Source: an uncultured Clostridia bacterium (GTDB taxonomy: Bacteria > Bacillota > Clostridia > TANB77 > CAG-508). From it: a stretch of 42,889 bases of DNA. The position numbers were made by a program, and so were the translations under genes. Numbering within the stretch: position 1 is the first letter of the stretch; each line of letters begins with the position of its first letter. The notes under the pieces are model-generated. The model had not been told where the DNA came from. It was given only the letters and a program-made list of their open reading frames with translations, and made no database searches. The stretch spans positions 1 through 42,889 of the forward strand of contig CANQCW010000004.1 of the NCBI GenBank assembly GCA_947591055.1, given 5' to 3'. Positions 1-42,889 of this stretch are shown here, piece after piece.

Positions 1-135
1 CTCCCTACTTAAGGCAAGGGTTTTCCTAATGTAAATCTCCCTACTTAAGGCAAGGGTTTTCCTAATGTAAATCTCCCTACTTAAGGCAAGGGTTTTCCTA
101 ATGTAAATCTCCCCATTTTTGGCAGGGGTTTTCCA
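1..135 (-). ncRNA. Type III TA antitoxin RNA repeat array (ToxI-like): 3 exact 36-bp units plus 1 diverged unit; probably continues off the left edge
   Basis: CTCCCTACTTAAGGCAAGGGTTTTCCTAATGTAAAT at 1, 37 and 73, diverged copy from 109. No spacers. Resembles the array upstream of toxN at 10135. Consensus promoter upstream on the minus strand. Confidence 0.8.
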
Positions 136-171
136 ACTCTGTAATCTTTCGATTACTTTTATAGTATATTC

Positions 172-200
172 ATTATACAATATTCTTATACTTTTGTCAA
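172..200 (-). promoter_or_regulatory. Sigma70/SigA promoter for the repeat array
   Basis: Minus strand TTGACA (200-195), 17 bp, TATAAT (177-172). Confidence 0.8.
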
Positions 201-237
201 CCCGAAAATTAACAAATTTTACAAATTTTTTATATTA

Positions 238-2973
238 TTAATCTTCATCTTTTGATGCATTTAATTTTATGAGTTTCATTATTTCTACTATGATAACTGG
301 CATAAATATCAATAATATACATTCAAATATCTTATCTACTGGAAGTGCAATTATTCCAAATACACCTTGAAGTCCCGGAATTAGCAGCACTAAGAACATT
401 AATAAACTTGATACTCCAATTGCAAGTAATAACATTTTATTATTAAATATTCCTGTCTTTAGGATTGATTCTTTGTTGCTTCTTATATTAAATACATGAA
501 CAAGTTCTCCAAAAGCTAACACAATAAATGCCATTGTTTGACCTATTTCTATTTTTATCTCTTCTATTGATAAGTTTGGATACATACTTTGCATTTTTGA
601 AATTGTTTCTTCATTTGATGCTAAACCTAATATAAATGCAATCAATGTAATTAATCCTATCATTATACCTTGATAAACTATTCTCCAAGTCATCCCTTTT
701 GTAAATATTCCTTTATTCTTATTAGGTTTTCTTTGCATTACATTTTTACTTGCCGGATCTACTGACAAAGCTAGAGCTGGAAGCGAATCTGTAACTAGAT
801 TAATCCATAACAATTGTGGTACTAAGAATATTACAATTTTATCTATTCCAATATTAAATGCATTGCTAAGTACAGGAGTTAATAAAATAGACAAGAACAA
901 TACTACAATCTCTCCAATATTGCTAGATAATAAGAATTGAATAGCTTTTAAAATATTATCATAAATTCTTCTTCCTTCTTCTACGCTATCAACAATAGTT
1001 GCAAAATTATCATCTGTTAAAATTAAATCAGCCGCTTCTTTTGATACATCAGTTCCTACAATTCCCATTGCACAACCAATATTAGATGTTTTCAAAGCTG
1101 GTGCATCATTTACTCCATCACCTGTCATTGCCACAACTTTGCCATAGCTTTGCCAAGCTTTTACTATCCTTACTTTATGCTCTGGAGATACTCTTGCATA
1201 TACTGAATATTTTTTTACATTTTTTCTTAAGTCTTCATCAGACATTTTTTCTAATTCTAATCCTGTAATTGCCTCTGATTCATCTTTTAAGATTCCTAAT
1301 TCTTTTGCAATCGCAATAGCTGTTATCTTATGGTCTCCAGTTATCATTACTGTTCTTATTCCAGCTGTTTTACATTTAGCAACTGCCTGTTTTACTTCCA
1401 TCCTTGGTGGATCTATCATCCCACACATTCCTAAGAATATTAGGTTTCCTTCTAAATCTTTCATTTCTTCTTTTGAAGGTTTATGGTCAATTTCTTTATA
1501 AGCCATACCCAAAACTCTTAAAGCATCTTTTGCCATATTTTCATTTTCTTGTTTTATTTTTTCTTCATATTCTTCTGTTTTTTCTAATGTTTCTCCATTA
1601 AGTTCTATTTTAGTACATCTCTCTAAAAGTTCATCTATTCCACCTTTTGTATAAACAAAATATCTTTCTCCTACTTTATTAACTGTTGTCATCAATTTTC
1701 TTTCTGAATCAAATGGAATTTCTTCAACTCTTTTATATTCTTCAAATTTACTTGGGTTAAAATCAAGAGTAAATCCCATATCTACTAAAGCTGTTTCTGT
1801 TGGATCTCCTATTAGTTCTTTATCTTTTCCAACTTTAGTATCATTGCATAACATACTTGTATAAATTAAGCCTCTTAGTTCGTCATCAATTTCACTAATA
1901 TCTTCTACTTTTTCTGTTTTGTTATTCCAGAAAATTTTCTTAACAGTCATCTTATTTTGAGTAAGAGTTCCTGTCTTATCACTACAAATAACTGTAGTAC
2001 ATCCTAAAGTTTCAACAGCTGGCAATTTTTTTACAATAGCATGTTTTTTTACCATCCTTTGAACACCAATTGCAAGTACTATTGTAGAAACAGCAGCTAA
2101 GCCTTCTGGAATTGCTGCAACCGCTAAAGATACTGCTGTCATAAACATATCAAGAGGTTCTTTTCCATATCCTAAACCTATTAAAAATATTACTGCACAT
2201 ATAATTAAAGCAACTATTCCTAGAATTTTTCCTAATTTATTTAATTTCTGAGCAAGAGGAGTTTCTTCTTTTTTAGTATTACTAATGATTTCTGCAATTT
2301 TACCTACCTCTGTATTCATCCCTGTTTCAACTACTATGCCTTTTCCTCTACCATAAGTTACAAGTGATGAAGAAAATAACATATTAACTCTATCTGCTAT
2401 TCCCACTTCTTTTCCATCTAATTTATCTGACATTTTATCAACTGGTAATGATTCTCCCGTAAGTGCTGACTCTTGTACTTTTAAATTAATAGATTCAATT
2501 ATTCTTAAATCAGCTGGAACATAGTCTCCAGTATCTAAAACAACTACATCTCCTACTACTAGTTCTCTTGCAGGTAATATAACTTGTTTTCCATCTCTTA
2601 TTACTTTTGCTGTATGAGCACTCAATTTTTGAAGAGCCTCTAATGACTTTTCGGCTTTTTGCTCCTGTGCTACACCAATTATTGCATTTGCAATAATAAC
2701 AATCATTATTATAATAGTATCTGTTAAACCTTCTCCATTAATAGAACCTATTATTCCTGAAACTATTGCAGCAATTATTAAAACTATAATCATAAAATCT
2801 TTAAATTCTTCTAAAAACTTTACAATTATACTTTTCTTTTTTCCTTGTTTTAATTCATTAAATCCTTGTTCTTCTTGTCTTTTTAAAACTTCATTGTTAC
2901 TTAGTCCATTATTTATGTCTGTTTTTAGCTCAGCCTTTACAGACTCTACATCTTTGTCATACCAATTATTCAT
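238..2973 (-). CDS. Calcium-translocating P-type ATPase (type IIA-like)
   Basis: LTGES, PEGL, DKTGTLT phosphorylation motif, GDGVNDAP, WINLVTD; 911 aa. Confidence 0.95.
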   Translation of the reverse strand: MNNWYDKDVESVKAELKTDINNGLSNNEVLKRQEEQGFNELKQGKKKSIIVKFLEEFKDFMIIVLIIAAIVSGIIGSINGEGLTDTIIIMIVIIANAIIGVAQEQKAEKSLEALQKLSAHTAKVIRDGKQVILPARELVVGDVVVLDTGDYVPADLRIIESINLKVQESALTGESLPVDKMSDKLDGKEVGIADRVNMLFSSSLVTYGRGKGIVVETGMNTEVGKIAEIISNTKKEETPLAQKLNKLGKILGIVALIICAVIFLIGLGYGKEPLDMFMTAVSLAVAAIPEGLAAVSTIVLAIGVQRMVKKHAIVKKLPAVETLGCTTVICSDKTGTLTQNKMTVKKIFWNNKTEKVEDISEIDDELRGLIYTSMLCNDTKVGKDKELIGDPTETALVDMGFTLDFNPSKFEEYKRVEEIPFDSERKLMTTVNKVGERYFVYTKGGIDELLERCTKIELNGETLEKTEEYEEKIKQENENMAKDALRVLGMAYKEIDHKPSKEEMKDLEGNLIFLGMCGMIDPPRMEVKQAVAKCKTAGIRTVMITGDHKITAIAIAKELGILKDESEAITGLELEKMSDEDLRKNVKKYSVYARVSPEHKVRIVKAWQSYGKVVAMTGDGVNDAPALKTSNIGCAMGIVGTDVSKEAADLILTDDNFATIVDSVEEGRRIYDNILKAIQFLLSSNIGEIVVLFLSILLTPVLSNAFNIGIDKIVIFLVPQLLWINLVTDSLPALALSVDPASKNVMQRKPNKNKGIFTKGMTWRIVYQGIMIGLITLIAFILGLASNEETISKMQSMYPNLSIEEIKIEIGQTMAFIVLAFGELVHVFNIRSNKESILKTGIFNNKMLLLAIGVSSLLMFLVLLIPGLQGVFGIIALPVDKIFECILLIFMPVIIVEIMKLIKLNASKDED

Positions 2974-3299
2974 AAATTAAATTTATATAATCAAATATAT
3001 AAAAATAAATGATTATTTTCCCTTCTTTAAAATTTTATTTAATTATATTCTTATAATTTCAATTTATTATACATTAATAAATATCAATATTCAATTATTA
3101 TTTGTAAAAATTTAGTATATTTTTTTTATTAAAATTTAAAGCTAAACCAATTACAGTTATGTAGAAATTTTGCTTGAAATTTACATAAAATTATGATATA
3201 CTATAAATTATGATATATTATTAACATTATTCGCAACTATGCGAATTAAAAAGTAGCAATTTTAAATGTCTCGTATAACAATTGTAAGGAGGAATTTAT

Positions 3300-3758
3300 A
3301 TGAAATTATTTCACACAGAAAATGGCAAGGAAGTTGTTTACGTTCAAATGCAGGATATTATGTATTTGTATAACAGTACTATGCCAATACCTGAATTTAT
3401 ATTTACGAAGGTATTAACAGGTTTAAGTTATGTTAATGACTCAAATCGGTTTGATTTTGTAAGGTTTGATGAAGAAGATGAAGTAAGTTTTTTCAAAGAT
3501 TTAGAATTTATTATTGACTATGACAAGTATAAAGACTTTACTGATGAACAGTTAGAAAAAGAAATAAAAAAACTTGCTGAGAAAGCCAATAAAACAGCTG
3601 ATCAATGGAACAATATGTCAGCAAAAAAGAGAAAACAGAACTATAATCTTTTGCAGGAACATGAAGAACTTGAATATATGATAAACTTCTTGTTTGAAAT
3701 TTATGATGTAAAACATGGCAAGAGAAAAATGCCTTTTCCTAAATTTGTAGAGGTTTAA
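3300..3758 (+). CDS. Hypothetical protein
   Basis: 152-aa ORF, AGGAGG RBS, downstream terminator; no recognised motif. Confidence 0.8.
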   Translation: MKLFHTENGKEVVYVQMQDIMYLYNSTMPIPEFIFTKVLTGLSYVNDSNRFDFVRFDEEDEVSFFKDLEFIIDYDKYKDFTDEQLEKEIKKLAEKANKTADQWNNMSAKKRKQNYNLLQEHEELEYMINFLFEIYDVKHGKRKMPFPKFVEV

Positions 3759-3785
3759 ACAGCAAAATCAAAAAAGTGAAATAAT

Positions 3786-3815
3786 AAAAAACTCTGCCTA
3801 AAGGCAGAGCTTTTT
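3786..3815. terminator. Bidirectional intrinsic terminator
   Basis: A-run, CTCTGCCT-AA-AGGCAGAG, T-run; lies between the convergent ORF and tRNA. Confidence 0.75.
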
Positions 3816-3844
3816 ATTTTATTACTTTTGTATATAACTATTTG

Positions 3845-3919
3845 TGGTGACCCCTACGGGAATCGAACCCATGATTCAGCCTTGAGAGGGCTGCGTCTTA
3901 ACCGCTTGACCAAGGGGCC
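3845..3919 (-). tRNA. tRNA-Glu (anticodon CTC)
   Basis: GGCCCCT/AGGGGTC acceptor stem, CAGCC-CT CTC AA-GGCTG anticodon arm, GGTTCGATTCC T-loop, encoded CCA. Confidence 0.95.
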
Positions 3920-3951
3920 ATAACACATTTATTATACATTAAATAAACTCC

Positions 3952-4356
3952 TTAGTCAACTAAATTTATGCTATTTTTTAGAATTTCTTGTAACCTATCA
4001 TTTCTTTTAGTTAAATACAAATATCCAATTAAAGCCTCAAAAGCAGTTGAATACATATAGTCTTCAGCTGAAGCATGTTTTGGAAGATGATGATTTTCTG
4101 TATTTCTTCCTCTCCTTACAATTTCTTTTTCATCCTCTGTTAATTCTAATTTTTTAACGATTTCTGCTTGTGATGATGCTTTCACATATTTTATTGACAA
4201 TATATGTAACTTATGTGGGTTCAAGTTTGTTTGGTTGCTTAAATAAGTTCTTATGTACATTTCATACACACTATCTCCAACATATGCCCAAGTTAGTGGC
4301 GACATCATATTTATTTCTGTTTCATTTTTCTTAATTAATTCTTCTTGAAATTCCAT
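3952..4356 (-). CDS. mrnC: Mini-ribonuclease III
   Basis: AYVGDSVYE, RRGRN and STAFEALIGYLY motifs; 134 aa, no dsRBD. Confidence 0.9.
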   Translation of the reverse strand: MEFQEELIKKNETEINMMSPLTWAYVGDSVYEMYIRTYLSNQTNLNPHKLHILSIKYVKASSQAEIVKKLELTEDEKEIVRRGRNTENHHLPKHASAEDYMYSTAFEALIGYLYLTKRNDRLQEILKNSINLVD

Positions 4357-4436
4357 ATTTATTTTCCTTCTATTAACACTTTATCACTAAAATACTAATT
4401 AATTTATTTTACAATATATTTTATAGTATATTTTGC

Positions 4437-4644
4437 AATTATATTTTATAATTATATTTTGTAGTTATACTTTTTAATTGTATTTTATAATTACGTTTTG
4501 TAATTATATTTTATGATTATATTTTATAATTTCATTTTTTAATTATACTTTTTAATTATACTTTTTAATTATATTTTGTAATTATATTTTGTAATCATAT
4601 TTTGTAATTATATTTTATAATTGTATTTTATAATTATATTTTAT
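4437..4644. repeat. Degenerate 13-bp tandem repeat, 16 units, consensus AATTATATTTTRT
   Basis: 16 consecutive 13-mers without indels, in the rbgA-mrnC intergenic region. Confidence 0.85.
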
Positions 4645-4700
4645 GCACATCTTTTTTATAGTCAAATTTTAATTGTATTTTTTATACTCACAAATAACTG

Positions 4701-5600
4701 TTATTGAGGGCTTTCTAATGATATTCTTCCTAATTTTCCAGTTCTAAAATCATTTAAAATCATATCAGAGATTTTTTGTTCATTGATTTTTCCTCCAGAA
4801 AGTATTGCTCCTTTTTTTAGTGCAATCTTATCTCTAATATCAATTATTTCTTCATTTTCTTCTATCTTAATTTCATACCTATTTTCTACTTCTTCTTTAT
4901 AATTTTCTACTAAATATTTTAACAGATTATAAGATATTTCTTCATTATCTATAGCATGTTCTCCTATTGTATTTAAATACGCTAGATGTTCTGCCACACA
5001 TTTATTACCAAGCTTAGGCCATAACATTCCCGGAGTATCTAAGAGTTCAATTTTATTATCTACTTTTATCCATTGCTTATTTTTTGTAACTCCAGGTTTA
5101 TTTCCAACTTTAGCTACACTTCTTTTAGCTAAACAATTAATAAAAGTTGATTTTCCAACGTTTGGTATTCCTAGAATCATTACCCTTGCACTTCTTCCAA
5201 CTCTTCCTTTTTGTATATATTTTTCTTCGATATCTTGGTAAGCTAGTTTAATTTGATTTATAACTTCCTTCATACCTTTTCCTGTATTTGATTCTACTTT
5301 GATGCAAACAATATTATTCTTTTTATAATATTCTATCCATTTTGTTGTAACAACATCATCTGCTAAATCAGCTTTATTTAATACAACTATTTTCTTTTTA
5401 TTTTTTGAATATTCTTTTACATCTGGATTTTGCGAAGATTCTGGTGCTCTGGCATCTAATATTTCTATTATTATATCTATTAATTTTAAATCTTCTATTA
5501 TTTGTTTTTTAGTTTTAGCCATGTGCCCTGGATACCAAGCCACAGAAATTTTAGAATTTTCTTTGTTGTTATCTATATTTTCATCATTTTTGTTTTTCAA
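4701..5600 (-). CDS. rbgA: Ribosome biogenesis GTPase RbgA/YlqF
   Basis: WYPGHM, NKADL, GIPNVGKS, PGVT, DTPG (circularly permuted GTPase motifs). Confidence 0.95.
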   Translation of the reverse strand: MKNKNDENIDNNKENSKISVAWYPGHMAKTKKQIIEDLKLIDIIIEILDARAPESSQNPDVKEYSKNKKKIVVLNKADLADDVVTTKWIEYYKKNNIVCIKVESNTGKGMKEVINQIKLAYQDIEEKYIQKGRVGRSARVMILGIPNVGKSTFINCLAKRSVAKVGNKPGVTKNKQWIKVDNKIELLDTPGMLWPKLGNKCVAEHLAYLNTIGEHAIDNEEISYNLLKYLVENYKEEVENRYEIKIEENEEIIDIRDKIALKKGAILSGGKINEQKISDMILNDFRTGKLGRISLESPQ

Positions 5601-5642
5601 TTTTACTCACCACCTTTTTATTTTCATATAAAAGTTAATTTA

Positions 5643-6497
5643 TTATTTTTTTGGTTCAATTTTTTTAATTTCATCTATATATTCGTAATTTAAATTATTA
5701 TTTTTAGATATAGCTGATTTTTTAGTTTCTTTTTCATATAAATCTTTTGCTCCTTTGGCAACTCCTCCACCACGCTTTGCAACATTTAAATTTTCTTTTA
5801 ATCCTTTTGGATGTTCTTCTCTTGCAATATCCCTTGTTGCTATTTCACCTATATTTGTTAGAGCAACTTCAATATCAGTCATATTATCTCTTAAAGATTC
5901 TTTTCTAAGACCTTTTATTCTTTTATATTCAGAAGCAGTCATATCTGACCAACCTTTATATATTTCATTAGTTAAAAGTGCATATTCTAATGGTTTAGAA
6001 ATTCCGCCTTCCTTCCAAACATCAGTAAGTTTAAATCGATCTACAATTCCATTTAATCTTGCTTTTATCCAATCATCACTATATCCTTTTTTACGATAAT
6101 ATTCTACTGCTCTATTTACCGCAATTTCAGGATCAAATACTTCATCAATTCTTTCACTTCCTAAATTTGCAAGCCATAGTTTAAATGGTTCTGCTTTAGG
6201 ACTAGGAATTGATTCTATAAGTCTTAACATATCTTTTGTATTTAAGGTATCTGTTAATCTTAATTTACCATCATTAGCTACCAATTTCAACTGCACGATT
6301 TTTTCGTGCAGTTGGCTTCCTTCTTCTTTTAATTTTCTTTTTAAGTCGCTCCAATAATTTCTTGGAATATTAGCATTTGTTAACGCGCCAACAACATCAA
6401 CAACACTAAAATAATAATCTTCCTTCTCACTATCCCAAATACTTCTTATTTCTTTACCTTCAAATAAATTTGAAATAGTTTCTAATTTGTTATTCAA
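5643..6497 (-). CDS. BRO-N domain / phage antirepressor-like protein
   Basis: IRSIWD..YYFSVVDVV, RNYWSDLK and SIPSPKAEPFKLWLA patterns typical of BRO-like proteins. Confidence 0.75.
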   Translation of the reverse strand: MNNKLETISNLFEGKEIRSIWDSEKEDYYFSVVDVVGALTNANIPRNYWSDLKRKLKEEGSQLHEKIVQLKLVANDGKLRLTDTLNTKDMLRLIESIPSPKAEPFKLWLANLGSERIDEVFDPEIAVNRAVEYYRKKGYSDDWIKARLNGIVDRFKLTDVWKEGGISKPLEYALLTNEIYKGWSDMTASEYKRIKGLRKESLRDNMTDIEVALTNIGEIATRDIAREEHPKGLKENLNVAKRGGGVAKGAKDLYEKETKKSAISKNNNLNYEYIDEIKKIEPKK

Positions 6498-6590
6498 AAA
6501 TTAACACCTACTTTCTTCCATTTTTTTACTCTCCTATAATTCTCATTTAATATAACTCTTTCAATATTTTAACACAAAAACAAGCAATTT

Positions 6591-6743
6591 TCAACTAATT
6601 GCTTGCTTTGATAATTTATGATTTTTGTACCATTTTGAAAATTCTCTCATAGAATCTACTGAATCGTATTTAACTCTATTTTCTCTTTCTTCATCAGTCA
6701 TTTGAGCTAGAGTTTTATCATATCCATAAGGCTTATATATCAT
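6591..6743 (-). pseudogene. 50-codon ORF, possible C-terminal remnant of a Ham1/ITPase-like gene
   Basis: Translates MIYKPYGYDKTLAQMTDEERENR..., which recalls the Ham1 'P.GY.KT.AEM..EEK' segment; directly follows the NUDIX gene. Confidence 0.35.
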
Positions 6744-6747
6744 CCAT

Positions 6748-7182
6748 TTAAAAATTTCTCCTATATGAAAAAAATATATTTGCTAATGGAATATCTGCTG
6801 GGCACATATCAAATTTTAAAATATCTTCTTTTGAGGCAAAAGTATATTCACTATGGTCTTGAAGTTTAAATTCCCCTGATATGTATTCACACTCATATAA
6901 TCTTAAATCTACTACTTTTGATGGATATTCATATACATTGTTGGTTACAAATCTTTTTGCTTTTATTTCTAAATCAAATTCTTCTTTTATTTCTCTTTCA
7001 ATTGCGTGTTTTTCATCTTCACCTTTTTCTACTTTTCCTCCTGGGAATTCCCATTTTCCTAAAACACTTTCATCTCCAGTTTTTCTTTTTGCTATTAAAT
7101 ATTTATTATCTTTTTTTATTAAAGCTGCAACTACTGTAATCATAATAATTCCTTCTTTTTTAATATATTTAAAATTTCTCAT
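6748..7182 (-). CDS. NUDIX hydrolase, MutT/NudG-like
   Basis: WEFPGGKVEKGE..AIEREIKEE Nudix box; real start probably at MITVVAA. Confidence 0.9.
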   Translation of the reverse strand: MRNFKYIKKEGIIMITVVAALIKKDNKYLIAKRKTGDESVLGKWEFPGGKVEKGEDEKHAIEREIKEEFDLEIKAKRFVTNNVYEYPSKVVDLRLYECEYISGEFKLQDHSEYTFASKEDILKFDMCPADIPLANIFFSYRRNF

Positions 7183-7807
7183 CTAATCCAGCATAATGTA
7201 TTAATTTTAATAAAATCAATGCTAAATTATATGATAGCCACTCCATATCTGTATTATTTCCTGCAAAATAAGTATTCGATTTATACTCTGGATATCTAAA
7301 ATATTCGACATTTTCGCCTTCAATATATTCGCCATAGTTTTTGCAAAAGTCACATACATAGTTCATATAATCTTCATTAACTGCATATTCTGTAAAAAAT
7401 TGATTTGACAGAATTTCTAAATTATGTTCATTTTTTACCTGGTGAGTTTTTTTAAGTAATAAATATTTAAAACCAATTTCAATTGCTTGTCTACCGACAA
7501 AAACTGTAACAACTGAATTTGGTAATACATTTATTAGTTTGTCAAATGCATTTACATATTCTAACCAGTAATTCTCCCATAAATCTATTCTATCATTTAA
7601 TTTAAAATTTTCCTCAGTTCCAGCAAATGTTTTTGAATTATTATTTGATGCACTTTTTACTATTGATACTTTTGCAAGATTTTTGCCATTATTATTATTA
7701 AATATTGGTGATTTATTATAGAGTTTATGTTTTTCTGAAAAAGCTCCATCTATTTGTAAAATATCTGTGTAGCTAATTTCTTGTCCAAATTTTTTAAAAA
7801 TTTCCAT
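7169..7807 (-). CDS. Hypothetical protein with HEPN-like helical motif
   Basis: RQAIEIGFK...EHNL and FRYP resemble the HEPN-fold pattern; weak. Confidence 0.5.
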   Translation of the reverse strand: MEIFKKFGQEISYTDILQIDGAFSEKHKLYNKSPIFNNNNGKNLAKVSIVKSASNNNSKTFAGTEENFKLNDRIDLWENYWLEYVNAFDKLINVLPNSVVTVFVGRQAIEIGFKYLLLKKTHQVKNEHNLEILSNQFFTEYAVNEDYMNYVCDFCKNYGEYIEGENVEYFRYPEYKSNTYFAGNNTDMEWLSYNLALILLKLIHYAGLDEKF

Positions 7808-7831
7808 ATTTACTTAGTTCCTTATATAGAA

Positions 7832-8305
7832 TTATAATGTTCTATAATTATTTTTATCTGCTCTTTCATCAAGTTGTCTATCAGTTTCTTTACTTGCATA
7901 AAACCACTCTGTTTTTTTATCAGCTGGTCTTTTTGTTCTATCTGCTAATAAATCCATTAAAACTACTATAGCTAAAATTACTGCAAGTAATGATACAAAT
8001 GTTGATAATCCACTTGCTATTGTCATTTCATCTCCATTTAAAAGTGGTTTTATTGCTTTATTATACAAGTCTACTCCAAAATATCCTATATATGATGCAA
8101 AATATAATACTCCTCCAAATAATTTTCTTTTGATAACTAATGCTATACACACTAAAGTTATAAATAAAAGAATAATTTCTATTGTATTATCTAATGGTGA
8201 TACAATAAAGCTATTATTCATCCCTGCCATGACTGCTACTACTATTCTAAATGCCCAAAACATTATCATAAACATTACTGTCATATAATTTGCAAAACTT
8301 CTCAT
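7832..8305 (-). CDS. Membrane protein (about 4 TM segments)
   Basis: Hydrophobic segments. Start placed at ATG 8305 behind AAAGGT; ORF track extends to 8374. Confidence 0.75.
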   Translation of the reverse strand: MRSFANYMTVMFMIMFWAFRIVVAVMAGMNNSFIVSPLDNTIEIILLFITLVCIALVIKRKLFGGVLYFASYIGYFGVDLYNKAIKPLLNGDEMTIASGLSTFVSLLAVILAIVVLMDLLADRTKRPADKKTEWFYASKETDRQLDERADKNNYRTL

Positions 8306-8487
8306 TTTTTTACCTTTTTTAGTCCTTTCTTTATCACTTAAGTTAATTTTAATTAAAACCTTTTGATTAAACAAAAGGTTTTATTGTTATTTGGAAATTT
8401 TATTTTCCATTATTTAATTATTATAATTTTATTGTCTAAATTCTTATTACTTTCATTTTATCAATAAATATTTTTTGAATTTAATTA

Positions 8488-8862
8488 TTATTCTTCATCA
8501 TCTACAAAATTAAATTCATCTTTAAATTTTTCTTTAAATATTCCAAATATTTTATTTAATGTTGCTTCGTCTTCAACATTAACATATGATTCTTCATCTT
8601 CTGAATCTTCTGCTTCTTTATCCTCTTTTAATATAACAACTTCATCAGATTCTTCTTCATTTGCTGGTTCTGCTGGAAGTAAGATTACATAATTATCTCC
8701 TTCATATTCTATTAAATCTAAAAATTCAAAGTCAACATCATTTCCTAATTCATCTTTTAATGTAACTATATTAGTATCTAATTCTTCATCATTTACTACT
8801 TCTTCACTATTTGCTTCAACATTTTCCTTTATCTCTTCATTATCATTTACATTTTCGTTCAT
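8488..8862 (-). CDS. DUF1292 family acidic protein
   Basis: IVTLKDELGNDVDFEFLDLIEYEG..YVILLP; AAGGAGG RBS. Confidence 0.85.
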   Translation of the reverse strand: MNENVNDNEEIKENVEANSEEVVNDEELDTNIVTLKDELGNDVDFEFLDLIEYEGDNYVILLPAEPANEEESDEVVILKEDKEAEDSEDEESYVNVEDEATLNKIFGIFKEKFKDEFNFVDDEE

Positions 8863-9101
8863 TATTATTTTCCTCCTTTACTCTTATGTAAAAATACATA
8901 TATTAATATAATATACTATTTTTTATTTTTTATCAATACATTTTATGGAAATTTTATATTTCAATTAATGCTTAAAAAAACATGGTATTGCAATATTATG
9001 AAAACTTTGCTATAATTATTATAGTTTTATATTAAACCCAATGAGTATCTATTCACTACTCGGAGGGTATTCCTCCGGGTATAATTAAAGGAGGTAAAAA
9101 T

Positions 9102-9518
9102 ATGAGTTTAACAAAAAAGCAAAAATGTGATATACGGCAACTAAAAATGAACTATGCTTCAAATGAGGTATCTAGTAAAGAAACTGAATTTACAATTCCT
9201 CAATTTGGTGAAATTTATAACCAAATGCGGCAGCTTATACACGACCAAGGATTTTCTCGAATTAAAAGATGTTCTCCTTTAAAAGCGAATTGTATTATTA
9301 GAGTGTATCAAGCAGTTCAAATTCAGCATGAACACGAGCATGTTGATGTTTATGGAGCAATTTGTTATACCAAAATTCACGGGAGATGGAAGACCAATAA
9401 TGGCATTGCAGACTATCGCCTTGAGTATGGTGTTCCGTCTTTAAATCAACTTATTCCTCCATTTGATTGTTCTCTCTTTTCTAAAAGTTACGCTGACTAC
9501 TACATTAAAATTGGTTAA
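9102..9518 (+). CDS. Hypothetical protein
   Basis: AAGGAGGT RBS, upstream TATAAT, own terminator; no recognised motif. Confidence 0.75.
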   Translation: MSLTKKQKCDIRQLKMNYASNEVSSKETEFTIPQFGEIYNQMRQLIHDQGFSRIKRCSPLKANCIIRVYQAVQIQHEHEHVDVYGAICYTKIHGRWKTNNGIADYRLEYGVPSLNQLIPPFDCSLFSKSYADYYIKIG

Positions 9519-9522
9519 ACTT

Positions 9523-9559
9523 TAAGGACTTTAGCTTATTACTAAAGTCCTTATTTTTT
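9523..9559. terminator. Intrinsic terminator
   Basis: TAAGGACTTTAG-7nt-CTAAAGTCCTTA followed by a T-run. Confidence 0.75.
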
Positions 9560-9589
9560 ATCTATTATTCATTTTACTATTTTATAATA

Positions 9590-10081
9590 TTAATTATTTT
9601 TATTATTGTACTCTTTAAATTTTTCTTCTAACAACGAAAAATTACAACATCTTTCTAAGATGTTTTTTGATAAATGTCCTTTTCTATACATATTTTGAAA
9701 TAAATTTATTTTTTTGAATAATTCAGCTTTATGATTATTTAAGAAAGTAAGTTGTCCTTCTAACAGCTTCTTATATTTTTTATCTTTTATAGTAGGTAAT
9801 ACTTCTGTTAATTCTTCAATTGGTGTTGGTATCATATTATTAATATTAACTACTCCTAATTCTCCTTCCTTAATTTTAAATATGTCAAATGATTTAGGAT
9901 TTATTTTAATATGTTTCGGTTTTGGTGAAGCTAATGGAGCAAAATAATTATAGTTGTTATATGTATAAACAATACCTATATATGGTCTTGTAGTATTTTT
10001 ATTATATGCAACATTAGAATCAAACTTTCTTAAATAGTTTATATAATTTTCACTTATATAATATATTTTTAAATTTTTCAT
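9590..10081 (-). CDS. toxN: Type III TA toxin, ToxN/AbiQ family endoribonuclease
   Basis: Y.I...YI.YLR.FD, RPYIGIV, YFAPLASPK, LGVVNINNMIP motifs; preceded by terminator and 36-bp repeats. Confidence 0.92.
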   Translation of the reverse strand: MKNLKIYYISENYINYLRKFDSNVAYNKNTTRPYIGIVYTYNNYNYFAPLASPKPKHIKINPKSFDIFKIKEGELGVVNINNMIPTPIEELTEVLPTIKDKKYKKLLEGQLTFLNNHKAELFKKINLFQNMYRKGHLSKNILERCCNFSLLEEKFKEYNNKNN

Positions 10082-10096
10082 CTTACCTCCACAATA

Positions 10097-10124
10097 TAGA
10101 AAATGGCAATCCGAAGATTGCCAT
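10097..10124 (-). terminator. Terminator between antitoxin array and toxin
   Basis: ATGGCAATC-TTCG-GATTGCCAT then TTTC on the minus strand; canonical type III TA layout. Confidence 0.85.
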
Positions 10125-10134
10125 CTGTTTTCAT

Positions 10135-10231
10135 TTCCTACTTTGGCAAGGATATTCCTACTTTTTTAAGTTCCTACTTTGGCAAGGATATTCCTACTTT
10201 TTTAATTCCCTACTTTAGCAAGGGTATTCTA
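10135..10231 (-). ncRNA. toxI: ToxI-like antitoxin repeat array, about 2.7 x 36 bp
   Basis: TTCCTACTTTGGCAAGGATATTCCTACTTTTTTAAK at 10135 and 10171, partial unit at 10207; promoter TTGACA(10303)-18-TATAAT(10279). Confidence 0.88.
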
Positions 10232-10359
10232 TCTTTTTTATTGATATATTTCTATATCAATATTATTATATATATTATAATATTTTTTTATTCCAATTGT
10301 CAATGTTTTCATAAATTTAAGTTTCATTTTTTGCAGAAATGGGAAGCAATTAGTCAATT

Positions 10360-10908
10360 CTATTCTTCATAAAGTTTCTTATACATTTCATAATCCTTCA
10401 AAATTTTTCTTACATAAGTATTAGTTTCTTTAAATGGTATATTTTCTATATTACTCCCATCTGCTTTTATTATGTTTTCATTTATCCACTTATTAACATT
10501 TCCACTTCCTGCATTATAAGCAGCTAGTGCAACTGAATCTACCTTATAAATATTTTTCAGGTTTGCAAAATACGCTATTCCTAATTTTATATTCTTTTCT
10601 GGATTATAAAGTGTTATTCCTGATTCATATTCCATTACAACATTTTCTGCTACTTCTTTCGCTGTATTTTCCATAAGTTGCATTAACCCTGTTGCTCCTT
10701 TATTTGACAATGCACCTTCATTAAAATTACTTTCTGCTTTTATTATTGCATAGATTAAATATGGATCTACAGAATATTCTTCTGAATATTTTTCAACATA
10801 TTCTTCATATTTTATTTTATAAATTTTCTTTAGTATATAATCTGAATTTGCAATTAAAACTACTATTGCGATTACTACTATAATTACAAATATTATAGCT
10901 TTTTTCAT
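10360..10908 (-). CDS. Lytic transglycosylase (SLT domain)
   Basis: AIIKAESNF, GATGLMQLM, ALAAYNAG, ET..YV; N-terminal TM. Confidence 0.92.
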   Translation of the reverse strand: MKKAIIFVIIVVIAIVVLIANSDYILKKIYKIKYEEYVEKYSEEYSVDPYLIYAIIKAESNFNEGALSNKGATGLMQLMENTAKEVAENVVMEYESGITLYNPEKNIKLGIAYFANLKNIYKVDSVALAAYNAGSGNVNKWINENIIKADGSNIENIPFKETNTYVRKILKDYEMYKKLYEE

Positions 10909-11066
10909 TTAAATTTTTATTCCTTTCTCTCTTTAACTATTAATGTTTTTCTCATTAAAGTATTTTTTGTCTTTTGTTTCATTTTTTTATTTTATTTTAA
11001 TTCACTTTTTTATTTTCATTTACATTTTGATTGTATTTCACTTTTTTAATTTTCATCTTTACTTTT

Positions 11067-13730
11067 TTATTTTGCCTCATACCAACTTTTTGCATATGTT
11101 ACTTCTACTTTAAGTGGTACTTGCAATTTTGTTGCATTTTCCATACTTTCTTTTAGTATTTTTTCAGCTTCTTCTTTTTGCTCTTCTTTAACTTCTAATA
11201 TTAATTCATCATGTACTTGAAGTATAATTTTTGCATCTAAATTTGATTCTTGTAATTTTCTATAAACCGTATTCATTGCTATTTTCATTATATCAGCTGC
11301 TGTTCCTTGTATTGGTGTATTCATTGCTGCTCTTTTTCCGAATTCTCTAACCATATAATTACTTGATTTTAACTCTGGTATATATCTTCTTCTTCCAAAT
11401 GATGTTTCTACATATCCTGTTTCTTTTGCCTTTTCTGTTACTCTTTCCATATATTCTTTTATTCCATTATATTTTTCCAAATAGCTTTCTATATATTGTT
11501 TTGCTTCTTTTCTTCCTATTCCTATTTGTTGTGCCAACCCAAAATCTGTTATTCCATAAACAATTCCAAAGTTTACTGCTTTTGCTCTTGATCTTTGTTC
11601 TTTTGTAACTTCTTCTAATGGAACTCCAAATACTCTTGATGCAACTTCTCTATGAATATCTTCATCATTTTTAAATGCGTTTATCATATTTACATCATTT
11701 GCTATACTTGCTAATACTCTTAATTCTATTTGTGAATAATCGGCATCAATATATACATATCCTTCTTCTGGTTTAAATGCCTTTTTTATATTTCTTCCTA
11801 TTTCTTCACGACTTGGAATATTCTGCAAGTTTGGTTCTGTTGAGCTTATTCTTCCAGTTGCTGTAATTGTTTGATGGAAATATGAATGTATTCTTCCTGT
11901 TTTCTTATTTATATATGGAACAAGTCCTTCTACATAAGTTGAATTTAATTTTGTTAATGTTCTATATTCTAATATTTTTTCTATTATTGGGTGTGCTAGA
12001 ATTAATTTTTCTAATACTGCAACATCTGTGCTATACCCTTTTTTATTTTTTTTGGCACCTGGTAATTTTAATTTTTCAAAAAGTATTGTTCCTAATTGTT
12101 GTGTTGAATTTATATTAAATTCTTCATCTGCTAATTTATATATTTCTTGTGTTAGCTCATCTATTCTTTGTTTTAACTCTTTTCCGAAGTTTACAAGTTC
12201 CTCTTTATCTACTAACATTCCATTAAATTGTATTTCTCCTAATACTGTAATTAATGGAATTTCTATATCTTCAAATAATTTTAAACTTCCTTCTTCCTCT
12301 AACTTTTTTCTTGTTTCTTCATATATTTTTTTAATTGCTAATACATAAAGTCCAATTTCATTTTTGTCGTCTTCTTTTGTGTCAAACAAATTTATTTGCT
12401 TACTTGGAATTAAACTATTTATATCAATATCTAAAAATTGCATTGCAAGTTCTGGTAATTTATGCTTTACATTACTTGGGTCTATATCATAACCAGCTAC
12501 TTCTATATCGTATTTTATTGATTTTATCTTTATGCCATTTTGTCTTAAAAGTACATAATCTTCACTTATATTGTATCCTATTTTTTCTATTTTCTCATTT
12601 TCAAATATTTCTTTTAATTCTTCTAAATCAGGATTTTTTACATAATAAGCTTTTCCATTTTCATATATGCCAATTCCTGTAATTTTCTTTTTTATTATTT
12701 TTTCTTCTTCATCATCTTTTTCTGTTTCTAAATAATAAATCATTGTATTTTCAATAGGAATATCTTTTATACTATTTTTTACTACAGTATCTATTTGAAA
12801 TACATCATCATCTTTTTCTTTAACACTTTCATTTTCTTTTAAGTTAAATCTTTCTATAAAACGATTAAATCTATAATATTTAAAAAGCTTTATAACTTCT
12901 TCCCTGTCCCAATCTTTTATTTTTAAATCTTCTAAACTAAATGGAAGTTCAGCTTCTACATTAATTTTTCCTATCTCTTTTGATATTTCTGCTAAGTTTT
13001 TATTCTCTATTAATTTTTCTCTTAATTTTGGCTTAAATTTTTCACAATTTGTATCTAGTTCTACAGCTTTATATAAGTCTTCTACTGTTTTATATTCTTT
13101 TAATAATTCAGTCGCTGTCTTTGGTCCTACTCCTGGAACTCCTGGAATTTCATCTGATGAATCTCCCATTAAAGCTTTTAATTCTATTAACCCTGCTGGA
13201 GACATCTCATACTCTTCTAGTACCTTATTTAAGTCATAGATTTCCGTTTCCGTCTTTCCCATTTTAGTTCTTGGAATTCTAACTACTATATTTTCATCAA
13301 TTAATTGAAATAAATCTCTATCTCCTGATAAAATATAAGCTTTTACATCACTATTTGAAAATTGTTTCGCACAAGAACCTAAAATGTCATCACCTTCATA
13401 ATTTTCCATTTCTAAAAAATTAATGTTCATTGCTTTTAAAATGTCTTTAATTTCCGGCATCTGCTCAGCAAGTTCATCTGGCATCTTGTGTCTATTTTTT
13501 TTGTAGCCTTCATATTTTTGCTTTCTAACATTTGCACCTGTTTTTGAATCAAATGCAACTAATATATAATTTGGATCAACTTCTTCTAAATTTTTAAATA
13601 GTATTGATAAAAATCCATATAACGCATTTGTATATTTTCCATTTTCAGTTGTAAGCATCTTGCTACTCATAATTCCGTAAAATGCTCTGTTCATTATAGA
13701 ATTTCCATCAATTAAAAGTAATTTTTCCAT
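11067..13730 (-). CDS. polA: DNA polymerase I
   Basis: LLLIDGNS 5'-3' exonuclease start, DYSQIELR, AKAVNFGIVYG, LQVHDEL. Confidence 0.98.
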   Translation of the reverse strand: MEKLLLIDGNSIMNRAFYGIMSSKMLTTENGKYTNALYGFLSILFKNLEEVDPNYILVAFDSKTGANVRKQKYEGYKKNRHKMPDELAEQMPEIKDILKAMNINFLEMENYEGDDILGSCAKQFSNSDVKAYILSGDRDLFQLIDENIVVRIPRTKMGKTETEIYDLNKVLEEYEMSPAGLIELKALMGDSSDEIPGVPGVGPKTATELLKEYKTVEDLYKAVELDTNCEKFKPKLREKLIENKNLAEISKEIGKINVEAELPFSLEDLKIKDWDREEVIKLFKYYRFNRFIERFNLKENESVKEKDDDVFQIDTVVKNSIKDIPIENTMIYYLETEKDDEEEKIIKKKITGIGIYENGKAYYVKNPDLEELKEIFENEKIEKIGYNISEDYVLLRQNGIKIKSIKYDIEVAGYDIDPSNVKHKLPELAMQFLDIDINSLIPSKQINLFDTKEDDKNEIGLYVLAIKKIYEETRKKLEEEGSLKLFEDIEIPLITVLGEIQFNGMLVDKEELVNFGKELKQRIDELTQEIYKLADEEFNINSTQQLGTILFEKLKLPGAKKNKKGYSTDVAVLEKLILAHPIIEKILEYRTLTKLNSTYVEGLVPYINKKTGRIHSYFHQTITATGRISSTEPNLQNIPSREEIGRNIKKAFKPEEGYVYIDADYSQIELRVLASIANDVNMINAFKNDEDIHREVASRVFGVPLEEVTKEQRSRAKAVNFGIVYGITDFGLAQQIGIGRKEAKQYIESYLEKYNGIKEYMERVTEKAKETGYVETSFGRRRYIPELKSSNYMVREFGKRAAMNTPIQGTAADIMKIAMNTVYRKLQESNLDAKIILQVHDELILEVKEEQKEEAEKILKESMENATKLQVPLKVEVTYAKSWYEAK

Positions 13731-13731
13731 A

Positions 13732-15093
13732 TTAAATTTTCCTTTCAGTATAAATCGAATATATTTTTTCTGCTATGCAGTAAAGTGCAAATGTTATAAC
13801 TAACATCATAAAATAATAGCCACCAAAGACATATCCTTCTCCTAAGAAATAAATTATATAATTTGAAAACTCTGCTATTAAAGTTAGTGCTATTACTTTA
13901 TTTATATCTTTTGATTCAAGTTCTGTAAATATACCAAATAGCCACATTATGTACCAAGCTCTAAAGTTTGTAATTGCAAGCAATATAAATAGCATCATAA
14001 GCCACATGTAGTTTTTGCCTTCTTTTTTTCTTCTGATAAATATTTGTATGAAATATGCTATACAAAATACTATTTTTCCTGCAAGTGCTAATTTTGAAAG
14101 TAAATCAAAATTAACTCCATTTAAATATAATTGAAGATATAAAGAATTTGCATATTTGCCTGTCTGGTCAATAACATTTAAAATGCTTGTTATACTTCCA
14201 GTAAAAATAAATGTTAGTCCTAAAAATGCTAGAGCAAATTCTGCTAAATAAATAATCTGCTTTTTAATTTTCTCGTTATTTATTATATATGGCAGTAAAA
14301 GTATAGGTATGTATTTTATAAGAGCACCTAGTACAATACTAATTATAGCTAACCATATTTTGTTTTGTTTTTTCAAATATATTCCAAATAGCGAGAATAA
14401 AATTAAATATATATCATTATGAACATTTATTATTCCTTCAAATAACATTAAAGGATTTAATCCATAAATTAAAACTAATTTTTTATTCTTACTAATCTTC
14501 CAAATCAAGTAACAATTTAGTATGTGAACAATAATATTTAATAATTTAAATAAAAATAATGTACCTAAAGCAGAATTAGTATCTACTCTACCAAGAACTT
14601 TGCATATAGTACCCCATAATGGACCATATATAAATTTGTGTCCAATTCCTGGTGATGCCTGAACTACTTCATCATCAGAGTAATCTTTTTGATGATCATA
14701 AAAGTTTTCTTCATACATATTAATTCCATATTTTGAATCCAATCTTCCAACAGCTGCATAATAATATACGTCAGTGCTGTTGTTTGGCAAAATAATTCCA
14801 GCAATTATTGAAACAATAAAAATAAATATAAAAGTCTTCTTTATTCCCTTTTCATCTGTATCTTTAGACTCTTTAAAAATAATTATCAGATAAGTAACAA
14901 TTAATGTTACTATAAAAATAAGAAATAAAATTAAATTCAAATCAGCTTGCTTATTATTTTTTATAGAATCCAAAATCATAGATGCACCAAAACATTGTAT
15001 CTTTCCTTTTACTTGTATTATGTACATTATATTAAAGATTGCAAAAATTAATAAAATAGCAACCATCATTATTTTAGAAATCGTCTTTTTCAA
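13732..15093 (-). CDS. Polytopic GT-C glycosyltransferase (MptA/MptB or GT87-like)
   Basis: STDVYYY, YGPLW, LNP and HND motifs among many TM helices. Confidence 0.7.
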   Translation of the reverse strand: MKKTISKIMMVAILLIFAIFNIMYIIQVKGKIQCFGASMILDSIKNNKQADLNLILFLIFIVTLIVTYLIIIFKESKDTDEKGIKKTFIFIFIVSIIAGIILPNNSTDVYYYAAVGRLDSKYGINMYEENFYDHQKDYSDDEVVQASPGIGHKFIYGPLWGTICKVLGRVDTNSALGTLFLFKLLNIIVHILNCYLIWKISKNKKLVLIYGLNPLMLFEGIINVHNDIYLILFSLFGIYLKKQNKIWLAIISIVLGALIKYIPILLLPYIINNEKIKKQIIYLAEFALAFLGLTFIFTGSITSILNVIDQTGKYANSLYLQLYLNGVNFDLLSKLALAGKIVFCIAYFIQIFIRRKKEGKNYMWLMMLFILLAITNFRAWYIMWLFGIFTELESKDINKVIALTLIAEFSNYIIYFLGEGYVFGGYYFMMLVITFALYCIAEKIYSIYTERKI

Positions 15094-16719
15094 TTATTTT
15101 CCTCCATCATATTTTTCAAACATATCATATTTATTTAAATTAATAACTATGTAATCATTAAACTCAACAATATTTTTCTTCTCATCATCATTAAGATTTT
15201 CATATTCAAAGTAAGCATTTGCAACTTGCTTTTCAGTAGGATACTTAAAACTAAAACCAAAATAATTAACAAACTTAATAGCTTCCTCTTGAGGTTTTTC
15301 AAAAGCATGTATTCCCCACCAAATTATAGATATACTATTTTCTCTGTGAATACGTCCATATTTTTGCTGGACTTTTGTTGGATTTTCTATGTAAAAAACA
15401 ATAGGTTTATTTTGATAATCATGCCCATTTAATATTTCATAACCAATGCTATTTGCCATCAATTTTTCTCGTTCATATCTTCTGTAATCATTGTAAAAAT
15501 AGTTGTTCAAAGATTTTGTTTGATATAATATCAATAAAATAGCACATATATTAATAACATATTTCAAATTTTTCTTTGTGCAAAAATAATTATAAATGTA
15601 AGCAGATAAAAATGCTGTCGTAATAATTAAAGAAAATAATATTCTGTTTAAAAGAGATAATTGAATTATCGTCAAGAAAAAATTTGAAAATATTATTCCT
15701 AAAAAAGATAATGTTCTTGAAATATTACTTGTTTTTAATAAATGAATAAGTTCCATAATCAATGTAATAAAAAATAGTGTAGTAAAAATAGTTGTTGGAA
15801 AATATTTATTCAAATCACTTATTATCTGATTAAAAAACTTATCTAAAATAATACTCTTCTCTGCCCAAGAACCACTTATAAATTCTTTGCTAAATAATTT
15901 AACTCCAATGGCAGAATAATTTCCAACTAATAAACCATTTTGTTTTAAAATAAAATGAATTAGTGAATTAATTAAGTAATGAATAATTACCCCTATAGCC
16001 AAAATTCCAATATTAAAAAAGAAATATTTAGCTAAGCTTTTATTTTTATCTTCATCAGAAATTGTTTTCAAAAACATAGATAAAAATAAAAATACTAAAA
16101 ATGTTTGTGAGCAAGATTCATAAGTTGAAATAGCAAAAGATAATGCAATTCCGGTAAAACAAAAAAGCTTAAATTTGTTAGTCTGTTTGTTAAAATAATA
16201 TTCATATATAAATATTCCTACAAGAATACTAATAAAATTGCATACTGTAACAGATAAGCAACTTACTTGATAAGTAAAAAAATTGTTAATTATGGGATTA
16301 GAAATAAGTATGCAAGAAAAAATAGTATAAACCCAATCAGACTTTATAATCTTTGAAAAATTTTTTCTAATAAATAAACAAATAGCAAAAGCAATAATAG
16401 CAATCAATATAGCAGTAATACAATCAGTCCAAAAAGGAGTAAACTCTTTAATGTTTAAAATGTTGTAAATAATCCACATGCCATATCTGTTTTGAGAAAG
16501 CCAGTACATACCACCATTTAAATATCTGTCAAAAGAAATGTCATCTATTCCCATAGCTTCATGAGTAATAGTATAACCAAAACTTAAAATAAAAGTAATA
16601 ATCACAGGAATAATATATTTCTTGCTTTTAAAAAAGTATAAAATTTGATCTTTATAATTGTTAATCATTTTCAATAAATCCTCTTTCCCCTTAAATAAAA
16701 AATTACTCTTTAATAGCAA
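15094..16719 (-). CDS. GtrII-like membrane glucosyltransferase
   Basis: IDD..WLSQNRYG after the first TM, many TMs, soluble C-terminal domain; start may be the internal MINNY. Confidence 0.7.
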   Translation of the reverse strand: MLLKSNFLFKGKEDLLKMINNYKDQILYFFKSKKYIIPVIITFILSFGYTITHEAMGIDDISFDRYLNGGMYWLSQNRYGMWIIYNILNIKEFTPFWTDCITAILIAIIAFAICLFIRKNFSKIIKSDWVYTIFSCILISNPIINNFFTYQVSCLSVTVCNFISILVGIFIYEYYFNKQTNKFKLFCFTGIALSFAISTYESCSQTFLVFLFLSMFLKTISDEDKNKSLAKYFFFNIGILAIGVIIHYLINSLIHFILKQNGLLVGNYSAIGVKLFSKEFISGSWAEKSIILDKFFNQIISDLNKYFPTTIFTTLFFITLIMELIHLLKTSNISRTLSFLGIIFSNFFLTIIQLSLLNRILFSLIITTAFLSAYIYNYFCTKKNLKYVINICAILLILYQTKSLNNYFYNDYRRYEREKLMANSIGYEILNGHDYQNKPIVFYIENPTKVQQKYGRIHRENSISIIWWGIHAFEKPQEEAIKFVNYFGFSFKYPTEKQVANAYFEYENLNDDEKKNIVEFNDYIVINLNKYDMFEKYDGGK

Positions 16720-16957
16720 CCATTAATTCATTATCTTGAACTTTTCTTGTAGAGCCTAAATACGAATAATCATCTCCTGTAAAATAAACTTTGTAATTCG
16801 TATTTTCAAGCCTGTTTTTGCTAAGTTCCAAAAACTTGCTTATCTCATCTTCTGTAAGATTATATGTAACTCTAAGCTCAAAAAAAGAAAAAACTAAAAA
16901 ATTGTCATCTTTTTCCTGCTTTTTATCAATAATATTACCAACAAAATTAACATCCAT
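16703..16957 (-). CDS. Hypothetical protein, first gene of the leftward operon
   Basis: GGAGTGA RBS; promoter TTGACG(17030)-17-TATAAT(17007). Confidence 0.75.
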   Translation of the reverse strand: MDVNFVGNIIDKKQEKDDNFLVFSFFELRVTYNLTEDEISKFLELSKNRLENTNYKVYFTGDDYSYLGSTRKVQDNELMVAIKE

Positions 16958-17062
16958 TATATATCACTCCAAAAAGTTATAAATAAAAATCTATTTTGAA
17001 AATTATATATTTTTTAACAATATTCGTCAAGGTAGAAATCAAATAAAAAGCTTAAATAAAAA

Positions 17063-17260
17063 CGCCCCTATCTCCCGGCAAAGCCGGGTATGAAATAAGG
17101 CGCCTAAAAGGCTATAAAAAAAGAAAAACAAAAAAATCATATGCACCCCCGCACAGTAAAAAATCTAAAAAAATTATTCCGGCGTAGCCGGATTATCTAA
17201 AAGGTTACTTTAATTACTTGTGATCCACGGCGGTCTCACAAGATTCTTAGTTAAAGCCGT
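17063..17260. promoter_or_regulatory. GC-rich structured leader or operator region upstream of the surface-protein operon
   Basis: CCCGGC-AAA-GCCGGG (17074-17088), TCCGGC-GTA-GCCGGA (17178-17192), CTTGTGA..TCACAAG stem (~17217-17242). Confidence 0.45.
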
Positions 17261-17354
17261 TCAAAATTTTTAGAAAATAGTTTATTTTTCTATTTTTCTA
17301 TTTTATTTTATATATTTTGTGCTTTTTTGCACTTATTTTAGGAGGTTTTTTATT

Positions 17355-18020
17355 ATGAAAAAAATTACTATTTTATCTATCGTTATCGCTTTAGTTTTAG
17401 CTTGCGCTTTCGGTATTTCTGTTAATGCCGCTGACAATGCTTCTTTTAAGGCTGGCGATACTGTTGTTGTTGAATTTGATTTAAAGGGAACTATGCAAAA
17501 TGGTGATTACAAAGTAACATACAACGACGATGTTTTAACTTTTAAAAGTATTACTCCATGCGCTGACGGTGCTGCTTATACTAAAAATGCAGGCGAAGTT
17601 GTCGCTAGTTTCTTTACACCAGCTCAAAAAGTAGTTGTTACTTTTACAGCTAAAGCTGATTCTACTGTTGAAGCAGCTAACGTTACTTTAGTTCCTAAAC
17701 TTTTCACAAATACTGAAGGTGAAGATGTAAATGTTCAAGCAGGTTCACCTGTTGTAACTGTTACACCTGCAGCTATTGAAGAAAATGTTGTTGAAAACGA
17801 AGTTATAAATGAAGTACCTGCAAATGAAGTTGAAAATGAAGTTTCAAACGAGGTTGCAAATGAAGTTTCAAACGAAGTTTCAACACCTGCTACTTCTAAC
17901 ACTGTTAATAATGATGATGACAAAACTACTTACGATCAAACTGGTGCTAACATAGCTATCGTTGCTGTTGTTGCTCTTGCTGTTGTTCTTGGTTCTGCTA
18001 TCGTTATTAAAAGAAAATAA
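17355..18020 (+). CDS. Cell-wall anchor: signal peptide, cohesin-like domain, NEV-repeat linker, sortase-type signal (YDQTG + TM + KRK)
   Basis: AGGAGG RBS before ATG 17355. AGDTVVVEF..G.YKVTYNDDVLTF resembles a cohesin N-terminus. C-terminal sorting-signal architecture. Confidence 0.75.
   Translation: MKKITILSIVIALVLACAFGISVNAADNASFKAGDTVVVEFDLKGTMQNGDYKVTYNDDVLTFKSITPCADGAAYTKNAGEVVASFFTPAQKVVVTFTAKADSTVEAANVTLVPKLFTNTEGEDVNVQAGSPVVTVTPAAIEENVVENEVINEVPANEVENEVSNEVANEVSNEVSTPATSNTVNNDDDKTTYDQTGANIAIVAVVALAVVLGSAIVIKRK
17793..17883 (+). repeat. Coding ~12-bp tandem repeat (x-N-E-V), about 7 units
   Basis: ENEVINEVPANEVENEVSNEVANEVSNEVS. Confidence 0.8.
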
Positions 18021-18116
18021 TTTACTTTTTTAGTTTACTAATACTTATTTTAGAATGAAAATTATTTAAAAATTTATATTAAAAAAATAAAAAATAAAAA
18101 TATTTAAAAGATTATT

Positions 18117-18143
18117 TTAAGTGTATTAAAAAAATACACTTAA
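18117..18143 (+). promoter_or_regulatory. Intergenic stem-loop without U-tract
   Basis: TTAAGTGTATT-AAAAA-AATACACTTAA, about 15 bp before the RBS of 18172. Confidence 0.5.
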
Positions 18144-18171
18144 GTATATAAAATTTAAGGAGGAATAAAAA

Positions 18172-20115
18172 GTGAAGAAAAAGACTTTATTATTAACTAC
18201 ACTTGCTGGTTCTATGCTTATTGCTGGAATGGCAATGCCTACTACAAAGGCTGTTACTGATACTACAGCTATTGTTAATGAAGATAAAGAGATCGTTGCT
18301 GTTGAATTAGCTAACTCTGAAACTCAACTTTCTAAAGAACAATTAAAAACATTAATTGCCAAAGCTTATGAAGGCAAAAATTTAAAACCAGAAATTACTG
18401 TAGAAGGAGATGTTAAAACTGGTTCTACTGTAAAAGTTGGTGAAAACAAAACACTTACAGTTGTTGTTTACGGTGATGTTAATGGTGATGGTGCTGTTAA
18501 CTCAAAAGACGCTGTAGCTATTGCTAAACACTCAACAGGAGCAGAAACTCTTGAAGGTGCAGCTCTAATAGCTGCTGGTTTAGATAACAACACAGATAAT
18601 ATCAACTCTAAAGACGCTGTAAAAGTTGCTAAATTTTCAACAGGAGCACTTGAAGAATCTTTAGTTAAATCTGGTGTTAAAATTGAAGAAAAAATTAATC
18701 CAGAACAAGAAGTTCAGGAACACAAATGCACATACACACAAGGAGTATATGATAATATAGCAAAATCACATACATGGAAATGTACAGAATGTGGTGAATC
18801 TGGAGTAGAACCTTGTACATTTAGTGAATGGACATCAACAGATGGCAAAACTGCAAAAAGAACATGTCTATTATGTGGTGGTGTAGATACAGCAACCACA
18901 TTATCAGCTGCGTTAAGTGATGGAAGTACTAAAGAACTTACTGTAGATACAATAGATACTTCTGAAAATGAATTAACTATACCAAGAGGAACAACTGTAA
19001 CTGTAAATGAAGAAATAACAACAGCTAGTAATGATGTAACAGTAAATGGTACATTAGTTTTAAAAACAAAACAAGAAAATCTTAAATTAAAAGGTACAGG
19101 AACTGTTATCTATGCACCAGAAGTAGAAACACCAGAAGAATTTGCAGAACAATTTCCAAATGCCGAAGGTATATTAGGAGGAATACAAGCTGCAGATAAA
19201 GAAGCTGCAAAAGGCTTAAAATATGAAATAATAGTACCAAGCCTAAGTGAGGTACAAACAATAACAGAAGATACTCAAATAGAATTAGAAGCAGGATGGA
19301 ATTTAACAGTAGATTTAGGAAACAACATATTAACATCTAAAAACACAAATAATAACTTAATAAAAAATAGCGGAAATCTTACAATAAAAAATGGAACCTT
19401 GACAACTGCTGAGAAAAATAATAATCCTGTAATTAATGATCAAGGAAGTAGACTAACTTTAGAAAATGTTGATGTTAAAGGTAATAAAGGTATAAGAACA
19501 AATGGAAACTTAGGAGTTATTGGTGGAAAAATTGTATCAAAGAGTTATGATAATAATTCATATGCATTGGCAGTATTAACTGATGCAGAAACTCGTAGTA
19601 CTGCTGTGTTAAATAATGTAGATATTGTTGCACGAAACATCGGAGCATATATTGGAGGAGCTAATCATAGCTTAATTATGTACGGTGGAACGATAACCAC
19701 AAAAGGCTCAGAGAACAAAGATTATGCTTTAGCATCATACGCTACAGATGCAATTTTGAGCTTAGAAGGTACAAAAATACAATCTGACGACTTTGGTGTT
19801 TATTTACAAAATGGAGCAGAATCGGGTAAACCAGGTGATGTAGGAAACTTAGCTGAACTAAACAATGTCGAATTAACATCGGAAAAAGCAAGCATATGGG
19901 TAGCAGGTCAAAAAGATAGAGTAGAAGTTACAGGTGGTACAATAACAAGTAATGAAGAAGTAGTACTAAGAATATCTAGTAAAGACTGTGGACATAGCAT
20001 ATTAAAGGACTGTACTTTATCTGGTCACCCAACTGTGACATTTAATAGTAACATAACAGAGGAACAAAAGAATCAACTTGTTACTTTGACTGATGTAACA
20101 GAAAACAAAAAATAA
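18172..20115 (+). CDS. Expressed variable surface protein: constant region (signal peptide + dockerin, aa 1-~181) fused to a 470-aa variable cassette
   Basis: AGGAGG RBS and signal peptide. Duplicated GDVNGDGAVNSKDA / GLDNNTDNINSKDA dockerin repeats. Crossover motif at aa 178-181 (EQEV), then Cys/His pairs and beta-helix-like repeats. Confidence 0.88.
   Translation: MKKKTLLLTTLAGSMLIAGMAMPTTKAVTDTTAIVNEDKEIVAVELANSETQLSKEQLKTLIAKAYEGKNLKPEITVEGDVKTGSTVKVGENKTLTVVVYGDVNGDGAVNSKDAVAIAKHSTGAETLEGAALIAAGLDNNTDNINSKDAVKVAKFSTGALEESLVKSGVKIEEKINPEQEVQEHKCTYTQGVYDNIAKSHTWKCTECGESGVEPCTFSEWTSTDGKTAKRTCLLCGGVDTATTLSAALSDGSTKELTVDTIDTSENELTIPRGTTVTVNEEITTASNDVTVNGTLVLKTKQENLKLKGTGTVIYAPEVETPEEFAEQFPNAEGILGGIQAADKEAAKGLKYEIIVPSLSEVQTITEDTQIELEAGWNLTVDLGNNILTSKNTNNNLIKNSGNLTIKNGTLTTAEKNNNPVINDQGSRLTLENVDVKGNKGIRTNGNLGVIGGKIVSKSYDNNSYALAVLTDAETRSTAVLNNVDIVARNIGAYIGGANHSLIMYGGTITTKGSENKDYALASYATDAILSLEGTKIQSDDFGVYLQNGAESGKPGDVGNLAELNNVELTSEKASIWVAGQKDRVEVTGGTITSNEEVVLRISSKDCGHSILKDCTLSGHPTVTFNSNITEEQKNQLVTLTDVTENKK
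18702..18715 (+). repeat. Putative recombination site X (expression site)
   Basis: AGAACAAGAAGTTC, in frame as E-Q-E-V. Confidence 0.85.
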
Positions 20116-20175
20116 AAATTAATAATAAGTATTAGTGAACTTAATTGGATAATTAAAATTTATTCATTAAGAAAA

Positions 20176-20210
20176 CAAAAATATCGTACAAAAACTGTAC
20201 GATATTTTTG
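20176..20210. terminator. Bidirectional terminator between expressed cassette and cassette A
   Basis: CAAAAATATCGTACA-AAAAC-TGTACGATATTTTTG. Confidence 0.85.
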
Positions 20211-20247
20211 TATTTGATAACTTTTTAATAAACTATATAATCAAATT

Positions 20248-23200
20248 TTATTTGCTTATATCTTCAACTTTTATTGTTAGGTAATTTATCTCATTTGTTT
20301 CTTTATTTTTGAATCCAATTGTCATCTCTGGTAATTCAGCTTCCCACCAAATTAAAATTTCTGTATCTTTTAAATCAAGTGATGAACTTGCAGTTACATC
20401 ATCCTCTGTAACTTGGTAGCCAGAAACAGGACCATCTGTATAAAGTTTGTCTCTTGAAATTCCTGTATCAACAATTAAAGCAAAATATGTTCTATCATTT
20501 TTAGAAGCATTATCTTCTGAAGTATATGCTTTAGTTTTAGTCTTATCAATTTTTACCGTTATAGTGTTTGTTTTTGGATCTACTTCTACAGAATTTATAG
20601 CATCCATATTTTTAGCAAATTCAGTATTATGATCGTCTTCTTTCATTATTTCTTTATTAAGTGCTTCTTTCACTTCGCTAGTTTCTTCAACGCTTAATGT
20701 TTCAGATTTTTGATTTAAAGTAACAATTGATTTTTTATTTAGAGTAAACTCAATTTCGTCTGAGTTAGTTTTAACACTATAAGAAGCTTCATTAGCTACA
20801 GAAGGTACTAGATAATATCCAAACCAATCAAGAAGTTTTGGAGTACTTGTTAATTTTTCACCAACAACAGTATTTCCTGTATAAGTTTTGTCAGTTATCA
20901 AAGTAACAGTATATTTATCACTCATACTTGTGTCACCAACTACAAGGCTTTTGAATACTGCTTTAGATATATCAACTTTACCAGATTTTACTTCTAAGCC
21001 AGTAATTTCTTGAGCATTAGTAAATACTCTTACAGCATTAGATTTATTAGCTGAGATTTCTAATCCATCTTGATTTGTTCCAACAAATTCAACATCAATT
21101 TGTTTTTCAACTTTAGATGAATCAATTGATAATTTATTGTTAGAACCAGTAAATGTAAATTTATCACCTTCTACTATAAATGGATTTATTTTTGATTCTT
21201 GTTTTATTTTCACTCCATTGATAGTAGTTGTTGTTCCAGTAGTAACTTCTACATTAACTGGGCTTGATGTATCTAAAGTTAAATCCATATTATCTTTACT
21301 GATGATTACTTTTTCAACTGATAATTCAGATAAATCAAATTTTTTTGCAGTATCTACTGTAATTTCGTTTAATTCACCAGTTACAGTTGTTGTATAATTA
21401 GCTTCACCAGTTATATTGACTTTTGCAGTTTTTGCAACTTTTGTTAAATCATATGTTGTATCTTTCTTATCATCATCTGTTAATGTTAAAGCTGTTATTT
21501 TATCATTTACTGATATTTTGTCATTATTGTCCATTTGATCTAAAACACTTATTATATTTAATACTTCTGGATAAATATCAGAAGAATATTCAGTCATTTT
21601 TTCACCTACATATAATGTGTTATCTTTATATGTAACTTGATTTGCCCCAAGTTTTGGTAAAACTGGAGAATCTTTTTCCACTTTTACATATGTGGCATTA
21701 GTAAATGCAAGTGCTGAAATTGGTGTTGTAACTTTAGCTTCATTAGAATAATATTTTGAACCATTAACTTCAGTTACAATCATAAATTTATATTCTTTTC
21801 CTGGATTTAAATTTTCTGCTACATTATATGGTAATGATGTAATTGCAGTACTATCCTCCACATAATCTTTATCTGATTCCACATAGTATAATTTATAATT
21901 TACTAAACTTGCTCTATTTTTACTTAAAATATCAAATAAATTATTAGAATCTAATAAAGTTCCTTTTAATTGTACTTTTCCATCTTCAAGTACTGCTCTT
22001 AAATCTTCAATTCTTGCTCCTTGATAATATTTCAAATTAGCTTGTTTGTCGCTACTACCACTAGCTTTCTTTATTTCATCTGAAGATTTATTTGCCATTA
22101 AAACGTCATCTTTAGCATTTGCAGTTACTTTAAATGAATATGTTCCTGCACCATATTTTTCTACTATAGATGATATATCAAAATTTGAAGTTTCAGTAGT
22201 TGTTGCTGATGATACAACATTATTATATTCTTTGTTTGTCTTAGTTGAATCATATTTTAAAATTTCAACTGTATAATCTTTTACTTTTGCTACATCTCCT
22301 GTAGGTGTCCATGATATTTTCTTTTCATTTTTGTCTAAAGTAATTGTTATTCCAGTAAGTACTGGTGATGTTGTTATTGTAACGCCTGTAGAAGAAACAT
22401 CAGTATAATCTTCGTTATCTGCAACTGCTATAACTGTCATATTGAAAGTTCCAGCATCTTGTTCCTTTAATATATCAAAGAAATCAACTTCTTTAGTTTC
22501 TCCTTTATTTACAACTGTTTCATAAACTATTTTATTAGTACTGTCTTTTAATATAACTCTATATTCAACAAATCCTTCAGTTTCTTCATTAAAATCCCAT
22601 TTATATGTAGCTTCTTTACTTGTCTCTTTTTCTACAGTTACTTTGCCTTCCATTGCATTAGCACCTTTTTTAGCAACCTTAATAGCTACAACATCTTTAG
22701 AATCTGTTCCAGAAGCAGTTTTTGCTGCTAAATATACAACACAAGCATCGTCACCTATATCAGTTGGAATAGGAATACTTGTAGTTTCATTAAAACTATT
22801 AATTTTGCTTGTATTACTTGCTGAATTACCAATTATATCAGCAACAGTTGGAGCAGGTTCTCCTACTTTCTTAACTAAGTAATATACTGTATCATTAGTA
22901 TTGGTTGATTTTAAATTTGTAATACTAGCTTGTGGCTTTTTCTTCTTATCAGCAGTACGATTAGCTTTTTCATATGTTACAACTGGAGCGTTTGCATATT
23001 TAGTTGCCGCTGTACCATTAGCTACTGTTGAAACATTACCTTCACTATCTCTTACTAATGCTTTAAGAGTTAATGTTCCTTCTTCTAATGAGCTTAAATC
23101 ACCACTAATTGTTTCATTAATATTTTTTGTTGTTAATTCTTTTGTCAAAGTTAAAGTATTTGGTTCGTCAGCAGAATCTGTAATATTAACTTCAAGAATT

Positions 23201-23592
23201 ACTGGAAGAATATTTGTATTTCCACCATTGAAAGTTACATCCATATTAACATTTTTAACATTTGAGGAATTAATTTCATTATCATTATTTCCAGATCCAG
23301 CTACAACTTTAAGTGAAGTAGGAGCAACTAATTTTTTAAATACAAAAGTTTTAGATTCTTCAAAAGAATTACTTTCATCAGTTATAAGTAATACATTTTC
23401 TTTATTTTCTTTTAGCTGTGAAATGCCATTAATTTTATAAATATTTTTATTAGATGAATCTTGAGTACCATCTACTAGAATATCATTTAATTTAAATCTA
23501 ATATCTTGTACTTCTTTATTTAATTTTACTGAGATATTTCCGCTAGCTTCAACTTCAAAAGAAACAATTTCAACATCTAGAACTTCTTGGTC
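20248..23592 (-). CDS. Silent cassette A (1114 aa from DQEV), Ig/FN3-like beta-rich surface protein C-terminus
   Basis: Frame runs through the site (DQEVLD). Only 7 codons upstream, no RBS or signal peptide. FN3-like W / Y.V patterns. Confidence 0.85.
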   Translation of the reverse strand, partial: DQEVLDVEIVSFEVEASGNISVKLNKEVQDIRFKLNDILVDGTQDSSNKNIYKINGISQLKENKENVLLITDESNSFEESKTFVFKKLVAPTSLKVVAGSGNNDNEINSSNVKNVNMDVTFNGGNTNILPVILEVNITDSADEPNTLTLTKELTTKNINETISGDLSSLEEGTLTLKALVRDSEGNVSTVANGTAATKYANAPVVTYEKANRTADKKKKPQASITNLKSTNTNDTVYYLVKKVGEPAPTVADIIGNSASNTSKINSFNETTSIPIPTDIGDDACVVYLAAKTASGTDSKDVVAIKVAKKGANAMEGKVTVEKETSKEATYKWDFNEETEGFVEYRVILKDSTNKIVYETVVNKGETKEVDFFDILKEQDAGTFNMTVIAVADNEDYTDVSSTGVTITTSPVLTGITITLDKNEKKISWTPTGDVAKVKDYTVEILKYDSTKTNKEYNNVVSSATTTETSNFDISSIVEKYGAGTYSFKVTANAKDDVLMANKSSDEIKKASGSSDKQANLKYYQGARIEDLRAVLEDGKVQLKGTLLDSNNLFDILSKNRASLVNYKLYYVESDKDYVEDSTAITSLPYNVAENLNPGKEYKFMIVTEVNGSKYYSNEAKVTTPISALAFTNATYVKVEKDSPVLPKLGANQVTYKDNTLYVGEKMTEYSSDIYPEVLNIISVLDQMDNNDKISVNDKITALTLTDDDKKDTTYDLTKVAKTAKVNITGEANYTTTVTGELNEITVDTAKKFDLSELSVEKVIISKDNMDLTLDTSSPVNVEVTTGTTTTINGVKIKQESKINPFIVEGDKFTFTGSNNKLSIDSSKVEKQIDVEFVGTNQDGLEISANKSNAVRVFTNAQEITGLEVKSGKVDISKAVFKSLVVGDTSMSDKYTVTLITDKTYTGNTVVGEKLTSTPKLLDWFGYYLVPSVANEASYSVKTNSDEIEFTLNKKSIVTLNQKSETLSVEETSEVKEALNKEIMKEDDHNTEFAKNMDAINSVEVDPKTNTITVKIDKTKTKAYTSEDNASKNDRTYFALIVDTGISRDKLYTDGPVSGYQVTEDDVTASSSLDLKDTEILIWWEAELPEMTIGFKNKETNEINYLTIKVEDISK

Positions 23593-23624
23593 TAGCAAAA
23601 ACGTTGAAAGCATTGAAAATACTG
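23580..23624 (-). repeat. Putative recombination site A with extended 44-bp arm
   Basis: CAGTATTTTCAATGCTTTCAACGTTTTTGCTAGACCAAGAAGTT(C). Confidence 0.88.
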
Positions 23625-23791
23625 AAAAATTGCAATTAATAAAATTAAAAGAAGAATTTAAGTGAAATAAAACTAAAGATGGGAATAAAGTAAATTCTAT
23701 CTTGTTAAAATATATAGATATGAAAATAAAAAGCTGTAAATCTGCACGTTACAGTATCTACAGCACTAGCAATACAATGTTTAAATGTTAA

Positions 23792-25127
23792 TTATTTTTC
23801 CTTTAAATATCTTTTTAAAAGGAAAGTTAAAAAATATGGGAAAGTATAAAATTTGCCATTAAAACCTATATTTTTATATCCTAGCTTTATTCCATACTTA
23901 ATATCTTTATACATTTTATTGTCTATTAAATTATTTAGAGAAATAGTCGCACCATCAATCGCTTTTACTTCAACTGGAATCAAAGAATCTTTATCTCTAA
24001 TAAAAAAGTCCATTTCAATAGTACCCTTTTCATTTTTATAGAAATATAAGTTATAGCCCTCTTTTACAAGAGTATCTGCAACAATATTTTCATAAATGGC
24101 ACCTTTATAAGTATTAAAATTTTTATTATTTCTTAAATCATCTTGTGCTTCTTCATCTAGTGAACCAATTAATAAACCTGTATCACTAAAATATATTCTA
24201 TAATTATTAGGATTAAAATTTCCTCCAAGAGGAAGTTCTGGTTGTTCTAAACAGTAACAAATATTAATAATTCCACTATCTTTCAGCCAATCTATTGTTC
24301 CAATATATTCTCTGCTTCTTGCACCATGTTCTATCTTTGAAATTTGAAACTTTTTGTTTTCATTTCCTAAAAATACAGGAATTCTACGATACACATTAAG
24401 GACTTTAGCATGATCCAAGCCGACCAGCGTACTTAGTTATATCCTCTTCATAATCAAGAAGAATTTGCTTTTGCATTTTTAATGTTCCACTATAATTTTT
24501 ATTTTTTACAAATGAATTAACAATTGCAGGCATTCCACCTATTACCATATATTCTTTAAAATTATCAAACATAACAGAAAGCTCTACATCAGAAAAAGGA
24601 ATTAAGTTTTTCATATGATTATATAGATTTTCTATTTGCTCTTCTTTATATCCTTTAGCCCAAAGAAATTCTTCAAAGTCCATTGAATACATTTCATAGT
24701 CTTCTTTATTTCCAACGCTATTAGATTCAATTTCTTTATAGTTAATTCCCATAAGAGAACCTGAACAGATTACATCATATCTTCCATCTTGATTAAATGA
24801 TTTAAGAGATGTTGCACAATTAATACAATTTTGTAACTCGTCAAAAAATATTAATGTATTTCCTGGTATAAATTCAAAATTTGGATTTTTTAAAGAGATA
24901 TTTTTAATTATAGTATCTACATCAAAACCATCATCAAAAATATCCCTATATTGCTTTTGCAGTACAAAGTTTATTTCAATTACACTTTTATAATTATTTT
25001 TTGCAAAATATCTAATTGATTCTGTTTTTCCTATTTGACGTGCTCCTTTTACTATCAAAGGCTTTTTCTGTTGACTATTTTTCCATTCTATTAAATAATT
25101 ATCAATTTTTCTTTTTAAAAGTTCCAC
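23792..25127 (-). pseudogene. AAA_14 + DUF4143-type ATPase split by a +1 frameshift near 24422
   Basis: GARQIGKT Walker A and FFDELQ in the 5' ORF; DTGLL, ENIV, EMDF, PVEVK in the 3' ORF. Removing one C gives KYAGGLDHAKV. Confidence 0.8.
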
Positions 25128-25414
25128 AATTTTTCACCATCCTATATATATATTATATCACAAAATTCCTGCTATATGCAATACATTTTTTCACAAAATT
25201 CCATTTCTATATATGTTTTTCACTTTTTGCAATTTACTGCCAAAAGTATTGTTTTATATTGCAAACTTCTTTTAAAAAAACACTGAAAGTATTGAAAATA
25301 CTAGATAATGCGTGATAAATATATTAATTTTTATAAAAAAATAATTAAATAAATAGCACATTTTTGCTTTTTATATTATAATTAAATTATATTTAAAATC
25401 ATGGAGGTAGTGTT

Positions 25415-25777
25415 ATGCCTAGTAAACTAAAAAAAATTTTAGATGAATATACTGAAGGTTTATCTAATATTCTAGACAATAAAATAGAAAAAGTAATTTT
25501 ATATGGTTCTTATGCTCGAGGAGAGCAAAGTTCTAAAGAAGAAATTAGCGATATTGATATAATGATACTAGTAAAGTCTAATTCTAGTGAGATTAAAGAT
25601 ATAGAAAAAATAGTATTAGATTATAGTTATAATCTAGATTTAAAATATAATATTGTATTATCTCCTATGGTAGAAAATATTGATGTTTTTAATAAAAGAA
25701 CTAAATATATGTCTTTTTATAAAAATGTAATGAATGAGGGAGTTATATTATCTAAAGGAATATGTAAAGGAAAGTGA
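25415..25777 (+). CDS. Minimal nucleotidyltransferase (MNT), no HEPN partner; 3' end runs into an inverted mazF fragment
   Basis: LYGSYARG..SDIDIMIL; GGAGGT RBS. Confidence 0.85.
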   Translation: MPSKLKKILDEYTEGLSNILDNKIEKVILYGSYARGEQSSKEEISDIDIMILVKSNSSEIKDIEKIVLDYSYNLDLKYNIVLSPMVENIDVFNKRTKYMSFYKNVMNEGVILSKGICKGK

Positions 25778-25862
25778 TTATCTGTATTTGTAATAGGACA
25801 AACAATTGATAAATTTGTTTTTTCATTAAATATATTATTGCTTATTACAACAGCTAATCTAT
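25741..25862 (-). pseudogene. mazF: Internal fragment of a MazF/PemK toxin gene
   Basis: Translates YRLAVVISNNIFNEKTNLSIVCPITNTDNHFPLHIPLDNIT (MazF R.AVVISN...VCPIT core); no start codon; abuts site M. Confidence 0.8.
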
Positions 25863-25906
25863 AACTTCTTGGTCTAGCAAAAACGTTGAAAACCTTGAAA
25901 ATAGTG
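25862..25906 (-). repeat. Putative recombination site M (null cassette)
   Basis: 41/44 identical to site A; cassette frame reads DQEVID-stop. Confidence 0.85.
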
Positions 25907-26036
25907 AATAAATCATAAATTATTTGTTATAATATAAATAAAACATTTATATTATCTGTATCAATAATTTTATTGACATTGTAAATAAATTATGGTAAAA
26001 TACATATAATAAAAGAAAGAAAGGAAGTGTGTTATT

Positions 26037-26303
26037 ATGGCTCAAACAAATATTAATATAAGAATGGATGAAGATTTAAAAAAACAATTTGATAAATTTT
26101 GCTCTGATATAGGTATGACAATGACAACAGCTATTTGTGTATTTGCAAAAAAAGCTGTTAGAGAACAAAAAATACCTTTTGAGATTACAGCTGAAGACCC
26201 TTTTTATAGTTCTGCCAATATGAAAAGGTTACAAAAAGCAATTCAAGATGTAGAAGATGGAAAACTTACAGTTCATGATTTAATAGAGGTAGAAGATGAA
26301 TAA
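26037..26303 (+). CDS. relB: RelB/DinJ family antitoxin
   Basis: INIRMDEDLK..IGMTMTTA..REQKIPF; promoter TTGACA(25973)-17-TAAAAT. Confidence 0.9.
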   Translation: MAQTNINIRMDEDLKKQFDKFCSDIGMTMTTAICVFAKKAVREQKIPFEITAEDPFYSSANMKRLQKAIQDVEDGKLTVHDLIEVEDE

Positions 26304-26559
26304 AGCATGGCAAGATGAAGCGTGGGAAGATTATTTGTATTGGCAGACTCAAGATAAAAAAATACTAAAAAAAATAAACCAGTTATTAAAAGATATAGAT
26401 AGAAATGCTTATGATGGAATAGGAAAGCCAGAAGCATTATCTGGAAATCTTTCTGGATACTGGAGTAGAAAAATTGATGATAAAAATAGAATTGTATATA
26501 AAGTACAAAATAATCAAATTATAATTATTCAATGTGGTTCACATTATAGAGATAAATAA
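26296..26559 (+). CDS. yoeB: Txe/YoeB family toxin
   Basis: AWEDYLYWQ, GIGKPEAL, WSRKI..RIVY, HY; overlaps the antitoxin stop. Confidence 0.92.
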   Translation: MNKAWQDEAWEDYLYWQTQDKKILKKINQLLKDIDRNAYDGIGKPEALSGNLSGYWSRKIDDKNRIVYKVQNNQIIIIQCGSHYRDK

Positions 26560-26651
26560 AATTGTAATTGCTAATCATATAATAATACTAAAAATATAAT
26601 AATAAATATTGACATTTATACTATGTATATACAATGAGAGGAGTTATTTAT

Positions 26652-26891
26652 ATGACTACTACTATTCAAAAATGGGGAAAAAGCCAAGGTGTTAGAATTC
26701 CTAAAAATATATTAGATTCTGTTAATTGGACAGAATCGGAACAGATTACAATTGTAGTTGAAAATGGTAAAATAATTATGGAAAAAACAAAATTAAAAAG
26801 AAAAAATATAAAAGAATTATTTGAAAATTATGATGGAAAATATGAACCAGTAAAAATAGATTGGGGAAATCCGAAAGGGAAAGAAATATGA
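26652..26891 (+). CDS. mazE: AbrB/MazE family antitoxin
   Basis: IQKWGKSQGVRIPK, DWG.PKGKE; GAGGAG RBS. Confidence 0.88.
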   Translation: MTTTIQKWGKSQGVRIPKNILDSVNWTESEQITIVVENGKIIMEKTKLKRKNIKELFENYDGKYEPVKIDWGNPKGKEI

Positions 26892-27009
26892 TGCGAACAT
26901 ATTAAAGCATTAGAATTAAATAGTAGAACTTACCAAATATAGAACATTTGCCAGAAGATAATTGGCACAAGTTATAGACATTATTTATTCTGAAATAGAA
27001 AAAATATAA
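26892..27009 (+). pseudogene. mazF: Degraded C-terminal third of mazF, two frameshifts
   Basis: CEHIKALELNSRTYQ / IEHLPED / LAQVIDIIYSEIEKI* in shifting frames directly after mazE. Confidence 0.75.
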
Positions 27010-27116
27010 TTAATTAACAAAGAAAATTTAGATTTAAATATAATTTTTTATTCCTGATAATAAAATTCTCTTAAGCAATACATTAATTTGTACTTACTTA
27101 AGAGATTCATTTAATT

Positions 27117-27458
27117 TTATATATTTATAACAACTCCCTCTTTTTGAACATTAGTATAAAATGGTACAATATTAACTCTTGCATTATACTTATCAATATT
27201 TTTAATTAGTGGAGATATTTCAATTTCAAAATTATTTTCACTTTCAATATCATAAGCTATATCATATATTTTATCTTTATATTGTTCTAATTCTTTTTCA
27301 TTCAAATCAGTTAAAATCATTATATCAATATCAGATGATTTATTAAAATCTCCTCGTGCATATGAACCGTATAATATTATTTTTCTTAATCTATCTCCTA
27401 ATATAACTTTTACTTTGTAAATAAAATTTTGAATAATATTTTGTATTTCTATAGGCAT
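27117..27458 (-). CDS. Minimal nucleotidyltransferase (MNT), no HEPN partner seen
   Basis: LYGSYARGD..SDIDIMIL; AGGAGG RBS. Confidence 0.88.
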   Translation of the reverse strand: MPIEIQNIIQNFIYKVKVILGDRLRKIILYGSYARGDFNKSSDIDIMILTDLNEKELEQYKDKIYDIAYDIESENNFEIEISPLIKNIDKYNARVNIVPFYTNVQKEGVVINI

Positions 27459-27519
27459 AAGTATTTCCTCCTTGCATTTATATTAAATCACAAAAGAAAA
27501 AAATTCAATAATTTTAATA

Positions 27520-27597
27520 ATTTTAGTCGACACTTTTTAATGAATTTAATCAACACTTTTTAAAAATTTTAGTCGACATTTTTTTATATTTTTAGTA
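27520..27597. repeat. 23-bp-period imperfect direct repeats (TTTTAGTCGACAC-like), 3 units plus a partial
   Basis: GTCGAC at 27526 and 27572, ATCAAC at 27549, TTTTAGT ending at 27596. Confidence 0.6.
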
Positions 27598-27638
27598 AAA
27601 ATTTTTAGATCTTTTATGATATATTTATTGAAATCATC

Positions 27639-27683
27639 CAGTGTTTTCAATACTTTCAACAATTTTTCTAGACCAAGAAGTTC
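27639..27683 (+). repeat. Putative recombination site B with extended arm
   Basis: 39/44 identical to site A; core AGACCAAGAAGTTC at 27670-27683. Confidence 0.88.
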
Positions 27684-30670
27684 CAGCGTTAGAAAAAGCC
27701 ATAGAAGATGCTTTAAAACAACTTGAAAAATATGATAACTTTATGAATTGTGATGATAATAAAGGTAGTTACGGAACAGAGATCGGATATTTAGAAACTG
27801 CTCAAGAAGATATAGAAAATGCAGAAACAGAAGAAGATGTAGCAGAAGCTCTTGATACCTTCTTATCTCAAATGGAAAAAGTAGATGAAGCAATTGCAGC
27901 ATTAGAAGAGAAAAAAGATGCAGCAATTGAAGATTTACAAGCTTATGCAGATGCATTAAATGATGTAAAAGGAATGAGCGCAGAAGACAAATCAAAAGTT
28001 AAAACTTTTGTAAAACAAGCTCAAGAAGCAGTAAAAGCCGCAAACTCTAACGAAGAAATAGAGGCAGCTACAGATACTTTTAATGAATTAATGGCAAGTT
28101 TTGAAGAAGTAAAAACTGCTAAAGAAAAGGCTGAAACACTTGCAGCATTAAATGATTATTTAGCAGAAGCAGAACCAGGAATGAAAAACGTTATAGAAAA
28201 AGCAATTGATGAAGTAAATAAAGCAACAACTGCTGAAGAAGTAAAAAATGCAGTTAACGGTCTTTTAGATGAAAAAACAGGAAAATTACCAACTCTAAAA
28301 GAAGCACAAAAAGCAGCATATGAAACACTATCAGCATATGAAGATTATTTAGCAAAAAATACAGTGGACGGAGAAAATTTAATTCTTGGAGAAATAGAAA
28401 CTGTAAAAGCAGCAATAGCTAATGCAGAAGATAAGTCTAATGTAGAAACAGCTATGGATGGATTTGATAATTTTATGGATGATTATGAAGACACAGTTAC
28501 TGCTGTTGAATTAGAAGTAGCAAAGAATGCATTAGACAATATGTATAAAGAAGTTACAGCAAAACTAAGTCCTTATGTATCAAGCACAGATAAAAATGTT
28601 AAAGATTTAGCAGATGCTGCAGTAAAATTATTTGATGAAATTAGAAAAGCCGGAGCCGAATCTGAAGAAAAAGATGATGTGGTGGAAGCAACTAATAGAA
28701 TAAAAGATTTATTCTATGGTAAAGGAAATCATGGATTACCAGCAGTAAATGAAGATAACTATGTTGTAGAATCAAATCTTAAAAGTTATTATAGTGAATC
28801 TAATATAGTAACTAACTTCTTAGGATATGAAAATGCATTAAAACACAATGCAGCAAAAACTGAAAAAGATGATAAAGCAGATAAATTAGGACGTGCAGAA
28901 GCATATAAATCAGCAATGGAAAAATTAGACTTATATACAACAGTAATAAATGACAATGATGCAGTTGAAGCATTAAAGTTAACAGAACAAAATGTAGCAA
29001 GTATCAAAGAAATGATAAGTTCAACAAAAACATCAGTAGAAAAAGCAGAAGGCAAAACTGCTGTAGATGATGCCAAAGCTATATTAGATAAATATTTAAA
29101 CAACTATTATGCAGAATTTGTAGAATATGCAGAAAACTATGAATTCGAAAGTACAAAAACAAGTGCTTTAAAAGAATTAGAAGCTTACAAAGAGCAATAT
29201 AAAGATGTTACTGAAGATGATACAATTTATGCACCAGTGAAAGATGCAGTAGATGATGCAATTACAGCTATTGAAGCATTAGAAGCTGACATAAATGAAG
29301 TTAGTGAAATAACAGAAGAATTAGAAACTGTAAAAGATGCAATTAAATTAGCAAACAAACAAGCAGAATTAAAATTAGCAGTAGATACAGCAGTAGCAAA
29401 ATATACACCACTATTAAAATCTGAAAGTGAAGAAGTAAAACAAGCAGCTGCAGCAGCAATAAAAGAACTTAGTGCTTTAAAATATAATGGATCAATTAAA
29501 AACACACCAAAAGACGTAGCTAAAATAGAAGAAAAATATGATCCTCAACTTAAAGAAGCACTAAAAGCTCAAGAAGAAAAAGATAAAAAAGAACGTGATG
29601 AAGCATTAGAACCAATAATGGATAAAGTTGACGAACTTATTGAAATAGCAACAGCAGGAAAGAGAACAGAAATAGTAAATCAATTAAATAATTTTAAATC
29701 AGAACTTAATAAAACAAAAACAGCTGAAGAAGTAAGAACAGTAAGTGGCCAATTAAATTCTTATATAAATGATTCATGTCAAATAGTAAGTGCTCAATAT
29801 GATGCGATATATAAAACATCAGTTGGATTATTAGACAAGTATAAAGAAATCTGTGGAAAAGATGAAGAAGCAAAAGCAATAGTAGACAAAGCAATAGCAG
29901 ATATCAAAGCAATAACAGAAACAGATATTGCAAGAGCACAAGCAGCAATTAATGCAATAGTTGGTGTAGGTGTATCTGACGAAAAAGAAACAGTTGCAAA
30001 GAAAATTGCTAAAATACAAGGTGAAATAACTAACTTAGACACTGAAAAAGAGAACGCTGTAAGAACTATTAATAATAAAATTGATGAATATCCAGAAGAT
30101 AAAGCAGCATTAAAGAATATAGTACAAGAATATATAGATGCAATAAATGCTGTAACAAGAAAAGGCAAAAATTATGAAACTACAATAAACAATATAGTAA
30201 CAGAAGCTGAAGCTGCAATACAAGATTATCTTGATGTTAAAATTTCTAATGAAGCAGAAAAAAATCTTAATATAAAAAGTGTTAAAAATGAAATAGGAGA
30301 ATCAACTACTTTTTTTGAATCTGGAAAAAAGGTTTCAGATTTACAAGAAAGTGTTAAAATAGTAGATGGAAAAGTTTCAGGAAAATTAAAAGAAGTAACC
30401 GATTTTACACAGTTTGGTGCTCCTGAAGGAGAAAACCATTTCTTAGCTTTAAAATTTGATAAAGGTTCTGCAGAAAGAGTTGAAATTCAATTAGTTAATG
30501 GTGATGAATCTAAGACTATCGGAGATTTAGATACTGACGGAATTGTAATAATAAGTTTTAAAGAAGAACAACAACTAACCACTAACAAAATGAAAGTAAA
30601 TTTTTATAATGAATCAAATGAATTAGTTAAAACTTTAACACTTGACTTATCAGGATTAAAGTTTGCTTAA
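27671..30670 (+). CDS. Silent cassette B (999 aa), alpha-helical bundle repeats (GA/DUF1542-like) with a beta C-terminal domain
   Basis: Begins DQEVPA. Upstream GTG 27641 lies inside the repeat and lacks an RBS and signal peptide. Ala/Glu/Lys-rich repeats. Confidence 0.85.
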   Translation, partial: DQEVPALEKAIEDALKQLEKYDNFMNCDDNKGSYGTEIGYLETAQEDIENAETEEDVAEALDTFLSQMEKVDEAIAALEEKKDAAIEDLQAYADALNDVKGMSAEDKSKVKTFVKQAQEAVKAANSNEEIEAATDTFNELMASFEEVKTAKEKAETLAALNDYLAEAEPGMKNVIEKAIDEVNKATTAEEVKNAVNGLLDEKTGKLPTLKEAQKAAYETLSAYEDYLAKNTVDGENLILGEIETVKAAIANAEDKSNVETAMDGFDNFMDDYEDTVTAVELEVAKNALDNMYKEVTAKLSPYVSSTDKNVKDLADAAVKLFDEIRKAGAESEEKDDVVEATNRIKDLFYGKGNHGLPAVNEDNYVVESNLKSYYSESNIVTNFLGYENALKHNAAKTEKDDKADKLGRAEAYKSAMEKLDLYTTVINDNDAVEALKLTEQNVASIKEMISSTKTSVEKAEGKTAVDDAKAILDKYLNNYYAEFVEYAENYEFESTKTSALKELEAYKEQYKDVTEDDTIYAPVKDAVDDAITAIEALEADINEVSEITEELETVKDAIKLANKQAELKLAVDTAVAKYTPLLKSESEEVKQAAAAAIKELSALKYNGSIKNTPKDVAKIEEKYDPQLKEALKAQEEKDKKERDEALEPIMDKVDELIEIATAGKRTEIVNQLNNFKSELNKTKTAEEVRTVSGQLNSYINDSCQIVSAQYDAIYKTSVGLLDKYKEICGKDEEAKAIVDKAIADIKAITETDIARAQAAINAIVGVGVSDEKETVAKKIAKIQGEITNLDTEKENAVRTINNKIDEYPEDKAALKNIVQEYIDAINAVTRKGKNYETTINNIVTEAEAAIQDYLDVKISNEAEKNLNIKSVKNEIGESTTFFESGKKVSDLQESVKIVDGKVSGKLKEVTDFTQFGAPEGENHFLALKFDKGSAERVEIQLVNGDESKTIGDLDTDGIVIISFKEEQQLTTNKMKVNFYNESNELVKTLTLDLSGLKFA

Positions 30671-30690
30671 ATTGAATTTGCAATATAAAT

Positions 30691-30726
30691 AAAAAATACA
30701 CGAGGTATAATACTCGTGTATTTTTT
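30691..30726. terminator. Bidirectional terminator between cassettes B and C
   Basis: AAAAAATACACGAG-8nt-CTCGTGTATTTTTT. Confidence 0.85.
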
Positions 30727-30742
30727 GCGTAAAGTCATTTAA

Positions 30743-33700
30743 CTATTTTAATCCTTGAATCTCTACTGATTCAGTTCCTTCATTTTCAATAGTTACTATA
30801 TTATTTACTCCATTTAATGTAACTTTTACATCTTCACTATCTACTCCAAAAGATGCTAAGAAGCTGTTTACTTCTGATAGAACTGTTTCTGTAATATCTG
30901 CTCCTACTGCAGTGTTTTTAGTTAATGCAGTTTTTAAATCTTCAACTGATTCATATTGTTTAATTGCTACTGTTTTTCCTTTTAAAACACTTGGAACGTT
31001 TTCTTCTACTACTGCTGTTATTTTTGCTGTTTTACCATCTTTTTTGCCTGATAATGTTACAGCTTTTCCACCTGTTAATTTATCTCCAGATACATCAACT
31101 TCTCCTTTTACTACTGTAACTTCTATATCACTTCCTACTGTTACATTTTCTTGAGTTACTGTTACTTTTCCACCATTTCCTTTTATTGTTATGCTTCCTT
31201 GTTGTGTTGTAGCTGTTCCGTCTGAACTTACAAATTTGATTGTTACATTTCCGTCATTTTGTCCTGCATCAACACTATTATTTAAGTTTTCAAATACTAA
31301 GTTGTTTGATTCTTCTCCATTTGCAACTACTGTTAATGTTGGATTATTACCTTCTATTATAGCTTTTACTGCTGTTTGTAATTTAGTTGTCATTTTAACA
31401 CCATTAATTGTTACTGTTGCTCCTTCTGCTACTATAAAGTTTCCTAATTCAGTAGCTCCTGTTTTTATTTTTACTCCATTACCTAATGTTACTACTTCGT
31501 CTTTATTCATTTTGAAATTACTTAAATCAAATTGCCCTGCTTTTAGATTTACTTCTGCTGGATATTTTTCTGATCCAGAACCGCCTATAGGTTTTCCAAT
31601 TTTTCTTTCATAATCGCTACCAGTAATGTTTAGTGTTTTTCCTTCTAAGTAATTAGCATACATAAATGATGCATCTTCTTCAGAATTTGCCTTATCTTTA
31701 TTTAATTCTAAATCTATTACATCACCATTTATTGTAACTTTATCACCATTTTTTAATTTTGAAAGGAAAGCTTTTAAGTTAGTAAATTCTCCTTTTAAAT
31801 TTGTATCACTAAAATCGTTTCCTTTGAATTCTTCTCCTTCAATTACAATTTTTCCATCACTTCCTACTGAATAAAAGTTATTTGCATTTGCTTTGCAATC
31901 TTCTTTAGTTTCAGTGCAAGTTAAGCCATTTACTCTTGGCATTGTGTGACCATTTGCAATTACATCGCTCCATCCTTCAAATTCTCCACATCTTGTAATT
32001 AGTCTAAATTGATATTCTGTATATGCTTCTAATCCGCTTACTGTGAAATATGTTGCTGTTATATTTCCATCTTCATCTTTATCATAAGTTGTTACTACTT
32101 CTGATGTTCCCATATCTTTGTAGTTAGTCTCATCAACTTTTTTATAAACTCTTACAGCATATGTTAAATCTGAATCTTCTTCTCCGTATGCGCATTTATT
32201 TGCATAGTATGGAGCTTTTTTATTTGTTGCTGTATCTAATTTAAATGTCATTGTACTATCTGAAGCGTCTGTTATTTTCGCATCTCTATATGGTGCACAG
32301 AAATAGTAATATTCTGGTTGTGAATTTACATAGATTATATTCTTATTAGTATTGTTCTTATCTTCTTCTTTCATTTTTTCACTATCTGCAGTTGCAACTA
32401 CTTCTGCATAATATCCATAGTTACGATTTAATTTTCTAGTTTTTGTCCAGTTTTCACCTACATAATTATCATTATCTGTAGCATAATAAATTGATTTATT
32501 ATTTGATTTAGTTGTTGTAGATGTTATTCTAGCATTTGGATCAAATACACCAGTTTCTGTGTCTTCTAAGTATAATTTTACTGTGTATCCTCCACAGTTT
32601 ACATCATTTTCATCCCATGATAGTTTTGGATATCCATTACTTTCATCTACAGATAATTTTATATTACTTACTGGATTTACAGCTTTTACTGTTACTGTTT
32701 CTGATTTAAATTCATCAGAATTTATTGTATTTGTTGCTTCACTTGCTATATTTCCTTTAGTTACTACTGTTATATAGTATTCTCCTGCTTCTAAAGCAGA
32801 TGTTGGATCATTGTAATTTCTTAATGTAAATTTTGTACTTCCTGCTTCTGTTTCATAATAAATTTCTCCATCTTTATATAATGTTACAATATATCCATTG
32901 TTTAAATAAGTACTTGTATGAGGATTGTTCCAAGTAAAATCTCCGTTTTCACTTGTAGGTAATGTTACACTACTAATTTTTTCTTCTTTAGTTGCCTTTA
33001 CATCATCTGCCATATCTACTTGTGGTATACTTACTGCACAATCAGCTAATACAGTTTGACTTCCATATGAATTTTCTACTATGTAGAATATTCTATATAA
33101 ATTATCGTTATTTAATCCGTCAATTACTTCATCAATTGAATCTCCATTGACTGTTATTTTTCTTGTTACTGGAGTATAACTACTGCTATTCTTTATGTTT
33201 GAGTTTGAAAACTCTTTTGTTTTTGCATCCCATTTTACTGCATCAGTAGCACTTAATTCTGTTTTTAAAGCATTATCTGGAACAGCACAATAATAAATTG
33301 TTGTTACATCACTTTCACCATATCTTGTTGCATTAAAAATAGCATTGTCTGTATTACTACGTTTTACACTAACTTTTGCAACTGTTGGCTCTACAGTATT
33401 TTTAGTTACTTTTACTTCTCCTAATGGTGTTTCATACTTTGTATCTTCTGCATCAAATAATCTAAAATATATTGTTCCATCTGATATATGTGGATATCCT
33501 CCAACTAAATCTTGATGATTTTTTTCATCTTTTGTTACATCAATTTTTGATTGGCTTGCGCCTACTGTAACTTTCATTTCATTTTCATCACTACTTGTTT
33601 CAGGTGTTACTGTTGCAGGTAAACCACTTATACTTAGTTTTCTTCCACTTTCATCAAATGCTACTAATTGAAGAGAAGTATCATCAGGGATATCTTCGTC

Positions 33701-33799
33701 ATAAGAAACAGAGATGTCTAAATTCTCTTGATTTACGTTGTTAATGATATTGTTTTCATTTACTGTTATTGTGTAATTGTAATCCTGAACTTCTTGGTC
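30743..33799 (-). CDS. Silent cassette C (1018 aa), FN3-like surface protein C-terminus
   Basis: Frame open for 74 codons upstream of the track's ATG 33577 (DQEVQDYNYTITVNENNII...); TGA immediately before the site. Confidence 0.88.
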   Translation of the reverse strand, partial: DQEVQDYNYTITVNENNIINNVNQENLDISVSYDEDIPDDTSLQLVAFDESGRKLSISGLPATVTPETSSDENEMKVTVGASQSKIDVTKDEKNHQDLVGGYPHISDGTIYFRLFDAEDTKYETPLGEVKVTKNTVEPTVAKVSVKRSNTDNAIFNATRYGESDVTTIYYCAVPDNALKTELSATDAVKWDAKTKEFSNSNIKNSSSYTPVTRKITVNGDSIDEVIDGLNNDNLYRIFYIVENSYGSQTVLADCAVSIPQVDMADDVKATKEEKISSVTLPTSENGDFTWNNPHTSTYLNNGYIVTLYKDGEIYYETEAGSTKFTLRNYNDPTSALEAGEYYITVVTKGNIASEATNTINSDEFKSETVTVKAVNPVSNIKLSVDESNGYPKLSWDENDVNCGGYTVKLYLEDTETGVFDPNARITSTTTKSNNKSIYYATDNDNYVGENWTKTRKLNRNYGYYAEVVATADSEKMKEEDKNNTNKNIIYVNSQPEYYYFCAPYRDAKITDASDSTMTFKLDTATNKKAPYYANKCAYGEEDSDLTYAVRVYKKVDETNYKDMGTSEVVTTYDKDEDGNITATYFTVSGLEAYTEYQFRLITRCGEFEGWSDVIANGHTMPRVNGLTCTETKEDCKANANNFYSVGSDGKIVIEGEEFKGNDFSDTNLKGEFTNLKAFLSKLKNGDKVTINGDVIDLELNKDKANSEEDASFMYANYLEGKTLNITGSDYERKIGKPIGGSGSEKYPAEVNLKAGQFDLSNFKMNKDEVVTLGNGVKIKTGATELGNFIVAEGATVTINGVKMTTKLQTAVKAIIEGNNPTLTVVANGEESNNLVFENLNNSVDAGQNDGNVTIKFVSSDGTATTQQGSITIKGNGGKVTVTQENVTVGSDIEVTVVKGEVDVSGDKLTGGKAVTLSGKKDGKTAKITAVVEENVPSVLKGKTVAIKQYESVEDLKTALTKNTAVGADITETVLSEVNSFLASFGVDSEDVKVTLNGVNNIVTIENEGTESVEIQGLK

Positions 33800-33800
33800 T
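33787..33800 (-). repeat. Putative recombination site C
   Basis: AGACCAAGAAGTTC(AGGATT). Confidence 0.88.
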
Positions 33801-33981
33801 CATTTAAAAAAACAAAATGTCAATTTTTATTAATATATCAACAAAAGTTAACAATTATTTGAAAGATATTATTAAAAAATAGTAGGAATAATATAAGAAA
33901 TATTGTATATAATATATAAATATATTATCTTGACAATATATTTACAAAATGATAAAATAATAATGAAGAGAGGTGATATTT

Positions 33982-34245
33982 ATGGCTCAAACTTTAATTA
34001 ACTTTAGAATTGATGAAAATATAAAAAAAGAAATGGAACAACTTTGCAATGAGTTAGGTATAACAATGACAACAGCCTTCAATATTTTTGCTAAAAAAAT
34101 GATACGTGAAAAAAGAATTCCCTTTGATGTGTCTATTGATTCATTTTATTTAGAAAATAATATAAAATACTTAGAGCAAGTAATAGCTGATATCGAATCT
34201 GGAAAATCAAAATTAGAAGAGCACAAATTAATTGAGGAGGATTAA
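33982..34245 (+). CDS. relB: RelB/DinJ family antitoxin (second copy)
   Basis: INFRIDENIK..LGITMTTAF..REKRIPF; promoter TTGACA(33930)-17-TAAAAT. Confidence 0.9.
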   Translation: MAQTLINFRIDENIKKEMEQLCNELGITMTTAFNIFAKKMIREKRIPFDVSIDSFYLENNIKYLEQVIADIESGKSKLEEHKLIEED

Positions 34246-34246
34246 T

Positions 34247-34504
34247 ATGAAGCTATTATGGGAAGAAAGAGCATGGGAAGATTATTTATATTGGCAACAA
34301 CAAGACAAAAAAACATTAAAAAAAATCAATATACTTTTAAAAGATATCCAGCGAGATTGTTATAGTGGAATAGGAAAACCGGAACCTCTAAGAGAAAACC
34401 TAAAAGGTTGGTGGAGCAGAAGAATAGACAATGAAAATAGAATTGTCTACTGCCAAAAAGGAGAAAATGTAATTATTGCTGCATGTAGAGGTCATTATGA
34501 ATAA
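34247..34504 (+). CDS. yoeB: Txe/YoeB family toxin (second copy)
   Basis: AWEDYLYWQ, GIGKPEPL, WSRRID, RGHY; GAGGAGG RBS. Confidence 0.92.
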   Translation: MKLLWEERAWEDYLYWQQQDKKTLKKINILLKDIQRDCYSGIGKPEPLRENLKGWWSRRIDNENRIVYCQKGENVIIAACRGHYE

Positions 34505-34729
34505 TATTAAATTATATAAACAGTTGCATAAATTTTTAAAGAAACTTCTGCAACTGTTTTAATTTCTTCTTATAGCAAATGTTAATTTTTTTGTTATTTC
34601 AAACAAAACTGGCATTTATATTATAATCATATTAATCTAATCATAAAATCATATTAAAAGTATATTCAAAATCATGTCACATTCTTTCGAGAATCGATTA
34701 TGAGACATTTTATTGTGTTAATAGTATAA

Positions 34730-35690
34730 TTAATCACTTTTTAATTTCCAATTTATCATAGGATGAAATTTTATTTTTTCTATAATTTCATTATCATCAA
34801 ATAATAATTCTGGTTCATATATTCCTTTGTGAAATTTATCATAAAATTCTTGAATATTATCATCAATTATTAAAATATCTTTTAAATAGTCTCTTACTGC
34901 TTGTTTCATTTCATCTACATTACTTTTTTTGGGATTTCTATCTTTTAATGTTGGTAGTAATTTTGTTTTTATTTCTTGTTTGTCTATTTTTTCTATTTTA
35001 TCAAGACTCATATCTTCAAATTTATAGTTATTAATGGCTATATATTCTAACATAAAACATTGCTTTAATAATTTTTTTTCTTCTTTATCAAATAACTGAT
35101 ATTTACTTAATGTATACACATCAAATAGATCCCTTGCTGTAGTTCTGCTTAATAATGCACAAATTTTTGCAGCATAAATTTCTATGGGATGAATACAATT
35201 AATTGCTAATTGTTTGTCTTCAAATACATCTGTAGATATTTTTAATTTTTTAGTTTTTAAAATATGTACTCTATTCATATAATTTATTTCTATCTTTATG
35301 TTGTCTATATTACCTGTTATATCTTCATATTCTGCTACAATAGAATCTAACGCATACACATTTTTAGATTTTTCTGTATTAATTCTATATGAATTAGCAG
35401 TTAAATACTGAACTAATAGATTATGTATATCTTTTCGATTTTTTATCATTTCATCTTTTGATAAATTTTCAGCCAAATCTAAGTCAATATCAACTGATAA
35501 TCTTGGAAAGTTAAATACTGCTGTATTTATAGCTGTTCCACCTTTTAAAGCTAATATGTTTTTTAACTTCTTATCATTATTAATCCATTCTAAAATTCTA
35601 AGCAATCTTTCTACTTTTTCTAATGTCGATTTTATAAAACCTGTTTTTTTTTGCAATGTCTTCTATGTATTTTTTATATTCTCCTACCAA
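34730..35690 (-). pseudogene. abiEii: AbiEii nucleotidyltransferase toxin (type IV TA), apparently +1 frameshifted in an A9 tract
   Basis: LKGGTAIN, RLSVDID, K..ALL.R...RDLFD motifs. GGGAGG RBS and TTG 35690 are in a different frame from the main body, joined across A9 at 35644-35652. Confidence 0.75.
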
Positions 35691-36436
35691 TACAATGTCC
35701 TCCCTTTAGTTAAAAATATCTCTGGAACTATCAAGTTCCATTCTTTAACATATTTGCTTTTCATTTTTTTTGTTTCTTCATTAAAATATAACTTCTTTTC
35801 ACCTTTTTTTTCTCTACATTTTTCTATTATTGTATTATTTACACCATAATGTTCATTTAATAATTCAATAAAAAAACCAACTTTTAAATATAGTTTATTA
35901 GAATTGTATCCTTTTAAATATTCTAATATTTTATCTCCATCTAGTTGCCCAAATAATTCTAAACACATTATTAATTCTTCACTACCTCCTGCTAAATCTG
36001 TTCTATTTATGCAATCAATAAAAGTTCTTTCTTTATCAGTTAATCTTACTTTGTTCTTTTCTGTTATTCCAAAATCATATTTACTATCTATACATTTATA
36101 TGATATTCCTTCGAAGTCAAAATCTTTAAATCTTTTTTTAGTCGAGACATAAACTTGGTAAAATACTTGATTTTTTACTCCATAATATTCTAATGCAGAA
36201 TGATATGATATATATGCATCATCTTTTATTTTTGATCCTATCATATATTGATCTGCAATTGTATTTTTAAATTCAATATCACATACAACATATAAATTAT
36301 GTTTTACTCTTTTTATAAGATTAAAGTCTAATAGGTCGTTTATTAAGCCTCTAGCTGAATTTATATTTCCTGTTAATTTATATACATCTTCAGAATTAAA
36401 GACTTTTAAATTTAAAATTTTTTCATATCTTATCAT
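35684..36436 (-). CDS. abiEi: AbiEi family antitoxin / transcriptional regulator
   Basis: YISYHSALEYYG, TDKERTFID; promoter TTGACA(36508)-17-TAAAAT. Confidence 0.9.
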   Translation of the reverse strand: MIRYEKILNLKVFNSEDVYKLTGNINSARGLINDLLDFNLIKRVKHNLYVVCDIEFKNTIADQYMIGSKIKDDAYISYHSALEYYGVKNQVFYQVYVSTKKRFKDFDFEGISYKCIDSKYDFGITEKNKVRLTDKERTFIDCINRTDLAGGSEELIMCLELFGQLDGDKILEYLKGYNSNKLYLKVGFFIELLNEHYGVNNTIIEKCREKKGEKKLYFNEETKKMKSKYVKEWNLIVPEIFLTKGRTLYW

Positions 36437-36773
36437 ATTATTTCACACCTTCTTTGAAAATATAGTTTATCTTTAATAAATTTTAACATGTCTATTTTAT
36501 ATTGTCAATATTTTTTCACGCTTTTTGCTCTAATATTATGTTTTTTTGTAAATTATTAGTGCAAAATTCGTGACTTGCTATAAATAGTTAGTGTCGCTAT
36601 ACACATAAAATTTTAGCGTTTTGATGAAAATTTAACAAAATATAAATTAATATACAATTTCATATTCTTAATATTTTAATAAACTTAATATACATTATTT
36701 ATAAAAAAAATTTGTCAAATCCATTAATATCAAGAAAAATATGAATTAATATTGGAATAAATTACTAAGAATC

Positions 36774-36787
36774 AGACCAAGAAGTTC
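36774..36787 (+). repeat. Putative recombination site D
   Basis: AGACCAAGAAGTTC(AGGACC); in-frame TAA three codons upstream. Confidence 0.88.
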
Positions 36788-39702
36788 AGGACCATAATTA
36801 CACAATGACAGTTAATGGCAATAATATAATAAATAATGAAAACATAGCAAAAAGTATAATAACAGTAGATTTAGAAAAATCCTCTGATACAGATACTAAA
36901 GGCTTGAAACTTTCATATTATAAAGATGATGATGGAGATGGAAAATTAAATACTAAAGCTACAACAGTAAAAGTTGATACAATAGCTAAATACACAACAC
37001 ATGCTGAAATAAAAGATAATAATGGTACAGTAGAATTTAATTTTGAACAATTACCAGAAGGTAAAAATGTTATCCAATTATTAGATAGTACAGGAAAAGT
37101 ACTTACAGAAACAATAGTTACTAAAGATACATTAACAATACCTGTAGCTGTTGAGGTTACAACAAAACGTATAGATACATCAAAAGCATCTATGTCTTTC
37201 AAAGCTAAAGAAGGTAGCGATATTGTAAAAATGTATTATGCTGTACTTCCAGTAAGTAATGATAATAGTACAATTAGATATGTTGATATAACAAATGCAA
37301 TAAAGAAAATATCAAATGGAGATTCTGCAGATAATAGTATTGTAGCTGCTGCAGAAGTAGAAGTAAAAGATAATAAATTTGAGGGCACAATAGCTACAAA
37401 TTTAGTTAATAATACAGCTTATAGAGTTATATATGTAGTAGAAAATTCTCTAGGAAATAGATTTTATGGAAAAGATTCGACTAAAGGAACAAATGTAGTA
37501 GCTAGCAAACCTGTAACAACAAAAGCAACAATAGCTAAAGACGTTTATGGAACAAATGCAGAAAAAGAAGTTAAAAGTATTACACTTCCAGATTTAGAAA
37601 ATAATGGACCTGCAGATGCTAACTTTGAATGGACATTATCAAAAACAGAAACAGAAGATGTTTCAGCAAAAACATTCAAAGTAGAAGTTCTTGATGAAAA
37701 AGGAAAAGTTTTAAATGAAGTTGAAATCACAGGTACAAATACAGCTTCTTTAAATGAATTAGGTATAACAACTCCAGGAACATATAAAATAAAAGTTACA
37801 GTAAAAGGAAAAGATAATGGTAATACATCTGCTTCTGAATCAGTAGAATCAAAAACAATAACAATTGATTCATATGAAGCTGTAAAAAATATTGAATTTG
37901 TTAATGAAGATAATGAGAAAACATTAACATGGGAAAGTAATTATACTATAATCAATGAAGAAGGCGAAGGAAATATTGCTGGATATATAGTAGATTTATA
38001 TGAATATGATACAAAAACAGATGAATATAAGAAATTAGTATCAGCATCAAATCTATCTTCAAAAGAAAAGAAATTAGATATATCAGCATATATTACAGCA
38101 AATAAACTTTATAAAGCAGAAGTTAGAGTTGAAGCTAATCCTAACCAATCTGCTAAATTAACAGCTGAAGTTGGAGAATCAAAAGAATTTTTCGTATTAG
38201 CAGGTACATCTATATCAGTATCTAAAGACGAAAATAAAAAAGATAAAATAACAACAGATTCTGTTACATTAAAAGCTACTAAGGCTGTTGTAGGAAATAA
38301 AGAAGTATCATACGATTTAAGAGTATGGAAGAAAAATACTAATACAGGAGATTTTGATGGTGCTAGATATGCTGAAGTAACAAATAAATATATGTCAAAT
38401 GTTCAATTAAGCGAAACTAGTGAAGTTGAAGTTACTGGACTAGAAGAAGGAGCAACATATAGATTTGAATTAATAGTTAAAGTTGATAGTGCAGAAGCTT
38501 CTAGAACAACAGGTGATATTACATTATTAAAATTACCTATAGAGATAAAAGGATTAGTAGTATCTGAAACACCAGGAGAAGGAAAAATAGCAAAAACAAC
38601 TGATGGAATAAGTATAGATGACGTAGAAGTAAAATCTACAGATTTTGTAAAATATGCAAATAGTGCAGAACTAACTGTAGTATCAAGCTTGTTACAAAAT
38701 ACACCATCTCTAGTTTATGGAGATAAGATAACTTTAGACGAAGATAAACTAACAGTTGAATTACAAGCACAAGCATCAACTTCATCTGTAGCTGCAAGAG
38801 ATTTTGGAAACAAATTAGAAGGAATGACAGTTGAATTAAAAGGAAATACTTCTGATAAAATAATTAAAACAACAGCTAATACTAAAGGACCTAAAGAAAT
38901 TATATTATCTGAAGGAAGTAACTTTGATATATCAGGAGTTACTGCTGAAAAAATAACATTAAAGAATAATGTTAGCGTTAAAACTGGAATAAATAAAGTA
39001 ACAGTTGCTGATGGTGCTACAGTTACAATAAATGGAGTTATAGTTACAGCTAAAAATACAGAACTTACATTAAAATCTGATGCACAAGGTACTAAAAACT
39101 TTACAGTTGATCCAACAGGAAGTGGAGTTAACGCTGATATAACATTTGAAAATACTACAACTGATGCTGTTACAATAAATTTTGTTGGAGAAAATGATTT
39201 AAGTGGAAGACAACAAGGTTCTATCACAATTAGATCTGCTTCAGGAAAAGTAACATTATCATCTCAAAATTTCAATATTGAAAGTAAAATAGATGTTGTT
39301 GTTGAAAAAGGTGAAGTTGATATTTCTAGCAAATTCTTAACAGGTGATAAGACTGTAAGTGTAAAATCTGCTGATTCTAAAAATACTGCTAAAGTAACTA
39401 TAGAAGGACCAGAAGTTCCAACAGAGATAGCCAATGTTAAAATTGATAAGTATACATTAATTGATAGAAGCGAAAGTAGTTTAAAATCATTCTTTAATTC
39501 TTCAAGTAACCAAAGTAAAAATATAATAGATAAAACAGTTTCTTTATCTAACACAAAAGCAGTTAAAGAATACTTCGATAGTTTTAAAGAATTCTTCGAT
39601 AAAGGTGCTACATTATCTAAAGCTGCTAATTCAACAACTGTAACAATTACTTTTACAAAAGCAGTTGATGGAGCTATAGATATGTCTAACTTGACAAAAT
39701 AA
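36775..39702 (+). CDS. Silent cassette D (975 aa), FN3-like, paralog of C and E
   Basis: DQEVQDHNYTMTVNGNNII; no RBS or signal peptide; shares GATVTINGV, QQGSITI and KGEVD with C. Confidence 0.88.
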   Translation, partial: DQEVQDHNYTMTVNGNNIINNENIAKSIITVDLEKSSDTDTKGLKLSYYKDDDGDGKLNTKATTVKVDTIAKYTTHAEIKDNNGTVEFNFEQLPEGKNVIQLLDSTGKVLTETIVTKDTLTIPVAVEVTTKRIDTSKASMSFKAKEGSDIVKMYYAVLPVSNDNSTIRYVDITNAIKKISNGDSADNSIVAAAEVEVKDNKFEGTIATNLVNNTAYRVIYVVENSLGNRFYGKDSTKGTNVVASKPVTTKATIAKDVYGTNAEKEVKSITLPDLENNGPADANFEWTLSKTETEDVSAKTFKVEVLDEKGKVLNEVEITGTNTASLNELGITTPGTYKIKVTVKGKDNGNTSASESVESKTITIDSYEAVKNIEFVNEDNEKTLTWESNYTIINEEGEGNIAGYIVDLYEYDTKTDEYKKLVSASNLSSKEKKLDISAYITANKLYKAEVRVEANPNQSAKLTAEVGESKEFFVLAGTSISVSKDENKKDKITTDSVTLKATKAVVGNKEVSYDLRVWKKNTNTGDFDGARYAEVTNKYMSNVQLSETSEVEVTGLEEGATYRFELIVKVDSAEASRTTGDITLLKLPIEIKGLVVSETPGEGKIAKTTDGISIDDVEVKSTDFVKYANSAELTVVSSLLQNTPSLVYGDKITLDEDKLTVELQAQASTSSVAARDFGNKLEGMTVELKGNTSDKIIKTTANTKGPKEIILSEGSNFDISGVTAEKITLKNNVSVKTGINKVTVADGATVTINGVIVTAKNTELTLKSDAQGTKNFTVDPTGSGVNADITFENTTTDAVTINFVGENDLSGRQQGSITIRSASGKVTLSSQNFNIESKIDVVVEKGEVDISSKFLTGDKTVSVKSADSKNTAKVTIEGPEVPTEIANVKIDKYTLIDRSESSLKSFFNSSSNQSKNIIDKTVSLSNTKAVKEYFDSFKEFFDKGATLSKAANSTTVTITFTKAVDGAIDMSNLTK

Positions 39703-39710
39703 TTTAATTT

Positions 39711-39835
39711 AAAATAAGGTTTGAGTTATTAATTTAGCTCAAATCTTATTTTTATTTATATTTATACAATTAATAAATTAAAATATAATAAATAATAGCT
39801 TAACACTTGTAATCAAGTATTAAGCTATATTTTTT
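39711..39835. terminator. Two hairpins between convergent cassettes D and E
   Basis: Stem-loops at 39711-39752 and 39795-39828, both flanked by A/T runs. Confidence 0.7.
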
Positions 39836-39876
39836 AACTAAACCTTTAATCTAGGTATTGACATACTGTCTAAATA

Positions 39877-42702
39877 TTATTTTAATCCTTCAATATTAAC
39901 TGAAACTTGATTTCCTCTGTCATCCACTGTTTTATTTAATGAAATTGTTACTATGTTTCCTTTAGCTTCTAAAATCTTAGCACCATATTTTGTAGTTCCA
40001 CCATAAGTTGTTCCATATAATGTCGTAAATTTAGATAAATATGCATTTAATTTAGCAAGATTTTCTGCTTTTTTGTCTGGATCAACATCATATAATCCTG
40101 TAACTGCTTTGCTAAGTACTGAATTAGCTTTACTAATGTCAGAAATATTATATTCCTTTATATCTATTGCAGTTTTTATTTCAAATGGAGTTATATCAGC
40201 AGTTTTAACTTTTATTGTTTTAGCTCCAGTTGTAGTATTTGTTATTGTAACATTTTGTGCTCCTGATAAGTTACTTCCACTTAAATCAACTGTACCATCT
40301 GTAACATTAACTGTTATATCAGCTGAAAATGCTAATGAATTAGCTGTAACTGTAACATTTCCTTTTGCAGTAATATCTAATTTTCCAGATTGTGCATTTG
40401 TATCTGTTCCATCTCCATTAACAATTATATTTAAACCATTAGTATCTTCACTATTTAATATAATATTATTACTTGGTGTTGCAGAAATGGTAACGTTTGA
40501 GCTAACATCTATTGTAGTATCTGTTGAAACATTGATTTTAATTTTTTTATCCATAAAGTTAACTGGAGAAGCTCCTTCATTAGCCATAATAACAACTTTT
40601 GTTGCACCCTTAATTGTTGAACCTGCATTAATTTTTATTTCTTTTTGACTTGTAAGTCCTGTAATATCTAATGATTCATTATTTCCAGAAATTATTATAT
40701 TTCCTCCAACATTTCCTGTGATTCTTTGAGAGAAATTTCCTCCTTCTAAGTAAAGATCTCTATTTCCAATTGTCGTTCCTAATGCTCTTACTCTAGATCC
40801 TGTGTCTAATGCACAAAGTTTAACAGTTACAACATCTGATGTATATGTTAATATATCACCTACAACAAGATTATCAACTATATTTTTAATTTCTGCTAAT
40901 TCAGCTGGGTATTCTGCTGTCTTATATTCTTTTCCATCTACACTTATTCCATTAGTTGTTTTAGCAATTTCTCCTACTTTAGTTGTTACATTGTCTGCTA
41001 CAACTGTTTTATTTTCAATAGTTGGCATTGCTAATCTTGTATCAAACTCTGCACTATATCCAGAAACACCTTCAATACCATTTACTGTTGCATATAATCT
41101 AATTACATATTTTGTACCTGGTTGTAATCCTTTAACATCAAATGTTCCATCTGCTTTTACAGTAACATCTTGAGTTAATTTTGATACTTCTTTATATTTT
41201 CCATCAAATAATCCATCTGGATCATTTGTATTATATAAGAATACTTTTACTCTATATGTTGGGGTCATGCCTGAAACTTCACGACTAGTTATTTTAAATG
41301 TAGCTGAATCTGACCCAGCTATGCCTTCTATTGCTGGCGTATAGACTTTAAAGAATTCCTTTGATTTAACTTCATCTGAATCTACTACAGATAATTTATC
41401 GCCTGTTGCTTTTGTTGTAACATAAGCTTTATATAATACATTATCTGTCATTGAAGATATACCTTCAATTTTTGTATCTTCTACTGGAGATCCACTAGTT
41501 AATTGTACTTTATTTGTATAATCTTTATTTGATATATCATATCCATATAAATCTACATTGTATCCCTTAACATCTTCTGCTGGTGATGTACTAGCATCCC
41601 ATGTTAATACAGAGTTATTATATTTATCTACATCTAATTTTATATTGTCTGCATTAACTGCATCTAATTTAGAAACTGTTGTTTCATTTGATTTAAATGT
41701 AGCTGATGGTAATTTATTACCAGATCCTTCTCCGTATACTTCAAAGTAATATGTTCCTGCTGTAAGAGGAGAAGATACAAATGTATCAAGAGTTGTACTT
41801 AAAACTGCGATTCCTGTTTTTTCTTCTATAGCTTTTCCATCTCTATATAATACAACTGTAAATTTATTTGATCCTATTGTTTCTCCTTCAGCTAATTTCC
41901 ATGTAAGTTGAACATCTGATAATTTGTTAACTGTAGCTACATCAGTAATTTTTGCATCTACTATAGTTGGAGCTAAAGTTGTAGCACCATCTTTTTCCCA
42001 TGGAATAAGAGCCTTTTCTGAAAGAACTGAAGTTGATACATTTCCATATTCATCTTCTAATATAAAATATACATCAAATGTTTTATCTTCATAAGTTGTT
42101 TCATCTGTTAATAAAATTGGTGCTTCTACTACTTTGTTATTAGTAATTTGAATATATTTTGCCTCTTTCAAATCTCCAAATTCTGATACATTAGAAGGTG
42201 CACTTGAACTACTTGTAGCAGCACTATTAGCTTTTTTTAAGTAATAAGCTTTTACTATATTATCTTCACTTTTAACACTAAAAGATACAGTTCCTGTTGA
42301 AGATGCTGGACGATTTCCTTTTAATCCAACAAGTTTTGTATCTTTCATTGCATTTGTGCGAGCATCTAATTTAAATTCAGCCAATGTACCAACTTTGGTA
42401 TTACCAGACATTTCTACTAATCTAAATTTATATACTTTATCTTGCGTAATTACACGAGATAAATTCATTTTAGGTAAATCAATTTTAGATGTATTTGCTG
42501 GTATTGTTATAGTACTTGGACTAGTTGAAATTACACTACCTAATGTTCCATCATCGTTTACCAAATATATTTTAGCAAATTTAGATGTGTCTAATTCACT
42601 TTTTATACGTAGACTTGTTTCTACAGCTCCAACATTCTTATTATTTACATATTTGCCAACAGGAGTAACTGTAAAGTTACCATCCCCTGGAACTTCTTGT
42701 TC
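39877..42702 (-). CDS. Silent cassette E (941 aa), FN3-like
   Basis: Frame open for 46 codons upstream of the track start (EQEVPGDGNFTVTPVG...); TGA immediately before the site. Confidence 0.88.
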   Translation of the reverse strand, partial: EQEVPGDGNFTVTPVGKYVNNKNVGAVETSLRIKSELDTSKFAKIYLVNDDGTLGSVISTSPSTITIPANTSKIDLPKMNLSRVITQDKVYKFRLVEMSGNTKVGTLAEFKLDARTNAMKDTKLVGLKGNRPASSTGTVSFSVKSEDNIVKAYYLKKANSAATSSSSAPSNVSEFGDLKEAKYIQITNNKVVEAPILLTDETTYEDKTFDVYFILEDEYGNVSTSVLSEKALIPWEKDGATTLAPTIVDAKITDVATVNKLSDVQLTWKLAEGETIGSNKFTVVLYRDGKAIEEKTGIAVLSTTLDTFVSSPLTAGTYYFEVYGEGSGNKLPSATFKSNETTVSKLDAVNADNIKLDVDKYNNSVLTWDASTSPAEDVKGYNVDLYGYDISNKDYTNKVQLTSGSPVEDTKIEGISSMTDNVLYKAYVTTKATGDKLSVVDSDEVKSKEFFKVYTPAIEGIAGSDSATFKITSREVSGMTPTYRVKVFLYNTNDPDGLFDGKYKEVSKLTQDVTVKADGTFDVKGLQPGTKYVIRLYATVNGIEGVSGYSAEFDTRLAMPTIENKTVVADNVTTKVGEIAKTTNGISVDGKEYKTAEYPAELAEIKNIVDNLVVGDILTYTSDVVTVKLCALDTGSRVRALGTTIGNRDLYLEGGNFSQRITGNVGGNIIISGNNESLDITGLTSQKEIKINAGSTIKGATKVVIMANEGASPVNFMDKKIKINVSTDTTIDVSSNVTISATPSNNIILNSEDTNGLNIIVNGDGTDTNAQSGKLDITAKGNVTVTANSLAFSADITVNVTDGTVDLSGSNLSGAQNVTITNTTTGAKTIKVKTADITPFEIKTAIDIKEYNISDISKANSVLSKAVTGLYDVDPDKKAENLAKLNAYLSKFTTLYGTTYGGTTKYGAKILEAKGNIVTISLNKTVDDRGNQVSVNIEGLK

Positions 42703-42703
42703 T
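42690..42703 (-). repeat. Putative recombination site E
   Basis: AGAACAAGAAGTTC, identical to the 14-mer of expression site X, in inverted orientation. Confidence 0.88.
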
Positions 42704-42875
42704 CAACAAATCGATAAATTTATTGATTTTACATAGGTTTCCTGTATTTTATAAAAAATTATATAGAGCAGCTAAAAAAACTATTTGATTGCAAATTTTG
42801 TAAAAAAATTAGAAAAATTTGCATTGAGTTGCATTTTTTTATAAAATAGTATATAATAATAATGGAGGCGATAAT

Positions 42876-42889
42876 ATGGTAGAAAGAAA
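42876..42889 (+). CDS. 5' end of a gene running off the window (MVER...)
   Basis: GGAGG RBS, ATG 42876, promoter TTGCAT(42829)-17-TATAAT(42852); too short to identify. Confidence 0.65.

Follow-up and report, generated by a model that had tools for sequence, protein, structure and literature searches.

Cohesin-dockerin pairs are best known from cellulosomes, and in a few cases they anchor other proteins. In NagJ and NagH of C. perfringens, the cohesin and dockerin modules belong to large, secreted glycoside hydrolases, which they connect to each other. A separate class of systems, represented by vsa of Mycoplasma pulmonis and the R64 shufflon, joins one constant 5' part, which supplies promoter, signal and anchor, to a choice of silent 3' cassettes through site-specific inversion between short repeated cores; the constant part of vsa provides a lipid anchor. 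According to PMC4611034, the sortase-anchored single-cohesin proteins ScaE (Ruminococcus flavefaciens) and Sca2 (R. bromii) anchor dockerin proteins, and Sca2 also binds the dockerins of non-amylase proteins. In Cellulosilyticum lentocellum, adjacent single-cohesin and single-dockerin genes encode ClcC and ClcD, which form a heterodimer (PMC13487519).

The locus analyzed here lies on a stretch of 42,889 nt (the window) from an uncultured Clostridia bacterium (GCA_947591055.1 CANQCW010000004.1:1-42889). It places a gene predicted to encode a cell-anchored cohesin (gene A) next to a gene encoding a dockerin protein with a variable C-terminus (gene B), and the two products probably form a fixed socket and its plug. 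Anchoring by cohesin and dockerin at the cell surface is already known, and this locus would be a variant of it in which the C-terminus of the partner is swappable. Like ScaE and Sca2, gene A encodes a small secreted single-cohesin protein with a C-terminal sortase-type signal. Unlike those systems, the partner dockerin is N-terminal and resides on a large non-enzymatic protein, the C-terminus of which is proposed to be exchanged by inversion; genes A and B are adjacent and look one-to-one; and gene A has the motif YDQTG and a domain that falls below the Pfam Cohesin cut-off. All of the features listed for this locus in an initial annotation are found in the sequence.

Gene A (17355..18020, + strand) starts with ATG at 17355, stops at 18018-18020 and encodes a predicted secreted, C-terminally anchored single-cohesin protein of 221 aa; the ORF is accompanied by a ribosome-binding site and has 10 homologues. 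Its signal peptide (residues 1-25, 17355..17429, cut at ...SVNA/AD) was read from the N-terminal sequence MKKITILSIVIALVLACAFGISVNA, which is Sec-like by eye and conserved in the alignment, and the protein would be exported by Sec. Next on the same strand are a cohesin-like beta-sandwich (residues 26-141, 17430..17777), an acidic (N-E-V-x) repeat stalk (residues 142-192, 17778..17930) and a sorting-signal-like tail (residues 193-221, 17931..18017). TRF detects the repeat of the stalk at 17790-17883, with a 12-nt period and 7.6 copies, and the repeat families D8/D9 also describe it; in the AF2 model the stalk has pLDDT values <50, and it may serve to keep the cohesin off the surface. The tail reads TYDQTG-ANIAIVAVVALAVVLGSAIVI-KRK, with 21 hydrophobic residues between YDQTG and KRK, and is unchanged in 10/10 homologues. 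The beta domain is modeled with pLDDT values of 73-90 in blocks of 10 residues (residues 31-130), and its eight strands, from 36-56 to 133-136, span residues 36-136.

The initial annotation had made its proposal depend on a cohesin fold in gene A, and cohesins are the top structural matches of the AF2 model. Foldseek places three cohesins of C. perfringens first, 2jh2, 2w1n and 2vo8 (E 1e-7 to 5e-7), and the cellulosomal cohesins next. In a VIA search of the model against 48,161 chains, the top 11 matches are all cohesins (Z 12.1-10.1, 112-128 residues aligned), with pilin and Ig-like adhesin domains close behind (Z 10.0-9.0), so that fold alone does not sharply separate a cohesin from a pilin or adhesin domain. 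Pfam Cohesin (PF00963) gives no match to gene A at E<=0.01 or at E<=10, nor in a six-frame search of the genome; the gene A domain has ~115 residues, compared with 139 positions in the Pfam model.

Family profiles were used to place the domain by sequence. Profile A1 represents the gene A family, and profile A4 was made from gene A and four relatives, all under the Pfam Cohesin cut-off. A1 matches three chains of the NagJ cohesin (2jh2, 2o4e, 2ozn) over the whole domain (E 0.006-0.01), as well as a syntenic homologue, L056 (E 2e-19), that scores 32.9 bits against Pfam Cohesin. With A4, 618 proteins are found at E<=1e-3 among 1.84 billion proteins. From the top 45, 41 matches were scanned, and 28 of these reach the Pfam Cohesin cut-off, many of them scaffoldins with 3-8 cohesins plus CBM2, CBM3, GH9, SLH or dockerin; another 11 have no Cohesin match, and the match at rank 1 is a DUF11-repeat protein. 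Comparisons with cohesins of the same genome yield an hhalign alignment of only 47 columns between A1 and the Pfam cohesins (probability 87%) and a best E of 0.074 for the domain-only A1 profile (C6 cohesin). A full-length match to an own-genome cohesin (E 3.8e-6) was discounted because it depends on the signal peptide.

By structure and by sequence, the gene A domain is closest to the cohesin of the C. perfringens NagJ/NagH pair (2ozn, 2jh2, 2o4e), which is a use of cohesin and dockerin outside cellulose degradation, as we propose for genes A and B. Unlike gene A, the NagJ/NagH modules do not serve as a cell anchor and have no link to a variable gene. The missing Pfam Cohesin match, the pilin and adhesin Ig-like domains at Z 9-10, near the cohesins, the DUF11-repeat protein at the top of the A4 search and the sortase gene that adjoins in relatives would all be compatible with a surface protein that has the cohesin fold and does not bind dockerins, for example a small adhesin- or pilin-like sortase substrate that sits beside gene B through a shared sortase operon. 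We regard this as very unlikely, given that the first 11 structural matches and 28 of the 41 top sequence matches are cohesins, that syntenic homologues reach the Pfam Cohesin cut-off and that the neighboring gene always has a dockerin. Profiles and model together indicate that the domain of gene A is a cohesin fold, homologous to cohesins.

Gene B (18172-20115, + strand) starts with GTG at 18172 and encodes 647 aa. Its constant 5' part (18172..18704, +) comprises a signal peptide (residues 1-27), a small alpha/beta domain (~30-99), a dockerin (100-160) and a linker. For the small domain, structural searches returned ubiquitin-like matches at Z 2.0-2.1 only, which were unconvincing and set aside. 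The dockerin (18469..18651, +) appears to have two segments, each consisting of a Ca-loop and a helix, in agreement with the duplicated Ca-loop motif that the initial annotation had placed at ~18466-18650. Pfam Dockerin_1 covers residues 100-153 (nt 18469-18630) with 24.1 bits against a cut-off of 22.9; the score is 25.2 bits on the constant part alone and 26.2 bits in a six-frame search, all small margins over 22.9. Of the HMM check suggested at the outset, the dockerin half (PF00404) was positive and the cohesin half (PF00963 on gene A) negative. An internal duplication of 45 nt (18499-18543 / 18604-18648, 82% identical) encodes NSKDAVAIAKHSTGA and NSKDAVKVAKFSTGA. The first loop (D102-V-N-G-D-G-A-V-N-S-K-D113) has the canonical form of a Ca loop, with 12 residues; the second (D138...D148) retains D, N, D, N and D within 11 residues, one short, and the model has pLDDT <50 at residues 139-142 of this region. 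Profile A2 matches 22 solved dockerins (best E 4.5e-13), Foldseek ranks dockerins on top (e.g., 2ccl_B, target TM 0.81, rmsd 2.6), and a wide VIA search finds 19 chains at Z>=2, with dockerins in each of the first 13 places (Z 6.0-3.2).

Based on these sequence and model matches, the constant part of gene B contains a dockerin. We know of no partner class for dockerins besides cohesin, and this Ca-type dockerin would plug non-covalently into the cohesin of gene A. Complex predictions for gene A residues 24-142 and gene B residues 62-172, made from thin, separate alignments and without controls, scored 0.06 and 0.07 (mark 0.32), values that count neither for nor against binding of the two proteins.

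Gene order in relatives bears on the partnership. At locus L041, a gene A homologue (42% identity) precedes, at a distance of ~210 nt, a gene for 981 aa that is laid out like gene B at its N-terminus. We fetched 29 foreign loci, 20 with an N-terminal dockerin and 9 with the dockerin elsewhere in the protein. A small cohesin-like gene adjoins directly upstream in 15 of the 20 (HMMs, E<0.01; several genera) and in only 2 of the 9, a contrast that is only indicative since related genomes are non-independent samples. Among the 17 small cohesin-like neighbors, 6 reach the Pfam Cohesin cut-off and 3 are just under it, and a sortase gene lies beside the cohesin-like gene in 11 loci. Those upstream of N-terminal-dockerin genes carry a sorting signal and often follow a sortase gene. 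Similar arrangements occur in the genome of the window itself: on C24 a dockerin protein is followed by a cohesin with IPQTG and then by a sortase, and cohesin and dockerin genes also lie side by side on C30 and C6. By this conservation of order, the gene A and gene B types form a syntenic pair in relatives. The ClcC/ClcD heterodimer (PMC13487519) supports reading gene adjacency as partnership; unlike genes A and B, both of those proteins serve cellulase activity, with neither an anchor nor a variation system.

The gene B dockerin might instead dock to another cohesin, either an anchored one (C24/C30) or one of the large proteins with cohesin and dockerin (C2, C3, C19), while gene A receives another dockerin and the adjacency is not cognate. 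Partners for such crossed binding exist, as the genome has six Pfam-positive cohesins besides gene A and five further Pfam-positive dockerins, and the anchored cohesin Sca2 of R. bromii binds several dockerins (PMC4611034). Crossed binding is nonetheless improbable in view of the cohesin-like gene directly upstream in 15/20 N-terminal-dockerin genes versus 2/9 others, and because the remaining cohesin genes of the genome each adjoin a dockerin gene of their own. Gene A is the probable partner of gene B.

How gene A is held on the cell was approached through its tail. Among curated sorting-signal models, no Pfam family matches the tail at E<=10, and NCBIfam Rumino_NPXTG scores 20.5 bits, below its cut-off of 23.5. 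YDQTG is without the usual proline, which the signals of xPxTG form elsewhere in the genome have (IPQTG, IPKTG, TPKTG, MPRTG). Homologues in relatives have LPQTG, TYAKTG or FDPTG, with a sortase gene adjoining. In the three most divergent of the 10 homologues, the gene A domain has dropped to 44-47% identity while TYDQTGAN is still unchanged, and an invariant tail amid a diverged domain suggests that an enzyme recognizes the tail. The sequence immediately upstream of gene A is the remnant of the 3'-end of a sortase gene (17194..17276, +; ...KVTLITCDP / GGLTRFLVKAVQNF-stop), 83 nt that match, at 97.6% identity, the terminal part of a sortase gene located elsewhere in the genome, on contig C90. 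The C90 copy reads in three frames, such that two frame changes are needed; elsewhere in the genome there are four sortase genes over the cut-off, all intact. A search of the window at Rfam gathering scores found only a tRNA, and no match for the GC-rich stretch 17040-17194.

We propose that TYDQTG, the hydrophobic segment and KRK hold gene A on the cell, with the protein wall-linked if it is cut by a sortase and otherwise membrane-embedded. In the second case the pair would still bind, and gene A would be an uncut type-I membrane protein anchored through the C-terminal helix, and its stalk of ~50 residues would cross the wall. The departure of YDQTG from LPXTG and from the xPxTG signals of the genome would suit an uncut protein, as would a neighboring sortase gene that is truncated in the contig and twice out of frame on C90. 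We consider it unlikely that gene A stays uncut, since 10/10 homologues share TYDQTGAN and the entire tail unchanged despite the divergence of the domain in three of them, the homologues of relatives carry LPQTG, TYAKTG or FDPTG beside a sortase gene, and four intact sortase genes are available elsewhere in the genome.

Directly behind the dockerin part of gene B is an 11-bp core, CCAAGAAGTTC. With at most 1 mismatch, the core CCARGAAGTTC occurs 7 times in the window (3 on +, 4 on -) compared with 0.83 expected, a count reached in 0/100 shuffles, and the cores are flanked by inverted-repeat arms of 40-74 nt. The core at the expression site (ACAAGAAGTTC, encoding QEV) lies at 18705..18715 (+), and the variable C-terminal part expressed at present (18716..20115, +; 469 aa from QEV) matches no Pfam family. 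Five cores lead into silent cassettes: c1 (20248..23590, -; its core, at 23580-23590, opens 1113 aa in frame), c2 (27673..30670, +; 998 aa from the core), c3 (30743..33797, -; 1017 aa), c4 (36777..39702, +; 974 aa) and c5 (39877..42700, -; 940 aa). These cassettes of 940-1113 residues share the reading frame of QEV, have stops shortly before it and are without a start. An orphan core (CCAAGAAGTTA; 25862..25872, -) is followed by only 5 codons. The contig stops 189 nt beyond the last core.

Like vsa and R64, the gene B locus combines a constant 5' part with short repeated cores and silent 3' cassettes. Unlike vsa, its constant part supplies a dockerin, for which a cohesin on a second protein is needed, and no recombinase gene was found in the window (Pfam, ORFs >=84 aa; small inter-cassette ORFs by eye); four tyrosine-recombinase genes are on other contigs of the same genome. 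Site-specific inversion at the core would join the constant part to any of the five promoterless, start-less cassettes, and inversion onto the orphan core would leave little beyond the dockerin. When contigs of runs X1, X3, X4 and X5 were compared with 16900-36890 (90% likeness), no clean strand-changing joint was found at the cores; the joints that appeared have sides of only 20-26 nt in AT-rich DNA and are untrustworthy. Contigs of X3 and X5 end at 18698-18774 and 23629, beside cores, which is compatible with branching there, and any repeat could cause such ends. By its sequence layout gene B appears to be a shufflon-type variable surface gene that may undergo inversion in this strain.

The statement in the initial annotation that no cassette ends in a TM segment or sorting signal held: neither a membrane segment nor a sorting signal is present in the cassettes, where, the signal peptide aside, the Kyte-Doolittle mean over 19 residues reaches at most 1.26. 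Since the N-terminus would provide attachment, the cassettes can do without anchors. As had also been stated, no CAZyme family is found in gene B or in the five cassettes (Pfam, E<=0.01). The description of the pair as non-cellulosomal fits genes A and B and does not extend to the genome, in which a small cohesin adjoins a GH5 cellulase that likewise has its dockerin at the N-terminus.

Relatives also bear on which came first, docking or swapping. In P0011 and P0012 a common constant region is found on c1-like and c3/c4/c5-like C-termini; P0011 joins its homologue of c1 (39.7% over 340 aa) to the dockerin constant region. The exact core is absent from 74 loci of relatives, and a search for cassettes and inverted repeats in three loci (12.8-16.5 kb) found only AT-rich chance repeats. 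Since the module of sortase, cohesin and N-terminal-dockerin protein occurs in relatives where cassettes and inverted repeats were not found, the socket would predate the shufflon. N-terminal docking seems to be the older means of display, of which the shufflon makes use, and not a device evolved for swapping. The proposal of non-covalent display through the N-terminus is supported in part, by the cohesin fold, the dockerin, the syntenic pair and the anchorless cassettes.

Word searches of a limited literature library found no paper that links dockerin with a shufflon, an inverton or inversion. If our reading is true, a cohesin-dockerin pair serves as the invariant attachment of a surface protein whose exposed part varies by DNA inversion, which would explain how a wall-bearing Gram-positive bacterium can vary the C-terminal bulk of a protein although the usual wall anchor is C-terminal. 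More tentatively, the three-gene module of a dedicated sortase, a small anchored cohesin and an N-terminal-dockerin protein may possibly be a general means of N-terminal wall display of large proteins in the family of small-genome gut Clostridia to which this bacterium belongs, with its sortase perhaps controlled by two +1 frameshifts on the rare codon CGG, at CC(A/T)-CGG sites. Coupled to a shufflon, as proposed here, it would give plug-and-socket antigenic variation, in which one socket receives five heads of ~1000 residues and a near-empty plug. The module makes surface display experimentally approachable in an uncultured gut lineage and could serve as a natural N-terminal display system.

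Gene A (17355-18020, plus strand; 221 aa) is preceded by a good ribosome-binding site; its product begins with a signal-peptide-like segment and continues with a beta domain (residues 26-141) and a stalk in which 7.6 copies of a 12-nt DNA repeat encode N-E-V-x. Its tail runs from TYDQTG through 21 hydrophobic residues to KRK. Ten homologues of similar length, gene A included, were found among 5.8 billion proteins; from T192 on, the tail is nearly invariant across all ten (27 of 30 positions unchanged, TYDQTGAN fully), and domain identity falls to 44-47% in the three most divergent. The initial annotation had proposed that gene A and the adjoining surface protein, gene B, supply a cohesin and a dockerin that form a constant socket for a variable protein, and the features on which it drew (the layout of gene A, the dockerin duplication, cassettes without an anchor, the lack of a CAZyme domain) were confirmed in the sequence. 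Pfam recovered one half of this pair: Dockerin_1 matched gene B residues 100-153 just above the cut-off (24.1 vs 22.9 bits; 26.2 bits in a six-frame search), while Cohesin did not match gene A even at E≤10.

The cohesin fold of gene A was nevertheless supported by structure. An AlphaFold model based on the family alignment is confident across the beta domain, and Foldseek places it closest to the non-cellulosomal C. perfringens cohesins 2jh2, 2w1n and 2vo8 (E 1e-7 to 5e-7), with cellulosomal cohesins ranking next. An independent all-against-all structural search returned cohesins as its top eleven matches (Z 12.1-10.1), with pilin-type Ig domains close below (Z 10 and under), and the gene A family profile matches NagJ cohesin chains along the full domain (E 0.006-0.01). 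As a fairer test, we used a profile of the gene A domain plus four syntenic relatives, all five short of the Pfam Cohesin cut-off; it had 618 matches at E≤1e-3 among 1.84 billion proteins. In a Pfam scan of 41 of the top 45 (four proteins of >2,800 residues were left out), 28 were at or above the Cohesin cut-off, 2 just below and 11 without a Cohesin match. Many of the 28 are scaffoldins that combine three to eight cohesins with CBM2, CBM3, GH9, SLH or dockerin. The rank-1 match is a DUF11 protein with 31 repeats, which shows that the profile also picks up proteins other than cohesins. Judged by structure and profile searches, gene A is a predicted cohesin, short and divergent.

Gene B (18172-20115, plus strand; 647 aa) encodes a signal peptide, a small alpha/beta domain and then the dockerin, whose two helix segments correspond to an internal 45-nt duplication; the first Ca loop is canonical and the second is shorter by one residue. 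A profile of seven constant regions matches 22 solved dockerins (best E 4.5e-13), and the best Foldseek matches of the constant-part model are dockerins. A wide structural search yielded only 19 chains at Z≥2, the top 13 all dockerins. Pfam, profile and structural searches thus agree with the earlier assignment of a dockerin to the constant part. Contigs from runs X1 and X3 also carry a form lacking 121 nt of the spacer between the two genes (18022-18144; depth 44-55, 57-nt sides), with two base changes (at 17976 and 17978), a second locus variant in the same sample.

That the two products are probably partners is argued from gene order. In locus L041 of a relative, a gene A homologue (42% identical) precedes a 981-aa gene with a gene B-like N-terminal layout. 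Dockerins are common in the family, and the constant-region profile therefore had matches in 177 of 201 family genomes; synteny was counted over the best 29 foreign loci from this search. The dockerin is N-terminal in 20 of these, and in 15 of the 20 a small protein matching cohesin profiles (E<0.01) lies directly upstream and usually bears a sorting signal (LPQTG, TYAKTG, FDPTG, KDAKTG); four lack such a neighbour, and that of L060 falls just below the Pfam Cohesin cut-off, which 6 of 17 small neighbours reach. A sortase gene adjoins the small cohesin-like gene in 11 loci. Where the dockerin lies elsewhere in the protein, 2 of 9 loci have a cohesin-like neighbour. These genomes are related rather than independent, so the counts should be read as the description of a conserved module and carry no statistical weight.

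Similar pairs occur in the same genome (1.25 Mb in 100 contigs, 69% complete, ~27% G+C, with the window as the entire contig C4), and the stretch was found only in runs labelled gut metagenomes. On contig C24, the order is a 1590-aa protein whose C-terminus holds a dockerin, a 285-aa cohesin protein bearing IPQTG, and a sortase; contig C30 has a similar dockerin/cohesin pair with LPATG. A GH5 cellulase (C6 30631-32568; Pfam E 2.5e-70) has a gene B-like N-terminus of signal, small domain and dockerin-like region (profile E 1.2e-21); the next gene encodes a 142-aa Pfam cohesin without an anchor, which makes the two a predicted minimal enzyme pair. According to PMC13487519, adjacent single-cohesin and single-dockerin genes encode a heterodimer, and PMC4611034 describes ScaE and Sca2 as sortase-anchored cohesins; both favour taking adjacency as a sign of partnership. 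The gene B dockerin could instead be taken by another cohesin of the genome, where six others could compete for it. Fold, homology and conserved gene order make a socket formed with gene A the best available explanation, and a probable one. In three large proteins (C2 49208-56917, C3 12324-16217 and C19 3527-6775; 2569, 1297 and 1082 aa), a cohesin comes straight after the signal peptide. Those on C3 and C19 have a Pfam-positive dockerin a few hundred residues further on, and that on C2 a weak match below the cut-off (12.4 bits); they recall the self-binding Amy4 of R. bromii.

Gene A anchoring in this strain is uncertain. Only the last 83 nt of a sortase gene (17194-17276) are left in the window, just upstream of the gene A promoter region; a fuller copy on contig C90 (26-684, minus strand) is 97.6% identical to them over the overlap. 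In C90 and in the relative G408 (L072 6760-7560, minus strand), the coding sequence of the sortase next to the cohesin gene is spread over three frames. Each of the two changes of frame occurs at CC(A/T)-CGG and calls for +1, and no other Arg codon is used as rarely in this genome as CGG (38 of 239,454 codons in 462 long ORFs); either a programmed +1 frameshift or a shared pseudogene could explain this. In the window, the place of the sortase gene body is taken by a GC-richer stretch (17040-17194; 34-46% in 50-nt windows vs 18-22% in the flanks) that contains three short hairpins and has no Rfam match; a contig from another sample (X4) covers 16952-17260, so this junction is not an assembly artefact.

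The predicted swappable part of gene B is marked by the core CCAAGAAGTTC, present in 7 copies in the window with one mismatch allowed (0.83 expected). At the expression site (18705-18715) it encodes QEV, 20 residues past the dockerin. Five other cores open in-frame ORFs of 940-1113 residues, three on the minus and two on the plus strand, each lacking a start and closely preceded by stops; these cassettes are free of hydrophobic segments and sorting signals and gave no CAZyme family in Pfam. The junction of cassette c1 has a 55-nt copy, 91% identical, that contains an orphan core (25862-25872) with only 5 codons after it; were this core joined to the expression site, the resulting protein would be barely more than signal peptide and dockerin. 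Relatives P0011 and P0012 share an identical constant region, joined to c1-like and c3/c4/c5-like C-termini, respectively, the predicted footprint of cassette exchange. No recombinase gene was found within the window, and the public contigs compared with it showed no clean inversion junction.

The inter-cassette spacers (23792-27458 and 33973-36436) are packed with genes of toxin-antitoxin or defence type. They comprise a split AAA_14/DUF4143 ATPase, two genes for nucleotidyltransferases, AbiEii accompanied by an AbiEi-like gene, and, by eye, two paralogous RelB/YoeB-like pairs (26037-26559 and 33973-34504; 71-73% DNA identity between pairs). Elsewhere (9590-10232), three direct repeats of 36 nt lie immediately upstream of a ToxN gene (Pfam E 7e-40) on the same strand, the arrangement expected for an RNA antitoxin of the ToxI type. 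Another group of 36-nt repeats (1-134) matches the end of contig C56, and neither set matched in an Rfam gathering search. A 13-nt AT-rich unit forms a long array (4354-4704; at least 18 registers) between RNase III-domain and GTPase genes.

The sortase/cohesin/N-terminal-dockerin module is present in relatives G171 and G408, where the 12.8-16.5 kb fetched hold no cassettes or matching inverted repeats; N-terminal docking would therefore be older than the shufflon. The proposed non-covalent display through the N-terminal dockerin draws support from fold, homology and gene order, but docking probably did not arise with the shufflon. Our literature search found no paper combining cohesin-dockerin surface anchoring with multi-cassette inversion. 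It is the predicted coupling of this known form of anchoring to a multi-cassette inversion system that makes the cohesin-dockerin pair interesting.

Follow-up and report, generated by a model that had tools for sequence, protein, structure and literature searches.

Organization of the locus

The window analysed here, i.e., the whole stretch of 42,889 nucleotides from the metagenome-assembled genome (MAG) of an uncultured Clostridia bacterium, carries one complete gene for a secreted dockerin protein, five long reading frames that lack a beginning, and seven copies of a 13-bp sequence that link them (Table 1). The gene at 18172-20115 is the sole gene in the locus with a ribosome-binding site (RBS), a signal peptide and a dockerin. 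An earlier note on this DNA had described it as the only large gene with an RBS and a signal peptide, with the 13-mer at codons 178-181; all of this was recovered (RBS AAGGAGG, signal-peptide-like N-terminus), and the dockerin was confirmed by a Dockerin_1 (PF00404) match scoring 24.1 bits, above the cut-off of 22.9. Promoter scans were uninformative in this AT-rich DNA (85 found vs. 87.2 expected, and 93 vs. 86.2).

Table 1. Coordinates of the features in and around the candidate inversion locus, in order along the window.
Feature	Position	Strand	Description
Anchor gene	17355..18020	+	Signal peptide, ~110-residue cohesin-like beta domain (predicted), NEV-repeat linker, sortase-type sorting signal
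Constant part	18172..18701	+	RBS AAGGAGG, GTG start, signal peptide, small beta module, type I dockerin (residues 100-153), linker ...EEKINP
Site 1	18702-18714	+	AGAACAAGAAGTT; codons 178-181 (E-Q-E-V) of the expressed gene
Cassette A	18715..20115	+	At the expression site now; 466 residues past the site; Cys-rich start, then beta-helix-like repeats
Terminator A/B	20175-20211		17-pair palindrome
Cassette B	20248..23580	-	Silent; 1114 codons from the site
Site 2	23581-23593	-	AGACCAAGAAGTT; opens cassette B
Spacer I1	23594..25862		AAA_14/DUF4143 ATPase in two overlapping frames, nucleotidyltransferase
Site 3 (orphan)	25863-25875	-	I-D-stop only behind the site; site and stub 25854-25875
Spacer I2	25876..27669		RelB/YoeB pair, MazE-like gene, nucleotidyltransferase
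Site 4	27670-27682	+	Opens cassette C
Cassette C	27683..30670	+	Silent; 999 codons from the site; E/K/A-rich; unrelated to the other cassettes
Terminator C/D	30691-30726		14-pair hairpin
Cassette D	30743..33787	-	Silent; 1018 codons from the site; TGA directly before the site
Site 5	33788-33800	-	Opens cassette D
Spacer I3	33801..36773		RelB/YoeB pair, AbiEii toxin gene
Site 6	36774-36786	+	Opens cassette E
Cassette E	36787..39702	+	Silent; 975 codons from the site; TAA three codons before the site
Terminators E/F	39711-39752 and 39795-39828 (39711..39828)		Two hairpins
Cassette F	39877..42690	-	Silent; 941 codons from the site; TGA directly before the site
Site 7	42691-42703	-	AGAACAAGAAGTT; opens cassette F
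Truncated gene start	42876..42889	+	GGAGG, 7 nt, ATG GTA GAA AGA AA (M-V-E-R-); 173 nt past site 7

The gene directly upstream encodes a protein that ends in YDQTG, a hydrophobic stretch and KRK, and that has no Pfam match. Its AlphaFold2 model reached a mean pLDDT of 56.8 (65-86 in the blocks of the beta domain), and when it was compared with the PDB using Foldseek, the ten best rows were all cohesins or cohesin-dockerin complexes, with weak scores (E 4e-3 to 1.6e-2; target-normalised TM 0.31-0.41). The [YF][DP]QTG, transmembrane and KRK tail recurs in four of four aligned homologues, the gene also lies directly 5′ of dockerin genes in the related genome G006, and an ORF that was called sortase-like by sequence reading only stands beside the homologues in G010, G015 and L214. 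The protein is predicted to be a cohesin-like, sortase-anchored protein, and the product of the expressed gene would be secreted and dock on it.

The five silent cassettes open in the same D/E-Q-E-V frame and run stop-free for 941-1114 codons, where a stop would be expected every ~13 codons; log10 P(no stop) is -33 to -39 for the individual cassettes, and 100 shuffles of the locus DNA gave no stop-free run beyond 159 codons. They are genuine coding sequence. The nearest in-frame stop upstream lies 0 codons before D and F, 3 before E and 13 before C. Since these stops lie just upstream and no RBS was seen before any of the five, which also lack a start and a signal peptide, the silent cassettes, as read from the DNA, cannot be translated on their own. 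The earlier note had given the same five headless frames, shared frame and missing RBS included, and its stops (TGA directly at 33800 and 42703, TAA three codons off at 36774) are where it had placed them.

Cassettes D, E and F are 25-29% identical to each other, B is weakly related to them, and A and C are unrelated. Cassette C was judged by eye to be built probably of helical repeats, and a search of the ESM Atlas with cassette D gave FN3-type leads only, all below 0.9.

The 13-bp sites and the pairing of the cassettes

The 13-mer AGAMCAAGAAGTT occurs seven times in the window, exactly at the positions that had been reported, against 0.01 copies expected from dinucleotide shuffles (0 of 100 shuffles reached seven). 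It is absent from all other contigs of the source MAG (1.25 Mb, 100 contigs), and among 60 related genomes searched no species had a cluster of the exact site; the maximum there was four copies on four separate contigs, with three copies as the maximum for the reversed pattern used as a control. Four of the sites are in the minus orientation and, besides site 1, two further ones are in the plus orientation. That the seventh site, at 25875 on the minus strand, is an orphan had been left unstated in the earlier note. All 13 nucleotides are identical at every copy, synonymous positions included, and the flanks differ. Because this identity is kept at cassettes that are at most 29% identical or unrelated, it argues for selection on the site at the level of the DNA.

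The site consists of the invariant 13-bp block with an asymmetric 7-bp centre (CAAGAAG) and weakly conserved arms. Its dyad centre is a single base rather than a point between two bases, which would fit a 7-bp core of the tyrosine type better than the site of a serine invertase.

The cassettes are arranged as three tail-to-tail pairs of 4.9, 6.1 and 5.9 kb between inverted sites, with the hairpin terminators at the centre of each, a geometry already described in the earlier note and located here in full. The inverted repeats overlap coding sequence and alternative alleles would be formed, a feature of gene-altering programmed inversion. One could also think of gene conversion, in which, as in pilE/pilS, the expression site receives non-reciprocal copies of silent cassettes and the 13-mer provides the homology upstream; silent headless cassettes next to one expression site would fit such systems too, and no reciprocal junction was seen among the Logan contigs (see below). 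However, 13 bp are too short for homologous pairing, the 3′ ends of the cassettes and the terminators share no homology block, and inversion, unlike conversion, requires what is seen here, namely tail-to-tail cassettes strictly enclosed by paired inverted sites, so that we hold conversion to be very improbable.

The spacers between the pairs contain toxin-antitoxin (TA) and Abi genes and repeats of their own. Direct repeats of 55 nt (23575-23629 and 25857-25911, repeat family D8), 91% identical, lie on either side of I1 and contain sites 2 and 3. I2 is bounded by 47-nt inverted repeats (81% identical, repeat I4) that end in sites 3 and 4, and it also has a 23-nt tandem repeat at 27512-27596. 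In I3, an ORF of 250 residues without a Pfam match lies beside the AbiEii gene and could be read, from its position only, as AbiEi-like.

Relatives in which handle and body are fused

In related proteins, cassette-like bodies are joined to the constant part at the same point as the site in the window. P0001 consists of an N-terminus 73% identical to that of the expressed protein, PEQEV and a D-like body (47% identical to cassette D over 1001 columns); P0002 has a 60%-identical N-terminus, EPEQEV and a B-like body, to which cassette B aligns from its residue 1 (DQEV) with 38% identity over 907 columns; and P0013 combines a homologous N-terminus with an A-like body. Many members of the family have the linker motif [LI]xPE[EQ]x[VI] at this domain border.

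The genome G006 contains two tandem complete genes whose 5′ DNA is 100% identical over 2.6 kb and whose identity then drops to ~35%. Identical N-termini with divergent bodies arise there without inversion, and the same protein pattern is therefore possible without it; for this reason the identical-prefix pair P0096/P0098, which corresponds to these tandem genes, was rejected as support for inversion, and the pair P0046/P0047 was likewise not counted.

It might be supposed that nothing rearranges in the window either, and that it holds separate genes or decapitated paralogues in which the 13-mer is merely a conserved linker motif (PEQEV/LPEE-like). The recurrence of the linker across the family would agree with this, as would the arrays of complete paralogues, with alternative bodies of ~850 residues, in the close relatives G006 (contig C40) and G065. 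Against it stand the stops directly before the motif in D and F, the missing RBS, start and signal peptide, the identity of the site at synonymous positions in spite of proteins that have diverged to 29% identity or less, and an orphan site without a gene behind it; moreover, only a site-specific process would truncate five genes independently at one and the same base. The odds of this explanation appear to us minimal.

In the sister species G004 the locus is ambiguous: an inverted repeat without mismatches, 66 nt or longer, runs off the contig end and could be a second complete gene. Among genome contigs, the best match to the N-terminus in relatives was 38-39% identical, and near the junction no 12-mer occurred four or more times in both orientations. 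No convincing 13-mer repeat was seen at the junction in 11 relative loci. In metagenome contigs the best among the matches listed was 44% identical and covered the dockerin part only. The N-terminus of P0046 was not found in genome contigs, and L214, which encodes P0032, has its gene 2.3 kb from the contig end without a repeated site, together with an AbiE-like pair that is not orthologous to the one in the window. Several assemblies place members of the family at the end of a contig or on a gene-sized contig, and loci of this type are therefore probably under-reported.

The search for a recombinase

A search of 29 ORFs of the window against Pfam gave no recombinase domain, and in particular no Phage_integrase domain; no Rci-like gene adjoins the locus. 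In the source genome, which is 69% complete, four Phage_integrase matches were found (on C15, C23, C1 and C33), named XerD, XerC-like and generic (phage-type) integrase by NCBIfam, and the XerC-like gene is present in 43 of 44 genomes of the genus. The matches to PF00239 were confined to C84 and C95 and belong to two large serine recombinases with frames of 592 and 516 residues, and no small serine invertase was found in the genome as assembled.

The contig stops 186 nt past site 7, shortly after a truncated gene start (Table 1) at the position where the recombinase genes of shufflons usually sit. This start could continue in the large serine recombinase on C84 (which is without ~11 N-terminal residues), whose orthologues begin MDKEKK... 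and MKEEKK..., and it could equally continue in a 5′-truncated tyrosine integrase at the end of C1. Some gene start is carried by 23 of the 200 contig ends of the source assembly, and no sequence overlap or upstream homology ties C84, C1 or other contig ends to the window.

Search for rearrangement in sequencing data

The junctions were searched in Logan contigs, which drop rare variants. In the source sample (X1), contigs cross sites 2, 4 and 6 in the reference arrangement. Among the 15 joints listed of 44, there was no inversion junction at a site; all 15 were skips whose short side had 20-26 letters, and they were taken as chance or foreign matches. In another sample (X4), a contig that is 99.7% identical to the window over 307 nt loses its match precisely where site 6 starts, at 36774, and continues with 69 letters unlike the window, and a second contig has its start at 23580, a single base into cassette B as counted from site 2. 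These breaks at site edges are suggestive of rearrangement. The search for junctions proposed in the earlier note gave none among the joints listed and a hint in X4. The depth of X1 over the constant region (18000-18666) was 11, compared with 45-122 elsewhere, and was not used as evidence; a contig of sample X5 ends at 18698 with a depth of 4, probably owing to low cover.

These data bear on whether the locus is a fossil, that is, whether it was built by site-specific inversion, then lost its recombinase and is now frozen with cassette A expressed. The window contains no recombinase, none specific to the locus was found in the 69%-complete genome, and the source-sample contigs show the reference arrangement only, at three sites. 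On the other hand, the five silent cassettes are intact throughout and the site is intact at all seven places, so any loss of the recombinase must have been very recent; in addition, the assembly is incomplete and its contig ends at a gene start 173 nt past site 7. A fossil thus seems unlikely to us, though less so than conversion or the absence of any rearrangement.

Proposed mechanism

The locus is probably a chromosomal multiple-inversion shufflon that works like vsa in Mycoplasma pulmonis or pilV of R64. Of the inversion reading advanced in the earlier note, the layout, the conservation of the site at the DNA level and the fused relatives stood up, whereas a recombinase in the window and inversion junctions were not found. 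The expression site would comprise a promoter, the RBS, the signal peptide, the small module and the type I dockerin (18172-18701), and would end in the 13-bp recombination site; the five promoterless, start-less cassettes and the 2-codon stub, each opening with the same site, would be its partners. A site-specific recombinase would exchange strands inside the invariant asymmetric core CAAGAAG. A site-specific mechanism is indicated because 13 bp are too short for RecA-dependent exchange, and a tyrosine recombinase would be most likely because the site takes the form of imperfect inverted arms around a 7-bp core.

A single inversion between site 1 (+) and any minus site would place B, D, F or the stub behind the constant part, and C and E would reach the expression site by two inversions, as the earlier note had correctly counted. 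Each product would retain the junction P-E/D-Q-E-V. Joined to the constant part, the stub of site 3 would give a dockerin-only product of 183 residues, a seventh, truncated or blank state, and a single socket would thereby present any one of six widely different cargos or stay blank.

More tentatively, and as a possibility to which we give somewhat less than even weight, the locus may be an active "plug-and-display" switch, in which a seven-site shufflon puts six unrelated or barely related cargos (470-1114 residues) or the empty plug of the orphan site on one signal-peptide/dockerin handle for a single sortase-anchored cohesin socket, a gut Clostridia bacterium with a small genome changes a whole displayed adhesin or receptor in this way, the TA/Abi genes act as locks against deletion between direct sites, and I1 was perhaps captured integron-fashion by the same recombinase.

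Comparison with known systems

Cohesin-dockerin pairs are known as the fixed assembly joints of cellulosomes and amylosomes. The literature searched contained no paper pairing a dockerin with a shufflon or inverton. If the interpretation is true, the cohesin-dockerin joint would serve as an all-purpose socket, with programmed DNA inversion changing its cargo. Shufflon-type variation, antigenic or adhesive, would then reach to uncultured gut Clostridia with small genomes, and there would be a concrete locus for testing phase variation, escape from phages that use a receptor, and host adhesion. To our knowledge, the cassettes are the largest and most dissimilar in a system of this kind.

The M. 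pulmonis vsa locus is described in PMC2268961 as having a single expression site (promoter, RBS and the first 714 nt of coding sequence) that is inverted before the 3′ part of a silent gene. The window resembles it in that the expression site holds the 5′ coding part (714 nt in vsa, 543 nt here) and the other members lack 5′ ends, in that the sites lie inside the coding region and are inverted between the expression site and the silent genes, and in that unrelated genes lie between the cassettes (hsd in vsa, TA/Abi here). It differs in its product, a Sec-type secreted dockerin protein in a Clostridia MAG, whereas Vsa proteins are lipoproteins of a wall-less bacterium; in its cassettes of ~1000 codons, which have so little in common; and in its recombinase, since the tyrosine recombinase HvsR adjoins vsa and none was found in the window. 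We know of no likeness between the vrs sites of vsa and the site described here.

The R64/IncI shufflon likewise swaps the C-terminus of one surface protein behind a constant N-terminus by multiple inversions at short repeats, and it has seven sites, as here. Its segments are shorter, the present cassettes being 10-20 times longer. Its sfx repeats are 19 bp long, with a 7-bp core and one conserved arm; the site here has a 13-bp invariant block and arms that are weakly conserved. The locus in the window is chromosomal, in a Gram-positive-type MAG, with TA genes in its spacers, and the comparison with pilV made in the earlier note holds for the function but not for the target, which is not PilV (Dockerin_1 is its only Pfam match), nor for Rci, which was not found. 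Shufflon regions break short-read assemblies, according to PMC5430464, and the contig end in the window is comparable to such breaks.

In phage Mu (Gin), P1 (Cin) and p15B (Min), a constant N-terminal part of a fibre protein is joined by inversion to alternative C-terminal parts, and Min of p15B acts on several crossover sites. These enzymes are serine invertases, in contrast to the assembled genome here, which has no small one. Tail-fibre genes are enriched among the predicted targets of programmed inversion in a systematic survey (PMC9881135, Table 1). The Type I R-M hsdS loci (e.g., S. pneumoniae, PsrA) would share with the window a gene-altering programmed inversion within the coding sequence, the commonest class in that survey; there, target-recognition half-domains of a cytoplasmic subunit are exchanged via longer repeats, whereas here whole extracellular cargos would be exchanged at a 13-bp site.

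A further comparison is with the tandem arrays on G006:C40 and in G065, which have the same anchor gene and N-terminal dockerin handle with alternative bodies. In these arrays, each copy is complete with its own anchor, RBS and signal peptide and all lie on one strand, so that co-expression is possible and no rearrangement is needed. The XerC-like protein is 92-97% identical across three closely related species, which would between them show three layouts, the seven-site shufflon, an inverted pair and a tandem array, and the group is a good case for studying how a shufflon originates.

A shared site in one expressed and five silent genes

The locus is probably a shufflon that is active or was so very recently. 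Its repeated element is the 13-bp motif AGAMCAAGAAGTT, for which an exact pattern search recovered in place all seven copies claimed in the earlier note (0.01 expected from shuffles; 0 of 100 shuffles reach 7). The window is contig C4 in its entirety (42,889 nt), and the motif was found on no other contig of the assembly (all 100 contigs, 1.25 Mb, 26-28% G+C, 69% complete), nor did it cluster in 60 related genomes, where the maximum was 4 copies, spread over four contigs, and the reversed pattern, used as a control, gave up to 3.

The expressed gene has an AAGGAGG 7-8 bases 5′ of its start, a signal-peptide-like N-terminus and a type I dockerin (residues 100-153, 24.1 bits against a cut-off of 22.9), with site 1 forming codons 178-181 (E-Q-E-V), in agreement with the earlier note. 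Five further sites open, as had also been claimed, large ORFs in the same frame; since these run for 941-1114 codons without a stop, when this DNA should give one every ~13 codons and the longest run in 100 shuffles of the region was 159 codons, the cassettes are real, maintained coding sequence. TGA abuts the site in cassettes D and F, TAA stands three codons before it in E, and C has a stop 13 codons before it; cassettes B and C are preceded only by ATG or GTG, with no purine-rich RBS, and none of the five silent cassettes carries a signal peptide. Upstream inspection thus bears out the stops and the missing RBS and signal peptides that had been described and, judging from the sequence, the silent cassettes cannot be translated as presently arranged. 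The layout also proved to be as proposed: three tail-to-tail pairs (A/B, C/D and E/F), each enclosed by inverted sites, with hairpin terminators between its two cassettes.

Cassettes D, E and F are mutually 25-29% identical, B is related to D in one 237-column stretch only, and A and C matched no other cassette when all were compared. The site is identical over 13 bases in all seven copies, including the third positions of CAA-GAA-GTT, and the adjoining bases differ between the copies. Because synonymous positions are invariant although the cassettes are at most 29% identical or unrelated, the site is conserved at the DNA rather than the protein level. The invariant block encloses the 7-bp CAAGAAG, and imperfect inverted arms (nnAGAMC / GTTCnnG; 4-7 of 9 positions match) flank an asymmetric centre. 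Tyrosine recombinases use a 6-8-bp overlap that is identical between partners and whose asymmetry sets the direction, and the site would seem to fit such an overlap better than the even-centred sites of serine invertases. A site of 13 bases is too short for RecA-dependent exchange and therefore implies a site-specific enzyme; gene conversion among the cassettes is a very improbable account.

Features of the locus, its surroundings and related contigs
Feature	Location	Strand	Properties
Second 36-nt tandem array	1-134		3.7 copies, 94% matches
AT-rich repeat	4400-4644		13-nt unit x19, 82% matches, intergenic
ToxN toxin gene	9590-10081	-	PF13958, E 7e-40
36-nt tandem repeat	10128-10240		3.1 copies, directly upstream of ToxN gene
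Anchor gene	17355-18020		directly upstream of handle gene; signal peptide, ~110-residue beta domain, repeat linker
Expressed gene (cassette A)	18172-20115	+	647 residues; GTG start
AAA_14 and DUF4143 halves	23792-25127		two frames, 14-nt overlap
Orphan seventh site	25875	-	I-D-stop directly after
23-nt repeat	27512-27596		TTTTAATAATTTTAGTCGACACT x3.7, between nucleotidyltransferase gene start and site 4
Cassette B			1114 stop-free codons after site, frame D/E-Q-E-V
Cassette C			999 stop-free codons, same frame
Cassette D			1018 stop-free codons, same frame
Cassette E			975 stop-free codons, same frame
Cassette F			941 stop-free codons, same frame
XerD	other contig, same genome
XerC-like gene	other contig, same genome		core to genus, 43/44 genomes
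Phage-type tyrosine integrase	contig C1, same genome		5′ end cut by contig end
Broken integrase fragment	other contig, same genome
Two large serine recombinases	other contigs, same genome; one at C84 1-1779		C84 copy lacks only ~11 N-terminal residues
Tandem duplication, 5.47 kb	L222 (genome G006, contig C40), 200-2700 and 5670-8170		first 2.6 kb (5′) 100% identical

Anchor and cargo

The ten best PDB matches to the predicted model of the anchor protein are all cohesin entries, weak ones, and its C-terminus (YDQTG, a hydrophobic stretch and KRK) is of the sortase-substrate type and kept in homologues. The anchor gene followed by a gene bearing the handle, i.e., the constant signal peptide and dockerin part, was found again in G006, G010, G015 and locus L214. 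The anchor is likely a wall-anchored socket, still putative, for the dockerin protein. The cargos resemble surface modules of the adhesin or receptor type, with weak fn3 matches and beta-helix-like repeats; the body of cassette C is E/K/A-rich and looks helical. A short C-terminal tail, ...[IV]xGLK, is shared by cassettes D (30743) and F (39877), a gene of the related genome G004 (L107) and the database protein P0001, and cassette C ends in ...SGLKFA. The ...GLK tail may be a common C-terminal signal or assembly motif.

Homologues in databases and related genomes

With the 181-residue constant part as query, two longer proteins were retrieved from 5.8 billion. P0001 has an N-terminus 73% identical to it, the junction ...EEKINPEQEV and a body that matches cassette D at 47% identity over 1001 columns, and P0002 has an N-terminus 60% identical, the junction ...IEPEQEV and a body that aligns with cassette B from cassette residue 1. 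An exhaustive search of 1.84 billion representatives added a homologous N-terminus with an A-like body (P0013), B-like bodies (P0012, P0032) and D/E/F-like bodies (P0060, P0137). Such fusions indicate that A-, B- and D-like bodies exist elsewhere as the C-terminal part of the same handle, with the same joining point.

A sister species, G004 (XerC-like protein 97% identical), has a 6.5-kb contig with the handle fused to a D/E-like body and, on the opposite strand, a B-like body whose 5′ end repeats the handle's last 22 codons, in a perfect 66-nt inverted repeat cut by the contig end. The same handle fused to the B-like body is seen in P0004, which would represent either a flipped locus or a further complete gene.

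Pairs with identical prefixes were rejected as evidence for inversion, because P0096 and P0098, which share 189 residues and are then only 36% identical, are encoded by a tandem pair of complete genes in G006, each accompanied by its own anchor gene, with 5′ DNA 100% identical over 2.6 kb; given this origin, P0046/P0047 were likewise left out. In the L222 duplication, the identical 5′ part contains a sortase-like fragment (by eye), the anchor gene and the handle, and the 3′ gene bodies are ~35% identical, which suggests very recent duplication or ongoing conversion confined to the 5′ half. Many genomes of the genus also have N-terminal-dockerin proteins (~715-760 residues) with a single in-frame TAA or TGA in the match, for example at G009:C8, G018:C45, G030:C16 and C9:8038-8385 of the window's own genome.

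Possible present-day inversion

Junctions were sought in one pass with Logan contigs instead of reads. In X1, the run of the source sample, contigs cross sites 2, 4 and 6 in the reference order, and none of the joints listed lies at a site, which speaks weakly against the rearranged junctions that the earlier note proposed to look for, as such contigs drop rare variants. X4, from a different sample of the same study, is suggestive of them: a contig that differs from the window at 1 position in 307 nt ceases to match at precisely the first base of site 6 and continues for 69 letters unlike the window, and another begins within cassette B, one base in from site 2. These breaks, two pieces out of many, are what a rearranged near-identical strain would give. 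The order in X1 would also suit a frozen shufflon, which we consider unlikely. The absence of any rearrangement is very improbable. Because cassettes and sites are intact, we infer that the shufflon still inverts.

Summed contig depth in X1 was ~11 over the constant region (18000-18744) versus 45-122 across the rest of the locus, with an A/G variant at 18744 on a depth-7 contig; possible causes of the low depth are a mixture of strains, a filter or heterogeneity at site 1.

Candidate recombinases

No recombinase domain was found among the ORFs of the window, and every recombinase found in the genome sits on another contig. The window ends 186 nt past site 7 and includes the first 14 nt of a gene preceded by a good RBS; in known systems rci, gin and hin sit at the corresponding place beside the invertible locus. 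This last gene could continue in the truncated C1 integrase or the truncated C84 serine recombinase, and no sequence link to either was found.

The C84-type recombinase is 80-90% identical in three species of the genus (with G030:C14 and G014:C10) and present in 17 of 44 genomes; because Bro-N-like and replication-like ORFs follow its orthologue in G014 (by eye), it suggests a mobile-element integrase.

Spacers and neighbouring elements

The spacers between the cassette pairs hold a split AAA/DUF4143 ATPase, two nucleotidyltransferases, two RelB/YoeB pairs, a MazE-like gene and an AbiEii toxin gene adjoining an unassigned 250-residue ORF. The first spacer is flanked by 55-nt direct repeats (91%) containing sites 2 and 3, the second by 47-nt inverted repeats that terminate in sites 3 and 4. 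Speculatively, the addiction modules might protect against deletion between direct sites, and the first spacer might have been acquired through recombination at a site. The AAA_14 and DUF4143 halves, which we take normally to form one ATPase, would reflect a frameshift in the gene or an error in sequencing, and the 23-nt repeat could be an operator array or accessory site.

The ToxN gene and its 36-nt repeats are arranged as in a type III ToxIN system with a repeat RNA antitoxin; the repeats had no Rfam match. The genome's contig C56 shares k-mers of the second array at its end and for this reason probably adjoins the window on the left.

Relation to known systems

The locus has a clear, unusual architecture built on a known principle; flipping and enzyme are putative. 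A survey of gene-altering inversions names HsdS, tail fibres, PilV, SusC, PglX and others, and the word dockerin is absent from its main text, to which supplements may add (PMC9881135). In the literature searched, no paper paired dockerin with shufflon or inverton, and dockerin was not found in the papers listed on DNA inversion or phase variation. The closest system in function is the vsa locus of M. pulmonis, where the promoter and RBS, together with the first 714 nt, are reportedly placed before silent 3′ parts (PMC2268961), and the R64 pilV shufflon and the Min/Gin tail-fibre systems are functionally close as well. The likeness to R64 pilV and Mycoplasma vsa that the earlier note had drawn therefore holds for function, whereas the locus differs from all of these in target, site and, so far, enzyme.

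Follow-up and report, generated by a model that had tools for sequence, protein, structure and literature searches.

A 14-base sequence, AGAMCAAGAAGTTM, is present in seven copies in the 1.25-Mb assembly of an uncultured Clostridia bacterium, all inside 24 kb of the window (the whole 42,889-nt stretch of DNA analysed here), and these copies very probably serve as crossover sites in a shufflon by which one secreted surface protein changes its C-terminal 470–1114 residues. A promoter-proximal segment (18172–18701) ends in an expression site, X, and six silent right halves (five long cassettes of 941–1114 codons and one 6-codon null) begin at the same site and in the same frame. According to the proposed mechanism, a recombinase would pair X with a site in the opposite orientation and invert the DNA between them, strand exchange occurring inside CAAGAAGTTC, and such an inversion would fuse another cassette to the constant part, so that any right half could be brought to X in two inversions or fewer. 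The enzyme would most likely be a tyrosine recombinase of the phage/ICE-integrase type, orthologous to a 379-aa protein of relatives and encoded outside the contig. The sites, their frames and layout, the reachability of the cassettes, the homology between silent cassettes and proteins expressed elsewhere and the adjacency of recombinase and site in relatives were all shown by the analysis.

Organization of the locus

The expressed gene opens with a constant 5' part (18172–18701, plus strand; 177 codons before the GAM codon at 18703) encoding a signal peptide and a dockerin-type module, Dockerin_1 (PF00404) matching residues 100–153 of the expressed protein at 24.1 bits (cut-off 22.9). Expression site X, AGAACAAGAAGTTC (18702–18715, plus strand), whose left flank ends ...TTAATCCA, is followed by the cassette currently in the expression site (18716–20115, plus strand; 470 codons counted from the GAM codon). 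A small secreted protein encoded upstream (17355–18017, plus strand) has a C-terminal (Y/F)(D/P)QTG motif, a hydrophobic stretch and an RK tail, and alignment with the neighbours of homologous genes (G006, G015) identified it as a conserved neighbour of the variable gene. A Gram_pos_anchor match (E 0.003) was obtained for one of three members of this family, and a sortase gene adjoins the small-neighbour gene in relatives; no Pfam cohesin match was detected in the protein even at E 10, and no solved relative was found by sequence. As a guess, it might possibly be a wall-bound docking partner of the dockerin module.

The silent cassettes lie to the right of the expressed gene. Cassette A (20248–23579, minus strand; 1114 open codons from its site) converges on the expressed cassette across a terminator-like hairpin of 17 pairs (20175–20211) and begins at site A (23580–23593), which together with a conserved silent left arm of about 30–45 nt occupies 23580–23641 (minus strand). 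A null site, AGACCAAGAAGTTA (25862–25875, minus strand), leads into a frame that ends after DQEVID (6 codons). Another conserved silent left arm and its site (27622–27683, plus strand; site at 27670–27683) precede a cassette of 999 open codons from the site without Pfam match (27684–30670, plus strand), which is separated by a 14-pair hairpin (30691–30726) from a convergent cassette of 1018 open codons from its site (30743–33786, minus strand). The site of the latter, AGACCAAGAAGTTC (33787–33800, minus strand), has an in-frame TGA codon immediately upstream. Beyond the second spacer, an identical site, AGACCAAGAAGTTC (36774–36787, plus strand), begins a cassette of 975 open codons from the site (36788–39702, plus strand), and a cassette containing fn3 (39877–42689, minus strand; 941 open codons from its site) begins at the last site in the contig, AGAACAAGAAGTTC (42690–42703, minus strand). 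The start of an unassigned gene (MVERK...; 42877–42889, plus strand), truncated by the contig end, is at most a candidate member of the system.

Site cores are located at 18706, 27674 and 36778 on the plus strand and at 23583, 25865, 33790 and 42693 on the minus strand (three and four, respectively), their orientation alternating because the cassettes lie in convergent pairs; sites in both orientations within one locus are what a multiple-inversion system would display. All seven share the reading frame of the 18172 gene, GAM CAA GAA GTT, and the frames behind them are open for 470, 1114, 6, 999, 1018, 975 and 941 codons in DNA of approximately 28% G+C. A signal peptide is absent from every silent cassette frame, these frames being start-less, and a stop codon lies 1–3 codons upstream in frame at three silent sites. 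The locus thereby combines a constant 5' part with alternative in-frame 3' segments at a site, as in a shufflon. A breadth-first walk over inversions yielded 2304 arrangements, with every right half reaching X in one or two inversions. A promoter scan returned 137 against an expectation of 134 and told nothing.

Relatives of the silent cassettes occur elsewhere as expressed fusions. Cassette A and the expressed protein P0242 share 38% identity over 907 residues, in an alignment beginning at EQEV/DQEV, and the 33790 cassette is 47% identical over 1001 residues to P0241; the N-terminus of the constant part is 72% identical to that of P0241 and 60% to that of P0242. In P0241 a relative of the constant part is joined at INPEQEV to the relative of the 33790 cassette, and in P0242 at IEPEQEV to the relative of cassette A. 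The C-terminal part of P0253 shows 43% identity to the cassette now at X (18716–20115). The same constant part is found in relatives with two cassettes, and the same cassette start on two left flanks: in the sister lineage, contig C96 of G004 carries a constant part with cassette 1, and in P0244 that constant part (at 98% identity) is joined to cassette 2 (also at 98%). Within the window, the 33790, 36778 and 42693 cassettes are paralogues (25–29% identical; 29% between 36778 and 33790), the other cassettes being unrelated. Scanning the last cassette against the genome-contig collection gave nothing new, and an N-terminal alignment recovered two known loci only among genome contigs and nothing new among metagenome contigs. 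A search of G004 with its own junction sequence for further sites revealed no enrichment over the control.

Site sequence and point of exchange

The extended 13-mer GAMCAAGAAGTTM is present seven times in the entire 1,245,234-base assembly, every copy in the window, and more than two copies of the 14-mer were found in none of the other genomes of the genus (43 genomes compared). For the bare 7-mer core the window has 16 occurrences where 6.3 would be expected, a count reached in none of 100 shuffles. An initial annotation of this DNA had described an invariant core between variable dyad arms and taken this anatomy as a sign of a tyrosine recombinase, adding that arm variation might tune the frequency of switching at each cassette. 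The site strings that it quoted are all present, X reading CCAGAA-CAAGAAG-TTCAGG at 18700–18718 (plus strand) and site A CTAGAC-CAAGAAG-TTCTAG at 23583 (minus strand), and the 7-bp core is identical in all seven sites; invariance is wider than the core, however, with A(-7) G A. CAAGAAG T T.. R G(+9) fixed in all seven. The dyad arms fared less well. Pairing the left arm of X with the right arm at 33790 does give 9 complementary positions out of 10, as claimed, but this is the best of 49 pairings, and 10-nt arms averaged 4.8/10 over all 49 combinations of left and right. Complementarity is regular at ±3, ±5 and ±6 only and partial at ±8 and ±9, with the outer arms near chance (mean 2.65/7 for the outer seven positions, against about 0.30 per position by chance), the dyad-arm argument being itself barely above chance; the inverted half-sites around a 6–8-bp overlap that a simple core-type site would have are weakly developed. 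The dyad axis of the site passes through a base pair, giving odd spacing.

Constraint at the sites acts on DNA and not on the peptide, the spelling being fixed at synonymous positions: QEV is encoded as CAA GAA GTT in all seven sites, with a probability of about 0.001 under the cassettes' own codon usage. The core is also uniform per genome, reading CAAGATG in 7/7 sites of G638 and 3/3 of G257 and CAAGAAG in 7/7 of this assembly (G000), as well as in 8/8, 8/8 and 6/6 on the locus contigs read of G359, G631 and G345 of the sister genus. The overlap region is identical in all partner sites, as at tyrosine-recombinase sites. A lone CAAGATG copy on contig C6 of G631, off the locus contigs, was the only exception seen. 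The null site has A at +6, unlike all 31 other tabulated sites, and may be dead; the sequence around it is 91% identical to that flanking site A.

Cassette change might alternatively be ascribed to gene conversion between paralogues or to homologous recombination by RecA, the 14-mer being only a conserved linker, given the paralogy of the three cassettes and two site pairs with 73–74 nt in common at 80–81% identity (inverted-repeat families I1 and I2). X is identical to any silent site over 13–18 nt only, however, and on the 5' side; identity of this length is too short for efficient RecA pairing. No common 3' homology block exists, as gene conversion would need, and homology extending to either side of the variable segment, characteristic of pilE/pilS and vlsE-type systems, was not found. 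The fixing of synonymous positions in the site spelling likewise argues against this process, and the alternating site orientation fits inversion, making RecA-driven exchange extremely unlikely.

Natural variation around the core bounds the point of exchange. The base at -4 tracks the type of left flank, being A in 4/4 expression sites and C in 15/16 conserved silent left arms, whilst the sequence from +7 onward (after TTC) tracks the cassette. The left flank at X, ATCCA|GAAC, is common to the expression sites of G359, G631 and G345, and in G345 one cassette start (60/61 nt identical) is present both on an expression flank with GAAC and on a silent flank with GACC. This division of linkage, with -4 tied to the left flank and the bases beyond TTC tied to the cassette, places exchange within CAAGAAGTTC. 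Crossover in the core, as originally suggested, is supported by these data, although the bound they set is 10 bp and not 7.

A left arm of approximately 30 nt is kept across genera at silent sites (TATTTTCAAC-RCTTTYAGC-GTTTTTGCCA) and consists of three T-tract units about 10 bp apart. The spacers between cassettes all carry toxin-antitoxin or abortive-infection modules, here RelB/YoeB twice and AbiEii. Spacer 1 starts with an AAA_14 + DUF4143 ATPase gene broken into two frames (23792–25127, minus strand), intact 437–451-aa versions of which are present on contigs G004:C123 and G359:C44, and includes the second RelB/YoeB-like pair (26037–26559, plus strand), recognized as ORFs 71–73% identical to the 33973–34504 pair (direct repeats D1 and D3), Pfam having been applied to the 33973–34504 copy only. 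Spacer 2 (33973–36436) encodes RelB (33973–34245, plus strand), YoeB (34232–34504, plus strand) and AbiEii (34730–35656, minus strand), all assigned by Pfam, and a 250-aa ORF without Pfam match (35684–36436, minus strand); the spacers of relatives contain HEPN/nucleotidyltransferase and AbiE-like genes. Addiction locks have been proposed for the cassette arrays of superintegrons. By a joint and rather doubtful reading, the silent left arm would be an accessory or arm-type element biasing synapsis towards inversion and the spacer modules would be addiction locks killing cells that excise DNA between direct sites. If true, left arm and toxin-antitoxin modules together would make an ordinary integrase-type enzyme safe on an array with direct sites.

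The recombinase in relatives and in this assembly

On the locus contigs read, the identical 13-mer is present 8 times in G359, 8 times in G631 and 6 times in G345, with cassettes that alternate in the same way. No recombinase gene is found on these contigs other than one for a 379-aa PF00589 protein, which ends 127–129 nt from a terminal site. This protein (L083:16408–17544) matched PF00589 at 114.6 bits (cut-off 27.1) and also matched PF14659; catalytic Arg, His-x-x-Arg and Tyr motifs were recognized by eye in the sequence of this protein of relatives (GMRQGE, HDLRHT, GHSS and EIY). Among solved structures it is closest to the 'Int protein' chains 6en0, 6emy and 6emz, which we take to be Tn1549 integrase. 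Orthologues are 94–98% identical, and six of seven close orthologue loci have a site 126–193 nt downstream of the gene (a site at 127–193 nt in five, a core variant at 126 nt in one), the remaining locus having a site 467 nt upstream. As a control, any site within 4 kb was found at 1 of 53 distant homologue loci. As a point against, the sister genome G004 has at best a 45% identical homologue, which lies beside tRNA genes like an island integrase. Of 22 PF00589 matches in the three sister-genus genomes, three are on locus contigs, one per genome, and each is the 379-aa gene. The assignment of a tyrosine recombinase as the enzyme is accordingly supported by site-recombinase adjacency in relatives, not by this genome.

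A serine recombinase (an invertase, or a large enzyme working in trans) that makes a 2-bp crossover within the conserved block was considered because the assembly has two large serine recombinase genes (contigs C84 and C95). Genes of the C84 type recur at 74–97% identity across many related assemblies, as would befit a lineage-wide invertase. Both genes are unlinked to the locus, however, and none of the 15 PF00239 matches in G359, G631 and G345 is on a locus contig, nor is any present on this contig. Serine invertase sites have an established geometry of a 2-bp staggered cut centred between bases, which a dyad axis on a base pair and odd spacing would appear to misfit, and conservation limited to about 14–19 bp falls short of two 12-bp half-sites. 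Neither a resolvase-family gene at the locus nor even spacing, as in Hin/Gin-type systems, was found, and a serine enzyme is highly unlikely.

For the tyrosine recombinase favoured here, the initial annotation had placed the gene outside the window, in agreement with the absence of a recombinase among the 30 window ORFs (Pfam); the window lacks a dedicated site-specific recombinase gene such as accompanies a shufflon. The search for PF00589 genes in flanks and genome that it had called for produced a linked gene in relatives but none linked to the locus in this assembly, six-frame searches for PF00589, PF00239 and PF01548 detecting no linked recombinase gene in an assembly that is 69% complete. 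Two complete PF00589 genes (C15, C23) are Xer-like in appearance and unlinked to the locus, and no orthologue of the 379-aa recombinase was detected in the 69%-complete assembly, the best tblastn hit being an unrelated integrase on C1 (24% identical). An IS110-type (Piv-like) invertase was rejected, as PF01548 had no match in the assembly. Also rejected was a join between the gene at the contig tail (MVERK...) and recombinase fragments at other contig ends, since the closest homologue of the C84 serine recombinase fragment starts MNKEKK and that of the C1 integrase fragment MAGSIEK. No contig overlapping the tail was found; the 26-nt tail gave nothing new against metagenome contigs, and BLAST of a 174-nt tail region against the genus gave short AT-rich matches only.

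These results bear on whether the shufflon is locked, the recombinase having been lost or never acquired, such that the sites are relics and only the 18172–20115 fusion is made. Besides the missing orthologue, contig C25 of this assembly, syntenic to the recombinase spot of the sister genus, is without such a gene. The present contig was assembled unbroken through all seven sites, whereas those of relatives often end at sites, and the locus may therefore be rarely switching or locked in this population. No strand-changing joint was seen among the joints listed (15 of 46, from contigs of four runs on 17900–37899), these having short sides of 20–26 nt and looking spurious. Some run-contig pieces terminate at sites or close to them: X2 pieces meet at 33771–33800 and 36751–36780, the match of X4 piece 23 ends at 36774 and X4 piece 18 begins at 23580; other run-contig pieces pass through sites. 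However, contigs drop rare variants, so the joint survey cannot show absence of flipped forms, and the assembly is 69% complete. Five silent frames of 941–1114 codons that are still open and seven identical cores point to recent use, and a locked locus is considered unlikely. We infer that inversion happens in this organism and that it is carried out by the same enzyme family as in relatives.

Comparison with known inversion systems

The locus represents a testable antigenic or adhesive variation device for a small-genome, uncultured rabbit-gut Clostridia lineage, in which a constant module, probably wall-docked, could carry any of six very different tails of approximately 1000 residues, or none. 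Because natural variants narrow the site to 10 bp and relatives supply the likely enzyme, a reporter could be built from the system, which would add a compact 13–14-bp site and an integrase-type invertase to the few shufflon enzymes that are of interest for DNA-shuffling tools. No description of this gene family was found in the literature, nor a paper combining 'dockerin' and 'shufflon'. Gene-altering programmed inversions, in which inverted repeats swap parts of coding sequences, are often called shufflons according to the portion of the survey available, the main text of which contains neither 'dockerin' nor 'Clostridia' (PMC9881135); partial intergenic invertons, described in the accessible part of another report, are of the same general class and were found by surveys (PMC10028968).

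The R64/IncI shufflon (Rci, sfx, pilV) is likewise a multiple inversion system with alternative C-terminal segments behind one constant 5' part. As described in an excerpt of the relevant report, it has seven crossover sites, a 7-bp core and a tyrosine recombinase gene beside the array, and it shares with the present locus the number of sites, the core length and the presence of one conserved and one variable flank (PMC11852207). The site sequence is unrelated, however, and the cassettes here are 941–1114 codons long in contrast to the short pilin tips of R64. Rci has a C-terminal extension, whereas the enzyme in relatives belongs to the integrase type and has a SAM-like/arm-type region at its N-terminus; sfx has a conserved 12-bp right arm (12-7-12), whereas here an approximately 30-nt left arm of silent sites is conserved; and, unlike in R64, the spacers carry toxin-antitoxin genes. 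The locus thus lies outside the Rci-type, or R64 family proper. The vsa locus of M. pulmonis (HvsR) and M. agalactiae's vpma locus (Xer1) similarly have one expression site and several silent surface-protein genes, with inversions that are site-specific and made by a tyrosine recombinase whose gene adjoins the locus, although their hosts are mycoplasmas and the present one belongs to a Clostridia lineage. In the sections available of the vpma study, Xer1 proved essential in knockout and complementation tests, and the sites are in the 5' untranslated region, such that a promoter is moved (PMC2268961). In the locus described here the site falls within the coding sequence, some 178 codons from its start, and the constant anchoring module is therefore kept. 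The switching principle is well known, and the main contribution of the locus is to widen the range of that principle and to provide an example with an unusually large set of cassettes.

Recombination sites, expressed gene and silent cassettes

The assembly holding the window comprises 1.25 Mb in 100 contigs and is rated 69% complete; the window is one entire contig (C4), and a run search found this contig in runs labelled rabbit gut metagenome. All strings quoted in the initial annotation were found in the sequence, and the 7-bp core it described as invariant, CAAGAAG, is identical in 7/7 sites, with cores starting at 18706 (+), 23583 (-), 25865 (-), 27674 (+), 33790 (-), 36778 (+) and 42693 (-). 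Oriented alike, all seven sites follow A-GA-[A/C]-CAAGAAG-TT-[C/A]. On its own the 7-mer shows just 2.5-fold enrichment in the window (16 copies versus 6.3 expected), and specificity is far higher for the 13-mer GAMCAAGAAGTTM, with 7 copies in the entire assembly, all within the window. The other genomes of the genus (43 searched) have at most two copies each of the 14-mer. The seven sites share a single reading frame, GAM CAA GAA GTT, encoding (E/D)QEV. Given the codon usage of the cassettes, identical spelling of QEV in 7/7 sites has a probability of ~0.001 if the peptide alone were conserved, and the constraint at the sites therefore acts on the DNA. The dyad arms proposed to flank the core stood only in part: a 9/10 hybrid inverted repeat does exist, but it is the best of 49 pairings (mean 4.8) and the arms are weak. 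The sites are regularly symmetric around their central G at no positions but ±3, ±5 and ±6; symmetry extends to ±8 in 5/7 sites and to ±9 in 4/7, and outer arm positions lie close to the 0.30 expected by chance. The odd spacing of the site argues against a 2-bp serine-type crossover.

The only complete gene with a site lies at 18172-20115, with site X 177 codons in, and its product has an N-terminal signal peptide and scores 24.1 bits against dockerin type I (PF00404). From the other sites onward the frame is open for 1114, 999, 1018, 975 and 941 codons, except at 25865, where it closes after 6; none of these silent sites has a signal peptide 5' of it, just a stop codon or a short leader. The long cassette frames are highly diverged, three being 25-29% identical among themselves and the others unrelated. 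A C-terminal tag, ...(I/V)(E/Q)GLK right before the stop, is shared by many cassettes of more than one type (for example at 30743 and 39877, at the sister-lineage locus L039 and in the database protein P0241). The cassettes form convergent pairs with a strong hairpin common to each pair, so that site orientation alternates. In a breadth-first walk, inversions between oppositely oriented sites reached 2304 arrangements and brought every right half (the open frame behind a site) to X within one or two inversions. Joining to site 25865 would give an OFF state in which a dockerin-only product of 183 residues is made. This site resembles a partial copy of site A (23583, minus strand), is unique among 32 tabulated sites in having A at +6, and may be a relic.

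Both spacers between cassette pairs (23590-27669 and 33801-36773) are full of toxin-antitoxin and abortive-infection genes, namely two RelB/YoeB pairs, AbiEii, two nucleotidyltransferases and an ORF of 85 aa (26634-26891). An AAA_14 plus DUF4143 ATPase at 23792-25127 is split into two overlapping frames; uninterrupted versions of 437-451 aa are encoded on G004:C123 and G359:C44. The small secreted protein encoded at 17355-18017 has a (Y/F)(D/P)QTG sorting-like signal and no cohesin match by Pfam; its gene is always 5' of the dockerin-bearing gene and is adjoined by a sortase gene in relatives. The gene at 9590-10081 (minus strand) encodes a ToxN toxin (PF13958, E 7e-40) and is directly preceded by 3.1 tandem copies of a 36-nt repeat (10128-10240), which resemble a ToxI antitoxin RNA array; a related array with 3.7 copies of a 36-nt unit lies at the contig start (1-134) and is found again where contig C56 ends.

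Exchange point and linked recombinase in relatives

The position of exchange was examined in a table of flanks from 32 sites in six genomes. At expression sites the left flank terminates in ATCCA|GAAC (4/4 genomes). Sixteen silent sites, drawn from both genera and three of them in the window, have in front a left arm of ~30 nt, TATTTTCAACRCTTTYAGCGTTTTTGCCA, which is followed by GACC in 15/16. From +7 onward the sequence tracks cassette type regardless of left arm, and TAGATGTTG... is found behind three kinds of left arm. In the sister-genus genome G345, one cassette start (60/61 nt identical) occurs behind the expression flank with GAAC (C2) and behind the silent arm with GACC (start of C15). 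Since the -4 base stays with the left half and +7 with the right half, exchange takes place within CAAGAAGTTC, and these natural variants support the proposal of crossover in the core. The core changes in concert within genomes, being CAAGATG in G638 (7/7 sites) and G257 (3/3) and CAAGAAG in G639 (3/3) and G640 (3/3), the sole exception being a lone CAAGATG copy on G631:C6, off the locus contigs. The overlap region of a tyrosine recombinase must match between partner sites and is free to differ between genomes. A concerted core is what such a region predicts, and co-evolution of a recognition sequence would look identical. The silent left arm (23594-23641, 25876-25911 and 27622-27669 in the window, and at the G359, G631 and G345 loci) is conserved across two genera as three T-tract units ~10 bp apart, and in frame reads ...FSTLSAFLPDQEV.

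Loci in relatives were found by searching 401 genomes of the order with the 33790 cassette, followed by pattern searches. Three genomes from another genus have the identical 13-mer in clusters, with 8 copies in G359, 6 in G345 and, in G631, 8 across the two locus contigs that were read and a single variant copy on a different contig; besides these and the window genome, none of the 401 had more than three copies of the site. Their layout is that of the window, with a sortase gene, small anchored protein, expressed gene with site and convergent cassette pairs, the spacers containing HEPN/nucleotidyltransferase, AbiE-like and AAA_14/DUF4143 genes. In 3/3 of these genomes a gene for a 379-aa protein ends 127-129 nt from a terminal site (G359:C29 16408-17544, site at 17673; G631:C3 55783-56919, site at 57048; G345:C15 14324-15460, minus strand, site at 14185). 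This protein matches PF00589 (114.6 bits) and a SAM-like N-terminal domain (PF14659), and mutual identity among its copies in the three genomes is 94-98%. No NCBIfam cut-off was reached, and the best solved relatives are 'Int protein' chains (6en0/6emy/6emz), which we take to be the Tn1549 integrase. On the locus contigs of the three genomes lie 0/15 PF00239 matches and 3/22 PF00589 matches, one per genome, each being the 379-aa gene. When one genome per species was scanned, the exact site pattern lay 127-193 nt 3' of the gene at 5/7 orthologue loci (79-100% identity), the variant GACCCAGAAGTTC 126 nt 3' at one, and a site 467 nt 5' at one, versus any site copy within 4 kb at 1/53 control loci (homologues of ≤33% identity). 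The initial assignment to a tyrosine recombinase is supported, the real support for enzyme class being gene context in relatives. Repeats of a ...AACTTTTCACTT(G/A)AC...TAAATTTAG unit that may serve as operator or arm-type sites lie upstream of the recombinase gene in G359:C29 (L083 16060-16200).

Recombinase content and state of the locus in this genome

The absence of a recombinase ORF from the window was confirmed by Pfam, with no recombinase family match among its 30 ORFs. The PF00589 genes sought in the flanks and genome are present in the assembly, a six-frame search giving four matches (C15, C23, C1 and C33), but not on the window contig; PF00239 gave two matches (C84 and C95) and PF01548 none, neither family matching the window contig. 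The C15 and C23 PF00589 genes look Xer-like. A gene starting MVERK is cut by the contig end after 13 bases. Truncated recombinases on C84 and C1 were rejected as its continuation because their closest full-length homologues begin MNKEKK and MAGSIEK, respectively. The C84 gene (L005 1-1776), which the contig start truncates, encodes a large serine recombinase with 74-97% identity in very many related assemblies that could be a lineage-wide enzyme.

An orthologue of the 379-aa enzyme is absent from the 69%-complete assembly (best match 24% identical), and the counterpart, on G000:C25, of the chromosomal spot holding the gene in the sister genus has no such gene. In the sister genome G004 the nearest homologue is only 45% identical and adjoins tRNA genes. 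When contigs of four runs were aligned to 17900-37899, no clear inverted form was seen among the 15 of 46 joints listed, and the window contig passes unbroken through all seven sites, unlike contigs of relatives, which often end at sites. In view of the missing orthologue, lack of a clear inverted form among those joints and unbroken contig, a locus locked in this strain is kept as an alternative, albeit an improbable one, to the preferred reading of a multiple-inversion system.

Cassette fusions elsewhere and comparison with known systems

Searching for the constant part (18172-18701) in longer proteins yielded two. P0241 has an N-terminus 72% identical to it, a junction at INPEQEV and a remainder 47% identical to the silent 33790 cassette over 1001 residues. 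P0242 is 60% identical to it with a junction at IEPEQEV, its remainder being 38% identical to silent cassette A in an alignment beginning at EQEV/DQEV. An exhaustive representative search added P0253, bearing a relative of the cassette now expressed in the window, and P0252 and P0272, with A-type cassettes. These matches show that the silent cassettes are real coding parts. In the sister lineage the constant part is joined to cassette 1 in G004:C96, and in P0244 the same constant part (98% identical) is joined to cassette 2 (98%), indicating that both fusion states exist in nature. Inverted copies in G004:C96 (L039 492-557 / 6500-6565) include a long stretch of the constant coding part, with at least 66 nt of perfect identity up to the contig end. 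In G382:C74 (L060) the N-terminal part is duplicated, with a long stretch of constant coding part within inverted copies. These two loci would represent either another design with long inverted repeats or assembly of both states. A 30-kb cluster in G364:C4 (45700-77100; L057, L058) holds at least five complete pairs in both orientations, each a small anchored protein and an 1100-1150-aa protein with their own signal peptides, a putative gene-family version of these proteins without cassette sharing.

The window system works like the R64 shufflon and the mycoplasma vsa/vpma loci, as described in PMC11852207 and PMC2268961, respectively. It differs from the Rci family in having an integrase-type enzyme linked to it in relatives, a long left arm as conserved flank and another site sequence, which places it outside that family. 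Gene-altering inversions have already been catalogued in bulk, according to two surveys (PMC9881135, PMC10028968), and, survey supplements aside, no paper was found tying dockerin proteins to a shufflon. The multiple-inversion principle is thus known, and the window locus adds a further member.

Follow-up and report, generated by a model that had tools for sequence, protein, structure and literature searches.

A multiple-inversion shufflon with five silent cassettes

The window (i.e., the whole 42,889-nt stretch of DNA analyzed, from an uncultured gut Clostridia bacterium) contains one expressed dockerin-bearing gene together with five silent C-terminal cassettes (Table 1). These cassettes of about 3 kb form tail-to-tail pairs, and the pairs are separated by gene-bearing spacers of 0.8–4 kb that are enclosed by head-to-head sites. 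All five silent cassettes (5/5) are open in frame from a 14-nt site core, AGAMCAAGAAGTTC, each for 895–1121 aa, and this core, read in frame, encodes D/E-Q-E-V both in the expressed gene and in every silent cassette. Seven core copies are present in this one locus (three on the plus and four on the minus strand), of which six are exact while the orphan site M has one mismatch. No further exact copy (0 mismatches) was found elsewhere in the 1.245-Mb, 69% complete assembly of this genome (G000). Moreover, among 44 genomes of the genus, G000 was the only one with more than one exact copy (n = 6, vs. n = 0 for a reversed control pattern). With its repeated sites in two orientations and its in-frame joins, the locus has the anatomy of a multiple-inversion shufflon.

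Table 1. Coordinates of the expressed gene, cassettes, inversion sites, and spacer genes in the window.
Feature	Position	Strand	Remarks
Expressed gene	18172–20115	+	Signal peptide, dockerin (aa 100–153), site X, then current C-terminal cassette
Site X core	18702–18715	+	Exact copy
Silent cassette 1	20248–23593	-	Headed by site A
Site A core	23580–23593	-	Exact copy
AAA_14 + DUF4143 ATPase	23792–25127	-	PADLOC PDC-S01; two ORFs, one frameshift near 24405–24418
Decayed site copy A'	25254–25308	-	62% like arm + core of A; heads MNT1 unit
MNT1 nucleotidyltransferase	25415–25777	+	Antitoxin type, PDC-S09; without HEPN partner
MazF/PemK fragment	25747–25869	-	Profile positions 19–61; abuts site M
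Orphan site M	25862–25875	-	13/14 core bases + conserved arm; frame closes just after M
relB1-yoeB1	26037–26559	+	Intact; 98% aa, 94–97% nt identity to G341 and G416 spacer modules
MazE antitoxin	26634–26891	+	Without adjacent MazF
MNT2	27117–27458	-	PDC-S09 match; without HEPN partner
Site B core	27670–27683	+	Exact copy
Silent cassette 2	27670–30670	+	Headed by site B
Silent cassette 3	30743–33800	-	Headed by site C
Site C core	33787–33800	-	Exact copy
relB2-yoeB2	33973–34504	+	Intact; 85–87% nt identity to G315 spacer relBE
AbiEii	34730–35656	-	Full length, PADLOC 13–304/306
AbiEi	35684–36436	-	Full length, PADLOC 1–241/251
Site D core	36774–36787	+	Exact copy
Silent cassette 4	36774–39702	+	Headed by site D
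Silent cassette 5	39877–42703	-	Headed by site E
Site E core	42690–42703	-	Exact copy; contig end 186 nt further

No recombinase gene was found within the window, which ends 186 nt past site E. In three relatives (G315, G416, and G299), a tyrosine integrase is encoded about 120 nt from a terminal site, with 85% identity between the G315 and G299 enzymes, and the recombinase of the present locus is inferred to be of the tyrosine type. The best match to these integrases in the 69%-complete G000 assembly, an integrase at the end of contig C1, reached an identity of only 25–27%. Contig C84, which starts inside a large serine recombinase, was considered as the continuation of contig C4, which ends in a gene start reading MVERK, and was rejected as no overlap links them and as the enzyme of the relatives is a tyrosine integrase with an N-terminus unlike MVERK.

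In relatives, at least eight contigs end at a site or no more than about 75 nt away from one, and contigs of run X1 break at sites C and D, as well as elsewhere. No clean site-to-site joint was present among the contigs of four runs, in which the only joints had sides of 20–26 nt and were read as noise. In the run that is probably the source, positions 18767–23435 had low coverage.

Toxin–antitoxin and defence genes in the spacers

Profile matches revealed that both spacers contain toxin–antitoxin (TA) or defence genes only, in agreement with the original prediction. With a combined length of 7.05 kb, the spacers make up 0.57% of the assembly and hold 8 of its 21 matches to the YoeB, RelB, PemK, NTP_transf_2, and AbiEii families, an enrichment that exceeds chance. 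Each spacer carries an intact relB-yoeB pair with overlapping ORFs (by 8 and 14 nt, respectively), whose products match their Pfam families above the cut-offs (38.8 and 49.6 bits for RelB; 123.8 and 122.4 bits for YoeB). Both YoeB copies align end to end and without gaps to PDB entry 2a6q_E (E-values of 1e-28 and 8e-32), and in this alignment positions 46, 65, 83, and 84 are E, R, H, and Y in either copy. These residues correspond to E46, R65, H83, and Y84 of E. coli YoeB, which we take to be the catalytic positions. The dN/dS values of relB1 and yoeB1 (0.035–0.051) point to purifying selection on both genes, which in turn argues that the modules are functional. RelB1 and RelB2 share 52% identity, YoeB1 and YoeB2 share 62%, and the two pairs may cross-neutralise each other. 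A third RelB gene sits on contig C81 of the assembly.

Spacer 2 does not conform to the expectation of a single intact pair in each spacer, as its RelB-YoeB is accompanied by a full-length AbiEi-AbiEii pair. A search with AbiEii retrieved 30 related metagenome loci, of which 25 had AbiEi and AbiEii adjacent and none (0/30) had a shufflon context, and these 30 loci showed AbiE to be a mobile pair.

The remaining modules of spacer 1 are incomplete. Neither MNT gene has an adjacent HEPN ORF, and the sole trace of MazF is a fragment on the strand opposite to MazE, while inspection by eye of the short frames in the gaps revealed neither the MazF N-terminus nor a HEPN remnant. The G341 counterpart of MNT1 (85% aa identity) has retained its HEPN partner, and so has the best DNA match of MNT1, located in G315. 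Decay always strikes the toxin (HEPN lost beside MNT1 and MNT2, MazF truncated, AbiEii broken in G416), and the antitoxin ORF survives in every decayed module (e.g., AbiEi is whole in G416), as expected for once-active addiction modules.

In comparison with genus g4 spacers, homology begins inside the decayed site copy A' (at 25277), while that of the relBE1 unit sets in right at the site M core (25863). Spacer 1 looks like three fused spacer units, in which A, A', and M would each head a module.

Deletion between same-orientation sites

The original prediction further held that any deletion losing cassettes would also remove an intact relB-yoeB pair, with A–M as the only combination that takes neither an intact pair nor a large cassette. 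This was borne out: deletion between eight of the nine same-orientation site pairs loses cassettes, all eight (8/8) lose an intact pair as well, and deletion between A and M removes neither. Simulation gave the same geometry for each of the 138,240 arrangements that inversions can generate, where none of the 1,105,920 cassette-losing deletions spared both segments with an intact TA pair. That the TA genes are specially placed to this effect does not follow, however, since the pattern arises automatically from the alternating orientation of the sites and any spacer gene would show it.

Spacer modules in related shufflons

Shufflons with the same core were present in 4 of 401 sampled genomes of the family, i.e., G000 and three species of another genus (G341, G416, and G315). 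The N-terminus of the expressed gene was discarded as a probe as it was too unspecific, with dockerin proteins matched in 169 of 201 genomes. An intact-looking TA pair occurs in nine of the ten spacers of the four same-core genomes and no spacer is empty, although these genomes are kin with one common module pool, so that this count overstates the independent support. The third spacer of G416 holds only AbiEi and a broken AbiEii, and the spacer of a related array in G128 holds only the ATPase; the cassettes remain in both. The predicted retention of a TA pair in each spacer of homologous loci thus applies to most same-core spacers but breaks down in these two, which means that arrays can last even where one of their spacers lacks a live pair.

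Nucleotide identity of the modules across genera amounts to 87–97% (relBE1 96.8% and the AbiEii C-terminus 96.1%, both to G416; MNT1 90.3% and relBE2 87.5%, both to G315). In contrast, up233, exprN, exprC, and cassettes 2–4 yielded no blastn match, and PolA identity between the genera is 52–64% at the amino acid level. Exchange of the spacer modules thus appears to be much more recent than that of the genes proper to the array, and this high identity next to dissimilar shufflon genes suggests that the modules are mobile and circulate among shufflon spacers. Module sets are also reassorted among the genomes, with varying AbiE and MNT types. Moreover, 18 of 20 retrieved loci with the relBE family were ordinary non-shufflon contexts, indicating that relBE is a general mobile module.

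Origin and effect of the spacer modules

We consider there to be an even chance that the TA modules are addictive mobile passengers of the spacers, with the penalty on array deletion as a by-product. A shufflon of the tyrosine-recombinase type would exchange the C-terminal portion of a secreted protein that bears a dockerin, and its spacers would be landing pads where mobile and self-promoting modules of the TA and abortive-infection kinds settle, i.e., RelB-YoeB (two types), MNT/HEPN, AbiE, MazEF, and the PDC-S01 ATPase. Such modules would circulate among related shufflons across genera, probably via recombination at the conserved sites, and would persist by addiction. Because the sites alternate in orientation and no spacer of the present array has fewer than one live pair, a site-to-site deletion that loses cassettes would also take both genes of a pair, upon which the labile antitoxin would decay, the YoeB mRNA interferase would be freed, and the deletant would be arrested or killed. 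In this scheme, we infer that modules are exchanged at the sites, that deletants undergo post-segregational killing, and that deletion takes place at all. The guard effect holds as a matter of logic, but most likely it arises as a by-product of selfish persistence and is not the cause of it.

A less probable alternative is that at least one live, non-cross-reacting TA pair is maintained in each spacer by selection, acting on host or array, because it protects the silent cassettes from deletion, whether by the recombinase or otherwise. The recurrence of intact pairs and lack of empty spacers in same-core genomes would fit this, as would the purifying selection on toxin and antitoxin alike and the finding that pairs differ between the spacers of one array, as insulation would need (relBE types 1 and 2 in G000; MNT/HEPN, relBE, and HEPN/MNT in G341). 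Segment loss from shufflons also does occur in nature, with segment C absent in 16 of 21 IncI2 plasmids (PMC5430464). Nevertheless, selfish addictive modules predict an identical pattern, and the G416 third spacer and the G128 spacer still have their cassettes without a live pair. Moreover, if spacer 1 indeed consists of three fused units, either the intervening cassettes were lost anyway or modules were inserted. The threat to be guarded against may in addition be small, since inversion is favored over deletion in known bacterial inversion systems (PMC11850598). The original inference of addiction modules guarding a cassette library is therefore partly supported: recurrence, YoeB residues, and purifying selection speak for it, the automatic geometry and the shared module pool limit it or speak against it, and selfish passengers fit the high identity of the modules between genera equally well.

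Possibly, though we are doubtful, the spacers constitute an exchange platform serviced by the recombinase, in which site-bounded TA and defence modules would move between genera, stack behind same-orientation sites (A, A', and M), and police deletions. If so, the phase-variation device and the addiction modules would live in mutualism.

It seems unlikely that the spacer genes serve anti-phage defence or abortive infection and cluster by a recombinase-serviced surface-variation locus, much as defence genes gather in islands, with no stabilising role. Several of them do match PADLOC models (PDC-S01 for the ATPase, PDC-S09 for both MNTs, AbiE for AbiEi/AbiEii), while RelB, YoeB, and MazE have no PADLOC match. 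The PDC-S01 ATPase recurs without classical TA genes at two related loci, the G128 array and the L103 locus. It also adjoins genes for nucleotidyltransferases, both in the C44 spacer of G341 and at the G403 locus, which yielded no inversion sites. A ToxIN-like system lies 8 kb upstream. However, a defence role leaves unexplained why the genes are located inside the spacers rather than beside the array, and why the toxin is lost in every decayed module. Defence and addiction roles are not mutually exclusive. Finally, it is highly improbable that one ancestral shufflon simply chanced to carry spacer TA genes that its descendants inherited: site sequence and module types are common to all same-core arrays, but the modules are 87–97% identical between genera whose array genes lack nucleotide similarity, their sets are reassorted with differing AbiE and MNT types, and the PolA and blastn comparisons already suggest that module phylogenies are incongruent with the trees of cassettes, integrase, and genome.

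Comparison with known systems

Full-text literature searches returned no paper describing such a TA layout in an inversion shufflon. The recurrence of the layout across genera and the recent exchange of its modules provide a tangible, low-cost test system consisting of a 14-nt site, an AbiE pair, and two RelB-YoeB pairs, as well as a handle on the spread of TA modules among gut commensals. Given live TA genes in every gap of the array, losing spare segments should poison the cell.

The toxins resemble that of E. coli YefM-YoeB (PDB 2a6q), to which both YoeB copies align without gaps while keeping positions 46, 65, 83, and 84, whereas the antitoxin belongs to the RelB (PF04221) and not the Phd/YefM family. 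The two AbiE genes lie side by side and are each full length by their PADLOC model, like those of AbiE type IV TA and abortive infection systems; here, the pair sits inside a shufflon spacer and is assigned from sequence.

As in the R64/IncI shufflon (Rci, sfx sites, pilV), one surface protein has alternative C-terminal segments served by several short sites that occur in both orientations, and relatives of the locus have a tyrosine recombinase at the end of the array, although their integrase is of the phage-integrase type. Unlike R64, the present shufflon has cassettes of about 3 kb in tail-to-tail pairs, gene-bearing spacers, and a dockerin protein as its constant part. To our knowledge, the R64 shufflon has no gene-bearing spacers.

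The closest analogue is formed by the TA cassettes of sedentary chromosomal integrons such as the Vibrio cholerae superintegron, which kill cells upon excessive excision (Richard et al. 2024, PMC13108822). In both systems, TA modules lie among silent cassettes serviced by a recombinase and are expected to be lethal when excision removes them, and TA genes are enriched in the array relative to the genome. An exchange platform, as tentatively raised above, would likewise resemble integrons or recombinase-mediated cassette exchange. In contrast to the attC/attI integron, the present locus is an inversion shufflon yielding C-terminal protein variants, and its TA genes, here known from sequence, lie in spacers between head-to-head sites instead of in attC-bounded cassettes. 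TA policing of recombination-prone arrays is known for chromosomal integrons. That uncultured gut Clostridia have an inversion shufflon with this layout would suggest as a general rule that silent-cassette arrays serviced by a site-specific recombinase tend to recruit addiction modules.

A dockerin shufflon and its recombination sites

Within the assembly of the uncultured Clostridia bacterium (G000; 1.25 Mb, 69% complete, approximately 27% GC), of which the window is one entire contig (C4), the 14-nt core AGAMCAAGAAGTTC was found at sites X and A to E and, with one mismatch, at site M. No further exact copies were found in the rest of the assembly, and G000 alone among the 44 genomes of its genus has more than one. 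Site X falls within the expressed ORF, whose product combines a dockerin domain with a signal peptide. At X and in five of five silent cassettes, the core translates in frame to D/E-Q-E-V, with an open frame of approximately 900–1100 codons per cassette; site M is an orphan, the frame closing immediately past it. The cassettes form tail-to-tail pairs, and the spacers are enclosed by the head-to-head sites A/B and C/D. The locus is a multiple-inversion shufflon through which a secreted dockerin protein changes its C-terminal part.

Features of the shufflon and its surroundings in the window
Feature	Position	Strand	Remark
ToxN toxin gene	9590-10081	-	
36-nt tandem repeat	10128-10240		3.1 copies, before ToxN
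233-aa protein	17319-18020		just upstream of expressed gene
Expressed ORF	18172-20115		
Site X	18702	+	exact core
Site A	23580	-	exact core
Spacer 1	23594-27669		ATPase, decayed site copy, MNT1, MazF fragment, relB1-yoeB1, MazE, MNT2 (in this order)
Arm of A	23594-23641		
Decayed site copy A'	25254-25308		spacer 1, between ATPase and MNT1
Site M	25862	-	one mismatch to core
Arm of M	25876-25911		
23-nt tandem repeat	27512-27615		3.7 copies, directly upstream of site B
Arm of B	27622-27669		
Site B	27670	+	exact core
Site C	33787	-	exact core
Spacer 2	33801-36773		relB2-yoeB2 and full-length AbiEii/AbiEi pair
Site D	36774	+	exact core
Site E	42690	-	exact core
Gene start	42875-42889		RBS and ATG, peptide MVERK, 172 nt after E

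A conserved arm of approximately 45 nt on the spacer side of A, M and B recurs at the sites of G341, G416 and G315 (three species of another genus with a same-core shufflon) and is absent from C, D and E, which may mean that sites come in two subtypes or that the arm binds an accessory factor. The 23-nt repeat may serve the spacer as a promoter or protein-binding element; G341 has a 78–81% similar stretch upstream of one of its (+) sites (L073:19183-19254). Contig depth in the probable source run, whose contigs are noisy, was 1–17 over 18767–23435 (expressed cassette and cassette 1) versus 50–145 elsewhere in the array, perhaps owing to strain or arrangement heterogeneity or to an analysis filter.

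The 233-aa protein carries a signal peptide and NEV-type 12-nt repeats, and its C-terminal tail is hydrophobic. It may act as a partner or anchor, since in the other genus the expressed gene is preceded by a sortase and by a comparable gene of approximately 200–230 aa (25% identical in G341). ToxN and its repeat, 8 kb upstream of the shufflon, look like a type III ToxIN system.

A tyrosine integrase lies approximately 120 nt from a terminal site in G315, G416 and the further relative G299 (85% identical between G315 and G299, of different genera); no close homologue was found in the 69% complete G000 assembly. A large serine recombinase (G000:C84:1-1780, N-terminus cut by the contig start) was discarded as array recombinase, no link to the window being found. 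The window ends 186 nt past site E, at a new gene start, and the array's next spacer or flank is absent from the assembly. At the other end, positions 1–55 overlap an end of contig C56, the likely left assembly neighbour.

Content and integrity of the spacer modules

The 7.05 kb of spacers hold both full YoeB genes and the sole AbiEii of the assembly, as well as two of three RelB, two of nine NTP_transf_2 and one of six PemK matches (whole-assembly family matches). Taking intact to mean a full-length ORF with full profile cover, the original statement of exactly one intact pair per spacer does not hold for spacer 2, which has two (relB2-yoeB2 and AbiEii/AbiEi). Its AbiEi, without a Pfam match, aligns end to end with the PADLOC AbiEi models; of 30 related metagenome loci, 25 have it next to AbiEii. 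In spacer 1, the ATPase (AAA_14+DUF4143; PADLOC candidate PDC-S01) is split by a single frameshift, and the MazF fragment abuts site M.

Both toxins, YoeB1 and YoeB2, give gap-free alignments with E. coli YoeB (2a6q) and keep E46, R65, H83 and Y84, the residues catalytic in the E. coli enzyme. For relB1 and yoeB1, comparison with the nearest relatives gives 1–2 non-synonymous and 6–9 synonymous differences (dN/dS 0.035–0.051, from small counts). The decayed modules MNT1, MNT2 and MazE all retain an antitoxin-type ORF and have lost the toxin, the decay order expected of modules that would once have been active in addiction.

Deletion geometry

As originally noted, the eight of nine same-orientation site pairs whose deletion removes a cassette all (8/8) remove an intact relB-yoeB pair as well, and the A-M deletion costs neither a cassette nor an intact TA pair. 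Moreover, among 1,105,920 cassette-losing deletions over the 138,240 inversion-reachable arrangements, none spared both intact-TA segments, because site orientation alternates, so that two sites of the same orientation always have as many cassette pairs as spacers between them. This property would hold for anything present in every spacer; the non-trivial part is the apparently live pair in each spacer of the G000 array.

Related arrays and module mobility

Among 401 sampled family genomes (all genomes being metagenome bins), 15 contain cassette-4-like cassette N-termini, and only G000, G341 (7), G416 (7) and G315 (6) have more than one copy of the exact 15-nt site, in arrays built on the same plan. 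The spacers hold MNT+HEPN, RelB+YoeB and HEPN+MNT+ATPase in G341; RelB+YoeB (called from ORFs and 94–97% nucleotide identity to relB1-yoeB1), AbiEii+AbiEi, and AbiEi with a broken AbiEii (read from ORFs) in G416; and HEPN+MNT and RelB+YoeB+MNT+HEPN in G315. The expectation that homologous loci keep a pair in every spacer was thus largely borne out, with an intact-looking pair in nine of ten same-core spacers and none empty across these four genomes, which are not independent samples; the G416 spacer with the broken AbiEii lacks one. Where sites have diverged, one spacer of the G128 array holds the ATPase alone, which also lies between cassettes at locus L103. The four-cassette G128 array (L059, G128:C29) has different recombination sites: instead of the short core, inverted repeats of approximately 0.8 kb (6136–6922, 8464–9258) flank its ATPase spacer.

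Nucleotide identity between G000 and the other genus reaches 96.8% for relB1-yoeB1 (RelB 86/88 aa, YoeB 85/87 aa), 96.1% for the AbiEii C-terminus, 90.3% for MNT1 and 87.5% for relB2-yoeB2. No blastn match was found between them for the upstream gene, the expressed gene or cassettes 2–4; the expression N-terminus is 32–42% and PolA 52–64% identical in amino acids. The core of site M is exactly where the relB1-yoeB1 homology block (94% over 734 nt) starts. This relBE family occurs in 65 of the 401 genomes, in ordinary context in 18 of 20 loci examined, and the copies nearest to those of G000 are in shufflon spacers. Such sequence comparisons indicate that the spacer modules are mobile. Spacer 1 looks like three spacer units of the other genus in a row, each headed by a same-orientation site or its remnant (A, A' and M); inversions cannot yield this series in the enumeration, so either site-bearing modules would have had to enter or the cassettes between the units would have had to be lost.

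Probable colonisation or possible guarding of the array

TA and defence modules are genuinely and repeatedly associated with shufflon spacers, far more often than expected by chance. A full-text literature search found no report of TA genes inside a shufflon among the matches listed, and no paper combining dockerin, invertible, recombinase and phase variation. The most economical account would be that mobile addictive modules colonise spacers, are swapped between shufflons at conserved sites and are difficult to lose.

Possibly, as originally proposed, selection for array stability maintains these modules. A genuine risk of losing segments is supported by IncI2 shufflons, in which a segment is often missing (16 of 21 plasmids; PMC5430464). 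However, a strong guard role is made less likely by the preference of bacterial inversion systems for inverting over deleting (PMC11850598), by possible cross-neutralisation between the two RelB-YoeB pairs, and by two spacers of relatives that have no live pair. Colonisation, exchange and difficulty of loss remain the leading account; that spacer TA pairs would penalise array deletions follows logically, and the TA cassettes of chromosomal integrons offer a parallel for such a penalty (PMC13108822).
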